Below, one piece after another: positions 1 through 64,000 of a stretch of DNA of 64,000 nucleotides. The stretch comes from Candidatus Latescibacterota bacterium. Lineage in GTDB: Bacteria; Latescibacterota; UBA2968; SICM01. Below the pieces are notes generated by a model. It searched no databases. It worked only from the letters and a program-made list of their open reading frames with translations, and was not told the origin of the DNA. Position numbers and translations under genes: made by a program. How positions within the stretch are numbered: position 1 is the first letter of the stretch; the number at the start of each line of letters is the position of its first letter. Location: assembly GCA_965217865.1 (NCBI GenBank), contig CBDCJO010000002.1, forward strand, positions 640,001-704,000, written 5' to 3'.

Positions 1-445
1 AAACTCCAAAAACCTCTGGAAAATATGCCGGATATGATTCGACGTTTAGATCATTGTTGGCTGCTGCCACAATGATAACTTGCCTCGAACGCGCTTTTAG
101 GCATATTTCCCTAATTGTATCACTGGGTTCCGATGTGGGCATCCCCAGGGATAAGTTGATCACTTTTACATCATTATCAAGGCACCACTCGATTGCGCTG
201 CTCAATTGACTTTGTGTCGCCACCAGCTTTCTGTTGAATATCTTCACAACCTTAAAAATAACATGGGGTGCGTGCATCCAAATTATCCCTGCACATGCCG
301 TCCCGTGCCCAATTTCATCGAAATGTTCAATGCAAGGGAGGACCTTACCATCGCTATCGATCTGCATCATTGGTTCACTGCACACTGCGCCTTTTAGTCT
401 TTCATGTTTTAGATCGATCCCACTGTCCACGATTCCAACTATCAT
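1..445 (-). CDS. S8 (subtilisin-like) serine peptidase, 5' part; runs off the left edge of the window
   Basis: Not in the ORF track. Manual translation from ATG 445 (alternative TTG 466): MIVGIVDSGIDLKH...DEIGHGTACAGII...VINLSLG...IIVAAANN...SYPAYFPEVFGV. These are the subtilase catalytic Asp and His motifs and the oxyanion-hole Asn. Confidence 0.88.
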   Translation of the reverse strand, partial: MIVGIVDSGIDLKHERLKGAVCSEPMMQIDSDGKVLPCIEHFDEIGHGTACAGIIWMHAPHVIFKVVKIFNRKLVATQSQLSSAIEWCLDNDVKVINLSLGMPTSEPSDTIREICLKARSRQVIIVAAANNDLNVESYPAYFPEVFGV

Positions 446-512
446 CAGGCCCAAATCCGGCTTCAAATGACAAAGTTGTGTGCGTTAACCAACGAGTTGC
501 TCTCTTGTTCGA

Positions 513-1583
513 TCAAGAATATTGAGGATCATGTTTCACCAGTTCCCCTCCTGTGTTGCCCGCAGAAAGATAATCCTCCCTGATCTGATCCCGAAGTCGA
601 AACTTCCACTCTGGGCACAGTCCTGGTGGTTCTTCAATAGGGCAAGTTGTGTTACATACGGGGAAGAGTTTGCACTTGTTACATACCCGATTGGAAAACT
701 TGTCCCACTCCACGAATTTATCTTTTTGCTCGTGGGATAATATGTATTCGTCGCTAAGATGGTGTGATCGGGTTGATGGATCATTTATATGCTCCCAACA
801 TTGATGAATGTAGCCGTCAGGATTTATCGTTAGGCTATACGGAAGCGAAGCCGCACCACAGAGAAAAGACTTTGCCGGTTCTGGTAACCGCAACTCGGTG
901 CTCGCGCGATTCTTTCTTCCGTGGTCCATCGCCCATCTGTTGTAACGGGCAACCAGGAGTCGTCTAAAGTCGCTTTTCACTTTAGCGAATTGTCGCTTGC
1001 TAAAAAACCCATCTGTCGAATACGAAACACACGAATTCGCGCGCGGGGGTCTTTTCCAAGCCAGGTTCACAATGACCTTGCCGGCTTGCTGAGGCCAGAT
1101 GCCTCTTTCCTCCAAGTCATCAAGGAGCATATCCAAGGAGTCAAAAACCCCCTTGTCGGTATTTATCCGAACAAGAAGGGTTATCCCTTTCGGTTTCAGG
1201 GCAATGTTGTCCATGATAAGATCGTAGTTTGTTTCATTTGAATTCTCACCGTACATAGGCAATATCGGACGTGACAGATTGTGGGCTTCTCGATGTCCGT
1301 CTAAGGTTACCTGTACATCATTAATTCGTTCGCGCTGAAGCAGGTCCCATGTACTCTTATCAAGATTGACCCCGTTGGTAATGATGTGCGCTCCATATTC
1401 CAGTGTGTGTGCATCAGCAAACGCGATCAGCCGTGGGGAAAGCTTCTCAATCACACTCGGCCGTAAGAGGGGTTCTCCCCCATACCAACATACTGACAGC
1501 TTGTATATCTCTTTTACGTACTTCTTCTCTCCAATGGCACGTTCTAGAAATTCAATCAGGTCATTTGCTGTCTGGTCTGACAT
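513..1583 (-). pseudogene. Radical SAM/SPASM-domain protein lacking the N-terminal CxxxCxxC motif
   Basis: WYGGEPLL, IITNG, QVTLDG...H...R and Cys-rich SPASM motifs (CGA...INPDGYIHQC; CNKCKLFPVCNTTCP...C). An in-frame TAA lies three codons upstream of the ATG, so the cluster-binding motif is missing. Confidence 0.82.
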
Positions 1584-1887
1584 GAATTTTTAGCGGGCAT
1601 TTCATGACTTCGAAATTGAAGCCTTTCATGTCGTCTCGATAGAAAAAACGGCCTTTGATATCTGGTGGTCCATAAAGAAATTTCACTAACTGATCGTTAT
1701 CGAATCTTCTAAGGTATTCACATATTGATTTGTCTGAAGTAAGCGCCGCCTGGACTGCCAGCCAATGACTGACGAAACCTTTTAGCAATACTGGTTGGTT
1801 GGCCAGATTTTCGTTCTCGAAAATATTTCCGTCTACATTTTCCAGTTGCGGAATCTGTTGGGATACGTCTCTCATTGAGCCACTCAA
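1561..1887 (-). pseudogene. Cupin-like (Cupin_8/JmjC-type) protein, N-terminal fragment
   Basis: QPVLLKGFVSHW...GRFFYRDDMKGFNF resembles the start of cupin-like proteins. It stops abruptly at the junction with the rSAM remnant. Confidence 0.6.
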
Positions 1888-2049
1888 TTATATCAGCTTT
1901 TTCTGGCTTCGGGGTCTTATCGCAAGTTCAAGGCATTCCAAATGAAGTCTACACAACTCACTCTAGAATCTGTTCGATATATGATTACACGTAATTTCCG
2001 AGCCAATGTGCCGATTCCGAGTCGAGGACGGTGTGATTAAGAGCCACGC

Positions 2050-2970
2050 TTAGCGACGCCTGAGAACGCTGAACAATGCCTTTGGCTGATGCGACAACGT
2101 AGCCTCAAAACTCGTTTGAAGATTTTCAACTTCCTTATAGTATTCTCCGAATATCCGATAGATTGATTCCGCACTATGTCGAGTCGGTCCCCAACCAGAT
2201 GGCTCGAGCACACTGAATGTTTTCAAGAATAGAATCCCGCCGGACTTATGAATCGCAGCCAATATCTGAGCGAACTTCCGCTGGAGACTTACCTCCCGAA
2301 AACAGTGAAAACACCCACGGTCAAACGCATAGTCGAACTTGTGTTCGAAATCCTTCGCGCTCAGCTGAAGAATATTGGCAAGTTTGAACTGAACGTTCGG
2401 CACGGTCTCTTTAACTCTTTCTCTCGCCTGAAAAATGCAGTGTTCATTTGCATCAATGCCTTCAACGAAATATCCTAGGCACGCTAGTCGGGAGGCGATA
2501 TTGCCAAGTCCGCAACCAAATTCGACGAAACGACCCGGTTTCGGAGCCCATTTCGCCAAGGCTTCGCCCAACTCGTAGTCGATGTGTTCGGAATACCATG
2601 GAGAATCCTCCTGGTCAGCCGGCTCCCAATAAGCCCAAAGACCCTGCTCCGAATCAATAGGAACCCCGCCGGAGTATGGCAACACCCAACTAGGTCTTCG
2701 ATCTATTCCGTTCCCTTTTTTCCTTATTGCAGCTTCCGGCAGTACGGTACCGGCTAGCTGTGACTTCCTAAGGGCAATCTTTGGCCTTCGCCGCCTTATC
2801 TCTACTAAGTGGCCGTTTGGATCACTTATGCTCACTTTGAGCGTCCCGTTTTCACCGCTCCGCTTTGCCTTAATTCTCGACGACTCTAAATGCGCCAACA
2901 AACTGTCATATTCCGAATAGCGAAGTTCGAAACACAGCTTCGTTGTTTGCAGACCGTGAACCTGTACTAG
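2050..2970 (-). pseudogene. VOC/glyoxalase-like domain fused to a class I SAM methyltransferase; 5' end cut by IS1182
   Basis: Frame is open up to the IS. KLCFELRYSEYDSLLAHL...VSISDPNGHLVEI (VOC-like) is followed by VEFGCGLG and FDYAFDRGCFH (methyltransferase). Confidence 0.65.
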
Positions 2971-4496
2971 CAGCCCGTTGAAGAACTACCTTTCAACGCA
3001 CATAAACGGAAAAGACGCCTGGAGTGCGGGTCAGATAAATCAAGGTAAGGAGATTGAGCAGGAGACGCTGATAAGAGGTTAAAAAGGTGACCGAGGGCAG
3101 CAAACGTGATTGTAGGACGAGCAGTAGACGCTGCAAGGCCTTGGCCAGGTCCTGGAGGGCCTTCGGAGTACCTACGCCCATCACTTTGCGCATGAGCAGA
3201 GCCAGGTTGCAGCCCCCGATGTGGATCAGCAAACGCTTGAGGATATTGCCGCGGTCTCTCAAGTGCAACCTGCGCATGCCACCGGTATCATATGTGTGAG
3301 CGATGGTTCTTTCCACCCGTTCTGCACGACTTCGGCGCAAGGCCTTGCCGCGATCTCCCTTGATCCGGCGTCGATTCGCATATACCGCGGCCTGCTCATC
3401 TCGTCGGCCGTTCCACTTGCGGCGTCCCCGATCCGGTTCTGAAATGTAACTCCGGATGCCGCCTTGCTTCAGACTGGTCAATACATCGTTGCTATGATAT
3501 CCTTTGTCCGCAACCACCTCCCGTATACGCTGTCTGTGCAAACGTTTGGCAGCTTTTTCGTCCTTCGCGACCTGCTTGAGATTGAGCTGCGCCTCGAGCA
3601 GCGTCCAGGGCAACGACTCGGTATCTCCTTCATCTGCTCCCGACAACGCCACTGCCACAATGGCATTGGTGTCCAGATCCACCGCGTGCTCCACCTTGTG
3701 CGCCATGTGCGTGCGACCGTCCTTCATCTTAGCGATCTTGGCATCCGGGTCGTGCGGGTGCTCCCAGTCCTGGTTCGATCCCTTCTTCGGTCGCTTCTTA
3801 TCGATCTTGGACAAGTCCTCGCGGGTAGGCGTTTCAATGCCCGAGGCCTTGGCCAGATTCTCAAGGAATGCCTGGTAGCCTTCACCCGTGTCACGGCGTA
3901 CAATGCTGCGCATCGCGGCGTTGGCCTCCAGTGTCGTAGCATCCACGCCCAACGTCTTCCCCTTCACCAGACCCGCTTTGCACAAGACCCTCAGGATCCA
4001 CTTGAAAACCGCTTCGTGAACTTCCAAGGGAAGCCGATGCCGGATGCGAGACAGGCTGGAATGATCCGGGGTCTGTTCGTCAAGGGCATACCCCAAAAAC
4101 CGGCGCAACGTCAGCGAGTCAGATACACGCCATTCGATCCCACGTTCCGAATCAAGTCCCTCGAAATACCCAATCAAAAGCATCCGAAAATAAACCCCGG
4201 GCGGAATGCCCTTGCGACCCATATGAGGAGCGTAATACCGCTGGCAAAGCCCCTCGACGAACTCGTCGAAGCCGTTCGCCCCCAATACCTGATTCAGCTT
4301 CTCGTAGAACGGATGACCCGGAGATTTCACCAAAGTGTTCGATGCGATGAACAGGTTTTCCTGTCTCTGTCGTCCTCGTTTTCCCATTGCCATTTGCTCG
4401 TCCTCCCTTCTCAGTTTGAACCTGATATATCATAGGACCAAACCACAAGGAAAGACAATAGTCATCTTGGCATAAACGCACTTTTTCAACAGGCTG
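2971..4496 (-). mobile_element. IS1182/IS5-like insertion sequence, copy 1 (transposase 2993-4393)
   Basis: DDE transposase (TPDHSSLSRIR, VDATTLEANA, VADKGY). TIRs cagcccgttgaa / cagcctgttgaa. CTAG on both flanks. Confidence 0.93.
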
Positions 4497-4588
4497 CTAG
4501 CCCCTTCCCTAAAGGAAGGGGAATATCGCCTTTAATTTAGAAAATAATTAAAAATATAATCTCCCCTCTCCTGGCTCTTCAGAGCCAA

Positions 4589-4627
4589 GTTCCCGGTCTG
4601 GAGACCGGTCCCACAACTTGTGGCCAC
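4589..4627 (-). repeat. GTGG-type REP-like palindrome; a 23-bp segment recurs at 7474-7496
   Basis: Minus strand reads GTGGGACCGGTCTCCAGACCGG (hairpin). ccggtcccacaacttgtggccac occurs at 4605-4627 and 7474-7496. Confidence 0.6.
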
Positions 4628-4648
4628 GTAAGGCCATGGGGTCCCGGG

Positions 4649-7291
4649 CTATTTTCCCTCAAGACCTTCAAGCCATCCGAGGACGGGCTGTATGCATCGA
4701 AGGATGACGCTCGGCATCAAAGGTCGTCCCTGGACCGCGAAGTTCTCAGGGGTGGCGGGAATTCGGTTGCCGTCCGCGTCGTAGGCGGTAAGATCCTTCG
4801 CATCGATGAGGCCTTCCATGCCGAGGCCCGCCCAACCGAGTCCGTATTCCGGGCCGAGAATCCCCCGTTCGATGGCATCGATCATTCGACGGCACATCGC
4901 GAGGATCTCGGTGTCCTGGATCAGCTGGTAGGCCAGGGGGCAGACCATGACCAGCTGGGCTGTTGCGATCATGTTCGAAAGCGGTTCGAGGCCGTACTGG
5001 GTACTGGGGACGCCGGGAGCGCTGAATGAGCGTCCGTCCACGCTCTCGTCCTTAAAAAGATCCTGTTCCCGCATCAGGTTAAAACACCGGACAAAGGCCG
5101 TTCCCCACTTTTCATCCTGGTCGATATAGTAGAGCCGGGACAGCCCCTCGAGTGCAAGGGTGTTGAAAAATCCGTGAAAGGACTGGGTCGCGTCGTTGTC
5201 AGGACCGTCCCGCCTGGCCCGCTCCCTGACGGTCTTTCCGAAATTCATAAAGTGACCCTCCGGCATCTGATCGTCCAGGAGTTCCTGGCCGAGCTGCCTG
5301 GCACGCTCCAGCAGCCGAGGGTCCTCAAGCAGCTCGTAGTACGTGGCCATCTGCATGAGGTAGAGCGATATCGTCCGCAGGTCGACATCGGTGAACTTTC
5401 GATTTTTGTGGGTTTCGACGCAAACCTCGATGATGCCCCCCAGCGCCTCCAGGATTGAGGGATCGCCGGTCAGCAGGTAGAAATCGATCAGGCCTTCACA
5501 CCAGAAGTGATCCGTGGCGGAACCGTCGTCGCCCCGGAAGCAATGCCCCGCAGCGTGGGTATGGACTCCGTAAAAGGGATAGTGCTGGACATCGATGTCC
5601 AGGAAGTGGCGGGCCATGTTGACCGCATAGTCGAAAGAGGCCTTGTCCCGAGTGGATAGGAAATGCAGGAAGAGACCGTGGAGCGGCTCCTCTTCGTTGT
5701 TGTTCCAGTAGTCTATCCGCGAATGCTGTCGTCGCTTCCAGTGCTTTTCGTCGGCGTCCTTGGGGAAACCGGGGGAAAAGTGCATGTAGATCAGGTCCCC
5801 GGCATCCCACTTGCCGAGGATATTAAAGGCCGGCTCGTTGCTCCGAATCCATCCGGCGGCACGGTCCGCAGCGGTCGGGGAGGTATTCGAGTCGGCCCGG
5901 TCAGGCGGGAAGACGTCGCGGTAGCGGCTGCTGACCTGCAGGGACTCGTGATCGATTGTGGCCTGATTGATTTCCAGGGAACCGTCCCGGGCTCTTCGAT
6001 GGCATTGGGATTCGGAAAGATCATCGGCGAGGTCCAGCCAGAACGTTGCACCCTTCTGAATACCCTGGACCGTCTCGAGGCATTGACGATCTTTGTCGAA
6101 GAAGGCCCAGTAGGGACGGGCGATAAGGCTGTCATAGATGGTGTGCCGATGTCTCAGTTCGGGGCGCTCCACTGAGTCGGGATGCGGCGGGAGGACGTTC
6201 ATGGCCGCTATGCGTTCATTGGCGTCTTCGGGCCAAAGGCCCAGTTCGAGCCGGTCTTCCGACACCCGGATCTCGTTCGGATATTCCCTTTGGAAGTCCC
6301 GCATGAATACTGAGACGCGTGCGTCGTCGAAGCGGGCCTGCATCCAGCCAGGGGCCACGGAACCGCTGGCTGTTCCATAGCCGATGGTGGTGGCCTGCCC
6401 GGTCTGTTCCAGGCGATGCGCCAGATAGGTTACCTCGTCGGCCTGGAGGATTCGGCAGGCCGTTCCGGGGATCAACCGAACCGTTTGATATCCCCTCTCG
6501 AGACCATAGGTCACACGCCGGGTTTGTCCTTCGAACGGGAGGACAAAACGGATATCCTTGAGCCAGTGCGCGATTTTATCATCGGCGTGGCGCCAACCGA
6601 CCTCGAATCTCAGGAGGGTGGAGTCGCAGTAGCACTCGAGTTTCACGATGTATTCGAGTCCCGTGGCGTACGTGTCGTGGCCCGTTATCCCTTCGATGTA
6701 CACAAGGGCACGCACCGGACCGGTTTCGTGAACGTGAATCCTGCGCCGTCCTCGCTCAGCGACGCGCGGGGTCACATAGCCGAAGGTTTCAAGAACCCGC
6801 GACGAGGTGAAGAGGCGTCCATCGTCGGTCGTCGTGCGGATTCCCTGTTCGGGGCTCCCGCGGAGGATCCGCCGGGCTCCAGCGTTCGTTTTTGCAGATA
6901 TGGACTCGATCATGTAAGGATAGTATGGACCCAGATGCGACTGGTCTTCTTCCGTTGGGATGCGAATCAGAAGTTTGCCCGTGTCGATGAGGTGATGGTC
7001 ATCGACGATGCTGTGGGATACAGGGGTCATTGACGTCGGGAGTGCGGGCTCCAGCGTCATAGTCAGGGGGCCTTCCGCTGAACGGACGTCCAGCAAATAG
7101 ATCGCCCATTTCACGCTACCGTCGGACCAGGAGACAAGAGCGCGGCCCTGACTCAAGACGACGCGCCCGTTCCTGTCCCGGAAGACACACTGGTTCGGAG
7201 CGGTGAGATTCCCGCGTTCGAACGGAACGCTGACCCGGGCAGGTGTGAGTGCCGAAAGGTCTTCAGGCAGATCAATGCGGCAACTTTTCAT
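4649..7291 (-). CDS. Large (880 aa) PcRGLX/YetA-like protein, putative exo-rhamnogalacturonan lyase-related carbohydrate-active enzyme
   Basis: N-terminal VPFERG...WSDGSVKW pattern, TGPVRA motif, YWNNNE and HFLDIDVQH in an alpha/alpha-barrel-like C-terminus. GAGG RBS. Confidence 0.6.
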   Translation of the reverse strand: MKSCRIDLPEDLSALTPARVSVPFERGNLTAPNQCVFRDRNGRVVLSQGRALVSWSDGSVKWAIYLLDVRSAEGPLTMTLEPALPTSMTPVSHSIVDDHHLIDTGKLLIRIPTEEDQSHLGPYYPYMIESISAKTNAGARRILRGSPEQGIRTTTDDGRLFTSSRVLETFGYVTPRVAERGRRRIHVHETGPVRALVYIEGITGHDTYATGLEYIVKLECYCDSTLLRFEVGWRHADDKIAHWLKDIRFVLPFEGQTRRVTYGLERGYQTVRLIPGTACRILQADEVTYLAHRLEQTGQATTIGYGTASGSVAPGWMQARFDDARVSVFMRDFQREYPNEIRVSEDRLELGLWPEDANERIAAMNVLPPHPDSVERPELRHRHTIYDSLIARPYWAFFDKDRQCLETVQGIQKGATFWLDLADDLSESQCHRRARDGSLEINQATIDHESLQVSSRYRDVFPPDRADSNTSPTAADRAAGWIRSNEPAFNILGKWDAGDLIYMHFSPGFPKDADEKHWKRRQHSRIDYWNNNEEEPLHGLFLHFLSTRDKASFDYAVNMARHFLDIDVQHYPFYGVHTHAAGHCFRGDDGSATDHFWCEGLIDFYLLTGDPSILEALGGIIEVCVETHKNRKFTDVDLRTISLYLMQMATYYELLEDPRLLERARQLGQELLDDQMPEGHFMNFGKTVRERARRDGPDNDATQSFHGFFNTLALEGLSRLYYIDQDEKWGTAFVRCFNLMREQDLFKDESVDGRSFSAPGVPSTQYGLEPLSNMIATAQLVMVCPLAYQLIQDTEILAMCRRMIDAIERGILGPEYGLGWAGLGMEGLIDAKDLTAYDADGNRIPATPENFAVQGRPLMPSVILRCIQPVLGWLEGLEGK

Positions 7292-7565
7292 GTCGACCTC
7301 CTAGTGGAAATTCAAAGTGCAAAATGGAAAGTGCAAAAGGGGATTGGGGTCCGGGTGTTTCAGGCCCCTTCCTCCCGGTAGATATCCTGAACCATATCCA
7401 TGAACCAGGAAGGCCTCCTGATGATCACCGATATGAGGATCAGACAGAGAATCGGGATCGGGATCGCGGCGTCCCGGTCCCACAACTTGTGGCCACATAG
7501 GCAAGGGTGTTTCATTGCGGCTGGGTGAAGTGACGTCATGGAAATATGACAATTCAATCGCACTT

Positions 7566-7619
7566 CCCCTCTCCCGGCACCCGGGAGAGGGGTGCCGAGC
7601 TTGCGAGGCGGGGTGAGGG
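7566..7619. repeat. REP-like palindrome (CCCCTCTCCC...GGGAGAGGGG...GGGGTGAGGG type)
   Basis: cccctctcccggcacccgggagagggg hairpin followed by ggggtgaggg. A related hairpin lies at 4501-4521. Confidence 0.6.
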
Positions 7620-7645
7620 AGCACCACGATCAAAAAAGTGCAAAA

Positions 7646-8716
7646 CTAAACCGAGACCATCTTCAAACAGACTGGAGCAGGCACTTCCGCGATGTTGCCG
7701 GTCGGTGTTAGACTTCCGGACGCGTGGTCCATTCTGAATGTGACGATCGTGTTGGTTACCTGATTTGCGGCCAGGAGGATGGTCCCGGTCGGATCGATCG
7801 CGAAATTGCGCGGCTGCTTTCCCTGCGTGGGTTCGTGGCCGACAAGCCCGAGTCGCCCGGTTTCTGCGTCGATTTCAAAGATCGCGATGCTGTCGTGACC
7901 CCGGTTCGAGCCGTAGACAAATTTCCCGGAGGGGGAGACGTGGATATCGGCACACGTGCTCTGGCCTTCAAAATCCGCGGGCAGGGTGGACAGGGTCTCG
8001 ATCTCCTCGAGAGAACCGTTTTGCGGGTCGTAGTTAAAAGCCGTCATTGACGAGTCGATCTCGTTGATCACGAAAGCGAATTTTCCGTCCGGATGAAAGG
8101 CGAAATGGCGGGGTCCGGCACCGGGCCGGATGCTCGCCCAGGGGGGGTCGTTGGGTATCAATTTTCCGGCCTTCAGATCGAGCCGGTATATCATAACTTT
8201 ATCGATTCCCAGATCGGGCGAAAAGGCGTATCGGTTTGACGAGTCCAGGAAGACGGAGTGTGTATGCGGCGCTTTCTGGCGTCGGGGATGGACGCTGGTA
8301 CCAGTGTGCTGAACCACGTCAGTGGCTTCCCCCAAGCCGCCGTCCTCCCGTATCGGAAGGACGCAGAGGCTTCCCCCCCCGTAGTTGGCCACGAATACGA
8401 ACTTTCCGGTGGCGTCGACGCTCAGGTGGCAGGGGTGGGCTCCTTTCGAGGACTGCTGATTGATGAACGTCAGGTTTCCGGTACCGGGGTCGATTGAGAA
8501 TGCGCTTACGCCTCCTCCCGGTTCTCCGGCGACTTCCTCAACTTCGTTGACGGAATAGAGAAAACGCGCCTGCGGATGGATCGCCAAAAATCCTGGGTTA
8601 TTCGGTACGCTGACCGAACTTTCGAACTCCAGAGCCCCGGAAGAGGGATCGAATTGGTAGAGGTATATCCCTTCGCTGTCACCGTCCGTATAGGTTCCGA
8701 TGTAGAGGCGGATCAT
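7646..8716 (-). CDS. pgl: 6-phosphogluconolactonase (lactonase beta-propeller family)
   Basis: MIRLYIGTYT, PCHLSVD, VANYGGG, GAGPRHFAFHP, YGSNRGHDSI, PRNFAID. AAGGAGG RBS precedes ATG 8716. Confidence 0.9.
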   Translation of the reverse strand: MIRLYIGTYTDGDSEGIYLYQFDPSSGALEFESSVSVPNNPGFLAIHPQARFLYSVNEVEEVAGEPGGGVSAFSIDPGTGNLTFINQQSSKGAHPCHLSVDATGKFVFVANYGGGSLCVLPIREDGGLGEATDVVQHTGTSVHPRRQKAPHTHSVFLDSSNRYAFSPDLGIDKVMIYRLDLKAGKLIPNDPPWASIRPGAGPRHFAFHPDGKFAFVINEIDSSMTAFNYDPQNGSLEEIETLSTLPADFEGQSTCADIHVSPSGKFVYGSNRGHDSIAIFEIDAETGRLGLVGHEPTQGKQPRNFAIDPTGTILLAANQVTNTIVTFRMDHASGSLTPTGNIAEVPAPVCLKMVSV

Positions 8717-9031
8717 TAGTACCTCCTTGGAAAGACCGTGAAACGGCAGTAGCAGTAACAGTGGCAGCAGCAGGAAAGAATCGTGGATCGTGATTCGTGA
8801 TTCGGAAGAGCAAATGACGTGGACTAGCAAAGTTCTGGAAATCCCGAAACGGGAAGGGGTTTTCAGAATTCCATTCGGTCACGGTTTGGCGGTTTTCAAG
8901 GCGAATTGGATAAGTTTTAATGATAAACGGATTTGATTTGGGACAGCCGTTATCGGTTTCGGTTAACCGATTACGGCCCGCGAGGCCGCGGGACTGAGTC
9001 GAAGGTCACCGGTGCGCCCAAAAGCAAAGGT

Positions 9032-10204
9032 TCAGGTTTTTCGGAACAGTTTCACGGCTTTGTAGTCCATTCTGACGTCGAACCCGACCCGAAAGGCCTC
9101 GACATAGGGGCTCTGTGCCGCGTCCTGATCGTTGACGGTCTCTACGGTGATCGTGTGCAAAGCCTGAAATTCCCGTGTGAGCAGGTGGCGGAGGACGATC
9201 AGGTATTCCTGGATCCGGGGATCCTCGGGGGGTTCGTGGAATGTCAGGACCCTCCCGTATCGCTGGGATACGGCCACGATCTTCGTTCCCCTGTAGACCA
9301 GGTGGGTGCTCGGGATCCGGCTCGGGAGGATCCCTTTGAGGGCATCGATCTGAACACCGAGGAGCGATGCGGGATCCGTTGCATTCATCCAGTAGACGCT
9401 GTCTTCCGGGAGTTTGTCCCTTAGTTTTCGAAATGCCCTGGGGGAGATGAACTGCGGACCCGGGATGTCCCGGAAGAAAAAACCGGTGAGTACCTCTCCG
9501 GACAACTCCATGAGCCTGAGGGACCGGAAGACCTTGGACCACTGGAAGGCGGGTGCTTCTCTCCGGAGGAGTTCCCGAAAGAGGATCCCGTGGCGGTCGA
9601 GCAGGAGGCGCACCCGGTCCTTGTTCCGCTCCTCTTTTTCGATGAGGTCGTCGGTCTCGGGGGTTGTCTGCAGGAGGTGCCAGTTTCCGGTGAACGGCAT
9701 CGTGTTCTTCCATCGGGCGAATCCCGTGCGGCTTCTGAACCCGCCAGGTTTCCCGCGGTTCGTCGCCCCGAGGTCGGGCACCTGAAACCTGTTCAGAATC
9801 CCTTTTCGAAGCGCAGAGAAGGTGTCGTTGGTCACACGCCCGTGCCAGACGCCTTTCCAGAGGTTTTCCGCGAGTTGAGCGGAATTCAGGTTTGAGATTT
9901 TCATCAGGGTGGAAAAGTCGTATCGAGCGGAAGCGTCCGGGAAAAGGGCTTCCAGGTCGGAAGGGACGGGTTTTCGCGGTTCGGGCCCATCCGAATCCGA
10001 TTCGTTCCTGCGATCGACGGGTAGACGGTCGATCTCCTCGTCGAAAAGATCCAGGTCCGGCTCGAAGCAGAATGCCACTTTCTGAATCCCACGGCCGACC
10101 CACTTCAGGTTTCCCTCCTGGAACAGGTTGTCCAGCCAGGCCCGGTTGTAGTTTCTGAGCCTGGCCGGGAGGATCTCGGACTCCCACTGAGCGGCCGGGG
10201 CATC
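9032..10204 (-). pseudogene. lhr: Lhr-like helicase, C-terminal fragment only
   Basis: AQWESEILPARL, LLDRHGILFRELL, LRLMELSGEVLTGFF...GPQF, NATDPASL. The helicase core is absent and the fragment abuts the stop of the upstream gene. Confidence 0.8.
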
Positions 10205-10208
10205 TATA

Positions 10209-10922
10209 TCACAGACCGAGGGTTATGATTCCGATCCCGCAGAGGCATAGGGTTCCGCCGGCCAGTGCGTGGCCGTAACGTTCCATCCGCAACAGAGGGA
10301 GGCGCTGAAGGCCGAATGTGGCCAGGAACACGATCCCAAGCATGGTCAGGAGGGTTACGGCTCCGAAAACGGCGGTCACCCAGACCACGACGATCAGGCT
10401 GTTCTGGGCAGCGGGGACCATCAGGATCGGTATCAGGGTCTTACAAGGGCCAAGGACGAAGACGGCGAAGAGGATCCAGGGGGTGATCTGGGATTTGCCA
10501 TTTGAGAGATCGTCGTGTCGATGTTCTGTGTGTGTCGCGTGGGGGTGCGTGTGGAGGGTACCGTCGGGATGCACGTGTTGATGCAGGTGGAACCGGTTCT
10601 TCAAGGCTTTCCTGAATCCCCACGCGGTGTAGACGGCCCCTGCGGCGATCAACACCCAGGCCGACAGCTCTCCCCGAACCGATTCCAGCATCTCCAACCG
10701 GAATATGGCGACGCCGAAGGCAATGCCGATCGCGCCGATCAGGACAGAGCTGAAGACGTGGCCGAGTCCGCAGAGGGCGGTGACGGCGAGGGTCTTGGCT
10801 CTGGACCAGCCCTCGGCCCTGCCCATCGCAAGGAACGGGAGATAGTGGTCGGGGCCCAGTAGGGTGTGGAAGAATCCGAGGGTGGCCGCAGTTGCGGTTA
10901 GAAAGTATATGGAATCGGGCAT
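10209..10922 (-). CDS. Ni/Co transporter-like membrane protein (NiCoT/UreH/RcnA-like)
   Basis: HTLLGPDHY motif, His-rich loop HLHQHVHPDGTLHTHPH, GPC motif, several TM segments. Confidence 0.82.
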   Translation of the reverse strand: MPDSIYFLTATAATLGFFHTLLGPDHYLPFLAMGRAEGWSRAKTLAVTALCGLGHVFSSVLIGAIGIAFGVAIFRLEMLESVRGELSAWVLIAAGAVYTAWGFRKALKNRFHLHQHVHPDGTLHTHPHATHTEHRHDDLSNGKSQITPWILFAVFVLGPCKTLIPILMVPAAQNSLIVVVWVTAVFGAVTLLTMLGIVFLATFGLQRLPLLRMERYGHALAGGTLCLCGIGIITLGL

Positions 10923-11089
10923 GAATATTATTGTATTAAAGACTCAGGTGAAAATTTGGGAGCGAACAGCAGGTAGATAAGGATTTTGGAGGGGGGAAGC
11001 AAGAAGGAAATGCAGTAGCAGTGGCAGTAGCAGGAAAGGCAAAGAGAGAGATCGAGAGTCGGAGGTCTGTGGAAATTGAGGTGACGCCT

Positions 11090-11243
11090 CAGCGGGCCAA
11101 CGGCCCGTGATTCCTTGGCCCAGCCCAACGGGCTGGGTTTGAATGTGGGCGAATCCAGCGGGCCAACGGTCCGCGATTCCTTGGCCCAGCCCAACGGGCT
11201 GGGTTTGAATGTGGGCGAATCCAGCGGGCCAACGGTCCGCGAT
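11090..11243. repeat. 66-bp tandem repeat of REP-like palindromic units (about 2.3 copies)
   Basis: Units start at 11090, 11156 and 11222 and contain the hairpins gggccaacggccc and cccagcccaacgggctggg. Confidence 0.88.
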
Positions 11244-11314
11244 CCGGATCAATCAGGATGGCAGACAGGGATTGGGAGATGTGAAATAATCGCGGGCTGA
11301 CCGAAACGAAACCC

Positions 11315-11340
11315 GTAGGGGCGGACCTGTGTGTCCGCCC
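11315..11340 (+). repeat. GTAG-type REP
   Basis: GTAGGGGCGGACCTGTGTGTCCGCCC: GTAG followed by a hairpin. Confidence 0.75.
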
Positions 11341-11842
11341 GTCGATAGGGCATCGGAAAGCCGGGGTTCGTGGATCGTGACTCGTGACTCGGAAAAACCC
11401 GAATCATATCGATTCAGGCCATTGACTGTTTGGTAGTTTGGTAAACTATTCGGATCGATCTACGAATCACGAATCACGAATCACGGATCCCGGTTTTGTA
11501 ATTCTGAACGCGCGTGCAGAATTGGAAATTCCCATATTCGCGAAAAAAATAGCTTAAAATAGGCATTTTTCTTCCTGCTAAAATATTTTTGCATCTACTT
11601 AAGTGGCCAGGTGCGGCCGCCGTCCCTCAAGTGGCTTCACGCTTCACGAGATACGTTTCACGTTCTTTATTGCACCGGCGTATCTATTTTTATATATTTC
11701 TAATTAGATATTTATCGAAATAGTTGTGTGGTGTTTATTAAGTTTGGGAATTAGCAGATTAAGGCTTGACTTTCAGTCCCTTTTTGGTTATATTAAGTGT
11801 AGTTAAAACAACCAACTTAACCAAAAAAAGGGAGAAAGGATA

Positions 11843-12724
11843 ATGAACTTGTTGACGGCGATTGAAAGGTTCCCGACTCAGGAATCATGCATTGAAAGCC
11901 TTGAGCGGGTGCGGTTCGGAAGTGACCCGTTTTGTCCGTTGTGCGGGGCGGTTGGGGAATGTGCCCGAAAGAAAGAGGGAACCATTGTCGGGCGTTGGAA
12001 CTGCCATGCCTGCAAGTCCAGCTTCAACGTTCTTTCGGGGACAATGTTTCAGGGTACGCATCTTCCGCTCCAGAAGTGGTTTATGGCAATCGCCTTGATC
12101 CTCAACGCCAAGAAGAGCCTGTCCAGCTGCCAGCTTGCCCGGGACCTGAACCTTAACCAACGATCGGCATGGTACATGCAACAGCGGATTCGCGCCGAGA
12201 TGGCGACGAGGCAGGGGAAGATATTGTTGCGCGGGATCGTCGAAGCCGACGAGACCTACGTCGGAGGCAAGCCCAGGAAACGCAACAATCGGAAAGGCGG
12301 CGGCAACGCTCCCAGGGGGCGCGGGACCCGCAAGACTCCGGTTATAGGAGCCGTGGAGCGTGGAGGGAAGGTAGTTGCCCGTGTGGCGGACGATCTGTCA
12401 GGCAGGGGAGTTCTGGACTTCATCAAGCAGGCGATAGAGCCCGAAGGGTCGGTGCTTGTCACGGACGAATTCGGGGCTTACAACGCAGTAAGGCAAATCA
12501 TGAGTCACGCCGTGATTCACCATGCCAGGCATTATGCGGACGGTGATATACACACGAACACGATTGAAGGCGTATGGTCCCTGCTAAAGAGAGCGTGGTA
12601 CGGTTCCCATCATCACTACACGAAGCGTTACACGCCGTTCTACGTGGCCGAGGCGTGTTACAAATACAACAACCGGAAGAACAAGCGGACGTTTGATACG
12701 TTCATGAAGGGTTGCTTCGCATAG
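11843..12724 (+). CDS. IS1595-family transposase
   Basis: Zn ribbon CPLC...CHAC, VEADETYVGG, LVTDE, HTNTIEGVWSLLKR. Confidence 0.95.
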   Translation: MNLLTAIERFPTQESCIESLERVRFGSDPFCPLCGAVGECARKKEGTIVGRWNCHACKSSFNVLSGTMFQGTHLPLQKWFMAIALILNAKKSLSSCQLARDLNLNQRSAWYMQQRIRAEMATRQGKILLRGIVEADETYVGGKPRKRNNRKGGGNAPRGRGTRKTPVIGAVERGGKVVARVADDLSGRGVLDFIKQAIEPEGSVLVTDEFGAYNAVRQIMSHAVIHHARHYADGDIHTNTIEGVWSLLKRAWYGSHHHYTKRYTPFYVAEACYKYNNRKNKRTFDTFMKGCFA

Positions 12725-12744
12725 TCTTTTTTCGGGAGGTTAAA

Positions 12745-13035
12745 TTATGTGGATACGGAGTTTTTTTCGTCGCCTAACAGGTAGGCCTTCACCGCCTTCT
12801 TCAGCATCCGGGCAAGCTGAGCAGCAACTGGAGGAGATAGGGCAAGATCGATCCTCTCTTCCCCGCGAACACCCTCGATGGCTATCTCCAGAATTAAAAC
12901 TGATCGGGACGTGGCGTGGCGAACCCCCACGCCTGACACAAGAAGAGCTTGATTGGATAGCTTATTCGCGTCCTGACGGGAAACAACGGGAACCTTCTTC
13001 ATAGATCGACGCACTTGCTCATCTGTCAAAGACAT
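12745..13035 (-). CDS. Hypothetical protein (IS passenger)
   Basis: 96-aa ORF with AAGGA RBS, co-oriented with and downstream of the MTase-HNH gene. Confidence 0.55.
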   Translation of the reverse strand: MSLTDEQVRRSMKKVPVVSRQDANKLSNQALLVSGVGVRHATSRSVLILEIAIEGVRGEERIDLALSPPVAAQLARMLKKAVKAYLLGDEKNSVST

Positions 13036-13075
13036 AATTCCGTCCTTTCAGTGGGCCAGTTAGAAATCCTACACG

Positions 13076-14332
13076 TTACAGAATGCCATCCGCTTTCAAT
13101 TTGGAGATCAGATATTCATGGGTATTGCTTCCCTTGACACTATTACAGGCTCCGCAGAGCAGTTGCAGGTTTTCTGGATGGTTGGTTCCTCCTTTGATTT
13201 TGGGTACGATATGATCCACCACGAAGTTTCTGAAGTGAAATGTTGAACGGCATCCTTTGCACATTCCTTCCTGTTTGCCGAACAGGACATGCCTATGTGT
13301 ACGGTAGTTGGGAAGCTTGCCTACGTCCGTTCTTTTCGGGACGTCGGTTCGCTTGACAGGCGTGAAGTCGCTGAACAGGTCGAATTGCCGAATACGGACC
13401 TGGACTAGATCAACCGCCTTCTCCGATATGTCTATACCTACCCATTGGCGGTGCAGTTTCTCGGCAGCAACGCAGGCGGTGGCGCAGCCCGCGAATGGGT
13501 CCAGGACCACATCGCCTTCGTTCGACGAAGCCTTGATGATGCGTTCAAGCAACGCTAATGGCTTCTGGGTTGGGTAGCCGACACGCTCAGCATCCGAGTT
13601 GTTGATTTTCGGGATGTCCCAAACATCGTCAAGTGGAACGCCATAGGTCATAGCGTCATCAAGATAGCGCCGAACCCGTTCGCCACTGCCAGCATCAGAA
13701 AGGACATACTCCCTACCTCCTGAATCTAGGTGTACCTTTTGCTTGCGACGCGCCACGTACTCTTTTTTGTTGTTCCAGGGCCGTACTGGATAGTGAAACG
13801 TAGTATGAGAACTCATGCCGTAGAACAGGATCGTATCGTGGCGCTTCTCTAGGTGGCGCTTCATCCGCTTATTCCACCCGCTATAGTGCCAAACAATCTC
13901 ATTCCGAACGCTTCTTTGTCCGAACACCGCGTCCATGAGCAGCTTCAGGTAATGGCTCGCTGTCTGGTCACAATGTAGATAAATTGAGCCTGTGTCCTTC
14001 AACAATCGCTTCATTTCAAGCAGCCTTACGGCCATCATTATGAGATATGACTTCATGCCTTTCCCGTGCGCCAATCCTGCCGCATCTATAATCGAATATA
14101 AGGCCGGGTGTTTGTCGGCGATAATACCCATCCAAGCAACATCCAAGTCGGACAACGACCATGAATCCTTGAAAACCGCTCCTGCCGCTTCAGATCCAAT
14201 AGGCGCGGCGTAGGTGCGGTTGCTGTTGAACGGCGGATCAAGGTAGATCAGATCGACGCTTTCGGAATTCATACCACGCATGATGTCCAGGTTGTCACCC
14301 GTCCACATCGTGCGGTTCTTGAAGTTGGACAT
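13076..14332 (-). CDS. N6/N4 DNA methyltransferase fused to a C-terminal HNH endonuclease domain
   Basis: LIYLDPPF, YPTQKP, VLDPFAGCAT (beta-class order), then CKGC...VDHIVPKIKGGTNHPENLQLLCGACNSVKG. Confidence 0.92.
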   Translation of the reverse strand: MSNFKNRTMWTGDNLDIMRGMNSESVDLIYLDPPFNSNRTYAAPIGSEAAGAVFKDSWSLSDLDVAWMGIIADKHPALYSIIDAAGLAHGKGMKSYLIMMAVRLLEMKRLLKDTGSIYLHCDQTASHYLKLLMDAVFGQRSVRNEIVWHYSGWNKRMKRHLEKRHDTILFYGMSSHTTFHYPVRPWNNKKEYVARRKQKVHLDSGGREYVLSDAGSGERVRRYLDDAMTYGVPLDDVWDIPKINNSDAERVGYPTQKPLALLERIIKASSNEGDVVLDPFAGCATACVAAEKLHRQWVGIDISEKAVDLVQVRIRQFDLFSDFTPVKRTDVPKRTDVGKLPNYRTHRHVLFGKQEGMCKGCRSTFHFRNFVVDHIVPKIKGGTNHPENLQLLCGACNSVKGSNTHEYLISKLKADGIL

Positions 14333-14430
14333 GGTATGAAGTTACTCAGTTTGGTTTGTAAAGTCAAGCCTTAATCTGCTAATTGCGTTAAGTTTAGACT
14401 CTTATCCTTTTCAGATCAGAGGAGGCGTTC

Positions 14431-14502
14431 GTGGCACAGGAGGAATTTAATTTTCTGCTTCGTTTTTTCAAGGCCCTGGGGAACGAAAGCCGGCTTAAGA
14501 TT
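14431..14502 (+). pseudogene. ArsR-family/DUF2087 regulator, 5' part (continues in frame at 37698)
   Basis: GGAGG RBS, GTG start, MAQEEFNFLLRFFKALGNESRLKI. Ends in the TSD TTAAGATT. Confidence 0.88.
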
Positions 14503-15228
14503 GGGAATTATATATTATTTTACCCTTGACATGCCGCCTGAAATTGCTTATATTTATATGTAAATAAAGGAGGTTATGTTATGGGAAAAGGGCCTGGAAA
14601 GTATTACAGGAAGGGGATTTCGTTATTGGACCTGACAAAACGTTTTCCGAACGACGGCATGGCGGAAGATTGGTTCGTTCGAATCCGTTGGCCTAATGGT
14701 GTTCGATGTCCGGCATGCAAGTCCAGCGACGTTCAATCACGTCCAAAAAGAAAGCCTCAACCTTACCGATGCCGGAAATGCCGCAAGGATTTCTCCATGA
14801 AAACGGGAACGTTGATGCAAGGATCAAATCTCGGGTATCAGAAATGGGCCATAGAAATTTATCTTTTTGCAACTGGAATGAAGGGTACGTCAAGCATGAA
14901 GTTGCATCGGGATCTCGGAATAACACAGAAAAGCGCATGGTACCTGGCTGTTTTCGTTCCGGCGCTTATCATCAACAGAACCGTTCCTGCGACAAGCATA
15001 AGCCATCCCCATTCAAGATTGATAAACAACCAGATGAAAAGACCGATTGATGTTCCACTAGTTATCCATAATGTAACCAGAAAGATTGAAATAACAGCCA
15101 GGATTAGGACGACACCCCATCTTCTTCACCATTAATCGATCCAAGCAATTCAAGTAAATGTTGTTTCGACATTCTCATATTTCTCCCCTCCGCATGACCA
15201 ATGAACTCATTCAAAATAAGGAGATTGC

Positions 15229-15357
15229 GTGAACAAAATCGAAAATAAAGGAAACATCGGTCGAGGAAAGACTAAAACTGGACGAAAACTAACACCTAAA
15301 AACCTCGCCCATGCCATTATCAATACTCCACCCCCAAAAAAGCGACAGCGTTCATGA
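15229..15357 (+). CDS. Small basic peptide (42 aa) inside the element; copy at 37091-37219
   Basis: AAGGAG RBS, GTG start, MNKIENKGNIGRGKTKTGRKLTPKNLAHAIINTPPPKKRQRS. Confidence 0.5.
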   Translation: MNKIENKGNIGRGKTKTGRKLTPKNLAHAIINTPPPKKRQRS

Positions 15358-15561
15358 CAGTTTGGGGGGTAAAGAGGCAGTAGGGCCTTGTGATGGAAAT
15401 ATCTCAAGCTCCAGGTGCTCGAAGAAAAACTTGGATTGCCAATAGATAAAGTATGGCAACAGAATACCAAACGTGCAAATCGTGAGAACTATCAACCCTA
15501 ATGACATGCAGAAGAATTCTCCAAAACTCCCCTTGAATACAACTCGACCAATGGAGTGCAT
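15352..15561 (-). CDS. Small membrane protein (DUF6693/YjgN-N-terminus-like); copy at 37214-37423
   Basis: FKGSFGEFF...LTICTFGILLPYF..W pattern. GGAGG RBS. Confidence 0.62.
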   Translation of the reverse strand: MHSIGRVVFKGSFGEFFCMSLGLIVLTICTFGILLPYFIYWQSKFFFEHLELEIFPSQGPTASLPPKLS

Positions 15562-15831
15562 ACTGGCATCCCTCCCTGTGGGGGTGACGTGACCTCCTTT
15601 GACACCCTAAGATGGGGATGCCGGGCCATGTCACCATCACGCAAGAGAAATGCGGGAAAGTTCTACCTATTCGCCTGGATACGGGGAATGACCCCATACC
15701 GGGTAAAAAACGGCTATTGTATTCAGCAGAGGACCCGACATGGCGGGCTCTTGCATATATGATGGTGACAAGGGTAAGATACTACAATGGATATGCGCTG
15801 CCAAGGGTAAAATAATATATAATTCCCTTTC

Positions 15832-16476
15832 CTATATATCCGAAAACAGATCCCCCAGGTGTGTCGCGTCACCCACACGACGTAAGACGGCATATTGCGG
15901 CGCACCGCCTTCGACCCGCCCCCTGGGCCAGAACTCGAACTCCGTGATGGATCCGTTGGGCATCGACTCGAACTCGTGCATCCATGGCATGTTATGGGGA
16001 ATTCCCACGGCCCACCTGATCGCCGCATCGATTGACCCCGCGTGAGAGACCACGGCCACCCGTTGTCCGGAATGCTTGTCGACAACCCCGTCATAGAAAT
16101 CTGCGATTCGTGCCGAGAACTCTTGGAGCGTCACACCGTCCACCCCTCCGTGTTCAGGCTTCCAGAACTGAAGATGGGGTTGTTCATGAAGCGTGTCGAG
16201 TGATGTCGTGCCGAGTTCAAACTCTTCAAGCCGGGAATCTGAGATCGGCTCGAGACCCAGCTTCTCGCAAATATACCCGGCCGTTTGCGCCGCTCGGGGG
16301 AGAGAACTCGTGTAGACCACATCGGGCGGAACATCCACAGCGAAGTGCGCTACGAGCGCCTCGGCCTGTCGACGGCCGAGCTCGCTGAGAGGCGTCATAA
16401 GCCCAATTTCTGAACTGCCCGGCGACCGGGCCTGGCCGTGCCGGATAAGAATCAATATGGTTGACGAAAATTTCAT
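15832..16476 (-). CDS. Histidine phosphatase family protein
   Basis: LIRHGQ, SSLPRAAQTA, VVSHAG. Confidence 0.9.
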   Translation of the reverse strand: MKFSSTILILIRHGQARSPGSSEIGLMTPLSELGRRQAEALVAHFAVDVPPDVVYTSSLPRAAQTAGYICEKLGLEPISDSRLEEFELGTTSLDTLHEQPHLQFWKPEHGGVDGVTLQEFSARIADFYDGVVDKHSGQRVAVVSHAGSIDAAIRWAVGIPHNMPWMHEFESMPNGSITEFEFWPRGRVEGGAPQYAVLRRVGDATHLGDLFSDI

Positions 16477-16509
16477 TGCCCCAATATAATGCTTCGTGTC
16501 GTTTACCTG

Positions 16510-17097
16510 TCAAGATTTGATCTCGAACCTGAATCCTCTATCCCATTCCGGTGTCGATTTATTGTATACGATCCTGAAAAGATCAGGAGTCCGTATCGCC
16601 TCCCACTCGTTAAATCCGAACGTAGGATCCAGATGATTCAGGAACAGACCGATAGCGTTTCCGTGAGAACAAGCTAAACCATTCTTTCCCGGGTTTGACT
16701 GGACAAACCTGAGGATGCATTGCTTCATCCGTTCCTGACAGACCCTCCCCGTCTCGCAATTCGGCAGGGCGAAATCGAAATCCGACCAGGCCTTCTTTAA
16801 AGTCTCACACCAGTTATCCAGGTAGAGTTCCGTGAGCTTTCTCTCCCCTAACTCGGGTTCGACAACAATCTGAAGACCCGATCGCTCACAAAAAGGCCGG
16901 ACCGTATCGATTGCCCGGGGATATGGGCTTGAGATCACCCGATCGATCCTGAGTACGGAAAGCTGGTCCTTCAGGGTCGAGGCCTGAACCTTTCCCTCAG
17001 ATGATAGGGGCCATTCTGGTTCAGGGACATCCGGACTAGGTGAGCTTCTGGCGTGGCGAAGCAGGTAAACAACAGTGATGTCCTCGTTTATTCCCAA
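16510..17097 (-). CDS. Histidine phosphatase family protein
   Basis: LLRHARS, SSPYPRAIDT, CSHGN. Confidence 0.88.
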   Translation of the reverse strand: MGINEDITVVYLLRHARSSPSPDVPEPEWPLSSEGKVQASTLKDQLSVLRIDRVISSPYPRAIDTVRPFCERSGLQIVVEPELGERKLTELYLDNWCETLKKAWSDFDFALPNCETGRVCQERMKQCILRFVQSNPGKNGLACSHGNAIGLFLNHLDPTFGFNEWEAIRTPDLFRIVYNKSTPEWDRGFRFEIKS

Positions 17098-17120
17098 ATG
17101 GCAATCCTTTTCGCCTGATG

Positions 17121-18167
17121 CTAATTATCCTCGACCGCATTTTCGACAATGAAGAATTTCCTTTGCTCACAATCGATTCGAGCTGTGATCCCATATGGCA
17201 AAATAAACATTGGATCTGTGTGCCCAAAATCCATCTGCGTCACGATCGGAAGATGATCCAGACCTTCCTCCTCCACAATAACCTTCTGAACTGCATCATC
17301 ATACTTGGGAAATTCACTGTGCGGTATTTGACCTCCTGGTCTTCCAATGATGATACCCGAAAGCCGATTCAGGATTCCCTGAGCAGCGTATACCCGCAGA
17401 GCCCTGATCACGCTTTCGGGCGGTGCTCCCTCCTCCGAGGTTTCGAGAAACAAGATGGCTCCATCCCACTGACTGTGATCAGGCCAGACCGAGGTTCCTC
17501 GAAGCCATTCCATAACCTCCAGGCATCCACCGACCAGATGACCCTCGAAAACGCCGTCGCCCTGCAAGAAATTCCAACCTTCACTCGAATTTAGTCGTCT
17601 TTTTCGGCCCTGGTTTTCGGGATTTTCCCACTTCAGATGTTCAACAGTCCAACCGTCCCGGTTGCTTGGGACCTCACCTATTGGCTTAGGTGAAAACAAA
17701 GTTTGTCTCACTGACTTGACCATGTACGGAAACATCCCCGTGTTTTCGGCGAATCCGGACATAATCGACGGTCCGTAAAAGGAAATAAGACCAGCCTTGA
17801 AGCAGGCCAAATGGGTAACAGTCGTGTCCGAGTACCCGAGAAAAATCTTCGGATTCTCTCTGAAAATATTTAAATCAAGGTGCTTCAGGGTCCGGATGGA
17901 ATCATCCCCCCCTATTGTGGAGATGACAGCCTTGATAGTCGAGTCCGAAAAGGCCTCCATGAGATCGTCAGCGCGTGCCTTAGGGTTCTTGGCAAGCCAA
18001 TCCGGATCCCTCAAAGTGTGAGGCATCTCGACTATTTCAACCGCAAATTCTTCCTGGAGTTGGCGCTTTCCGGCTTCGTACCTGTGTGGGCACGCACCCG
18101 GACCACCCCACGAAAGGGTTACCGTCGCAACCCTGTCTCCTTGATTAAGTTTCGGTGCTTTCAACAT
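17121..18167 (-). CDS. S66 peptidase (LD-carboxypeptidase/MccF-like)
   Basis: STIGGDDS, FLGYSDTT (catalytic Ser), LFLETSE, DFGHTDP. Confidence 0.92.
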   Translation of the reverse strand: MLKAPKLNQGDRVATVTLSWGGPGACPHRYEAGKRQLQEEFAVEIVEMPHTLRDPDWLAKNPKARADDLMEAFSDSTIKAVISTIGGDDSIRTLKHLDLNIFRENPKIFLGYSDTTVTHLACFKAGLISFYGPSIMSGFAENTGMFPYMVKSVRQTLFSPKPIGEVPSNRDGWTVEHLKWENPENQGRKRRLNSSEGWNFLQGDGVFEGHLVGGCLEVMEWLRGTSVWPDHSQWDGAILFLETSEEGAPPESVIRALRVYAAQGILNRLSGIIIGRPGGQIPHSEFPKYDDAVQKVIVEEEGLDHLPIVTQMDFGHTDPMFILPYGITARIDCEQRKFFIVENAVEDN

Positions 18168-18211
18168 TGCAGTTCTTGCAAGATATCTCTTTTAATAGGA
18201 TTTCGTGGGCT

Positions 18212-19183
18212 TCAATTAAATTTGCCACCCCACAATGCTTCACAAAATGCCTTAGGATTCTGAACCGGATGACGGTTAAGAAAGTCGGCGAGCGTTCCAA
18301 ATTCGTGTAACAGACAGAAAGTCGTGATGCTCTCCATGGTGGGTTTATCCAAGGCCAGGCCATATGATTCGAGAAAGACCCGGGTCAATTTTGGTTCGCC
18401 AAACGTCAGGTCTGCGATTGGGGCTAAGAAATCGTAGTGCGGATGTCCAATCTTCGCATCCCCGAAATCAATCAGCCCATTGATAACCCAGGAATCCGTT
18501 CCCTCAGTCAGCAGAACATGCTCATCGGTGATGTCCGCGTGCAACAGGACCGAAGCATCATCGAGAGGCATGTGATGAGAAAGCCGATCCCGGATCCAGG
18601 ATTTCCAAGGCTCTTCGACAACGTGGTGGTCATCGGCGCGACGAACCCGTTGACGGAAAAAATTTGCCCAATCGTTTCTGAGACCGGAATCAGGGTCTTG
18701 TGTGTGAAGGGTTCGAATCAGGACACCCAGCTGGCGAAGGAGATCGGTTTTTTGTGCAAACTGCAAATTGCCCCAGACCTTGCCTATCGGGTTACCATCC
18801 AGCTCACTCAGCACCAGGTAGTTCCAATTGTCGACCCGCCCATCGGCGAGTATTCTGGGTACGGGCAGGTTTGATGCGGATAAGAGCGACGCACGTTCTG
18901 CACGATAATCTTCCGGCCACAGATTGCAAAAAACTTTGATGATGGCACCATCAACCCGAAAGACAATGTTTGAGCCCTCCAATTCACGTTGAAGTGTTCC
19001 AGCATCAAGATTGTGACGCCTGCAAATCTCTTTCACACCGGGGGTGAACAGAGAGTCATCCCTGGAGACACTACTGAATTCTTCTTCGGTTGTGATATCT
19101 TTGAATAGCAAGATGACCCTCGAATGAAACGTCTCGCGCGTGTAATGTAGTGCGCTCGGGGTAAGAAAGTCTTCTTTGACCAA
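18212..19183 (-). CDS. APH/phosphotransferase-family protein (start uncertain)
   Basis: LPVPRIL, LLHADITDEHVL, GLIDFGDA. Confidence 0.85.
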   Translation of the reverse strand: MVKEDFLTPSALHYTRETFHSRVILLFKDITTEEEFSSVSRDDSLFTPGVKEICRRHNLDAGTLQRELEGSNIVFRVDGAIIKVFCNLWPEDYRAERASLLSASNLPVPRILADGRVDNWNYLVLSELDGNPIGKVWGNLQFAQKTDLLRQLGVLIRTLHTQDPDSGLRNDWANFFRQRVRRADDHHVVEEPWKSWIRDRLSHHMPLDDASVLLHADITDEHVLLTEGTDSWVINGLIDFGDAKIGHPHYDFLAPIADLTFGEPKLTRVFLESYGLALDKPTMESITTFCLLHEFGTLADFLNRHPVQNPKAFCEALWGGKFN

Positions 19184-19213
19184 AAAAATACAGTCAGAGC
19201 GACTCCCTTTCTT

Positions 19214-19492
19214 TCAGTGCCCGCCACTAAGCCACACCATAGCGGTCAGCTTTTTTAGCCTCCTTATGTATGCTTTGTTCGGGTTTTTTTGAGCCGATGG
19301 GTTCTTCATGACATTGAATATCTGCTCCGACAGAACCGAACCGATTGCGTGAATCGCTTCGTGTCGATCAAGACCTTCACGGAGGAGTCTTTCAAGCGTG
19401 ACCTGTTGGACTCGCTCTTGCTCATCCAGAGCCAGCCACTCATCTGGATCAGGGACCTGAAGCGGATCATAGAATTCCATTCTTATCCTCAC
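19214..19492 (-). pseudogene. DUF1841-like protein, probably internally deleted
   Basis: YDP...PDPDEWLALDEQER joined directly to RLLREGLDRHEAIHAIGSVL. Confidence 0.5.
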
Positions 19493-19636
19493 CTTCTTTG
19501 TGTAGAATGCATATGCCCATACTCAAGATGGCACACCGCACTACCTGCCTTAGGTTGCCGAAGTCGCCAGAACCGGGGAGTGCACGTGTTGGTTGCCGTC
19601 GGACAAAGAAAGGTATATATCCTCTTCTGCTTTCCC

Positions 19637-19832
19637 CTAGTGTCGTGTCCCAGAAGTTCCTTACAAAAGAAAGCCTCCAAAAACGTAGCGGTGGCTGTCA
19701 TTTTGATCGAGAGCGAGCGAAGAACGCACCAACTGTCTGATAGTTCGGGACATAGAGATCCTTCGCTCCGTTCAGGGTTTACAGACCGCTATCCGAGAAA
19801 TTATTGAAGGAATTTCCGGGACACGACACTAG
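19637..19832. mobile_element. IS630-type MITE (196 bp including both CTAG)
   Basis: 26-bp TIRs ctagtgtcgtgtcccagaagttcctt / ctagtgtcgtgtcccggaaattcctt. The outer 15 bp match the right end of the IS630 at 45135-46305. Confidence 0.85.
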
Positions 19833-21359
19833 CAGCCCGTTGAAGAACTACCTTTCAACACACATAAACGGAAAAGACGCCTGGAGTGCGGGTCGGATAA
19901 ATCAAGGTAAGGAGATTGAGCAGGAGACGCTGATAAGAGGTTAAAAAGGTGACCGAGGGCAGCAAAGCGTGATTGTAGGACGAGCAGTAGACGCTGCAAG
20001 GCCTTGGCCAGGTCCTGGAGGGCCTTCGGAGTACCTACGCCCATCACTTTGCGCATGAGCAGAGCCAGGTTGCAGCCCCCGATGTGGATCAGCAAACGCT
20101 TGAGGATATTGCCGCGGTCTCTCAAGTGCAACCTGCGCATGCCACCGGTATCATATGTGTGAGCGATGGTTCTTTCCACCCGTTCTGCACGACTTCGGCG
20201 CAAGGCCTTGCCGCGATCTCCCTTGATCCGGCGTCGATTCGCATATACCGCGGCCTGCTCATCTCGTCGGCCGTTCCACTTGCGGCGTCCCCGATCCGGT
20301 TCTGAAATGTAACTCCGGATGCCGCCTTGCTTCAGACTGGTCAATACATCGTTGCTATGATATCCTTTGTCCGCAACCACCTCCCGTATACGCTGTCTGT
20401 GCAAACGTTTGGCAGCTTTTTCGTCCTTCGCGACCTGCTTGAGATTGAGCGGCGCCTCGAGCAGCGTCCAGGACAACGACTCGGTATCTCCTTCATCTGC
20501 TCCCGACAACGCCACTGCCACAATGGCATTGGTGTCCAGATCCACCGCGTGCTCCACCTTGTGCGCCATGTGCGTGCGACCGTCCTTCATCTTAGCGATC
20601 TTGGCATCCGGGTCGTGCGGGTGCTCCCAGTCCTGGTTCGATCCCTTCTTCGGTCGCTTCTTATCGATCTTGGACAAGTCCTCGCGGGTAGGCGTTTCAA
20701 TGCCCGAGGCCTTGGCCAGATTCTCAAGGAATGCCTGGTAGCCTTCACCCGTGTCACGGCGTACAATGCTGCGCATCGCGGCGTTGGCCTCCAGTGTCGT
20801 AGCATCCACGCCCAACGTCTTCCCCTTCACCAGACCCGCTTTGCACAAGACCCTCAGGATCCACTTGAAAACCGCTTCGTGAACTTCCAAGGGAAGCCGA
20901 TGCCGGATGCGAGACAGGCTGGAATGATCCGGGGTCTGTTCGTCAAGGGCATACCCCAAAAACCGGCGCAACGTCAGCGAGTCAGATACACGCCATTCGA
21001 TCCCACGTTCCGAATCAAGTCCCTCGAAATACCCAATCAAAAGCATCCGAAAATAAACCCCGGGCGGAATGCCCTTGCGACCCATATGAGGAGCGTAATA
21101 CCGCTGGCAAAGCCCTTCGACGAACTCGTCGAACCCGTTCGCCTCCAATACCTGATTCAGCTTCTCGTAGAACGGATGACCCGGAGATTTCACCAAAGTG
21201 TTCGATGCGATGAACAGGTTTTCCTGTCTCTGTCGTCCTCGTTTTCCCATTGCCATTTGCTCGTCCTCCCTTCTCAGTTTGAACCTGATATATCATAGGA
21301 CCAAACCACAAGGAAAGACAACAGTCATCTTGGCATAAACGCACTTTTTCAACAGGCTG
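19833..21359 (-). mobile_element. IS1182/IS5-like insertion sequence, copy 2 (475-aa transposase 19829-21256)
   Basis: Near-identical to copy 1 but 1 bp longer, so the ORF reads through the TIR and stops in the flanking TAG. Confidence 0.93.
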
Positions 21360-21367
21360 CTATGGGT

Positions 21368-21865
21368 CTATTCAAGGAGGAGCTGCCGGCTGACTTCTAT
21401 TGGTAACTCATAATCGAGCGGCCCACAGAGGGTTTCAGCAAGCTCGCGATCAAGGTCGATCAATGAAACCGGCCAACCCCAATGGCTGACCATGGCACGC
21501 ACCCCCAATGAGAAATCGCGCATCGAGCCGAGCACGCTGCGACTGGCGGTCCGATCAAACCGGGCACAGCCCATCTCCTGGAGTTCCTCCGCAATTCGTG
21601 GGCACGAGACGTCAAAAGAACGCAGAAGGGCCTCGAGAGATGCCGCGAGCCGATCCGGCAATCCTGGCAAGTTCTTAGCGGGCACAACAACGCTCAGAAG
21701 AGATCGTTCACTTGTGCAAAGGACCAGCCGTGTGTGTCCGATGTTCAGACGGTTCGCGTACCAGTCTCCCAACCGTGTCGTCGGCTCCGGTGCGTTTCCC
21801 ATGTCGCTCGGGGCGAGAGACCCAAGCCTTTTCAGCAATGGCTGCGTACACCTGATGTTGTACAT
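21368..21865 (-). CDS. DUF6933-like protein
   Basis: MYNIRCTQPLLKRL, LGDWYAN, RTASRSVLGSMRD. Confidence 0.65.
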   Translation of the reverse strand: MYNIRCTQPLLKRLGSLAPSDMGNAPEPTTRLGDWYANRLNIGHTRLVLCTSERSLLSVVVPAKNLPGLPDRLAASLEALLRSFDVSCPRIAEELQEMGCARFDRTASRSVLGSMRDFSLGVRAMVSHWGWPVSLIDLDRELAETLCGPLDYELPIEVSRQLLLE

Positions 21866-21948
21866 AGGAGATTGTGTTCCGGTTGACTTCCTTCCAAGAC
21901 TACGCGAGACCTCGGTGTGGCCACCCTCGATGTCCGAAGATCCAGCGT

Positions 21949-22702
21949 TCATTCATTTGGTTTTTGTGCTACTGCAATTAATCTCTTAGAATCTACACCA
22001 TATTCTTCCCCATCCAGGCTTCCATACAACCTGAGGTTTTTGAAACCCGTTTGTTCCAAACGGTCCTTCAATTCTTGACCTGAATATATCGAATGCTCGA
22101 ATGCGAAAGTTCGAGTTTCACCGTCCTTTATGAGAATCCACTCGGTTTTGATTCGACCCCAATCCTTGACCACCTCACGGCGTTGAACCAGAATGGTCCC
22201 ATCTTCCTCGTCGCTTGAAGAAGTGGGTTGAAAAACCTTTGCGAGCCACTCCTTGCTAACCACGTCTATCAGGCACGAACCACCCGGTTTGATACTCCGA
22301 TAGATATTTCGTAAGACCCTGAGATTGTCATCTTCCTTTTCGAAATATCCGAATGATGTAAACATGTTTAGAACCAAATCATACGATGCGTCACGCACAA
22401 AATCTCTCATGTCCTTCTGAACCCATTCAACTTGCACGCCTTCAGCAATTGCCCTTTCTCGTGCCTTCTTCAAAAGAAATGGTGTTATGTCTACCGACGT
22501 AACCTTGATACCACGTTTGGCCAGTAATACAGAGTGTCTCCCGGGTCCACAACATAGATCCAGGATTGATTCCCCCTGAAAATCCACAAGCTGAAGGATG
22601 TTCTCAACCTGTTCCTCGGCCCGTTCAAACCTGTCCCCTGCTTGGGAACATATAAGGGTAGACAGTTGCCCAGAACTCTTCGTTTTCAAACCATTCGGTC
22701 AT
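21949..22702 (-). pseudogene. Class I SAM methyltransferase with an N-terminal frameshift
   Basis: ILDLCCGPGRH, NMFTSFGYF. The natural start MTEWFENEEFW (22702) is in another frame. Confidence 0.8.
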
Positions 22703-22746
22703 GAATTCTAAGATTGCATTTAACGGTCAACAAGCTCAACCAGCCC

Positions 22747-23514
22747 TCAGGTTTTCCTGGTTCTTGGAGTTGGCTTCTGTGCCTTAAATATACCGGTAGC
22801 TTTGGTGATATGAATAACACCGTGCGCAACCAAAGGCTCCACTTCAGTAATTGCTAAAGAATCTTCATATCGATGTTGTTCAACGTTTGAAAACCACTGG
22901 GAGACCTCCGGCCAACCTGACTCAAGGCTGAATCCGACTTCAGGGACGCCATAAGCCTTTGGGGCCACCTGCTTCACCCATTCTCGAAGTTCCCGATTGC
23001 TTTCGATTCCATTTGTCGTTGCATAGAAATACCCGCCAGGTTTCAAAACCCTGCTAATCTCCGAAAAGGCTTTGGGCCTATCCGGCACATGATAGAGCAT
23101 GTGGTTAGCAATCACAGCATCAAAGGTCTCATCTCCAATTGGAATCGACCGAACATCACCTGCTTCAAACCTGAACACACGAGGATTATACCTTAGGTTC
23201 TTCCGAGCCTCCCGTACCATCCCCGGAGAGAGATCCGCCAGAGTTATGTCCCATCCTTCAGGGATACGGTCGATGTTATTAACCCATAAAAGGCCAGGGC
23301 CACAACCTACATCGAGGATGCGGCCTTGTGATGGGAGATTGAGTCGATCGAACACCCAACGAGGCCATCCATATTTGTTTGTGCTGAACCGCTCGTGAAG
23401 GTCGATTCGCGCGTGCAAATTTGACGAATTCTTATATTGATCGGATACGAACGTTGGATCTGATAATCTATGCACTCGCTCCTCCAGAACCTCAATGGTC
23501 ATCGATGTCAACAA
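22747..23514 (-). CDS. Class I SAM methyltransferase (start uncertain; C-terminus may be shortened)
   Basis: ILDVGCGPG, VIANHMLYHVPD, RVLKPGG. Confidence 0.82.
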   Translation of the reverse strand: MLTSMTIEVLEERVHRLSDPTFVSDQYKNSSNLHARIDLHERFSTNKYGWPRWVFDRLNLPSQGRILDVGCGPGLLWVNNIDRIPEGWDITLADLSPGMVREARKNLRYNPRVFRFEAGDVRSIPIGDETFDAVIANHMLYHVPDRPKAFSEISRVLKPGGYFYATTNGIESNRELREWVKQVAPKAYGVPEVGFSLESGWPEVSQWFSNVEQHRYEDSLAITEVEPLVAHGVIHITKATGIFKAQKPTPRTRKT

Positions 23515-23550
23515 AAAAAGGAAGATAAGCTTGGCAGTTTTGGATGTGAG

Positions 23551-24066
23551 TCATACCGCATCCACTACCCCAACTTTGTCGGGAGACAGGAAAACTTCCT
23601 GTCCTTCACCTCGATGAGGAGGCATTTTACTAATACAAAGCATCAGAAAGAGAAGGCCTTTTCCATATGAAGAAAGCTCGTAATGGTTCCTCTTTGAGGT
23701 TTCAAGAAGATACGAGGTTAGAGCGAGTTCTTTCAGGTGGTGCTGTAACTGGCCTGGTTTCATGCCTGTCTTTTCTTTGAGATCTGAGAAAGTGTGGTGG
23801 CCTTCATATATGGCCTTCATTAAATGAACGCGTTGTTCATTGGAAAATGCGGTTGCAATACGTGCAACCTCAAATTCTGAACAATCGAGGTTCTTTATCG
23901 AAGATCCGTTCAGTGAAGAACCTTCAAACCAGAAGGTTGTGTCCGATTTCGTTTTGGGTAAGATTAATTGATATGAGACCCATCCTTCCCCTTCTCCAAG
24001 GTGTTTACAGAGTTTTCGATACACTCGATCCAAAGATTTCATGTCTTCTTGAAATTTTTCGGACAT
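23551..24066 (-). CDS. Winged-helix (ArsR-like) transcriptional regulator
   Basis: AFSNEQRVHLMKAI, GQLQHHLKEL. GGAGG RBS. Confidence 0.75.
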   Translation of the reverse strand: MSEKFQEDMKSLDRVYRKLCKHLGEGEGWVSYQLILPKTKSDTTFWFEGSSLNGSSIKNLDCSEFEVARIATAFSNEQRVHLMKAIYEGHHTFSDLKEKTGMKPGQLQHHLKELALTSYLLETSKRNHYELSSYGKGLLFLMLCISKMPPHRGEGQEVFLSPDKVGVVDAV

Positions 24067-24116
24067 TCCGCCACCTCCGATTTGAATAAAACATAACGAT
24101 ATATTGGAATACCCAT

Positions 24117-24145
24117 ATTCTAGTAAGTTTGTAGATCCTTGTCAA
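24117..24145 (-). promoter_or_regulatory. sigma70 promoter
   Basis: TTGACA-N17-TAGAAT upstream of the wHTH gene. Confidence 0.7.
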
Positions 24146-24173
24146 GCCAATATGTTTATGCTTTTCGCAAATC

Positions 24174-24782
24174 TTACTCGGATCGGGTCAAGGATGGGAT
24201 CTTATATACCACCAGATCCAAAGTCTTACTGTCAGGCCTTTCGGTAGTGCCTTTCTTGAAAACCTCCCCCCCGAGAGCTTCAGGAATTCTTATACTGGCC
24301 TGATTTCTACGATCTACCGGATAGATGAGATATTCATAATCCAGGTTTTCGTCAGCCCACCTTTTCAAACCAAAGATGGCTTCCTTCCCGTAGCCATTAC
24401 CGTGTGAACGAGACTTGATCCATATTCCAAGCTCGGGAGTCTTCGGCTTTCCTTGACCGTGGAGTCCGCAGCAACCCAGGAACTCTTCTGAGTCCCGGTT
24501 TAAGATTACAAATTGTAGATTGTCACCTTTTCTCATACTCTTTAGGGAATCTTCGATGAACTCTAAAGTCTCATCAATACTTTTACTGGGGCTCGGACCC
24601 ATATATCGTGTGACTTCAGCCGTAAATTCCTTGAACATGCCTTCCGCGAATTCGGGAGAGGTTGGCAGTAGCTTGAGTCTACTCGTCTTAATTTCGACGT
24701 GCAAACAATCAATACGTTTTCCTTGCCTCGAAATGAATGGTTTACCCTGCGGTTCGGCCGCATCGCTCATCGTAGGCCTCAA
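24174..24782 (-). CDS. GNAT acetyltransferase (RimJ/RimL-like)
   Basis: ELGIWIK...HGNGYGKEA, NQASIRIPEALG. Confidence 0.85.
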   Translation of the reverse strand: MRPTMSDAAEPQGKPFISRQGKRIDCLHVEIKTSRLKLLPTSPEFAEGMFKEFTAEVTRYMGPSPSKSIDETLEFIEDSLKSMRKGDNLQFVILNRDSEEFLGCCGLHGQGKPKTPELGIWIKSRSHGNGYGKEAIFGLKRWADENLDYEYLIYPVDRRNQASIRIPEALGGEVFKKGTTERPDSKTLDLVVYKIPSLTRSE

Positions 24783-24805
24783 GTTTGGCGCTGCAAAGCG
24801 TCATT

Positions 24806-25348
24806 TCATGTTTGTTCGGAGAATGGAATGTTTAACGATCTGAGTTCGGATATTACAGCGTCCAGGTCATCAACATATACCAGTTCAATATTCCACCTGG
24901 CAATTGCTTCCGACATTGTGATTGTTTCCTTATGAATTGCAGTCTTCGGCGATCGCGCAATATACTCATTGCTTGGGACGTATTCAAACCCCTCTTCATT
25001 GAACGTGAACACCGTGGGTGAAAAGGACTCAACAGAGATTCTATTGTTTCCCTCTGTAATAATCAGCGCTTTTTTACCGCAATCTATGTCTAGAGATGTC
25101 GAGCGAAGAAGATCAATATGTTCTGCGGTTAACCAGATCCTGATTCGTCGAACCTTCGGAAGAAGGTGAATGTTTATTTCATTGAAGCCGCCAACATATA
25201 AAACTTCATCGCACACGTACCCTTCCTTTTGTCTTGGTGAGCTGCTTTTCCAATCCTCTGTGCGCCAAAATCTCTTTGGCGTGAATGTCATATCCTGATC
25301 TGGATGGCTAACTTTATAGAGCATGGGACGCGTCAACTTGATAGGCAA
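24806..25348 (-). CDS. Hypothetical protein
   Basis: 180-aa ORF within a tightly packed co-oriented run. Confidence 0.55.
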   Translation of the reverse strand: MPIKLTRPMLYKVSHPDQDMTFTPKRFWRTEDWKSSSPRQKEGYVCDEVLYVGGFNEINIHLLPKVRRIRIWLTAEHIDLLRSTSLDIDCGKKALIITEGNNRISVESFSPTVFTFNEEGFEYVPSNEYIARSPKTAIHKETITMSEAIARWNIELVYVDDLDAVISELRSLNIPFSEQT

Positions 25349-25516
25349 TTATCCTCTTCTCTTCGGCCGCTTGGGGGGAAGAGACACCACGGGATGACCG
25401 TACTCCTCCTCTTTCTTCTTTAGATCTGCACAAATGGCCTTCAGGTTGTAATTCAAGCCAGCCGCGTGGGCCTCACGGATTCGCCAAATCTCGTCGACAA
25501 TTGGATCGAACTTCAT
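25349..25516 (-). CDS. Small protein of the type found downstream of PIN toxins (putative antitoxin)
   Basis: Not in the ORF track: MKFDPIVDEIWRIREAHAAGLNYNLKAICADLKKKEEEYGHPVVSLPPKRPKRRG, with GGAGG RBS. It overlaps an upstream PIN-like C-terminal remnant (..VACSPEEI..). Confidence 0.65.
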   Translation of the reverse strand: MKFDPIVDEIWRIREAHAAGLNYNLKAICADLKKKEEEYGHPVVSLPPKRPKRRG

Positions 25517-25704
25517 AATTGGCCTCCAATCTCCTCAGGAGAACAGGCAACTGGGTCATCCATGGACAACAAGTCGTTTTTATCCATAGGGTTATGGAAG
25601 GCCAGTAAGGTGGGTTCCTTTAATCCTTGGAAAACAAACGCAAAGCCGTTATTTTTTTAATGATCCAGGCGGTAGAACCTCAGCCAACAGACTAAAAGAC
25701 TGGC

Positions 25705-25935
25705 ATGGCAAATGTCGATAAGCTTCTAACTCGAATACTGAAGAGAATTTCTGATGCAAATATTCAATTTCGAGACTTGTGCCAGTTGCTTAGACAATTG
25801 GGATTTGAAGAACGCATTCGGGGTAGCCATCATCTTTTCCGAAAGCAGGGGATTGAAGAGAAAATCAATATCCAACGCGATGGCAATAAGGCGAAAGTCT
25901 ACCAACCCCGTTCAGGGAGCAGCACGAAAAATTAA
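25705..25935 (+). pseudogene. hicA: HicA-family toxin, C-terminus altered, no hicB
   Basis: LGFEERIRGSHHLF...INIQ..GNKAKVYQ. Confidence 0.78.
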
Positions 25936-25991
25936 TTCGGGATAGTGGGACACCGGGATAGAACAGCGTATTAAAAACTAGGTTCCTCAGG

Positions 25992-26020
25992 AAGCCGCAT
26001 CTATTCAGATGCGGCTTTTT
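25992..26020 (+). terminator. Intrinsic terminator
   Basis: aagccgcatct-attc-agatgcggctt followed by a T tract. Confidence 0.7.
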
Positions 26021-26245
26021 CTATACGATAAATCTAAGAATGGCTTTGATCTTTAAAAAATATTGCTCGCTTTGTGCTGGTAGCCGTCCAGAATAGCGAT
26101 AACCGTCCATGATTTGATGCTGCAATAGGCTTATATTTTATACGGGGGCGCTTCCTTGTGTGCTGTCAATGGATTGGTCTCACACCAGGTTAATCGCCTT
26201 ACTACCTATGGGCGGGTAGGCGAAGCGCCCCTGGATCAATTTTCA

Positions 26246-27125
26246 ATGGAAGAAACAAAAATGGACACAGAAGATCACAAATTACCTGTCTCTGAGGACG
26301 TCCAACAACTCGAAGTTGAAGAGGTCCCGACACCGGGTGGAAAAGGCCCAATTCAAATCGACGAAAGGAATCTTAGGGTTTCGGGTAATGTATCCAGTGG
26401 CGCGGTTATTCGAGGCCAGGGCGGAGTGTCCATACGCGGGAAAGTTTCAGGGAGTTCGAGGCAGCGGTGCCTGATTGAAGTTGGAGGAGATATCATTGTT
26501 GGGGATGATGTGGAGTTTGCACGGATCAGGTGCCGCTCTTTGAAAGTTGAAGGAAACCTGGACAACGCAGAGGTTTTGTCAGACAGAGAGTTGGAACTTG
26601 AAGGCGATTTAGGGGATGTTGAAGTTCAGGTAGGAATGTGGGGCCAGGAATCCAATCAACTCAACGGCCTATCGAAGAAAATATCGCATTTGGAGTCAGA
26701 GGTGAATGGTTTTGAAGGTCGAATACGTATGGCAAGCCGGCGATTCTTTCGGGACTATAAGAAAAAGAGATAATTTACTTGCCAGTATCAAGGAAATAGA
26801 AATGTTACAGGAACATCTATTCGACATGATAAAGGCTCCGACTCCCTGGGGGGTAATTGTCAAAGGTAAGATTAAGCCTAAGACGATAATTCGTCTAATA
26901 CAGTTTGGTCTGAAGGAAGGAGAAGAGGGAGGTGAGAAGGATAGTCCAAAGTTGGAGCGCCGCACAGCACAGCTCAGAGTTGGATCCCCGGATGAGGACG
27001 TGCTGAGTTTGAACCTGTTGTCTACAGAAGGTGCGTCGTCCGTTAAGGATAAAGTAACTCAAGCAGAGCTCTCTGCTGTTCGCGTATCTCTACACGATGG
27101 CCTGCCTGTATGGAATCCTATATAG
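26246..27125 (+). pseudogene. FapA/DUF342-like beta-helix protein, frameshifted or deleted near 26760
   Basis: NLRVSGNVSSGAVIRGQGGVSIRG repeats, coiled coil, IVKGKIKPKTII in a second frame. Confidence 0.5.
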
Positions 27126-27229
27126 AAAGGGGGTGCTCCTGGGTGGGCTGTCACGTCCAGCCACAAACCCACTATGGACTAGCGGAGCACCTCCTGAACA
27201 CAGATCTGTTTTTTTAGAGGAACCATAAA

Positions 27230-27604
27230 GTGAACAATAAACCCAAACGCATCCTGGTTCTTGACGACGAGCAAGCTATCCTGGAGGTGCTCGCCAAATA
27301 TCTCCGGAAGCAGAACTTCGAACCCTTCATAACCTCAAGTTGGACAGAGGCCATTGAGCAGATTTCGAACAATCCCCCGGACTTAATCCTGCTTGACATC
27401 AAAATGCCGACTATTCAGGGGGATACAGTATTGGAATATATCCGTCAATATAGTAAAACACTGCCGGTAATAATCATTTCAGGTTTTCTTGACCCAGAGA
27501 AGATGACAGCGCTACGTGAGTTGGGAGCAAATGGTTTCGTGCCTAAGCCTTTCGACCTTGATAAGCTCCATTCGATAATCAAAATGGCCATAAAGGATTC
27601 ATAG
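27230..27604 (+). CDS. Single-domain response regulator
   Basis: ILVLDDE, DLILLDIKMP, IIISG, KPF. Confidence 0.9.
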   Translation: MNNKPKRILVLDDEQAILEVLAKYLRKQNFEPFITSSWTEAIEQISNNPPDLILLDIKMPTIQGDTVLEYIRQYSKTLPVIIISGFLDPEKMTALRELGANGFVPKPFDLDKLHSIIKMAIKDS

Positions 27605-27763
27605 TTAGGTCTATCGAGTATACGGGGGTAGCCAGTATATGAGAGGGACCGGGCTTTTCGGTCCCTTATCTTATTTTCACCAGATCCCGACAAAACCCCA
27701 GATCCTTCTAACTGCCAAGATCGTGCTTGACATCAAGGCATCAAATTGCTTATGTTTTGATGT

Positions 27764-28012
27764 ATGAGAACGACGCTGACAATTGACGAGGACGTGGCCA
27801 TACAGATCGAGCGAATTCGCCGGTCCGAGGAAGTCAGCCTAAAGGAGATCGTCAACCGGCTCTTCAGGCTAGGCCTGAAGGGCTTGAGCGAACCGCCTCC
27901 CAGGCGAAAGGCGGTTCGCACCCGATCCGTTCGGTTAGGCCGCTGCCTGATCGGCAGTGTAGATGATGTGGCGGAGGCCTTAGCCGTGGCAGAAGGCGAA
28001 GGCTATCGTTGA
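27764..28012 (+). CDS. vapB: VapB-type antitoxin
   Basis: MRTTLTIDEDV (RHH). Overlaps the toxin start. Confidence 0.85.
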   Translation: MRTTLTIDEDVAIQIERIRRSEEVSLKEIVNRLFRLGLKGLSEPPPRRKAVRTRSVRLGRCLIGSVDDVAEALAVAEGEGYR

Positions 28013-28437
28013 GGCTCGTCGATGCCAACCTGCTGGTGTACGCCCACGTGGATGGCTCGGCTCAGCATAAGCCAGCGCACGCTTGGCTGGATCGCATGCT
28101 GAACGGCCTTGAGCCCCTGGGACTCCCGTGGGAAAGTCTGCTCGGGTTCGTTCGCCTCGTATCCAACCCTCGCGTATTTGAGCGACCTGAGCCCATAACG
28201 GACGCCTGGAAGCAAGTCGACATGTGGTTGGACGCCTCCTCGGGTTGGATTCCCCTACCAACGAATCAACACCGGGAGATCCTGGCAGATCTGCTCATCA
28301 CCGAGGGCCTCAGGGCGAACCACGTTCCTGATGCGCATCTCGCTGCACTGGCGATCGAGCACGGCTTGGTGCTCTGCTCCACAGATGACGATTTCTCCCG
28401 CTTCGCCGACTTACGCTGGGAGAATCCTCTTCGGTAA
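28009..28437 (+). CDS. vapC: VapC PIN toxin
   Basis: LVDANLLVYA, DAHLAALAIEHG...STDDDFSRF. Confidence 0.9.
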   Translation: MRLVDANLLVYAHVDGSAQHKPAHAWLDRMLNGLEPLGLPWESLLGFVRLVSNPRVFERPEPITDAWKQVDMWLDASSGWIPLPTNQHREILADLLITEGLRANHVPDAHLAALAIEHGLVLCSTDDDFSRFADLRWENPLR

Positions 28438-28506
28438 GGAAGCCTCGGAACCCTGGATGTGGTGCCAAGGATCGATATTTCACTCTAATAGAAAAGGGTC
28501 GTGAGA

Positions 28507-29055
28507 CTAAAAACTCACGACCTTTATCATTTGACGAGTTTTATTCTGCTCCCGGACTATCAGCCTGTCAAGCATCCAAGCACCTGCGAATAGAGCGCTG
28601 TGAACCAGGTCCGGGCGACGGTTGAGCGCAACGAAGCTAATGAGGCCACCCATGCTATGCCCCACAACCTGGATCTTGGCTCCCTCGTACTGTTGGCTCA
28701 GTGTCTCCAGAAACACAACAAACTTGTCACCAGTCTCGAGATTGTCTCGACGCCAGTCGTAGGCGAAGGAATGAACCGGCCGTCCGGATCCCACCGCCCA
28801 ATCCAGAAAAGAGGCGTAGATGTCCTGCCCGGCCACCGTGCGCAATGGTGTTGTCGGGACAAGCTCATCGAAGTGCTGAACATCTCCTTCCCAATGAATT
28901 GGCAAACTCAAATCAGGAGAGCTGAGTCCCAGTGCCTGCCACCAGGTGATCCAGCGCCACCGACCTTTCGAGTCGGATAATGCGCTCCCTTTGAAACCAT
29001 GGATGAAGACTAGGGGAAGAAGTGGCTTCCCTGTCCTGATTTTTCTCGCTTCCAT
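28507..29055 (-). pseudogene. Alpha/beta hydrolase (LCAT-like), C-terminally truncated
   Basis: VFIHGFKGS, FAYDWR, VVGHSMGG. Ends shortly after the nucleophile. Confidence 0.75.
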
Positions 29056-29132
29056 AAACCTTGTGGTCCTGGTAATCGTCCGGGATTACTTATCCCTATA
29101 TGCCAGCTGTTCAACAGGTCAAATAGGCGACA

Positions 29133-30165
29133 TCATGCCGAGTGTTCGCTACTCAGGCCGACCACTCGGGCCTTGTCGGCCAGCCGCAACGCCCTCCGCA
29201 CCATCAGTCCTTTGAGTCGGGTAAACGGCTTCCAAGCTAGGATTAGTAACTGGCCAAGGTCTACCGGGTGTCTTGTGAGCAACTCGGGGCCGTTCTTGGT
29301 AACCAGCACCGTATCGGAGTGTCGGACACCGCCGATGTCACGCAAGTAGATGCCTGGTTCGACGCTAATCACCATATTTTCGGCCAACCGGTCCTCACGC
29401 CTTCCGCTATCCAGGGCGCTTCATGGTTGCCGAGTCCGAATCCGTGCCCGGTGCGGTGCAATCGCTGGTCTTCGCCGTTGTATCCTTCCTTCCGTAAATA
29501 ATCGTTCACCACGGAGTCAAGGTCGCTGCACGGCAAACCTGGTCGAATTATGCCGAACGCGATGCGGCGGGCCTCCATCATGGCCGCAAAGGTCTTGCGA
29601 GCCTCGGTTGATGGCGCTGCGGTGAAATATGATCGTTCGCACTCTGCAGCGTACCCGTTAACCCGGGTAAGCACCATCGCGACATGCGGCCCTTCACCGA
29701 GCCGGTCATTGAGGTCCGGGACCGAGTGCGGGCATTGCACTGCGAGGCGCGGCCCATGTCGCCATCACTACTTTGGTAGTCAACGCCTCCCAGTCATGGA
29801 CTTCGCGGATGATTCGGGAGGTCACCTCCCGGGTTTCGGCGAAACCCTCCGCAACAGTCGCCCCGAAATAGGATGCTGCCAGCAACGCTCCACCCCGAAG
29901 TCGGCGTATTGAGCGGCCCGCCGGATCATCTTGATCTCGGCTTCGGACTTAACCAGGCGCAGTCTTTCGACAAGCGGTTCTACCCGGAGCGAATAGTCGT
30001 GAAGCTGAAGGGCGATCTCTTGCCGGAGTCCTGGCTCAACACCGATCTCTTGAATGTTGCCGATATGATCCCTTAAGCGACCCGGCCAGTCTCGACCTGC
30101 GGGGGCGGGGTAATCCCAATAGGTATGGATATTCTCCACCGGGATATTGTGAGCCTTTTTCATAT
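29133..30165 (-). pseudogene. M24 Xaa-Pro peptidase, multiply frameshifted and 5'-truncated
   Basis: LRLVKSEAEI, HRTGHGFGL..HEAP and SVEPGIY...GVRHSDT lie in three different ORFs. Confidence 0.82.
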
Positions 30166-30359
30166 GCTCGTGTCGCTCATCGCGGGGACCACGGGCACCC
30201 CCAAGCCAATTGGAAGAGATCCGCACCAGCAGCACGTGCTGCATCGCAGAAGCGATCTCGTGCGGTGACATAATCTGAAGAGAAGGTATCTGACGCCATA
30301 AGGTTGTTTTTCCCTTGGGTGACAGTGAGGATAACTATGAATAGCACCGCGATTTTCAT
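30166..30359 (-). pseudogene. Secreted DUF2817/M14-like protein, N-terminal fragment
   Basis: Signal-like start followed by FSSDYVTARDRFCDAARAAGA. GGAGG RBS. Confidence 0.55.
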
Positions 30360-30375
30360 GGGTCACCTCCGCAAC

Positions 30376-30388
30376 TTAACAGCGTTAA
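30376..30388. promoter_or_regulatory. Putative TetR operator 2
   Basis: TTAAC-AGC-GTTAA. Confidence 0.6.
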
Positions 30389-30433
30389 CTGTCCAGGCAA
30401 AAAAAAGACTGCCTTTGTCAAATGTCTAAAAAT

Positions 30434-31039
30434 CTATACCTTCAAACCTTCGATCATCGTATCGATCACCTGGTTGACCAGTTTGTCTCTCTCAACCCAG
30501 GGAAAATCGGGAAACGTGATGATCAAGGACGTGACACCGTGGACCGCTGACCACACCGCTTGACCGGTGGTTTCGACATCCACCTGGCGGAATTTCTCCT
30601 GTCGAATACATTCTCTGACCACCGCGTGCAGGTAGTCAAACATCATTGTGGCGGGGGAGCCTTCTGGCAGGCCTAAGCCCTTCTGGTACTGGGGACGGAG
30701 GATAAACGTCAGTTTGTAATCCTCCGGATATTTAAGGCCAAATTCGGCATATGCCCGTGCGCATTTTCGCAGGGCCTCGACTGGGTCGCTCAGATCTTGA
30801 AAGAGCGTCTCAAGCGTGTTTAGCAAGTTTCTGTGCGTTTCGTCGCAGACAGAAGCCAGGAGTTCTGCTTTGTTTTTGAAATAAAGGTAGATCGTCGTCG
30901 GAGAGTACTCGATCTTATCCGCAACCTTTCGCATGGAGACGTTCTCGTAGCCTTCATTTACGAAAAGTTCTCGTGCCTCATCGATGATTAGCTGGCGCAG
31001 CTTTCCTTTGTCCCTGGCTCTGCGTTCTTGAACACCCAT
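30434..31039 (-). CDS. TetR/AcrR regulator (WHG-type C-terminus)
   Basis: GYENVSMRKVADKIEYSPTTIYLYFKNK, WSAVHG. Confidence 0.93.
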   Translation of the reverse strand: MGVQERRARDKGKLRQLIIDEARELFVNEGYENVSMRKVADKIEYSPTTIYLYFKNKAELLASVCDETHRNLLNTLETLFQDLSDPVEALRKCARAYAEFGLKYPEDYKLTFILRPQYQKGLGLPEGSPATMMFDYLHAVVRECIRQEKFRQVDVETTGQAVWSAVHGVTSLIITFPDFPWVERDKLVNQVIDTMIEGLKV

Positions 31040-31072
31040 ATATCCTTGCTTTCAATTTGTGTCGTTAATTTA

Positions 31073-31114
31073 CTTAACGATGTTAAGCATACCACACGTT
31101 TCGCCTTTTGTCAA
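31073..31114 (-). promoter_or_regulatory. sigma70 promoter overlapping putative TetR operator 1
   Basis: TTGACA-N17-TATGCT, and the palindrome CTTAAC-GAT-GTTAAG at 31073-31087. Confidence 0.7.
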
Positions 31115-31291
31115 GAGTATTTTTCATTTCTGGGTCATGTTCTTCTAATCCTGCTATGTTGTGTTACATCAGTATTTTTTCTAAATCAATTATCACTACA
31201 TAATTAGGCTCATGCGTGCTACGCTTTGTAAAATAACTCACTTCACGCTCATCCCTTGAACCCTGCGTCTTTGTGCGCCCCGTCGAAAGAA

Positions 31292-31696
31292 TCACCCTGA
31301 AGATCCGACCGTGGGCGTCCACCGCCCCTCGACTCGATAAGCTTCTTCTTCGCCCGGCCACGGCGGCATCGTGACGCCGACCGCTGCAAGCGGCTCGTTT
31401 TCCAAGCACCGAAACTGGAAATGCGTCCCCACCGGAATCGTGATGCAGACACCCGGATCCACGCTCACGATCTCTTCCCGTTCATCCTGCTTACGCCACA
31501 TCTCCCCATGCCCTTTCAGGAAGAACCAGATCTCTTCCACCGTCCGATGGGCGACCGCAGCCGATGTACGGTCGGGCCCGAGCTCGAAATGGGCGAGGCT
31601 GCCGCCGTCGAGCTGAAGCAGGATACGGACGTCCGATCCATCCAGCGCAACCACATCCCGTTCTACGGGAAGGCGTTTGGTGTCAAATTCATCCAC
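31292..31696 (-). CDS. Cupin-domain protein
   Basis: HRTVEEIWFFLKG, IPVGTHFQFR. Confidence 0.85.
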   Translation of the reverse strand: MDEFDTKRLPVERDVVALDGSDVRILLQLDGGSLAHFELGPDRTSAAVAHRTVEEIWFFLKGHGEMWRKQDEREEIVSVDPGVCITIPVGTHFQFRCLENEPLAAVGVTMPPWPGEEEAYRVEGRWTPTVGSSG

Positions 31697-31754
31697 CCGT
31701 CGATTCCTTTCTCTGCTTGGGCCGAATCAAATCGATATGGGGGGACCGGAAACA

Positions 31755-31797
31755 GAAAAGGCCTGTAGATCCTGTTGAGGCGGCTACAGGCCTTTTC
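31755..31797. terminator. Hairpin terminator downstream of the peroxiredoxin
   Basis: gaaaaggcctgtag...ctacaggccttttc inverted repeat. Confidence 0.65.
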
Positions 31798-31845
31798 GTT
31801 TTTGGTTAAGATTCCTTTGCCGCGTCTCCCGACGACGCAACTTGG

Positions 31846-32505
<660 letters not shown>

Positions 32506-32959
32506 GGGGAGCCTCCTAAATTGATTACTAGTGGGGAGTTTTTCAAGCCCGGCAAACTGAATAGAAATAATACAAATTTGGGGGAAGCGCAAGGAAAATA
32601 GTCGTCCCTCTGACCCCCGACCTCCGGCCTCCGATCCCAGCTTTTCCTCTTCTTACCACTGCCACCTGCTACTTCCCTTTGCCTTCTCTTGTCTGACGAC
32701 TGAATTGAATTCATGTTTTCTTCTGGTGGGGGATGGGCGGAGGGGTCAATCTTCAATATTCGATCTTCAATCTCCTCCGACCTCGGCCTTTGCCTTTCCT
32801 GCCACTGCTACTGCTACTGAAATCTGCCGTCTCACGGGTTATTCAATCTTCAATCTTCCCTGTCCCTCCTTGACTTCCCCATGGCTTTGTTTATCTTGAT
32901 TGTCCTTTGAAAGCTTTCACCATCTCCGGACAACGACCCACAACAGGACGAATATAGCA

Positions 32960-34339
32960 GTGCAGCCCAAATTGACACAGGGAACGGTTGCCCGCACCCT
33001 GGTGGTCCTCTCGGTTCCGATGCTCGGCGGCATTTTTTCAGCCGTCTCTTTCAACCTCGCCGACACCTACTTCGTCTCCCGGCTGGGCACCAGAGAACTT
33101 GCGGCCATGAGCTTCACCTTCCCCGTGGTCATGGTCCTTATGGGGATCGCCTGGGGATTGGGCACCGGGACCACCTCCGTGGTCGCACGATCGATCGGAC
33201 GCGGTGACCAATCGACCCTTCGAAGATTATCTTCGGACAGCCTAACCCTCTCCTTCGGGGTCGTGTTCTTCTTCGCTGGGATCGGGATGCTTACCATCTC
33301 ACCTCTGTTCACCCTCCTGGGGGCCTCCCCCGATATCTTGCCTCTTATCCGGGATTACATGATGATCTGGTATCCGGGGATCGTATTCCTGGTGATACCT
33401 ATGGTGGCCAATGCCTCGATTCGCGCCACCGGAGATACCAAATTCCCTGCGCTTATCATGATCGCTGCCACCGGGACCAACTTCATACTCGACCCGTTGT
33501 TCATCTTCGGGTGGTTCGGGTTTCCACGGATGGAGCTCAAAGGCGCTGCCGTGGCGACGGTTATCGCCCGCGGCGGAACGATGGTCGCCTCGTTGTTGAT
33601 CCTTCACTTTCGGGACCGGATGCTGGACTTTTCGCCCCCGGATCTGAAAGCCGTCTGGCGTTCGTGGAAAACGATTGCCCACATCGCCGTGCCGGCTTCC
33701 GCGACCAATATCATGACCCCCCTCGCAGTCGGGGCGATCACGCGTATGGTTGCGGGATACGGTCCCGAAGCCGTGGCGGCCTGGGGGGCGGGTTCCCGCA
33801 TCACGATGTTTACGTTGGTTCCGGTGTTCGCGCTCTGTTCCGGGCTGGTTCCGTTTATCGGGCAGAACTGGGGGGCGGAGCGATTCGATCGGGTTGCCCT
33901 GGGAAGGAAATACGGCTACGTGTTCGCGGCCTTCTGGGGTGTCTTGTCCCTGGTGGTTTTGCACCTGGCGGCAGAACCGATTGCACGGCTTTTCAGCCAC
34001 GAAGCGGAGGTGGTTCGCGAGATCGTGCGCTACCTGTGGATTATGCCGATCGGTTATGCCGCACTGGGTATTCTGAGCGTAATCGAAGAAACCTTGAACG
34101 CCATCGGTAAACCCGTGATCGCGTCTGTGCAGACGCTGGTGTATACGTTCGGGTTCTACCTTCCCCTCGGAGCCCTGGGATCGAACCTGCACGCGTTGAC
34201 CGGATTGCTTTCAGGGTTGGCCGCTGCGGATCTACTGGGAGGGTTGGTGGGAATGGTGCTCGTTCGCTGGATTTGTCTTAAGGGTGAGCGGATTTGTCGG
34301 ATCCGGAATGCCGAATCATCCACAATCCCTGCTGGCTGA
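32960..34339 (+). CDS. MATE efflux transporter
   Basis: LADTYFVSRLG, RATGDTKFP, NFILDPLFIFG, GAAVAT, GQNWGA. Confidence 0.92.
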   Translation: MQPKLTQGTVARTLVVLSVPMLGGIFSAVSFNLADTYFVSRLGTRELAAMSFTFPVVMVLMGIAWGLGTGTTSVVARSIGRGDQSTLRRLSSDSLTLSFGVVFFFAGIGMLTISPLFTLLGASPDILPLIRDYMMIWYPGIVFLVIPMVANASIRATGDTKFPALIMIAATGTNFILDPLFIFGWFGFPRMELKGAAVATVIARGGTMVASLLILHFRDRMLDFSPPDLKAVWRSWKTIAHIAVPASATNIMTPLAVGAITRMVAGYGPEAVAAWGAGSRITMFTLVPVFALCSGLVPFIGQNWGAERFDRVALGRKYGYVFAAFWGVLSLVVLHLAAEPIARLFSHEAEVVREIVRYLWIMPIGYAALGILSVIEETLNAIGKPVIASVQTLVYTFGFYLPLGALGSNLHALTGLLSGLAAADLLGGLVGMVLVRWICLKGERICRIRNAESSTIPAG

Positions 34340-34508
34340 GGTCCGTTGGGGACAGGGTGAAAATTGCATTATGCATCGTCAATCGACGATCTTCCGTCTC
34401 ACGACTGACGTTCTTTCAATATTCAATATTCGATCTTCAATTTCTCCTGACTTCCGGTCCCTGTCTTTTCTATTCCTGCCACTGCCCCCTGACCTCCGAC
34501 TACCGACT

Positions 34509-35378
34509 CTAATACATCTCCTTCGCATTTTTCGGCAATCGCCTGACGTGCTTCAGGTGATTCGTCACCCGAAAGTCATCCCCCTCAGGATATTCAAATC
34601 CATAAACATCCGCAACGTGTTTGGCAACCGTTCGAAAGAGGTCTCCCATTGTAAACAGGGATTCCCATATGCTTTCGAAATTCGAGTCGGAATAGGTATT
34701 TTCCAGCTTCGTCCAGAGAGACGGCTCGATATCAATCTTGATATATTTTCCCTCCTTGCCGGGCGATTTTTCGAATCCGGTTCTGATCCCGAAATACCAT
34801 CCCATCATCTTCATGAGGGAGGGTCTGATCCACAAGTCTATCATGGACTTCGCATATGTCAGCTCTTCCCTCCAGATCCCCTTTGCCGCATAGGGACAGA
34901 CCCACCAGAACTCATTACAGCAATCATCGAATGCCTTGGCAGTCGGTTCCTTTTGCAGGTAGTCCCTGTCGCTCGCCGGCGATATCTCGCCGATAATATT
35001 GTCTTTATCGACAAGAACAACAGTAAGGGAGTGTTTAATCGCATCCCGGATGGAATCCAATGGTGCAAAACCAATATCGATCCGGTTTCCATCCATAAAC
35101 TGCATAAGATATCCGTAATGTCCGTCATTTTTGGGTGGCGGATCTTCCATGTCCTCGGGCGTCTGGATAATCATAAGTTCACCGAATTGTTTTAAAAAAT
35201 CCCGGTCCCTCACATAGGGATCCACACAATTCACGAAGCACGCGATATCATAATCCTGGAAAAAATCCCTCTTTACGTTCGGGTTGGCACGGGACCCGAT
35301 CATGACCGCCACCCGGATGTTATCATCCCCAGTAACGAAATTCAAAATCAGATCCATCATCTCTTTTTCGCTTCTCAT
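34509..35378 (-). CDS. aadK: Aminoglycoside 6-adenylyltransferase family (AadK/ANT(6))
   Basis: MRSEKEMMDLI, GSRANP..DFFQDYDI, NRID, CCNEFWW..PY.AKGIWR. Confidence 0.9.
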   Translation of the reverse strand: MRSEKEMMDLILNFVTGDDNIRVAVMIGSRANPNVKRDFFQDYDIACFVNCVDPYVRDRDFLKQFGELMIIQTPEDMEDPPPKNDGHYGYLMQFMDGNRIDIGFAPLDSIRDAIKHSLTVVLVDKDNIIGEISPASDRDYLQKEPTAKAFDDCCNEFWWVCPYAAKGIWREELTYAKSMIDLWIRPSLMKMMGWYFGIRTGFEKSPGKEGKYIKIDIEPSLWTKLENTYSDSNFESIWESLFTMGDLFRTVAKHVADVYGFEYPEGDDFRVTNHLKHVRRLPKNAKEMY

Positions 35379-35429
35379 CCCGTTCATCCATAAAATATTG
35401 GAATTAGCTGGAATCAATACACCTCCGGG

Positions 35430-36236
35430 CTACACCGTCCGCCTTGCCAGCATGTATCCGAACATCGCCGTCTCCGGATATCGGCCGCCCGCGTATTCCA
35501 GCAGCGTGCGCCTCAAATCGGCTTCGAAGCCCTCCGCCCGGTCCCCCAGAACCCGCTTCGATACCCCTGAAGTCGAATACAGGTACCCGACGAAATCGTC
35601 CAGCGTCCATACGTGCGGCGTGGGAAACTCGTACGAGGCGACATCTTCGAAACCCGCCGATTGCAGGACCTCCTCAAAATCCGGATCCTTCTGAGCGCTC
35701 GGAATGTTCGTTACAACGCGTGGCTCTCTGCCGGTCCACCTGCGGACCACCTCAGACGCCAGGGACTGCCATTTCACCTGGCCCCTTCCATAGTTGACGT
35801 ACCACAAGATGGCCAGGCCGCCCCCCGGCTGCAGCCACTCCAGACCACGCCGTGCGATCAGATCCTGATCCAGCCGATGGAAAGCTTCTCCGATCGTGAT
35901 CAGCTCGAACGCGCCCGGCGGCGCCTCCAGGTCTTCCGCCCGGGTGACCATCCAGGTCAGATTCGTGGCCCCGCTTGTCACGGCCTTCTCCCGGCCGACC
36001 TGGATCATCTCCGGCTCCGGATCGATTGCCCAGACCTCCCGGAAGAAGGGCGCCATGGCAATCGCCACCCGTCCCGGTCCGCATCCGAGATCCAGCAGCC
36101 TGCCATTTCCGGTAACCCCAGCCCGGTTCCGCAGATCGTCAATGAGCGACTCCGGGTACGGCAGTCGATACCGGGCGTAATATTCCGCCGTGCCGGCAAA
36201 GGCGTCAACTGGGAAATTCGGGATCCTTGATGTCAT
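35430..36236 (-). CDS. Class I SAM methyltransferase
   Basis: YARYRLPYP, LLDLGCGPG, IGEAFH. Confidence 0.88.
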   Translation of the reverse strand: MTSRIPNFPVDAFAGTAEYYARYRLPYPESLIDDLRNRAGVTGNGRLLDLGCGPGRVAIAMAPFFREVWAIDPEPEMIQVGREKAVTSGATNLTWMVTRAEDLEAPPGAFELITIGEAFHRLDQDLIARRGLEWLQPGGGLAILWYVNYGRGQVKWQSLASEVVRRWTGREPRVVTNIPSAQKDPDFEEVLQSAGFEDVASYEFPTPHVWTLDDFVGYLYSTSGVSKRVLGDRAEGFEADLRRTLLEYAGGRYPETAMFGYMLARRTV

Positions 36237-36364
36237 ACCACACAGATCCTAGAACTCTGCACCGCTTGCTTATAAGCGCATCGACCTCTTCTTCGAGACA
36301 TCATAATCCATTGCTTCTCACGTTTCACGTTTCACGGATTCTTTTACACTTCACGTTTTCCTAT

Positions 36365-37689
36365 GGGAATTATATATTATTTTACCCTTGACATGCCGCC
36401 TGAAATTGCTTATATTTATATGTAAATAAAGGAGGTTATGTTATGGGAAAAGGGCCTGGAAAGTATTACAGGAAGGGGATTTCGTTATTGGACCTGACAA
36501 AACGTTTTCCGAACGACGGCATGGCGGAAGATTGGTTCGTTCGAATCCGTTGGCCTAATGGTGTTCGATGTCCGGCATGCAAGTCCAGCGACGTTCAATC
36601 ACGTCCAAAAAGAAAGCCTCAACCTTACCGATGCCGGAAATGCCGCAAGGATTTCTCCATGAAAACGGGAACGTTGATGCAAGGATCAAATCTCGGGTAT
36701 CAGAAATGGGCCATAGAAATTTATCTTTTTGCAACTGGAATGAAGGGTACGTCAAGCATGAAGTTGCATCGGGATCTCGGAATAACACAGAAAAGCGCAT
36801 GGTACCTGGCTGTTTTCGTTCCGGCGCTTATCATCAACAGAACCGTTCCTGCGACAAGCATAAGCCATCCCCATTCAAGATTGATAAACAACCAGATGAA
36901 AAGACCGATTGATGTTCCACTAGTTATCCATAATGTAACCAGAAAGATTGAAATAACAGCCAGGATTAGGACGACACCCCATCTTCTTCACCATTAATCG
37001 ATCCAAGCAATTCAAGTAAATGTTGTTTCGACATTCTCATATTTCTCCCCTCCGCATGACCAATGAACTCATTCAAAATAAGGAGATTGCGTGAACAAAA
37101 TCGAAAATAAAGGAAACATCGGTCGAGGAAAGACTAAAACTGGACGAAAACTAACACCTAAAAACCTCGCCCATGCCATTATCAATACTCCACCCCCAAA
37201 AAAGCGACAGCGTTCATGACAGTTTGGGGGGTAAAGAGGCAGTAGGGCCTTGTGATGGAAATATCTCAAGCTCCAGGTGCTCGAAGAAAAACTTGGATTG
37301 CCAATAGATAAAGTATGGCAACAGAATACCAAACGTGCAAATCGTGAGAACTATCAACCCTAATGACATGCAGAAGAATTCTCCAAAACTCCCCTTGAAT
37401 ACAACTCGACCAATGGAGTGCATACTGGCATCCCTCCCTGTGGGGGTGACGTGACCTCCTTTGACACCCTAAGATGGGGATGCCGGGCCATGTCACCATC
37501 ACGCAAGAGAAATGCGGGAAAGTTCTACCTATTCGCCTGGATACGGGGAATGACCCCATACCGGGTAAAAAACGGCTATTGTATTCAGCAGAGGACCCGA
37601 CATGGCGGGCTCTTGCATATATGATGGTGACAAGGGTAAGATACTACAATGGATATGCGCTGCCAAGGGTAAAATAATATATAATTCCC
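36365..37689 (+). mobile_element. Non-autonomous IS1595-family element, copy B
   Basis: Direct repeat of 14503-15827 (offset 21862) with identical ORF translations. Confidence 0.93.
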
Positions 37690-38184
37690 TTAAGATTCTT
37701 GGTTATCTTTCAAACCAGGAGCGGAGTGTGGAGGAGCTGGCGATTCTGCTCGAATTGAAGGAGCCGACGGTGTCCCACCATCTGAACCGGCTGAAGGAGC
37801 TGGGTCTGGTCCGGATGCGTGCGGACGGGAACACGCATTTCTACAGGTTGGATGGCGGGGCTTTGAGAAGTATGAACCGGGAGGTCTTCACGCCCGAGAA
37901 GATGGCGTCTCTGGTCGATGATCGGGGAGCTGAAACCTGGGAGGAGAAGGTGCTCGGGAGCTTCGTCGAAGGGAAGCATCTGAAGCAGATTCCTGCGAGC
38001 CGGAAAAAGCGGGGGGTTATTCTCAAGTGGCTGGTGGGCAAGTTTGAGGAAGGGGTCGAGTATCCCGAGCGGGAGGTGAATGAGAGGCTCAAACAGTAAT
38101 CATCCGGATTGTGCGACGCTGAGACGGGAGTTTATTGCGGAGAGGTTGATGGAGAGGGAGAAGGGGATGTACAGGAGAGCGTAA
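37690..38184 (+). pseudogene. ArsR-DUF2087 regulator, 3' part
   Basis: LGYLSNQERSVEELA...PTVSHHL, LKQIPASRKKR. A +1 insertion (TAAT CAT) precedes HPDCATLRREFI. Confidence 0.88.
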
Positions 38185-38433
38185 GTTGGGGGAGGTCGAA
38201 AGAGGAAACCTAAAAAATGGATTCGTGCCTGGGTTCGCAGGTGTCGTAGTTATACGGCATTGGCAAGTCACCGGACCTCTAAACCCCAGTCAGGAAACCG
38301 TTCAAGGCGGGCAGAAAATCAAACAAATTTCTACACACCATAAGGAATGGGAAGGATTGGCGATTCGATCCGATGTATGTTATCTTTTTAAAAGTGACTA
38401 AAGTTGGGGAGATTTCATGAGGCGCACCGGGAG

Positions 38434-38740
38434 ATGATCGAAGACATTCGACGGAAAGTTGCAGAAAATCGATTTGAGTTTTCACAACACGCTGTTGATG
38501 CCAGTATTTTACGTCATATTCTCAGTCACGGAGATTCGAGAGGCTGTTGCAACGGGTGAAGTGATAGAAGATTTCCCACAAGATAAATATGTTCCAAGTT
38601 GTCTGATTTTGGGGAGCACACAATCAGGTCGTCCACTCCATATTCAATGTACACATCCAAGCCGAGATCCGATCAAAGTGATTACCGTTTACGAACCGGA
38701 TCCGGGCTTGTGGATTGATTTTCGAGTCAGGAGCGAGTGA
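38434..38740 (+). pseudogene. DUF4258 toxin, frameshifted
   Basis: MIEDIRRKVAENRFEFSQHAVD / EVIEDFPQDKY.PSCLILG...RPLHI...ITVYEPDP. Confidence 0.78.
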
Positions 38741-38970
38741 TGAAATGTGATATTTGTGGCGGTCCAATGGTAGAGCAGGAAGTAACATATCGAATCGAAC
38801 TGGACGAGAAACTTATTGTTGTGGAGAATGTTCCAGCGAAAGTCTGCGTTCAGTGTGGCGAGAGGTTGTATTCTGCGATGACCGTGGAACGACTTCAGCA
38901 GACAGTGTGGGAAAAGAAGACTCCTTCGAAGGTTCTGGAGACGCCGGTTTTCGACTTTTCAGAAGCCTGA
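38737..38970 (+). CDS. YgiT/MqsA-type zinc-finger protein (antitoxin)
   Basis: MKCDICGG...VENVPAKVCVQCGE. Confidence 0.88.
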   Translation: MMKCDICGGPMVEQEVTYRIELDEKLIVVENVPAKVCVQCGERLYSAMTVERLQQTVWEKKTPSKVLETPVFDFSEA

Positions 38971-39116
38971 AAATGTTGGGATGGAAATAGTCACGCTTTG
39001 AGCATTGCCGGCCTTTTATCTGTGCGGATTTAAAATCCAGAGACATTGACCTGCTGATGTATCAAATATTAATTAAGCGATATAAAAGCAATTGGATATT
39101 TTCAGAATGTCTATGC

Positions 39117-39146
39117 CCTTGCTTTGTCGTCTCAGCAAAGCAAGGG
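39117..39146. terminator. Hairpin downstream of the sigma-PheRS gene
   Basis: cccttgctttg...caaagcaaggg. Confidence 0.5.
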
Positions 39147-39220
39147 GGGTGATTGCAGGGCCTGCACCATAGCGCCTTCCAATTCAGCGCGCGTACGCTG
39201 AAGAAGATGACCGCTCCCCT

Positions 39221-40471
39221 TCAGCTCTCCGGCACGTATGGCGATTTCCAAAGTTGATGAATATCATCGATGCCCAGCTTGATCATAGCGATCCGCTCTA
39301 TTCCCAGCCCGAAAGCAAACCCGCTGACCCTATTTACATCGTAACCCGCCTGGCGTAACATTTCTTCTTTCAGGAACCCGCATCCGCCAAGTTCAATCCA
39401 TTTTTCATTCCGTCTGATATCGAATTCAATACCGGCATCGACGAATTTGAAATCGTGATTGCGCCAACGGATCTCGACTTCTCCGAACACCGCAATAAGT
39501 GCTTGTCGGACGGTTGATTTCAGGGCCCGAAGATCAGCGGTTTGGTCGATGCAAATCCCATCGACTTGATGGAAGACTTTGGAATGACGTCGATCTTCCT
39601 GATCCGGTCGAAAAACTCTTCCGGCCGCGAGCAGACGCACGGGTGGTTTCCGCCCCTTTATCGCCTGAAATGTCGTGTGGGTCGTATGGGTCCGGAGAAT
39701 TTCATTGTCGCTTACGTGATAAGCCATTTCGGTGACGGCTATATCCTCCTCCACCGATCTATTTACGATTTCCTCACCGCCGATGATTTCATACGTAGAC
39801 AGGGCGGTCCGGATCTGTTCCCAGATCGTTCTGACCGGATGTCCTTCGATCTCCATCGGTTTTGGCCGATTCAGCAGCTCCCCCACAACTTTCTCGCTGA
39901 AATGTTCATCAGGCGAATGATCCTTCAGGGATTCGCTGACCATTTCGATCATCCTTTCTTTTAATCTCTTTCTGGAGTCGTGCAGCCGCTTTTTGACGGT
40001 GGTCACGGGCATCTCCAGAAAATCGCTGATTTCTTTTTGAGAGTATCCATCGATGTAGTACATGGCTGTCACGGTCCTTTCGTGTTCTGCGAGGGTCCGA
40101 AGGGCCTGGAGCACTTTTTCCTTCATTTCTTTCGCTTCCATTACTTCATCGGGCCGAGGCTCAGATGAGGTTATCTCAGTCGTGTCTTCAAGCGAAATTG
40201 TTGGCATTGGCCTGTCTCGTGTTAACCGGTCGCAATGCTTGAAGACTATCTTTCGGAACCATCCCGGGAAAGCAGCGGGATTTTGAAGCTTCGAAAGTTT
40301 CAAGAAGGCTTCGATGAATGCCTCCTGTGCGGCGTCTTCGGCTAGCTGAAAGTCGTTGAGGAGCGAGTAGCAATAGCCCACGGCCATATCCTGGAAGCGT
40401 CGAACGATCGTTCCATAGGCGTTCAGGTCGCCGGCCCTGGTACGAAGGATTAAAGATTGGAGTTCTTCCAC
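39221..40471 (-). CDS. ECF sigma factor fused to a PheRS-alpha-like (class IIc aaRS) catalytic domain
   Basis: Sigma2 (AEDAAQEAFIEAF...AFPGWF) and sigma4 (YIDGYSQKEISDFLEMPVTTVKKRLHDSRKRL), then GHPV, LRTHTT, GRVFRPD..D..HSKVFHQVDG, WIELGGCG, GFAFGLGIERIAMIKLGIDDI. GTG start with GAGG RBS. Confidence 0.92.
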   Translation of the reverse strand: MEELQSLILRTRAGDLNAYGTIVRRFQDMAVGYCYSLLNDFQLAEDAAQEAFIEAFLKLSKLQNPAAFPGWFRKIVFKHCDRLTRDRPMPTISLEDTTEITSSEPRPDEVMEAKEMKEKVLQALRTLAEHERTVTAMYYIDGYSQKEISDFLEMPVTTVKKRLHDSRKRLKERMIEMVSESLKDHSPDEHFSEKVVGELLNRPKPMEIEGHPVRTIWEQIRTALSTYEIIGGEEIVNRSVEEDIAVTEMAYHVSDNEILRTHTTHTTFQAIKGRKPPVRLLAAGRVFRPDQEDRRHSKVFHQVDGICIDQTADLRALKSTVRQALIAVFGEVEIRWRNHDFKFVDAGIEFDIRRNEKWIELGGCGFLKEEMLRQAGYDVNRVSGFAFGLGIERIAMIKLGIDDIHQLWKSPYVPES

Positions 40472-40506
40472 TTTTCCTCGTTTCTGAGAAGGCCTTCTAT
40501 AAGTAA

Positions 40507-40533
40507 AGACCCGATTCCTCTTGAGAAGGTTAC
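40507..40533 (-). promoter_or_regulatory. Candidate ECF-type promoter upstream of the sigma fusion
   Basis: GTAAC-N17-GGTCT about 35 nt upstream of the GTG. Confidence 0.5.
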
Positions 40534-40609
40534 TGAAGTCCTGCAAGAACTTCAATACTATTCATGAAATCCAGCTGCGATTTCCTGTGGCCACATTTAG
40601 CCTCTAGAA

Positions 40610-41071
40610 ATGGCTTTCATGATCAAACTGGTGATTTTCGATTATGGGAGGACGCTGTTTGACAGGGATAATGATGCCTTATTCCCGGATGCCGCGGATG
40701 TGGTCCGTGAGCTCTCAAAGCGATTCAGGCTTTGCATCGTATCATATTCCCCGGATGAAGAGGTCCCGGGCAGGATCGACGTGCTGAGAAAAAACGGGAT
40801 TTTGGATTGTTTCGAGGGGTTACACTTCGTCGATGATCCTGAGAGGAAGTTCGAGAAGTACGATGAGGTGCTTCGAACGCGCGGTCTTGAAGCACCCGAA
40901 GTGGCCGTGGTTGACGACTACGTCATCAGGGGGGTTGCGTGGGGGAATCAACGAGGAGCTACGACGATTTGGTTCAGGAGGGGGAAATTCGCGGATGTGT
41001 TACCGAATGAACAAACAGGAGAACCGACTTTCACCATCAAAGCACTGAGTGATCTACTTCATTTGCTGTGA
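40610..41071 (+). CDS. HAD-family hydrolase
   Basis: VIFDYGRTL, VAVVDD...GV.WGN..G.TTIW. Confidence 0.82.
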   Translation: MAFMIKLVIFDYGRTLFDRDNDALFPDAADVVRELSKRFRLCIVSYSPDEEVPGRIDVLRKNGILDCFEGLHFVDDPERKFEKYDEVLRTRGLEAPEVAVVDDYVIRGVAWGNQRGATTIWFRRGKFADVLPNEQTGEPTFTIKALSDLLHLL

Positions 41072-41189
41072 AAGGAAAGATGAGATCAGGTTATGTAATT
41101 TTATCCCTTGTTCCACCACAGCAAAATGTATATATTGATGTCTGACTGGCCTGAAAAAAAATGAGTTCTTGCAGGAACCGCCATTCCAG

Positions 41190-41391
41190 TCCTCGAGGCA
41201 CAACGCTTACGGATGAGTTGAAGCTCTTGGTTGATCCATTCGGTCTTGATATCGATGACATCGATATGGTTATGATGAATGCAATCAATTCCAGTTTTCT
41301 CGGTGACTTGGACAAAGATGAATTAATGATGAAGTTTCGCAGCGCAAGTGAGTCTATTAAGAGGGATCTAAGGCTATCGCCCAAGTTGTGA
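41190..41391 (+). pseudogene. Adenosine deaminase-like C-terminal fragment
   Basis: GTTLTDEL...FGL...NAINSSFL...K.EL. Confidence 0.5.
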
Positions 41392-41522
41392 GTCGCTATA
41401 ATCACGTTGAAGCAGATTCATCAACTTAAGAGCACACGTCATGGATGCGCTTGGTCAATACACTCGACTTCCGCTAACAACGAAGTAGCCGCTGGATTGA
41501 ATTTCTAAAAGGAGACCATCCA

Positions 41523-42299
41523 GTGCGGAAACGACCAACCAACTTCAATACCGAGTTGGCAAGGAAGCAATGGGACTATGCGGCTGAAGCGTTCGCCGAA
41601 TTGCAGGCATCAGGAAATGACTACTACCGAACGGGTTTCTTTGGTCCGGCGCAAATCGACCTGTGCGGCGATGTGTCGGGTTTGGCTGTTCTCGACATAG
41701 GATGCGGGGCCGGGTACTTTTCGCGTGAGCTGTCGAAACGAGGAGCAGTCGTAACGGCGATCGATCTGTCAGGTGAGATGATCAGGTTCGCCCAAAGCCA
41801 GTCCACAGACAATATTAGATATCAGGTTCTCGACGCAGCGGACATTGCGGGGTCGTTCGCGCCGGAATACTTTGATCTGGTTACTGCTTGTGTTTCCCTT
41901 CAGGACATGCCGGATCCATCAGCCGTGATGCGGAGCGTTCACACGGTATTGAAAAGTGGATCCAGATTCGTTTTTTGTAATACCCATCCGTGTACCGACC
42001 CACCATATCGTAAATGGGCTAAGGATGAAGAAGGGAGGAAAACAGCTCTGGAGATCGCTAAGTACTTTGATCGTGGACCGATCGAATTCGAATGGAAAAG
42101 GCCTCAGCAAAAGTATGGTTGGATCTCTACCGGTGTACATGCACCACTGTCGGACTGGATCAAGTGGACTACGGCTGCAGGATTTATGATCACACAGATC
42201 GAAGAGCCTATGCCTAATGTGGAAGCCGTATCACGGTGGCCGGAACTCGAAGACGCTCGGATTGTTCCTTACTTTATTATATTCGACGTTACAAAATAA
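41523..42299 (+). CDS. Class I SAM methyltransferase
   Basis: VLDIGCGAGY, FDLV, THPC. Confidence 0.88.
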   Translation: MRKRPTNFNTELARKQWDYAAEAFAELQASGNDYYRTGFFGPAQIDLCGDVSGLAVLDIGCGAGYFSRELSKRGAVVTAIDLSGEMIRFAQSQSTDNIRYQVLDAADIAGSFAPEYFDLVTACVSLQDMPDPSAVMRSVHTVLKSGSRFVFCNTHPCTDPPYRKWAKDEEGRKTALEIAKYFDRGPIEFEWKRPQQKYGWISTGVHAPLSDWIKWTTAAGFMITQIEEPMPNVEAVSRWPELEDARIVPYFIIFDVTK

Positions 42300-42323
42300 C
42301 AACGATGAGGCTTCGGCCGCGGT

Positions 42324-42899
42324 ATGGCTCAGGAATTTACTTTACCGGTTGAAACGAAACGATTAATCTTGCGGGATTTTGTCAAAAGGGATTGGGAACC
42401 CGTATTTGAGTTATATCGACTTCCAGAGACTTCCCATTTTGAAAGTTGGGATCCGATTGATGATAGAAAAAGGATAAAGGATCAAATTGTCCAAACCTGG
42501 ATAAGTAATCAGAGCAAGGTTCCCCGAACAGATTTTACCTTGGCTGTGGATCTTAAAGGGAAGGACCGTTTTATCGGCGTATGTGGTGTTGAAATTGATA
42601 CTGATACATCAGCCGGATCGGGAATTGGTGAGGTAGGATTTCGGTTTTTTCCGGATATTTGGGGGCAGGGTTATGCAACAGAAGCACTTAAGGGATTGAT
42701 AAGCTTTTCATTCGACGAATTAGGGTTGCATCGCATTTGGGCAGGTTGTGTAAAAGAGAATGTCGCTTCGGCCCGGGTTTTGGAAAAGGCTGGAATGCGA
42801 CTGGAAGGATGCACACGAAAAAGTTACATGATTGACGGAAGTTGGCACGATTCCTTACTTTACGGAATTCTCAGAACAGATGATGTTGGAGAAAACTGA
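42324..42899 (+). CDS. GNAT acetyltransferase (RimJ/RimL-like)
   Basis: ETKRLILR, WGQGYATEA, NVASARVLEKAGMRLEG. Confidence 0.9.
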   Translation: MAQEFTLPVETKRLILRDFVKRDWEPVFELYRLPETSHFESWDPIDDRKRIKDQIVQTWISNQSKVPRTDFTLAVDLKGKDRFIGVCGVEIDTDTSAGSGIGEVGFRFFPDIWGQGYATEALKGLISFSFDELGLHRIWAGCVKENVASARVLEKAGMRLEGCTRKSYMIDGSWHDSLLYGILRTDDVGEN

Positions 42900-43010
42900 A
42901 ATTCGGCCGTCGAAGATTCACGGTTTGGGAGTCTTTGCTGCCAAGGAGATCACCGGGGGTGAAGCAATCCACAAAATTGATGACTCACGTGTAGTAGACG
43001 ACCAACATCG
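42883..43010 (+). pseudogene. SET-domain protein, N-terminal fragment
   Basis: EIRPSKIHGLGVFAAKEI..GE.I. Confidence 0.6.
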
Positions 43011-43126
43011 ACGCGCTTCAAGGAAATTGAGGAAACTCCCTACAAGCCCGACCTCCTGCAATCGTGGCATCCCTCATGAGGCGGCCCGTCCCAGGGCCGC
43101 CTTTTAATGTCCGACCAGAATTCGAC

Positions 43127-43414
43127 ATGGAAACCATCACCGGAGATCACTTGATTGCAGAGTGGAAGAGGGAAGAGTGCCAACCCTTTCTTGGTTGGGA
43201 CTTTTCCTACCTCGAAGGCCGGTGTAAATTTCAAACTCCATCCTGGTCCTATGATAAAGTAGCTAGAGGTCTTATCGTGGATTCTCACGCCTTGTTGGAT
43301 CTCGGGACAGGGGGTGGTGAAAGGCTCGCCGAATTCAAGGATATCCTACCGGCCCGGACGACGGCAACGGAGGGGCATTTACCCAATGTCCGGCTGGCAC
43401 AAGAAAGGCTATAG
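43127..43414 (+). pseudogene. Class I methyltransferase, N-terminal fragment
   Basis: PFLGWDFSYL, LLDLGTGGGE. Cut at a head-on junction with the MetE-like gene. Confidence 0.7.
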
Positions 43415-44469
43415 GGGCTGAATCCACAGCTAGACGTCAATATGATGTGCTCCAGGGACACGTATTCCGTGACGCTCTTGAGCCTGCGAAACATCGCATC
43501 GAGTGTCTCCAGTGTGTAGTCGCTGGAATCGATAATTCCGAATAATAGTCGGGCTTCAGGTGGAAAATGTCTGAACGCCTCCAAATCCTCCGCTGTATCG
43601 TTGATCGCTAGACTGAACTGGTCACACCTCAGTCTCTCTATGATCCTTTGAAGAAAGCCGGCTTCTCGCCACGGAATACTTTTGTGATCAATCGCTCTGC
43701 AAATATGTACGGCTGAGGCCGCTGATCGCACGTGAGGGAAGAGTTGATTCAAGGAACTTGTGTAGCATTCGATCTCTCTTTCCAGGTTGAGGAGTTGGCG
43801 AAGTCGGGGGTCGAGCAACATCGTGATGCGATCGTCGTCGAACTGTATCACTTCGACTCCCAGGCGCTCGCAGTCTTGAATGATGGGCTTATAGTGTTTT
43901 ACGATGTCATCCAGATACGCTTCCTGGGTAGGATAGGCATCTCGTGAAAAGACCGGATGCCAGCTTGTGCGCATAATCTCGTAAGGTGACGGCAGGGTCA
44001 GCTTGACGGGTTTTGAAGCGTGCTTTTTCATCACCCGGGTTTCTCGTTCAAAGACGCTGTTGGTAAGGTCGCCATTCTTCCGCGCTAATTTGTCTACGAT
44101 AACTGCACCATATTTGAGCCACGCGGGGTTCAACCCGTGGGCACTGGGTCGCTCCCAAACCTGGTAAGCCTGGCCCACGTGGTGGTCCCAGTAGCGTCCG
44201 TCGTCCAGCAGGGTGGGGACGTTGATGCCGGTCGGCATGTATCCATCGAAGCAATCGTAGAATACCGAGAAATAGCCCGATCGCTGGATCTCTCCGTCGT
44301 TGACGATATCCAGCAGGAGGCTTTCCTGCTTCAGGATTATCTCCCTGGCCCCCTCCTCCAGGACGGCCAAGGCCGTCGGGTTCCGATACACGTTGTCGTA
44401 GTCTCGGAACTGGTTCAGGACCTGAACGCTCCGGGGAAGGCTGCCCAGCACACTGGTTTGCAGAGTCAT
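43285..44469 (-). CDS. Cobalamin-independent methionine synthase II-like protein; native C-terminus lost near 43410
   Basis: TSVLGSLPRS, DIVNDGEIQR, KLTLPSP, IQFDD, HICR, TSSCGF. Confidence 0.75.
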   Translation of the reverse strand: MTLQTSVLGSLPRSVQVLNQFRDYDNVYRNPTALAVLEEGAREIILKQESLLLDIVNDGEIQRSGYFSVFYDCFDGYMPTGINVPTLLDDGRYWDHHVGQAYQVWERPSAHGLNPAWLKYGAVIVDKLARKNGDLTNSVFERETRVMKKHASKPVKLTLPSPYEIMRTSWHPVFSRDAYPTQEAYLDDIVKHYKPIIQDCERLGVEVIQFDDDRITMLLDPRLRQLLNLEREIECYTSSLNQLFPHVRSAASAVHICRAIDHKSIPWREAGFLQRIIERLRCDQFSLAINDTAEDLEAFRHFPPEARLLFGIIDSSDYTLETLDAMFRRLKSVTEYVSLEHIILTSSCGFSPYSLSCASRTLGKCPSVAVVRAGRISLNSASLSPPPVPRSNKA

Positions 44470-44641
44470 TGGTATATTGCCCACAGATATTGGGGCTGAG
44501 AAAGCGGATACAATATAAAGAAAGGTCGTGAACAAGGATACCCTTAAGGATACGCTCACGACCTTCTCTGAACTTTATGCCGAAGCAGTTGCTGAGGAGA
44601 AATAGGAGTTGGTGAAACTCCACATCAACTGGATTGTTCAG

Positions 44642-44678
44642 GCGCTGACCTTCTAACGTCAGCGTCTCTTTTTTTTTT
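44642..44678 (+). terminator. Intrinsic terminator-like hairpin
   Basis: gcgctgac...gtcagcgt followed by a long T tract. Confidence 0.55.
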
Positions 44679-44899
44679 CAGAACTATTTCCGCTCTCGAG
44701 AGGTTTTAATAGAGCCTCTTGATATTTTCTTCAGGCGTAGGATGTGATTTTTATCACACTTAAGACTGACTAACAATGCAATTTGTTGGCAATATTTACT
44801 GAAAAAATTGGTCAACCAATGGCTGGCAAACAGAATCATTGGGGAGGTCTTTATTCCATTTCTTGTAACCTTTGAGGGTTACGTGCAAAATTAATTTCC

Positions 44900-44914
44900 T
44901 GGCACGGTCCTTGC
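44900..44914 (+). promoter_or_regulatory. sigma54 promoter
   Basis: TGGCAC-GGTCC-TTGC, a consensus -24/-12 element, 40 nt before ATG 44955. Confidence 0.75.
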
Positions 44915-44954
44915 GCATCATTAAGACCAGAATCTATCGAAGGAGGATAGCGTC

Positions 44955-45138
44955 ATGTCAGGAATTAAAATTCAACCAGGGGACAAGGTTATCTATCAGT
45001 GTCAGGACAATCTGACCTGGGGACCTTGGAGACTCCTTGACATCAATAGAGGTGTTGCAACTGTAAGTATTGGAAGTCTTTTCACGTATTCTTTACAAGC
45101 TAACCTGCTTTCAAAGGACAAAAGCGGAAAGGTACTAG
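44955..45138 (+). CDS. Small hypothetical protein; IS630 inserted in its last codons
   Basis: AGGAGG RBS. Removing the IS gives ...KSGKVLA-stop (GTA CTA GCT TAA). Confidence 0.6.
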
Positions 45139-46305
45139 TGTTATGTCCCAGAAATAACTTGACAAAGTAATGGATTCGTCTTATGGTTCCTTATACCCTT
45201 ATCCAAGGAGGAACCGATGAAAATGGGACGTCCATTGCAGCCATTGAACCTTAGTGATGAAGTCCGAAGTGAATTGAAGGCGATATCTGGTTCGCGGATC
45301 TTACCGCATTCTTTGGTGCGCCGTGCGAAGATCATACTGATGAGTGATATCGGACTCACGAATCTACAGATAGGCCAGAAGCTGGGACTGTCCTATGCCA
45401 CGATTGGGAAATGGCGTAATCGTTATTGTGCTCAAGGGCTGATGGGGCTTTACGACGAGATGCGTCCTGGAGGTCCACGTTCAATCTCCGACCAGAAGAT
45501 TGCCAGGCTCATTGGCAAAACCTTGAAGACAAAGCCAAGGCATGCAACTCACTGGACCTGTCGGTCCATCGGAGCTGAGACTGGGCTCTCCAAGTCCACC
45601 GTTCAGCGAGTCTGGAAAGCCTTCGGACTTCAACCTCATCGACAGAAACACTTCAGACTCTCAAACGATCCCTTCTTTGTAGAGAAGGTCAGGGACGTTG
45701 TCGGGCTCTACCTCAACCCGCCAGACAATGCTATGGTGCTCTGTGTGGACGAGAAAAGCCAGGTCCAAGCATTAGATCGAACGCAACCGATTCTGCCACT
45801 GGGTTTGGGTTACGTCGAAGGCGTAACTCACAACTACATCAGACACGGGACAACGACGCTGTTTGCTGCTCTAGAGATCGCCTCGGGAAAAGTGTTAACA
45901 CAATGTAAACCGAGACACCGTCATCAGGAATTCCTTCAATTCCTAAAGCACATCGAGGCAAACGTCCCGGAGGATCTCGATATTCACCTGGTCTTGGACA
46001 ACTATGGCACGCACAAGCACCCTAAAACCAAACAATGGCTTGCAGCCCGGCCAAGATATCAGGTCCACTATACACCCACTTACGCGTCCTGGCTAAACCA
46101 AGTCGAGATCTGGTTCAACATCATTACACAAAAGGCAATCCGCCGGGGTTCCTTTCGTAGCGTGAAAGATCTGGTCAATAACATCAAGAAATTCGCCGAT
46201 CACTACAACTCAAATTCAAAACCCTTTGTGTGGACTGCCACCGCAGAATCCATCCTCGAAAAGATTAAGCGACTATTTGAACTTATTGGCGGGACACGAC
46301 ACTAG
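45135..46305 (+). mobile_element. IS630-family element (transposase 45217-46305)
   Basis: LCVDEKSQVQAL, YIRHGT, VLDNYGTH, SWLNQVEIWF. Ends ctagtgttatgtccc / gggacacgacactag. Confidence 0.95.
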
Positions 46306-46416
46306 CTTAAAACTATTTATGTTCTTGATAAAATACCCATACCATATGGTGTGGGTATTTTCATCTCATCCAGTAGGAACGGAGGATGGCATAATCGGGG
46401 TTATGCCTTACTGATT

Positions 46417-46770
46417 ATGGCTAGCGTCGCTGTTATAGAGGATGATAATATTGTAAGAGATCTTGTCGTTCGTGCTCTTGAAACCAGGGCATATACTGTC
46501 CTGCCCTTTGAGGATGCACAACCCTTTCTGGATACAGACAATTATGAATTAGATTTAATCATTACTGATCTAAGAATGCCCACACCTGGGGAAAAGCTTA
46601 TCCAGGTTCTTAGGGAAAAGGGAATTAAAGTTCCAATCTTGGCTATGACCGGGGATCTTACCCAGGAAAGAATTGATAATTTGAGAACATTAGGAACCAC
46701 TGAAGTTATCGAGAAGCCATTTATGTTTGAAGAATTCCTGGACCTGGTTGAGAAACTGGTTTCTGCTTAA
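46417..46770 (+). CDS. Single-domain response regulator
   Basis: VIEDD, IITDLRMP, AMTG, KPF. Confidence 0.85.
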   Translation: MASVAVIEDDNIVRDLVVRALETRAYTVLPFEDAQPFLDTDNYELDLIITDLRMPTPGEKLIQVLREKGIKVPILAMTGDLTQERIDNLRTLGTTEVIEKPFMFEEFLDLVEKLVSA

Positions 46771-46840
46771 TTCACCTGGATTGGATGGATTGACAGATTC
46801 TGTTATCTATGAATGTAAAGACTGAGGAGGGGAGTCTGAA

Positions 46841-47275
46841 TTAGACCAACCGACTGCCTCTTCGCAGCCTGTAGATTCCATAGATCAAAATCCCCACACC
46901 CACAATCCACTCCGTTCCCACCGGGATCGATCGCGGTGTGGATATGACTCGAATATAATCGTCATCCAAGGCAGGGAACCCGGTCCCGATGTTATCAGTA
47001 GGTCCCGGAGGATCTCTGACGGTAAGGATATCGCCACCTGCGGCTCCAACCTTGAAGGCCTTACCTTGGGCGATACCTTTCATCTCTACGGTGATAAAGA
47101 AGAACTCCTCATTTGGTAAGGAGGAAACGAGTTCCGTGGTGCTGGGGGCGATCGTCGTAGGAGAATTGACGTTGACGGGGGTCTGTATCCCTATAATCGG
47201 GTCGTTGTCATCAAGCGTCCCATCGGTACTGCTTATCAGTTTCAACCCCACGAAATGAGCAGGACCTAGACCTAG
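46841..47275 (-). pseudogene. C-terminal fragment of a surface protein with an IPTL-CTERM-like tail, cut by IS1182
   Basis: ...RSIPVGTEW, then a TM helix, then RLRR. Frame is open up to the IS. Confidence 0.55.
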
Positions 47276-48801
47276 CAGCCCGTTGAAGAACTACCTTTCA
47301 ACGCACATAAACGGAAAAGACGCCTGGAGTGCGGGTCGGATAAATCAAGGTAAGGAGATTGAGCAGGAGACGCTGATAAGAGGTTAAAAAGGTGACCGAG
47401 GGCAGCAAACGTGATTGTAGGACGAGCAGTAGACGCTGCAAGGCCTTGGCCAGGTCCTGGAGGGCCTTCGGAGTACCTACGCCCATCACTTTGCGCATGA
47501 GCAGAGCCAGGTTGCAGCCCCCGATGTGGATCAGCAAACGCTTGAGGATATTGCCGCGGTCTCTCAAGTGCAACCTGCGCATGCCACCGGTATCATATGT
47601 GTGAGCGATGGTTCTTTCCACCCGTTCTGCACGACTTCGGCGCAAGGCCTTGCCGCGATCTCCCTTGATCCGGCGTCGATTCGCATATACCGCGGCCTGC
47701 TCATCTCGTCGGCCGTTCCACTTGCGGCGTCCCCGATCCGGTTCTGAAATGTAACTCCGGATGCCGCCTTGCTTCAGACTGGTCAATACATCGTTGCTAT
47801 GATATCCTTTGTCCGCAACCACCTCCCGTATACGCTGTCTGTGCAAACGTTTGGCAGCTTTTTCGTCCTTCGCGACCTGCTTGAGATTGAGCTGCGCCTC
47901 GAGCAGCGTCCAGGGCAACGACTCGGTATCTCCTTCATCTGCTCCCGACAACGCCACTGCCACAATGGCATTGGTGTCCAGATCCACCGCGTGCTCCACC
48001 TTGTGCACCATGTGCGTGCGACCGTCCTTCATCTTAGCGATCTTGGCATCCGGGTCGTGCGGGTGCTCCCAGTCCTGGTTCGATCCCTTCTTCGGTCGCT
48101 TCTTATCGATCTTGGACAAGTCCTCGCGGGTAGGCGTTTCAATGCCCGAGGCCTTGGCCAGATTCTCAAGGAATGCCTGGTAGCCTTCACCCGTGTCACG
48201 GCGTACAATGCTGCGCATCGCGGCGTTGGCCTCCAGTGTCGTAGCATCCACGCCCAACGTCTTCCCCTTCACCAGACCCGCTTTGCACAAGACCCTCAGG
48301 ATCCACTTGAAAACCGCTTCGTGAACTTCCAAGGGAAGCCGATGCCGGATGCGAGACAGGCTGGAATGATCCGGGGTCTGTTCGTCAAGGGCATACCCCA
48401 AAAACCGGCGCAACGTCAGCGAGTCAGATACACGCCATTCGATCCCACGTTCCGAATCAAGTCCCTCGAAATACCCAATCAAAAGCATCCGAAAATAAAC
48501 CCCGGGCGGAATGCCCTTGCGACCCATATGAGGAGCGTAATACCGCTGGCAAAGCCCCTCGACGAACTCGTCGAAGCCGTTCGCCCCCAATACCTGATTC
48601 AGCTTCTCGTAGAACGGATGACCCGGAGATTTCACCAAAGTGTTCGATGCGATGAACAGGTTTTCCTGTCTCTGTCGTCCTCGTTTTCCCATTGCCATTT
48701 GCTCGTCCTCCCTTCTCAGTTTGAACCTGATATATCATAGGACCAAACCACAAGGAAAGACAACAGTCATCTTGGCATAAACGCACTTTTTCAACAGGCT
48801 G
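47276..48801 (-). mobile_element. IS1182/IS5-like insertion sequence, copy 3 (transposase 47298-48698)
   Basis: Near-identical to copy 1. Flanks CTAG / CTAA. Confidence 0.93.
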
Positions 48802-50315
48802 CTAAGTGCGCCGCTCGCCAGCATGTGCACTATTACGCTGCGCGCATCCTCCGCCAACGCGGAATCTTCCGAAACCAGATCGACAGCAACCATCGCGCGA
48901 AGCACCGCTCGCGTCTTGAGAAGTCCATTCGAAACAACCGCAAGCGGCATCCCAATGCCAATAAACTCTTCGGTTTCCGCCGGAACAATCTCTTCAATAG
49001 GTTCAATACCTCGATCAGTTCGATTCAGAGCCGTCTTATAATCGTTAGCGAATACAAAACCCTCTATTAATGAGATCGGAAAATGTTTCGAGAAAGCTAT
49101 CACTACGGAACTAATCTCTTTGGCAACGGACTTCGCAAACTCTTCATCTCCGAAGCCCTCAAAGGAAACGAAATACTGGTGTGTTTCTTCTCGGACCGTG
49201 GCTTTCCATGACTTATTTGCTGCGTAACTTTTCTCCTTAAGTCGACTTTCATTGTCCGTATCGCGCAATAAATCTCCAATTGCTTCGACTGCAGAGGTAT
49301 CTGCCAATCTTTCAAAAGACGTGCGGATCTTTCCGCCGAGTTGCTCGATCAACTCAGAGAGGCTTGTTGAATTACGGTTCGCGAGAAAAAATGAGTAAGA
49401 AGCCTTTCCCGCGTGCCGATTGTACTGAGACAAGTCCATGTCCCAATCAATGTCCGACTTGCCTACAGCCAATCGGTCTGGCGCGAGTGCCAACACCACC
49501 GCCTCCAGCTCATCGGGACCTGTGAGCAGCAGAGGCTGCCATTCACGGCCATTGAACGCGATACTGGTACAATCGGGCAAGACAGCCCCGTCACCGTGCG
49601 CCGGCAGCACTTGCCACATCAGCTTGCTCAATTCAGCTACCCGGTCCTCAGGTGCCATCGTTTTTCCGAGAACGGTTACCTGTGCGCGCCGGCTTATCTC
49701 CGGCGCCCCGGCGCGAAGCCCCTCCAACGTTCTTGCCAAGTACGGGAATACTTCATCCAGAACATCGGAACTCCTCTCTCTCATCGCAACATAAAGCAAG
49801 TCTATGATCGTTCTTTCAGTAACCGGCGTGATTTCTGTTAACCCCAGCTTGGCCAGCTCGTCCGAAATCATGCGGCAGACAGGTTCCGGCGGACCGTGCC
49901 GCGGCAATTCAAAGAAAAGGGTCTCAGATCCACCGCATATCAAGTTTTGGACAGAATTTGAGACCGAGACGATAGCTTCCCTCATGGCTCCCCGCGTATG
50001 AGAAGAGCGAACCATCAAGTGTGCTACAACTTGGGCGATCTTTGCGCCGTCAATGACTTCGCTGATCTCGATGCGCCTGATTTCATCCACCGTCCTATGC
50101 AATTGAACTTCGTATTCAGTTATCAAGTCATCGAGTGTCGGCAATCCGTCTCCGGACGGCTTGGAATAGAAATAGTTTTGTGCCGCCGCGTCGTTTCTCG
50201 CCACCCGAATTGCGGTTGATTGACCTCTTCGATACATCCAAAGATGATCTCCTCGGCCGGGAATAACGAATGATTTCAGAAAATGCCGCGGGATGAAGTG
50301 TTGCTTTTTGCCCAT
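48802..50315 (-). pseudogene. DUF4238-domain protein, C-terminus cut by IS1182
   Basis: MGKKQHFIPRHFLKSF...AAQNYFY. The ORF reads into the IS end. Confidence 0.72.
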
Positions 50316-50348
50316 TATGTGCGTTCCTTCACCTACTGTCCGATCTGA

Positions 50349-50495
50349 TCAAGCAAGTTCGCGGATCCGGGGTCCGAGTAGCGCAGTCTCACCTGATTCA
50401 TTTTTTCCAACCAGGCAGGTGACATCGCCAATCTCGACCTCGGTCGAGTCCTGAATGCTCTGAAATTCCCTGACACGCGCCTTGGTAAGTTTCAT
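50349..50495 (-). pseudogene. AAA_15/OLD-like ATPase, N-terminal fragment
   Basis: MKLTKARVREFQSIQDSTEVEIGDVTCLVGKNESGETALL (degenerate Walker A). GAGG RBS. Confidence 0.7.
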
Positions 50496-50578
50496 CTTCT
50501 TTCACCTCAGACAGTAGAGACCCTCCCACATTGTGAGATTCTATCTTGAACACATCAGTCCTCAGCGCCCCTAATCAG

Positions 50579-50970
50579 CTACGGGACTGACAGGCTCCCA
50601 CCTTCAGCCCCTTGATGGTAGGTTGCTGTAAAGATGGTCTCAGAAAGCCACTTATGAAATGAAGGATTGTCACTGAACTGCTTGAAGAGTTCAGTGTGGT
50701 CGGAAAGCAATTCAATCACAGCCCGTTCGAGTGCCTTGTCGTGTTCAATTGCCGATCTTGTCGGCATCATGTGGAAGACGAGTTGCTTCTCCGCGTTCGC
50801 GATTTTCAATGGCAAGATTGGCGCGCTCTTCCGCCATACGGTGGCTGCGAACAGACCGCGCACGGGGTCGGGCTCGGTGCCCTTCCTGAGGATCTTCTTG
50901 ATGACCGGAGGCGCGGTCTCCGAACGCCCGGCTTCCTCCTTGAGCGCCTTGATCTCTTTGGCAGTGCAGG
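50579..50970 (-). pseudogene. Fused type I R-M remnants (HsdM internal piece plus HsdR C-terminus)
   Basis: APPVIKKILRKGTEPDPVRGLF (HsdM-like) joined to EHDKAL...DHTELFKQFSDNPSFHKWLSETIF (HsdR-like). Confidence 0.65.
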
Positions 50971-51180
50971 CGCTCGACATTGTCGGCGTGATCCTTTTGT
51001 TCTGCTTTGGATTGCCCCCAGTCGTGCCTTCAGGGAGTCCAGGAACCCATAATACGCTGTCCAGGGCCACCTGACGAAAAAGCAGCAAAAGGCTACAACC
51101 GTTACAAGAGGATTTCATGGCTGGCTCTTGGACTCCTCGTCTCTGGCTTTGCGTTACAAATCGTCAGCACCTGGAGACCA
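50971..51180 (+). pseudogene. Small membrane protein fragment, frameshifted
   Basis: LDIVGVILLFCFGLPP / ISWLALGLLVSGFALQIVSTW. Confidence 0.45.
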
Positions 51181-51647
51181 TTTGCCGTGTTCTACCGTTT
51201 CACCACGTGGCTTTTGAGGCTTTCTGGCTACATAATTGGAAGATGCAAGACAACGCTTCGGTTCCTGAAAATCAGGACGCAACACCTGGAACCTTTGAAC
51301 ACGCCTTAGTTAGGTGAGGCCGCCCTCGCTGTCGCCTTCGATTTCGTCGAGGAAAGAGTCTGCCTAAAAATCGAGCGACAGGGAATCAAGTTGGGCAGAC
51401 GAAGCAGGAAGAAAGTTCGTCTCCAGCTAGAGAAGATGCTTCGCGACAAAACACTCAGTTCTATTAAGGTGCCTGACTGGAAGTGGTGGTGTCACCAAGA
51501 GTTTACCATCCAGTTCACGGACCAAGATCAGCAGGGTCCCGCTGCTTTCACGTCGCACCTCATCGAGGTCGCTCCCAGTATTCTCAAAGATTCGCTCCCC
51601 TCGATGGGGGCTGCCGCTTTAAAGGATTTGAAGAGGGGATGGCCTAA

Positions 51648-52076
51648 CAGCCTGTTGAAAAAGTGCGTTTATGCCAAGATGACTGTTGTCTTTCCTTGTG
51701 GTTTGGTCCTATGATATATCAGGTTCAAACTGAGAAGGGAGGACGAGCAAATGGCAATGGGAAAACGAGGACGACAGAGACAGGAAAACCTGTTCATCGC
51801 ATCGAACACTTTGGTGAAATCTCCGGGTCATCCGTTCTACGAGAAGCTGAATCAGGTATTGGAGGCGAACGGGTTCGACGAGTTCGTCGAAGGGCTTTGC
51901 CAGCGGTATTACGCTCCTCATATGGGTCGCAAGGGCATTCCGCCCGGGGTTTATTTTCGGATGCTTTTGATTGGGTATTTCGAGGGACTTGATTCGGAAC
52001 GTGGGATCGAATGGCGTGTATCTGACTCGCTGACGTTGCGCCGGTTTTTGGGGTATGCCCTTGACGAACAGACCCC
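51648..52076 (+). mobile_element. IS1182/IS5-like, copy 4, left part only
   Basis: Matches the 5' part of copy 2 up to DEQTP. Confidence 0.9.
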
Positions 52077-52223
52077 AGCTTCAAGGAAAATCTCATACTT
52101 CTGTTCCGGGGACAAGCTCCTGCGCTTCTTGACCGGGTCACTGTTTGAGGACAGTTGCTCCATCTTTACTCCTCCTGTGAGGTCAGGGATATCCCAAAAT
52201 ATGTATCCCTTCTCAACCCTACA
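52077..52223 (-). mobile_element. IS3-family left-end fragment
   Basis: TG-starting end, AGGAGG RBS, orfA-like start KKRRSLSPEQKYEIFLEA. Confidence 0.55.
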
Positions 52224-52284
52224 GGCAACCAGGATCTTGCTTCGACCTTGCCCCCGTTTTTTCGGGCGATCTCAGACAAAAGAT

Positions 52285-53600
52285 AGGCCGAGATGTTTTT
52301 GCCCATCTTTAATGGGCTGATCCAGCGCGATCTCAATATTACGTATTTTGGATATGGATCTATCTTCCTTATTTTACTGATCATCGTGATCGCGGTCGGC
52401 CTGCTGGCCGGTAGTTATCCGGCTGCTGTACTGTCGCGCTTTCAGCCGGTGTCTGCGCTGAAAGGTGGGAAACTTATTGGAGGCCGCAGCAGGCTGACGC
52501 GCACCATCGTGATATTGCAATATACCGCGTCGATTGCGCTGATGATCTGTACGGGCGTGATGTTTGAGCAACAACACTATGTGCGCAACAAAAATCTAGG
52601 TTATGATCGGGACCAAGTCGTTGTTGTGTACGCAAAGAACAAGAAGCTTGCAGACCGTTTCAAGCATGAAATATTAAAAGATCCCCGTGTTTTAAATGCT
52701 ACGATCGCTGACCGCGCTTTTACGAGCGGCTGGAACAAGACCGGCTTAAAACTGCCCGATGGAACACGTTTCTCGGTACGCGTGCTCGGGGTTGATCCCG
52801 ACTATCTGTCCACGCTGAGAATTCCCCTGCTTGCAGGCCGCAACTTTTCCGAGGCACATCCATCAGATCGTGAACAAGCTGTGTTGATCAACGAAAGCCT
52901 GGCACAAAAACTTAAAATGGATAATCCCATAGGCCGCTTGCTGCCGGGGTTTGACTGGAACGGTTTGAACCCGATCGTTATCGGGATTATAGACGATTTT
53001 CACATCGACTCGTTGCACAAAAGTATTCAGCCGCTGGTTTTGCAGATGAAACAGTTTAACAGCGGCCCGTATCTGCTCATCCGCATTCGCCCTGAAGATG
53101 TACTCGGTACGCTAGCGTTTTTAAAAACCATCTGGCAGGATGAGGACCCCAACGGGTTATTATCCCATTGGTTTCTGGATACCGCACTTGATCGGCAATA
53201 TCGCGATGAACAACGCTGGGAGCGGGTGCTCATTTATTCGGCGCTGTTTGCGATTACGATTTCTTGCCTCGGTTTGTTGGGGCTGGCGTCTCTGGCTGTG
53301 GCACGACGAACAAAGGAAGTCGGGATACGGAAGGTGCTTGGCGCATCGGTGGGACATCTGGTAGGATTACTGTCGAGGGATTTCGTAAAGCTGTTGGTTG
53401 CGGCGAATGTGATCGCGTGGCCAGTAGCATATTGGGCAATGGACAAATGGCTGACGAATTTTGCCTACCGCATCGAGCTTAAGGTTGACGTCTTTATATT
53501 AGCTGGCATGTTAGCGATTTGCATCGCTCTGTTGGCGGTGGTTCTTCAGACACTCAAGGCTGCGCGGAGAAATCCTATAGATGTCCTTCGATATGAATGA
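52285..53600 (+). pseudogene. MacB/FtsX-type ABC permease, 5'-truncated
   Basis: LAGSYPA..LSRFQPVSALKG, RRTKEVGIRKVLGAS, NPIDVLRYE. Confidence 0.85.
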
Positions 53601-53643
53601 AAGACCAGACAAGGTGATGCCGCGTACCTGATTGAGGTGTTAA

Positions 53644-53725
53644 TCACTCATACCGCAGCGCTTCCACAGGATTGACCATCGCGGCGTTGATGGTTCGAAA
53701 ACTGACGGTTATCAAGGCGATTACC
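53644..53725 (-). pseudogene. Second ABC permease, extreme C-terminal remnant
   Basis: VSFRTINAAMVNPVEALRYE-stop on the minus strand. Confidence 0.65.
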
Positions 53726-53804
53726 ACCGTTAGAAGCCCACCTAAAACAAAGGTCCACAAACTGATATTTATCCGATAGTTGAAGTCCTGCAACCACTGA
53801 TCCA

Positions 53805-54881
53805 TTGCTAAATACCCTACAGGCCAGGCCTGTCGTTGAGACCGATCTTAACGGGAATATCACTTACCTCAATCCCTTAGCAAGGGAGCGATTTCACGAT
53901 CTGGAGGAAGCCGGCCTTCAGCATCCATTGCTCGAAGGGTTCGGGTCGATCGTAAGCGAGCTTAAGGGCGATGGGGCAGAATCCATCGTTCGAGAGATTG
54001 AGATTGGAGACTCCGTTTACGACCAAAAAGTAACCTATATCTCCGAGAGCGGCAGCGTGCGTATATTCGCACATGACATCACCGAACGCAAACGGGCCGA
54101 GGAAGCCGCAGAGGCCGCCATTCGTGCAAAGAACGAATTTCTGGAGAAGGAACTCCAGATGGCCCACGATATGCAGATGGGGCTTTTGCCCACGCGGCCG
54201 ATTCGAGGTGAGCGGTTCGAGATCGCCGGCCGGTGCGTTCCGGCCAGCCACGTGGGTGGAGACTATTTCAATTACTTCTGGCTGGACGAAGCGAAGCGGT
54301 ACCTGGGGTTTGGCGTGGCCGATGTGTCGGGCAAGGCGATGTCGGCGGCGGTGCGAGCGATGCAATTGAGCGGGATCTTCCGGTATGAATTCCGGGAGGC
54401 ACGGCCGCTGCGGGAGGTGTTACAGGGCTTGCATGGCGTGCTGCAGGAGGAGCTTCCCCCGACCAGCTTTGTCACCTGCTGTCTGGGGACGCTGGACGTG
54501 CAAGAGGGGGTTGTGCAGTTGGCCAACGCCGCCCATCCCTTCCCCTATCACTACTCGGCAGCGAAGGGAGTGCTGGAGGCCTTGCAGATGCCCTCCCTGC
54601 CGCTGGGTATCCGGCTGCCGCCGGGCAGCCCGGGGGGCTTTGCGAAGGTCGAGGTCGAGATGGGGGCTGGGGATTTTCTGGTGCTCTATAGCGATGGGGT
54701 GACGGATATGCAGGACGAGACCGGGGGGTTCTACGATGCGGGGAGGTTGGAAGCCATGAACCGGAAGTGTGCGGATGTGGATGCCGAAGTGCTGGTGGAG
54801 GCCGTGTTGGAAGACCTGAACCGGTTTAGGGGGACGGAGGCGCAGAAGGACGACGTCACCCTCCTGGTGCTTCGGGCGTAG
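53805..54881 (+). pseudogene. PAS plus PP2C/SpoIIE (RsbU-like) phosphatase, probably 5'-truncated
   Basis: PAS end HDITERK, then VGGDYF, ADVSGKA, LYSDGV, DDVT. Confidence 0.82.
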
Positions 54882-55056
54882 CTCGAGGGGGAGCTGTCGA
54901 ATTTCTGAGTAGGGGGGAGGATCTCCAATATTTCGTGAGCTTCCCAAGATATCGGGAATCTGTTTTGTCCTTCCCAGAATCTGCAAAAGCCTTTCAGTTT
55001 ATTTAACTTCAATATATTTAACCATTTGGGATATTTCTCAAATGGTTTTTTGTTTT

Positions 55057-55071
55057 TGGTATAGGGCTTGC
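55057..55071 (+). promoter_or_regulatory. sigma54-like promoter
   Basis: TGGTAT-AGGGC-TTGC. Confidence 0.45.
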
Positions 55072-55074
55072 GAT

Positions 55075-55305
55075 ATGGACGGGATCGAAGTCCTGGGGAG
55101 GAGGATGGGTCTGAACGCCAAATTGCCGGTGATCATCTATTCTGCCAATGAAAGCTTCAAGGATAACTTTATGACCTGGGTGGCCGACTCCTATGTGGTC
55201 AAGAATTCGAATCTGGATGTGTTGAAGGAGGAAATCGAGCGGGTGCTGCTGGAGCGGAAGGGGGGAGGGTGCCGAATCTGGCCGGACGGTATGGGAGTCA
55301 CATAG
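55075..55305 (+). pseudogene. Response regulator, C-terminal half
   Basis: MDGIEVL...LPVIIYSA...ADSYVVK. Confidence 0.7.
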
Positions 55306-55411
55306 CTGGCCGCCTAAAGGATGGGAACGATAGAGAAGGTTATCTTCCTCAATTGAGAGCTTTTTTCACTTCAGGGTTTTCCCTCAGTCAGGAATTCCGG
55401 CCTTTCCCTTG

Positions 55412-55427
55412 CGGCATCGCGTTTGCA
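55412..55427 (+). promoter_or_regulatory. sigma54 promoter
   Basis: CGGCATCGCGTTTGCA (GG-N10-GC). Confidence 0.6.
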
Positions 55428-55437
55428 TCTGTATAGC

Positions 55438-55510
55438 AGTTCGGACGCCAACGGCAACCCCGCGCTCATCCCAACGAACGCAAAGACTCTGTCTAGGGGT
55501 CCTTTTTTTT
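55438..55510 (+). ncRNA. Candidate sigma54-dependent sRNA of about 70 nt
   Basis: Bounded by the sigma54 promoter and a hairpin followed by T8. No ORF. Confidence 0.4.
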
Positions 55511-55788
55511 GGCCGGTTATTCACATCGCAGAGGATAGACCAATGCCCGGAGGCCAGCGGGACAGAAAGGTAGACAGCTCGGGCCCTGCAGGATGGGTAG
55601 GAGCGGGAAGTGCGACAGGCAGAGGGCGAACCATCCTGCAGCGTGGGGTTCCCCCTCTCGATTTCGGTTGACTTGCGGTAACGTACCGAGGTACATTTGA
55701 GTCGTAGTACATGTCTTGATTGAAGCGTCCTCCTTGGGAGGGGCTCAATGAACGCCGGGGCAAATAGCGATTGTGAATAACGGTGACC

Positions 55789-55818
55789 AGCCGCATCTGA
55801 ATAGGTGCGGTTTTTTTT
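55789..55818 (+). terminator. Intrinsic terminator
   Basis: gccgcatct-gaat-aggtgcggt followed by a T tract. Confidence 0.72.
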
Positions 55819-56411
55819 GGTTGTATACGAGAGAGTCGAACCGGCGGCCGTCAACTGGGCGGAAGTCATTCAGGCCCTGGTCAACGGACCCGCTGGCAGA
55901 AAGCGATAAGGAACATCGGCTATGAGGGGATTTTCGAAAACGACCGTGATGGCATTCATATTTGTGACGTTTGTTGCACCTGCCTGTTCTCAGGAGACTG
56001 TTAGGTGCCAATGCTTATGGGAAACCCATTCAGATTTTTTATTGAACTGATACAGCAGTCGGTCTGGATTCCTGTCTGGGTGCTGATTCTCATGGTTGTC
56101 AATGTTGCGAGTGTTGGATTCTGGAATGAGTCTTTGGCGAAAGTGATCTTTGCAGCCTTCATTTAAGGGCCTGTTGTTTGAGAGGAAGGTTATGGACATG
56201 GAATTTTGATATGCGGGAAATCGAAGGGTTTTCTCGAAACGAAAGGAGGTCAGGATTGAAAGCCGGATTTTCGGCAATTCTTGTTTCGCTTGGAATCCTG
56301 GTCGCACTGATGGCCCTCTCGTGAAATATTCTGGGAGGGTTCTGGTTTCCAGAATTTGAATTATCATCTAGCATCTTCGGATGCTCTGTTCACCTAAGCG
56401 TGGAGGTTTTG

Positions 56412-57047
56412 ATGTTTTCCAGGATGATGTACCGAATGAGCATGGGGGCCCTTGCCCTCCTATTTCTGGCAGGAACCGGCTATTCGGAGACCTTCCAGAT
56501 CGATCCTGTACACTCCTCGGTCGGATTCTCCGTCCGGCATATCTTCAGCCGGGTTCCGGGAACGTTCACCAATTTTTCCGGGACTGTCGTATACGATCCC
56601 GATCGCCCGGAAAAATCATCCGTTAATGCCGTCATTCAGTCCGCCAGCGTGAATACCGAAAACGGGAGGCGCGACAATCATCTCCGCAGCCCGGATTTCT
56701 TCGATGTGGAGAAATTTCCGGAGATCACCTTCACGAGCACAGCTGTGAAAATGGAAGAAGATCGGTTGATGGTCACTGGAGACCTGACGATGCACGGGGT
56801 CACCAAAAGCGTGGAGATGCCCGTGGAGGTCCTGGGTGTCGGCCCACATCCTGTGTCGAAGGCACCTGTAGCCGGGTTTGCTGCCGACCTGGAGATAAAA
56901 AGGTCGGACTTCGGCGTCAACAGCTGGACGGATCCTGCCGGGGTCGTGGGGGATGAGGTCAGGATTGTCCTGAATATCGAAGCCGCCGGGAAGGCCATGT
57001 GGAATCCGTGTAACCCCTGCAATCCCTGCGGAGGAAACAATCCGTGC
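56412..57047 (+). CDS. YceI-family secreted protein with an NPC-repeat tail, cut by IS3
   Basis: Signal peptide, IDPVHSSVGFSVRH, RDNHLRSPDFFDVEKFP, GDLTMHGVTK, tail NPCNPCNPCGGNNPC. Confidence 0.88.
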
Positions 57048-57364
57048 ACTCAGATAGGGGAAACCAGTTCACCAGTGAGCCCCTGAGAGCCGAGCTGGAC
57101 AAAAACGGCTTCCGATCCAGCATGGCAAGAAAGGGAAATTGTTATGACAATGCCGTTGTTGAATCCTTCTTTGCAAGGCTCAAGACAGAGGAAGTCGACG
57201 GAATGATCTATCCAGATCGAGAGCAAGCCGCGTTGGCGTTGTTCGAATACATCGAAGGATTTTACAACAGGATACGCAGGCACTCCTATATTAACCAGAT
57301 GAGCCCAGATGACTTCGAACAGAAATTCACTTAACTCTGTGTCTACTATACCTGGGCAATATCA
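57047..57364 (+). mobile_element. IS3-family 3' fragment
   Basis: HSDRGNQF, GNCYDNAVVESFF, FYNRIRRHS. Right IR ends in CA. Confidence 0.88.
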
Positions 57365-57476
57365 GTTGCGCAGGGAACCCAGGGTGGCCGCCGGGGTAGA
57401 AGAACAGTCGCAGCCCGGTTCCCTGGACGACGAATTCGCTGCAGGGCAGCTCAGGATCCAGCTTGAAATTTCCACA

Positions 57477-60113
<2,637 letters not shown>

Positions 60114-60189
60114 CAGGCCGGCCAGGGATGATGCCAAGTCTGCATAATAACCAAGCCTCCCGGTTAAGAATCTGTAAGGAATTTCCATT

Positions 60190-60964
60190 TTGAGGCCTTG
60201 GTACCCCCTATACTCTCTTTATCTTCCCTGCTCGTATCAGGAGAGAGGAGATATGGCCGCCAAGACCACATTGGGCACGTTCTGGCATATGCCGGACGAT
60301 CTGTGGGCGTTGATCGCTCCGGTTGTAGGCCCGGGGAAAGCGGCCGGGACCGTTGGGCGTCCGCCTCGCCCTTTTCGGCAAATCTTTGACGGGATCCTGT
60401 ATGTGCTGTGCACGGGCTGCCAGTGGCACGCCCTTCCACGCAGGGTGTATGGACCCCGCCTCCACTGTGCACGCTCGTTTCACCCAGTGGGTGCGATCCG
60501 GATGTTCTACGAAGCCTGGCAACGGGTGCTGGCCTACTCCGACGGAGCCATTGGTATCGACTGGAAGTGGCAAGCCCTCGACGGGGTGATCACCAAGGCA
60601 CCCTTGGGCGGGGACGCCATCGGCCCAAACCCTGTAGACTAGGGGAAACGAGGTGCCAAACGCAGTGTGCTGACGGACCGACGGGGTGCTCCCTTGTCGA
60701 TCGTGGTGACGCCAGCAAACACGCACGGACAAGACCGTAGCCTTGAAAACCCTGGATGGCATTCGTTGAACGGCCTGCAAAGGTAATATATCGTCTGCAT
60801 CACCTGTGCCTGGACAAAGGATATGACTACGAGGTGTGATCGCCGGAGTCCTGGAGCGAGATTTCATCTTGCACGGCAGAAGACGCCAACAGACACCCGC
60901 TACCATCCTCATCATCTTTCGCTTGTCCATTTCGCACCCGTGATCTATTTCCGTACAGGCTCTT
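60190..60964 (+). mobile_element. Degenerate IS5-family element (boundaries approximate)
   Basis: FDGILYVLCTGCQWHALP and GPNPVD*GKRGAKRSVLTD, with stops and frameshifts. Confidence 0.78.
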
Positions 60965-61146
60965 ACTGCAAATCCAAAATTTCGCTCAGTTTCTATTTCA
61001 GCTCGCTCCACTTCAAAATATTCCGGACCTTTTACGTCATGCGATACATGAACCGTTGCTGTGTATTCGACATCTTGATCAACTGTCTTGTCTATTGTGG
61101 ACAAAGTTATCAGAACCTTGTCTTCGCTATCGTATACTGCGGTGTC

Positions 61147-61342
61147 TAGATCGTCGTGCGTCAGCCTTTTCTTGCAGGTCGATCCATTCGTCAAGGTCCG
61201 AGGGTTTGAACCTTCATGCGCCGACTGCCTTGAAGCCTGGCAGTCTACCACGCCGGGCCAAGCGATATACCGTCTTCTCATTGACGTTCAGGTACCTTGC
61301 TACGTCCCGGACGGTCATTGCTTGGGTCGATACGTCTGCCAT
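61147..61342 (-). pseudogene. Excisionase-like HTH_17 protein with an internal stop
   Basis: MTVRDVARYLNVNEKTVYRLARRGRLPGFK.VGA*RFK..DLDEWI. Confidence 0.75.
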
Positions 61343-62194
61343 GATGGAGTCCTCTTTGTAGTCGACAAATATAGCAAGGAATGACCGTTTAAACCAGTCC
61401 AAATTTGGGCAGGCCAGATACAGGGCGCGTCGGGAGAGTCCCTCTGGGGCCCTCAGGTTATGGTACCTTGAGCCTTCCATCCGGCATGGGCCGTTACTCC
61501 GGCCAGCAGCCGGATACGAGCCGGCGCCGCCTGATGTGAGTCGTCTCGACCCGTGTAGACCCAGGTGATTTCACAGGCACCGTTCGCCACAGCAGATACC
61601 GGCACGCGGTGGTGTAAAGGCTGCGGTCGCCCGAGCAGACCCCTCCAACCGGTCGATGGCGGGGGGGCCGGTCAGGGGGGCTCCAATGGAGAGCAGTTCC
61701 CCGCACACGGCGCACCAGGCGCCCGCTGTAGCGCTTTCGGGGACCGGTTGGGAGCACAGGAGACCAACCCTGGTCGGAAAGGCGCGCCTTTATGGACATG
61801 CGTCAGGGACCCGGTGTCTGAACACCACCGTGTTCATGGCGGGAACGGGCAACTCGCGCCAGCCGCGTTCCTCGCCAGGACGGCATCCGGAGGCCGGGAC
61901 CGGCAACGGGAAACGCCCGGACAGTACGTGTGTCCACATAATCGAGACCGGCGCCGCATCGTCCGCCTCAAGGCGCCGGAAGGAAGTTCCGGCCCGACCC
62001 TGGACTGCACAGTGAGCCGCCATAGGGATCCGATGCTGGCGGTGGACATGGTATTCGAACGGTCTGTTCCCCGTGAGCACGAGCCCGGTTACGGACCGAC
62101 CTTTTCCATCCATAAAGACGATGCTGTGGGGAGGCCACTTGTGGTCCAGAGGATATTCATAGACACACCTCCCATACTTACAAAGTATACTCCT

Positions 62195-62390
62195 TGGTGT
62201 CCACTGAACCCCGGTTCGAACCAGGCCGCGGCTTTTGCAAGGATCTCCCGCTCCTGTCGCAACTGACAATTCTCGCGGCGCAGTCGTCTGATCTCCTCCC
62301 GCTCCTCGATGGTCAGACCGTCACTGCGGCGGCCCTTATCCGGATCGACCTGCCGCATCCGGTTCCGGATCGCCTGGGCCGACGGATCGC
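62195..62390 (-). mobile_element. IS3-family orfA fragment and IR remnant
   Basis: GLTIEEREEIRRLRRENCQLRQEREILAKAAAWF. Confidence 0.75.
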
Positions 62391-62400
62391 CATCCACCCC

Positions 62401-63375
62401 TTAGAAGTGGGACTTCAGGTTCACGCTGACCCCGAACATTTCGATATCGCTGGTCTTGATTCTGCCCGACACGGGTTCACTTCCGTCGCGTCGCAGATTG
62501 GGAACGTGACCCCGTAGCGGATCCCAGGCAAACCCGCCATCACTGAAGAAACCGAAGTCGACCCAGCGGCCCTTCACACCAAGAGACATCGATTCCGTCA
62601 GCGCGTAGTCAACACCAAATAGCACCTGATAGCCAACGGGCGTGTCGCTGAGTTCGGTTTCTGCGACGCTGGCGGTTCCAGCCAGATTCTGGCGGATCTC
62701 GGATGCGTTAGGTAGACCGTCGCCCGTGGCGATCTCGTTCATATCGAAGTTCCTCGCCCAGAGACCCCCATAGTCCATGTCGGTGAAACCGATCCCGCTA
62801 CCGAACCCGAGATAGGGTGTGAAGCGGCTGTTGTTGACGAAGTCGAAATACAGATTTCCGAACAAGCTATGCGCGGTGATGCTCCCGATCCAGTCCTGCG
62901 CTGTCACAATTTCTTGAACGAGCTTGTCGCCGCTCTCGCCCGATGCACTGGGGACATTGGACCTCTGATCATACGCCGCGTTCCGGTAGAAGTACTCCAA
63001 CTCCAGACGGAGCCGCCCCAGAACGTGGCCCGGGTATCTCTCCCGGAAGCCATATCCCACCGCCGCTCTGGCCAGAACGCCCCGGGCCCCGTCGAAATTG
63101 TTCGTCCAGTCTCCAGTCGACCCCCGATCCGGGCCCGTGCAGTTATAGCCCTCGTATCCTGAAATTGTCGTGACCATCGCGTACATTGGATTGATAAACT
63201 CATCGCACACGCTGGCCCGATCGTTGCTGCTTCCGGTGATATTCAGTGACGAGGCGCCCTGAACTCCCAATTCGCTGCTCAGATAAAACCCCGAGCCCGT
63301 CTGGGCCTGCGCCAGGCGCGGTACACACGCCCACGTTGCGATGACACCCATGAACAATAAAACAGTACGGTTCAT
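62401..63375 (-). CDS. Outer-membrane beta-barrel (opacity/OmpA-like)
   Basis: Signal peptide, RLELEY, NLYFDF..SRFTPYLGFG, YQVLFGVDY, terminal Phe. Confidence 0.8.
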   Translation of the reverse strand: MNRTVLLFMGVIATWACVPRLAQAQTGSGFYLSSELGVQGASSLNITGSSNDRASVCDEFINPMYAMVTTISGYEGYNCTGPDRGSTGDWTNNFDGARGVLARAAVGYGFRERYPGHVLGRLRLELEYFYRNAAYDQRSNVPSASGESGDKLVQEIVTAQDWIGSITAHSLFGNLYFDFVNNSRFTPYLGFGSGIGFTDMDYGGLWARNFDMNEIATGDGLPNASEIRQNLAGTASVAETELSDTPVGYQVLFGVDYALTESMSLGVKGRWVDFGFFSDGGFAWDPLRGHVPNLRRDGSEPVSGRIKTSDIEMFGVSVNLKSHF

Positions 63376-63584
63376 ATGTCCTCCTCGATCCAGTATGCAT
63401 TTTCGGTGCTGGCCCCTCAACACATCGGGCTGGGAAATTGAATCGTTGTGGGGACGGCTACAGCACTACCATAGTGTAGCGCTAATTGAGGCAACAGCCC
63501 CACATATCATCCTGGAGAAGGTTGGTATTTCCATTGCATCACCTCCTATCGTTTTTAGGCTCCGTGGCTGTATCAAGTATATAA

Positions 63585-64000
63585 TTACCGAACTTTATGC
63601 CCCTCCCGGTATGGGACCATCTGTCCCGATTTCAGCCGCCCCCAGTACTCGTTCAGAGTCGCCTTGACCTGCGGACTCAGTATCACGACCCCGATAATAT
63701 TCGGGAAGGCCATGCCGAGGATCATCATATCCGAAAAGTCCAGCACATTTCTCAAGGTGGTGACCGATCCGATAAAGACGAAGCAGACAAAGATGATCCG
63801 AAAGACAAGGATGGATTTGGCCCCAAAGAGATATTCCCACGCCCGTTCCCCGTAGTAGGACCAGGAGATCATCGTTGAGTAAGCAAAGAGCATGACGGCC
63901 AGCGAAAGGACGTAGCGGGAACCGGGTATGGACGACTCGAAGGCCGCGGCCGTCATCCTGGCCCCCACGACGAAATCGCCCTGACCCTGGAACTGCGGGT
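63585..64000 (-). CDS. Alanine/glycine:cation symporter, 3' part
   Basis: LFAYSTMISWSYYGE, FSD.M...MAFPNIIG. Confidence 0.9.
   Translation of the reverse strand, partial: PQFQGQGDFVVGARMTAAAFESSIPGSRYVLSLAVMLFAYSTMISWSYYGERAWEYLFGAKSILVFRIIFVCFVFIGSVTTLRNVLDFSDMMILGMAFPNIIGVVILSPQVKATLNEYWGRLKSGQMVPYREGHKVR

Follow-up and report, generated by a model that had tools for sequence, protein, structure and literature searches.

How does a bacterial gene come to lie in two parts, with 20.5 kb of other DNA between them and the same mobile element at either edge? In the window analysed here (64,000 nucleotides from a Candidatus Latescibacterota contig), two direct copies of a 1325-bp element, with 0 differences between them and with terminal inverted repeats of 29 bp (1 mismatch), enclose such a block. 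One 8-bp word, duplication A (TTAAGATT), lies on the outer side of both copies, and a different one, duplication B (TTTCCTAT), lies on the inner side of both (Table 1). The probability that both 8-mers would match at fixed positions by chance ranges from 2e-10 (uniform bases) to 7e-9 (80% A+T). The earlier note had read the outer flanks as an arsR-DUF2087 gene that breaks at the left A and resumes in frame after the right A, and this is borne out by the intact relative P0001 (185 amino acids, 93% identical): its residues 1-24 align to the left part, and the remainder aligns in frame to the sequence beyond copy 2. The note's matching inner flanks are likewise confirmed as one shared 8-mer, the two duplications are reciprocally swapped, and the note was right to reject a simple composite transposon and to see an exchange of flanks between the copies. 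Overall, the twin-element structure, with its reciprocal duplications and its regulator gene split in frame, is real and confirmed. The block has a single location in the assembly.

Table 1. Features of the split regulator gene, the two element copies and the block between them (positions in the window).
Feature	Position	Strand	Basis
arsR-DUF2087 regulator gene, 5' part, 24 codons	14431..14502	+	alignment to P0001 residues 1-24
Outer target duplication A, left copy (TTAAGATT)	14495..14502	+	sequence comparison
Element copy 1, defective IS1595-family derivative, 29-bp inverted repeats	14503..15827	+	repeat comparison
Truncated transposase, zinc ribbon only, no DDE domain	14581..15135	+	PF12760 match, no PF12762; longer remnants
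Inner target duplication B, left copy (TTTCCTAT)	15828..15835	+	repeat comparison; element-free B allele in X5
Two histidine phosphatases, S66 peptidase, APH-family phosphotransferase, small ORF	15832..19492	-	Pfam
MITE, about 195 bp, TA at both ends, ends like IS630-type element at 45134-46311	19637..19831		
IS1182-type element copy 2; a simple insertion where the MITE ends, and not where the block was closed	19832..21362	-	empty site in X5, X8
DUF6933, two methyltransferases, HTH protein, GNAT acetyltransferase, unknown ORF	21368..25348	-	Pfam
hicA, broken off after codon 67; proposed site of block closure between 25905 and 25906	25705..25905	+	G002 HicA match; X4 contig start
FapA-like gene, internal deletion; the genome's sole copy of a gene present in both family relatives	26156..27125	+	
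Response regulator, antitoxin-PIN pair, hydrolase cut at about 28582, frameshifted M24 peptidase, TetR, cupin, peroxiredoxin	27230..32592		Pfam, contigs
MATE transporter (+), ANT(6)/AadK-like adenylyltransferase (-), methyltransferase (-)	32900..36236		Pfam, NCBIfam
Inner target duplication B, right copy (TTTCCTAT)	36357..36364	+	repeat comparison
Element copy 2, identical to copy 1	36365..37689	+	repeat comparison
Outer target duplication A, right copy (TTAAGATT)	37690..37697	+	repeat comparison
arsR-DUF2087 3' part, in frame with 5' part, frameshift and stop at 38097-38099	37698..38184	+	Pfam; P0001; contigs

The 20.5-kb cargo is flanked by two same-orientation copies of one IS, as in a pseudo-compound transposon, and the element stands at either junction, where one member of a new target duplication lies at each, as in a replicative cointegrate. 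This flank pattern is ambiguous because recombination between two older insertions yields the same one.

The element is a defective member of the IS1595 family. About 123 amino acids of its open reading frame are transposase, cut at element base 446 by comparison with longer remnants elsewhere in the genome, which themselves end by residue 174-190. These include the N-terminal zinc ribbon Zn_Tnp_IS1595 (PF12760, E = 1.9e-9, residues 23-69), which the accessible part of one report places in every IS1595 group except IS1016 (PMC8101967). For the domain DDE_Tnp_IS1595 at the C terminus there was no PF12762 match, and NF033547 scored 24 bits against a cut-off of 75; with no catalytic domain, the element is a derivative rather than an autonomous member of the family. 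Its two 8-bp target words are of the length expected for IS1595, and B is single in an element-free allele. The element's ends may resemble the ISNwi-group consensus. Non-autonomous IS1595 derivatives (MIC/tIS) have intact ends, a truncated transposase and unrelated passenger DNA, and here too intact ends enclose a truncated transposase and unrelated DNA. Sequence searches found the element in neither G001 nor G002.

Public contigs hold all four element junctions and also the element-free inner site. The junction contigs have 26-28 letters on the element side (below our 31-letter bar), and one of the runs is possibly the source sample. Neither 1325-bp copy is spanned by any read or contig, and the phasing rests on the assembly. 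Contigs of this kind cannot display an intermediate in which a single copy has B at either end. In sample S5 (run X5), the contig of the arsR 3' junction passes site A without branching; at site B there is a fork into element-bearing and element-free forms, with a loose end behind 36364; a contig in run X7 likewise stops at 36364. The 3' half of arsR also carries a second lesion, a 1-base frameshift that is the same in contigs of all four runs. The unbranched A, the branched B and this second, fixed lesion suggest that the A site was hit first and the B site later. The element-free allele also upholds the proposal that the ancestral inner site joined the phosphatase side to the methyltransferase side: the phosphatase stop at 15832 lies inside B, the methyltransferase start lies 121 bp from B, and both genes are on the minus strand.

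With modest confidence, we favour a reading in which arsR was hit first and the inner site later, and homologous recombination then swapped the flanks and relocated a chromosomal block. The element would have inserted in arsR, duplicating A; a second copy, mobilised in trans or by a parent element that has since disappeared, would later have entered the gap separating the phosphatase from the methyltransferase and duplicated B; and the host's homologous recombination, acting over the 1325 bp of identity, would have swapped the flanks. One further, element-independent joint would close the block. If that joint came first, a small circle would have integrated at arsR; if it came last, the chromosome would have been split at the two copies and then rejoined. 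Integration of a 20.5-kb circle and splitting with rejoining leave an identical sequence. The closing joint must lie elsewhere than at the element and be free of IS because the inner duplication shows that the IS entered DNA that was already continuous. Most likely it is at the hicA cut, our candidate from the sequence: the match to the G002 HicA stops at 25905, and a contig of X4 begins at 25876. The hicA tail, hicB and the second half of the hydrolase are not in the assembly (96% complete), and no donor scar was found there. We rejected three candidate donor sites: an empty FapA slot (C2:5525.0-5525.8 kb) has no sequence in common with the cargo, and 25330-25554 (87% repeat) and 29497-29723 (92% repeat) are paralog fragments.

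The two simple insertions that this reading calls for are the habit of the family in this assembly, given that 23 of 28 other two-ended IS1595-type elements, longer identical ones included, keep their own 7-8-bp duplication; ISApl4, also of the IS1595 family, likewise has duplications at 35 of 39 copies (PMC12561309). (The count comes from an IS1595-only survey of seven end types, was limited to two-ended elements, and misses the methylase element at 11746 and its twin.) Of the present element there are three two-ended copies, and all three lack a duplication of their own, although two of them make up the pair that was selected for this trait. The same figure is also compatible with a transposase that rearranges flanks.

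A one-step replicative (copy-in) route is a tentative alternative: an IS1595-type transposase acting in trans would have directed the arsR copy to attack B, duplicating the element and B together and fusing or splitting the DNA. It needs one event instead of two, it fits A first and B later, and the flank pattern is a tracer of replicative transposition by IS26 in the accessible part of PMC4471558. The contrast between 0 of 3 copies here and 23 of 28 elsewhere also favours it, as does a potential helper, a whole 2226-bp IS1595 element whose ends match 13 of the first 14 bases. However, each of the three whole copies of that element keeps its own 8-bp duplication. The transposase of the element itself shares only 54% identity with the candidate helper, and this is the nearest whole one, with no whole cognate transposase among the IS1595-type matches in the assembly. 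ISApl4 forms excised element circles, as far as the accessible part of its report goes (PMC12561309). Our literature search found no report of IS1595-family cointegrates or of IS26-like replicative activity in the family. We regard it as unlikely that the 20.5 kb was moved in one step, by an IS26-like cointegrate or an intramolecular copy-in, through the action in trans of an IS1595-family transposase on the non-autonomous copy.

An assembly misjoin, in which two separate simple insertions (A-element-A and B-element-B) were crossed by the assembler, is improbable. In its favour, the copies are 100% identical, the public contigs are unable to phase them, the region exists in the population in more than one form, and the genome is scored as 9.3% contaminated. 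But the other IS1595 elements with their own duplications argue against it: matched duplications are found at three identical 2226-bp, three 1804-bp and two 4602-bp IS1595-type copies in an assembly of two contigs that also holds 87 full IS1182 copies. Furthermore, because the cargo interior is continuous in public contigs across its only long repeat, a misjoin would demand a free circle or a second misjoin. Contig depth, which is not copy number and carries no weight in any of these readings, was about 20-34 over the cargo in X5, against 28.6 for the arsR flank, and in X8 parts of the cargo reached up to twice the arsR flank (12 versus 5.5).

Capture at arsR of a foreign plasmid or island with one copy of the element, followed by loss of its replication genes, is very improbable. 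Toxin-antitoxin genes, accessory-type enzyme families and several deletion scars would suit such an origin. Nevertheless, no replication, relaxase or integrase family was matched among the scanned cargo ORFs (by Pfam or NCBIfam, or by PHROGs for 8 unannotated ORFs), in agreement with the earlier note's view that the cargo has no replication gene, and exact repeats of at least 17 bases included no tRNA-end or att-type closure. By these standards the block is neither a plasmid nor an integrative element. The FapA-like gene is single-copy in all three genomes of the order, and its chromosomal surroundings are conserved in G001 and G002; with this family-conserved gene inside and no replication gene, the block does not represent a fusion of two replicons. 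Pieces of the cargo occur in a diverged strain from another study (run X1), and the match of a plasmid collection to the cargo covers only 3%. From these four lines (the conserved gene, the pieces in X1, the small plasmid match and the lack of a replication gene), we conclude that the block probably consists of native chromosomal genes. The ANT(6)/AadK-like adenylyltransferase is below the NCBIfam cut-off (288 of 420 bits). In a kin search for synteny, this gene and arsR had relatives in distant hosts only, at no more than 69% identity; the phosphatase had no relative in metagenome contigs, and GC skew gave no signal.

Hardly credible is the earlier note's proposal that a pair of IS1182 copies released the block as a circle, with one of them staying inside, before it integrated: the cargo does hold one IS1182 copy of the genome's 87, and some copies elsewhere have common flanks (a sign of IS1182-linked rearrangement), but contigs of two of the four runs (X5 and X8, from two studies) join 19636 directly to 21360. 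This empty site, whose short side is 27 letters (under our 30-letter caution) and which falls exactly at the duplicated TA between unique flanks, shows that the MITE and IS1182 copy 2 are a simple insertion, and the internal IS1182 does not join formerly distant flanks. Genes are on the same strand across the MITE and IS1182, and 7 of the 87 copies lie at MITE-type ends like that of copy 2, which marks the spot as a preferred target. Pairing IS1182 flanks in search of a donor scar was ruled out, as the duplication is merely TA at 87 of 87 copies. What stands of the note's integrated circle is the exchange of flanks, by recombination or by cointegration; the IS1182-bounded excision does not.

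The pattern itself is already known, as a cointegrate or a pseudo-compound transposon, and this locus is a new instance of it. In IS26 cointegrates, as far as the accessible part of He et al. 2015 describes them (PMC4471558), direct IS copies also stand at both junctions, none has its own duplication, and the same flank words occur at single ends of two different copies; here, by contrast, we see an IS1595 derivative that lacks the catalytic domain, both duplications are preserved in full as reciprocal pairs, and what lies between is no replicon. In the accessible part of Harmer and Hall 2016 (PMC4894685), an IS26 translocatable unit, a circle with one IS, joins a resident IS to give IS-cargo-IS, and copies with dead transposases still take up circles by RecA if both are dead. 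Those circles arise by IS-IS recombination or adjacent deletion and are closed at the IS, whereas the joint here is elsewhere and IS-free. Tn7560, bounded by ISApl4 (IS1595 family, IS1016 group), resembles our locus in its direct IS1595-family copies around a cargo and its 8-bp A+T-rich duplications, and relocation by recombination between copies is proposed there too; ISApl4 itself is a complete, active element, and copies of its transposon carry no matched duplications in the accessible part of that report (PMC12561309), while our copies are defective and their duplications form swapped pairs.

In the most likely reading, the locus is a clean natural record of dead IS copies reshuffling a chromosome, a good example of a mechanism that is not new. 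The order of events is still legible in living populations, in which the arsR site is fixed and the inner site and the IS1182 site are mixed. If IS1595-family transposases do form cointegrates, the locus would matter more, since this family bounds resistance transposons (e.g., Tn7560) whose movement has been little tested.

The window covers C2:640001–704000 of a 6.43-Mb genome in two contigs (C1 and C2) and carries two copies of a defective IS1595-family element, which enclose a block of about 20.5 kb. The inverted repeats of this element are 29 bp long, with a one-base difference. The 8 bases to the left of copy 1 match the 8 bases to the right of copy 2 (duplication A, TTAAGATT), and the 8 bases to the right of copy 1 match those to the left of copy 2 (duplication B, TTTCCTAT). 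The joint chance of both matches is 2e-10 to 7e-9. An earlier note made from the sequence alone described these swapped pairs of duplications around the twin elements, and they are confirmed. That note also had an arsR-DUF2087 gene broken at A and resuming in frame beyond copy 2; indeed, an intact 185-amino-acid relative aligns across both parts (14431–14502 and 37698–38184), which belong to a single gene whose reading frame continues across A. An additional frameshift lies in the 3' part and is the same in contigs from four of four public sequencing runs. Overall, the arrangement is a real feature of a known kind. Separately, a whole IS1595 element at 11746–14387, with its own 8-bp duplication and a DNA methylase-HNH fusion gene aboard, stops 43 bp upstream of arsR; it has a near twin at C2:1812 kb.

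Positions of the two element copies in the window
Feature	Position	Type	Comparison
Element copy 1	14503–15827	direct repeat, 1325 bp	identical to copy 2
Element copy 2	36365–37689	direct repeat, 1325 bp	identical to copy 1

In profile searches, the element encodes the IS1595 zinc ribbon and lacks the DDE domain; transposase sequence ends at element base 446 and is followed by unrelated DNA. The assembly contains five copies, with 0–1 differences across the shared 446 bases, and none of the five encodes a whole transposase. The nearest whole transposase (54% identical) belongs to a 2226-bp IS1595 element whose ends share 13 of the first 14 bases with the defective one, and which may act as its helper. 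This longer element is whole, carries two passenger open reading frames, and is present in three identical copies (one at C2:4296392–4298617). Among the other copies of the defective element, an 857-bp copy at C2:3568329–3569185 has both ends and unmatched flanks, and no partner for it was found among the other copies. Another, at C1:85375–88447 within a sodium-proton antiporter-like gene, is broken by a multi-copy insertion sequence and has lost its right end. In run X8, depth over the inner passenger stretch (37022–37599) greatly exceeds that over the transposase end, and a foreign loose end joins it; this stretch is therefore also present in another context.

Contigs from the runs bear on the order of events. 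A contig from X5 passes directly from 36364 to the sequence that begins at 15836; among the loose ends listed, this element-free B site appears in one of four runs. It follows that B was truly duplicated, by an insertion into continuous DNA, and that the methyltransferase and phosphatase sides were once joined, as the earlier note had proposed. X7, from the same sample as X5, also branches at 36364. The contig that leads out of the element into the 3' part of arsR has no branch across A in this sample, so the arsR insertion appears fixed there, with B still mixed. Small indels over 18971–26345 (depth 7–12 of 30–33) point to a second strain in the sample. The unbranched arsR site, the mixed B site, and the extra lesion in arsR together suggest that A was inserted first and B later.

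Two routes lead to this arrangement. In the first, elements in arsR and at B, two older insertions, would recombine, with homologous recombination between the copies swapping their flanks. We lean modestly toward this route because the family's insertions in this genome are simple ones, the assembly has no cognate transposase, and RecA is described as acting in this way on dead IS26 copies (in the part of PMC4894685 consulted). In the second, the arsR copy would attack B replicatively in one step. This is more economical, it matches the IS26 tracer pattern (PMC4471558, consulted in part), and none of the three two-ended copies of the defective element keeps its own duplication, although two of these three were chosen for the swap. 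We consider this second route unlikely. By either route, the block may be a small integrated circle, or the chromosome may have been split at the copies and rejoined at another joint; the products are the same.

A misjoin of two identical copies during assembly is very unlikely: the junction contigs do not show phase, but repeats longer than 1325 bp are phased elsewhere in the same assembly. All four junctions were found in contigs: arsR 5' to element (X5 and X7), element to phosphatase (X4, X7, X8, and X9), methyltransferase side to element (X5 and X8), and element to arsR 3' (X5, X7, X8, and X9). On one side these contigs extend for fewer than 31 letters, no contig covers a whole element copy, and one study behind the runs may be the source sample, so the junctions are proven and their phase is not. 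An internal control is the better test. Among 31 two-ended IS1595-type elements, gathered from seven end types, only copies 1 and 2 show a reciprocal swap, and 23 of the other 28 still carry a duplication of their own. These include three identical 2226-bp, three 1804-bp, and two 4602-bp copies, which indicates that the assembly phases repeats of this length.

The earlier note also suggested that the circle had first excised between two IS1182 copies. This did not hold up: in contigs of X5 and X8 (two of four runs), 19636 is joined to 21360, skipping a MITE and IS1182 copy 2, and we rejected an IS1182-derived unit because of this empty site. The joint falls exactly at the duplicated TA; its short side has 27 letters, below our caution line, and both flanks are unique in the genome. 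IS1182 copy 2 is a late simple insertion. All 87 full IS1182 copies in the genome have a TA duplication, and seven of them went in precisely at the TA where a MITE or IS630-type element ends (including window 19637–19831). Elsewhere on C2, copies at 3357844, 3581639, and 3673603 have 14-base flanks in common, which points to duplication or rearrangement linked to IS1182, and two copies (3800188 and 3801745) adjoin each other in inverted orientation with a few bases between them. At window 51634–53600, an inverted IS1182 fragment continues into an FtsX/MacB permease gene.

Because the B and IS1182 sites are both continuous, the block must have been closed at some other joint. Several genes are cut between 25.3 and 30.4 kb, and the best candidate, a lead, is hicA, whose match to a protein from G002 (a relative of the same order) stops at 25905. 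A contig from X4 begins exactly 30 letters ahead of this position, as would be the case were there a second continuation at this point; a contig from X8 is unbroken through it. Neither the tail of hicA nor hicB was found in the assembly (96% complete).

The cargo encodes phosphatases, an S66 peptidase, methyltransferases, GNAT, TetR, peroxiredoxin, MATE, and a PIN pair, along with APH-like and ANT(6)-like enzymes that both score under curated cut-offs. Profile searches found no replication, relaxase, or integrase match in it, in agreement with the earlier remark that no replication gene was seen. Only 3% matched a plasmid collection (one record), and a diverged strain in X1 covers 28 of 30 bins. 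A FapA-like gene (26156–27125) is single-copy in all three genomes of the order; in G001 and G002 it lies among genes whose orthologs are together at C2:5520–5528 kb, where the gene is absent. Copy number and gene context mark it as putatively native. Since these relatives are of another genus and no scar was seen at the C2:5520–5528 kb slot, the gene is not enough to place the donor site. Elsewhere in the window, 39221–40555 encodes an ECF sigma factor that carries, as a fusion, a catalytic domain of the phenylalanyl-tRNA-synthetase type (PF01409); C2:189 kb has 92% copies, and partial ones lie at C2:272 and 558 kb. At C2:2637701–2638885, an open reading frame that we take to be EF-Tu-like from its appearance lies among insertion sequences, adjoining an M24 peptidase fragment.

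Fusion of two replicons was rejected as the identity of the block. The arrangement of copies 1 and 2 works in the way of an IS26 cointegrate, or of a translocatable unit that has entered at a resident insertion sequence, and its layout is that of Tn7560, an IS1595-family pseudo-compound transposon (in the part of PMC12561309 consulted). The family features used here are from PMC8101967. No IS1595 cointegration was announced in the literature searched (mostly titles, with few subscription papers), including searches for swapped duplications. The mechanism is probably ordinary, and it is doubtful that IS1595 replicative cointegration made the arrangement; if such cointegration were shown to be true, the arrangement would gain importance.
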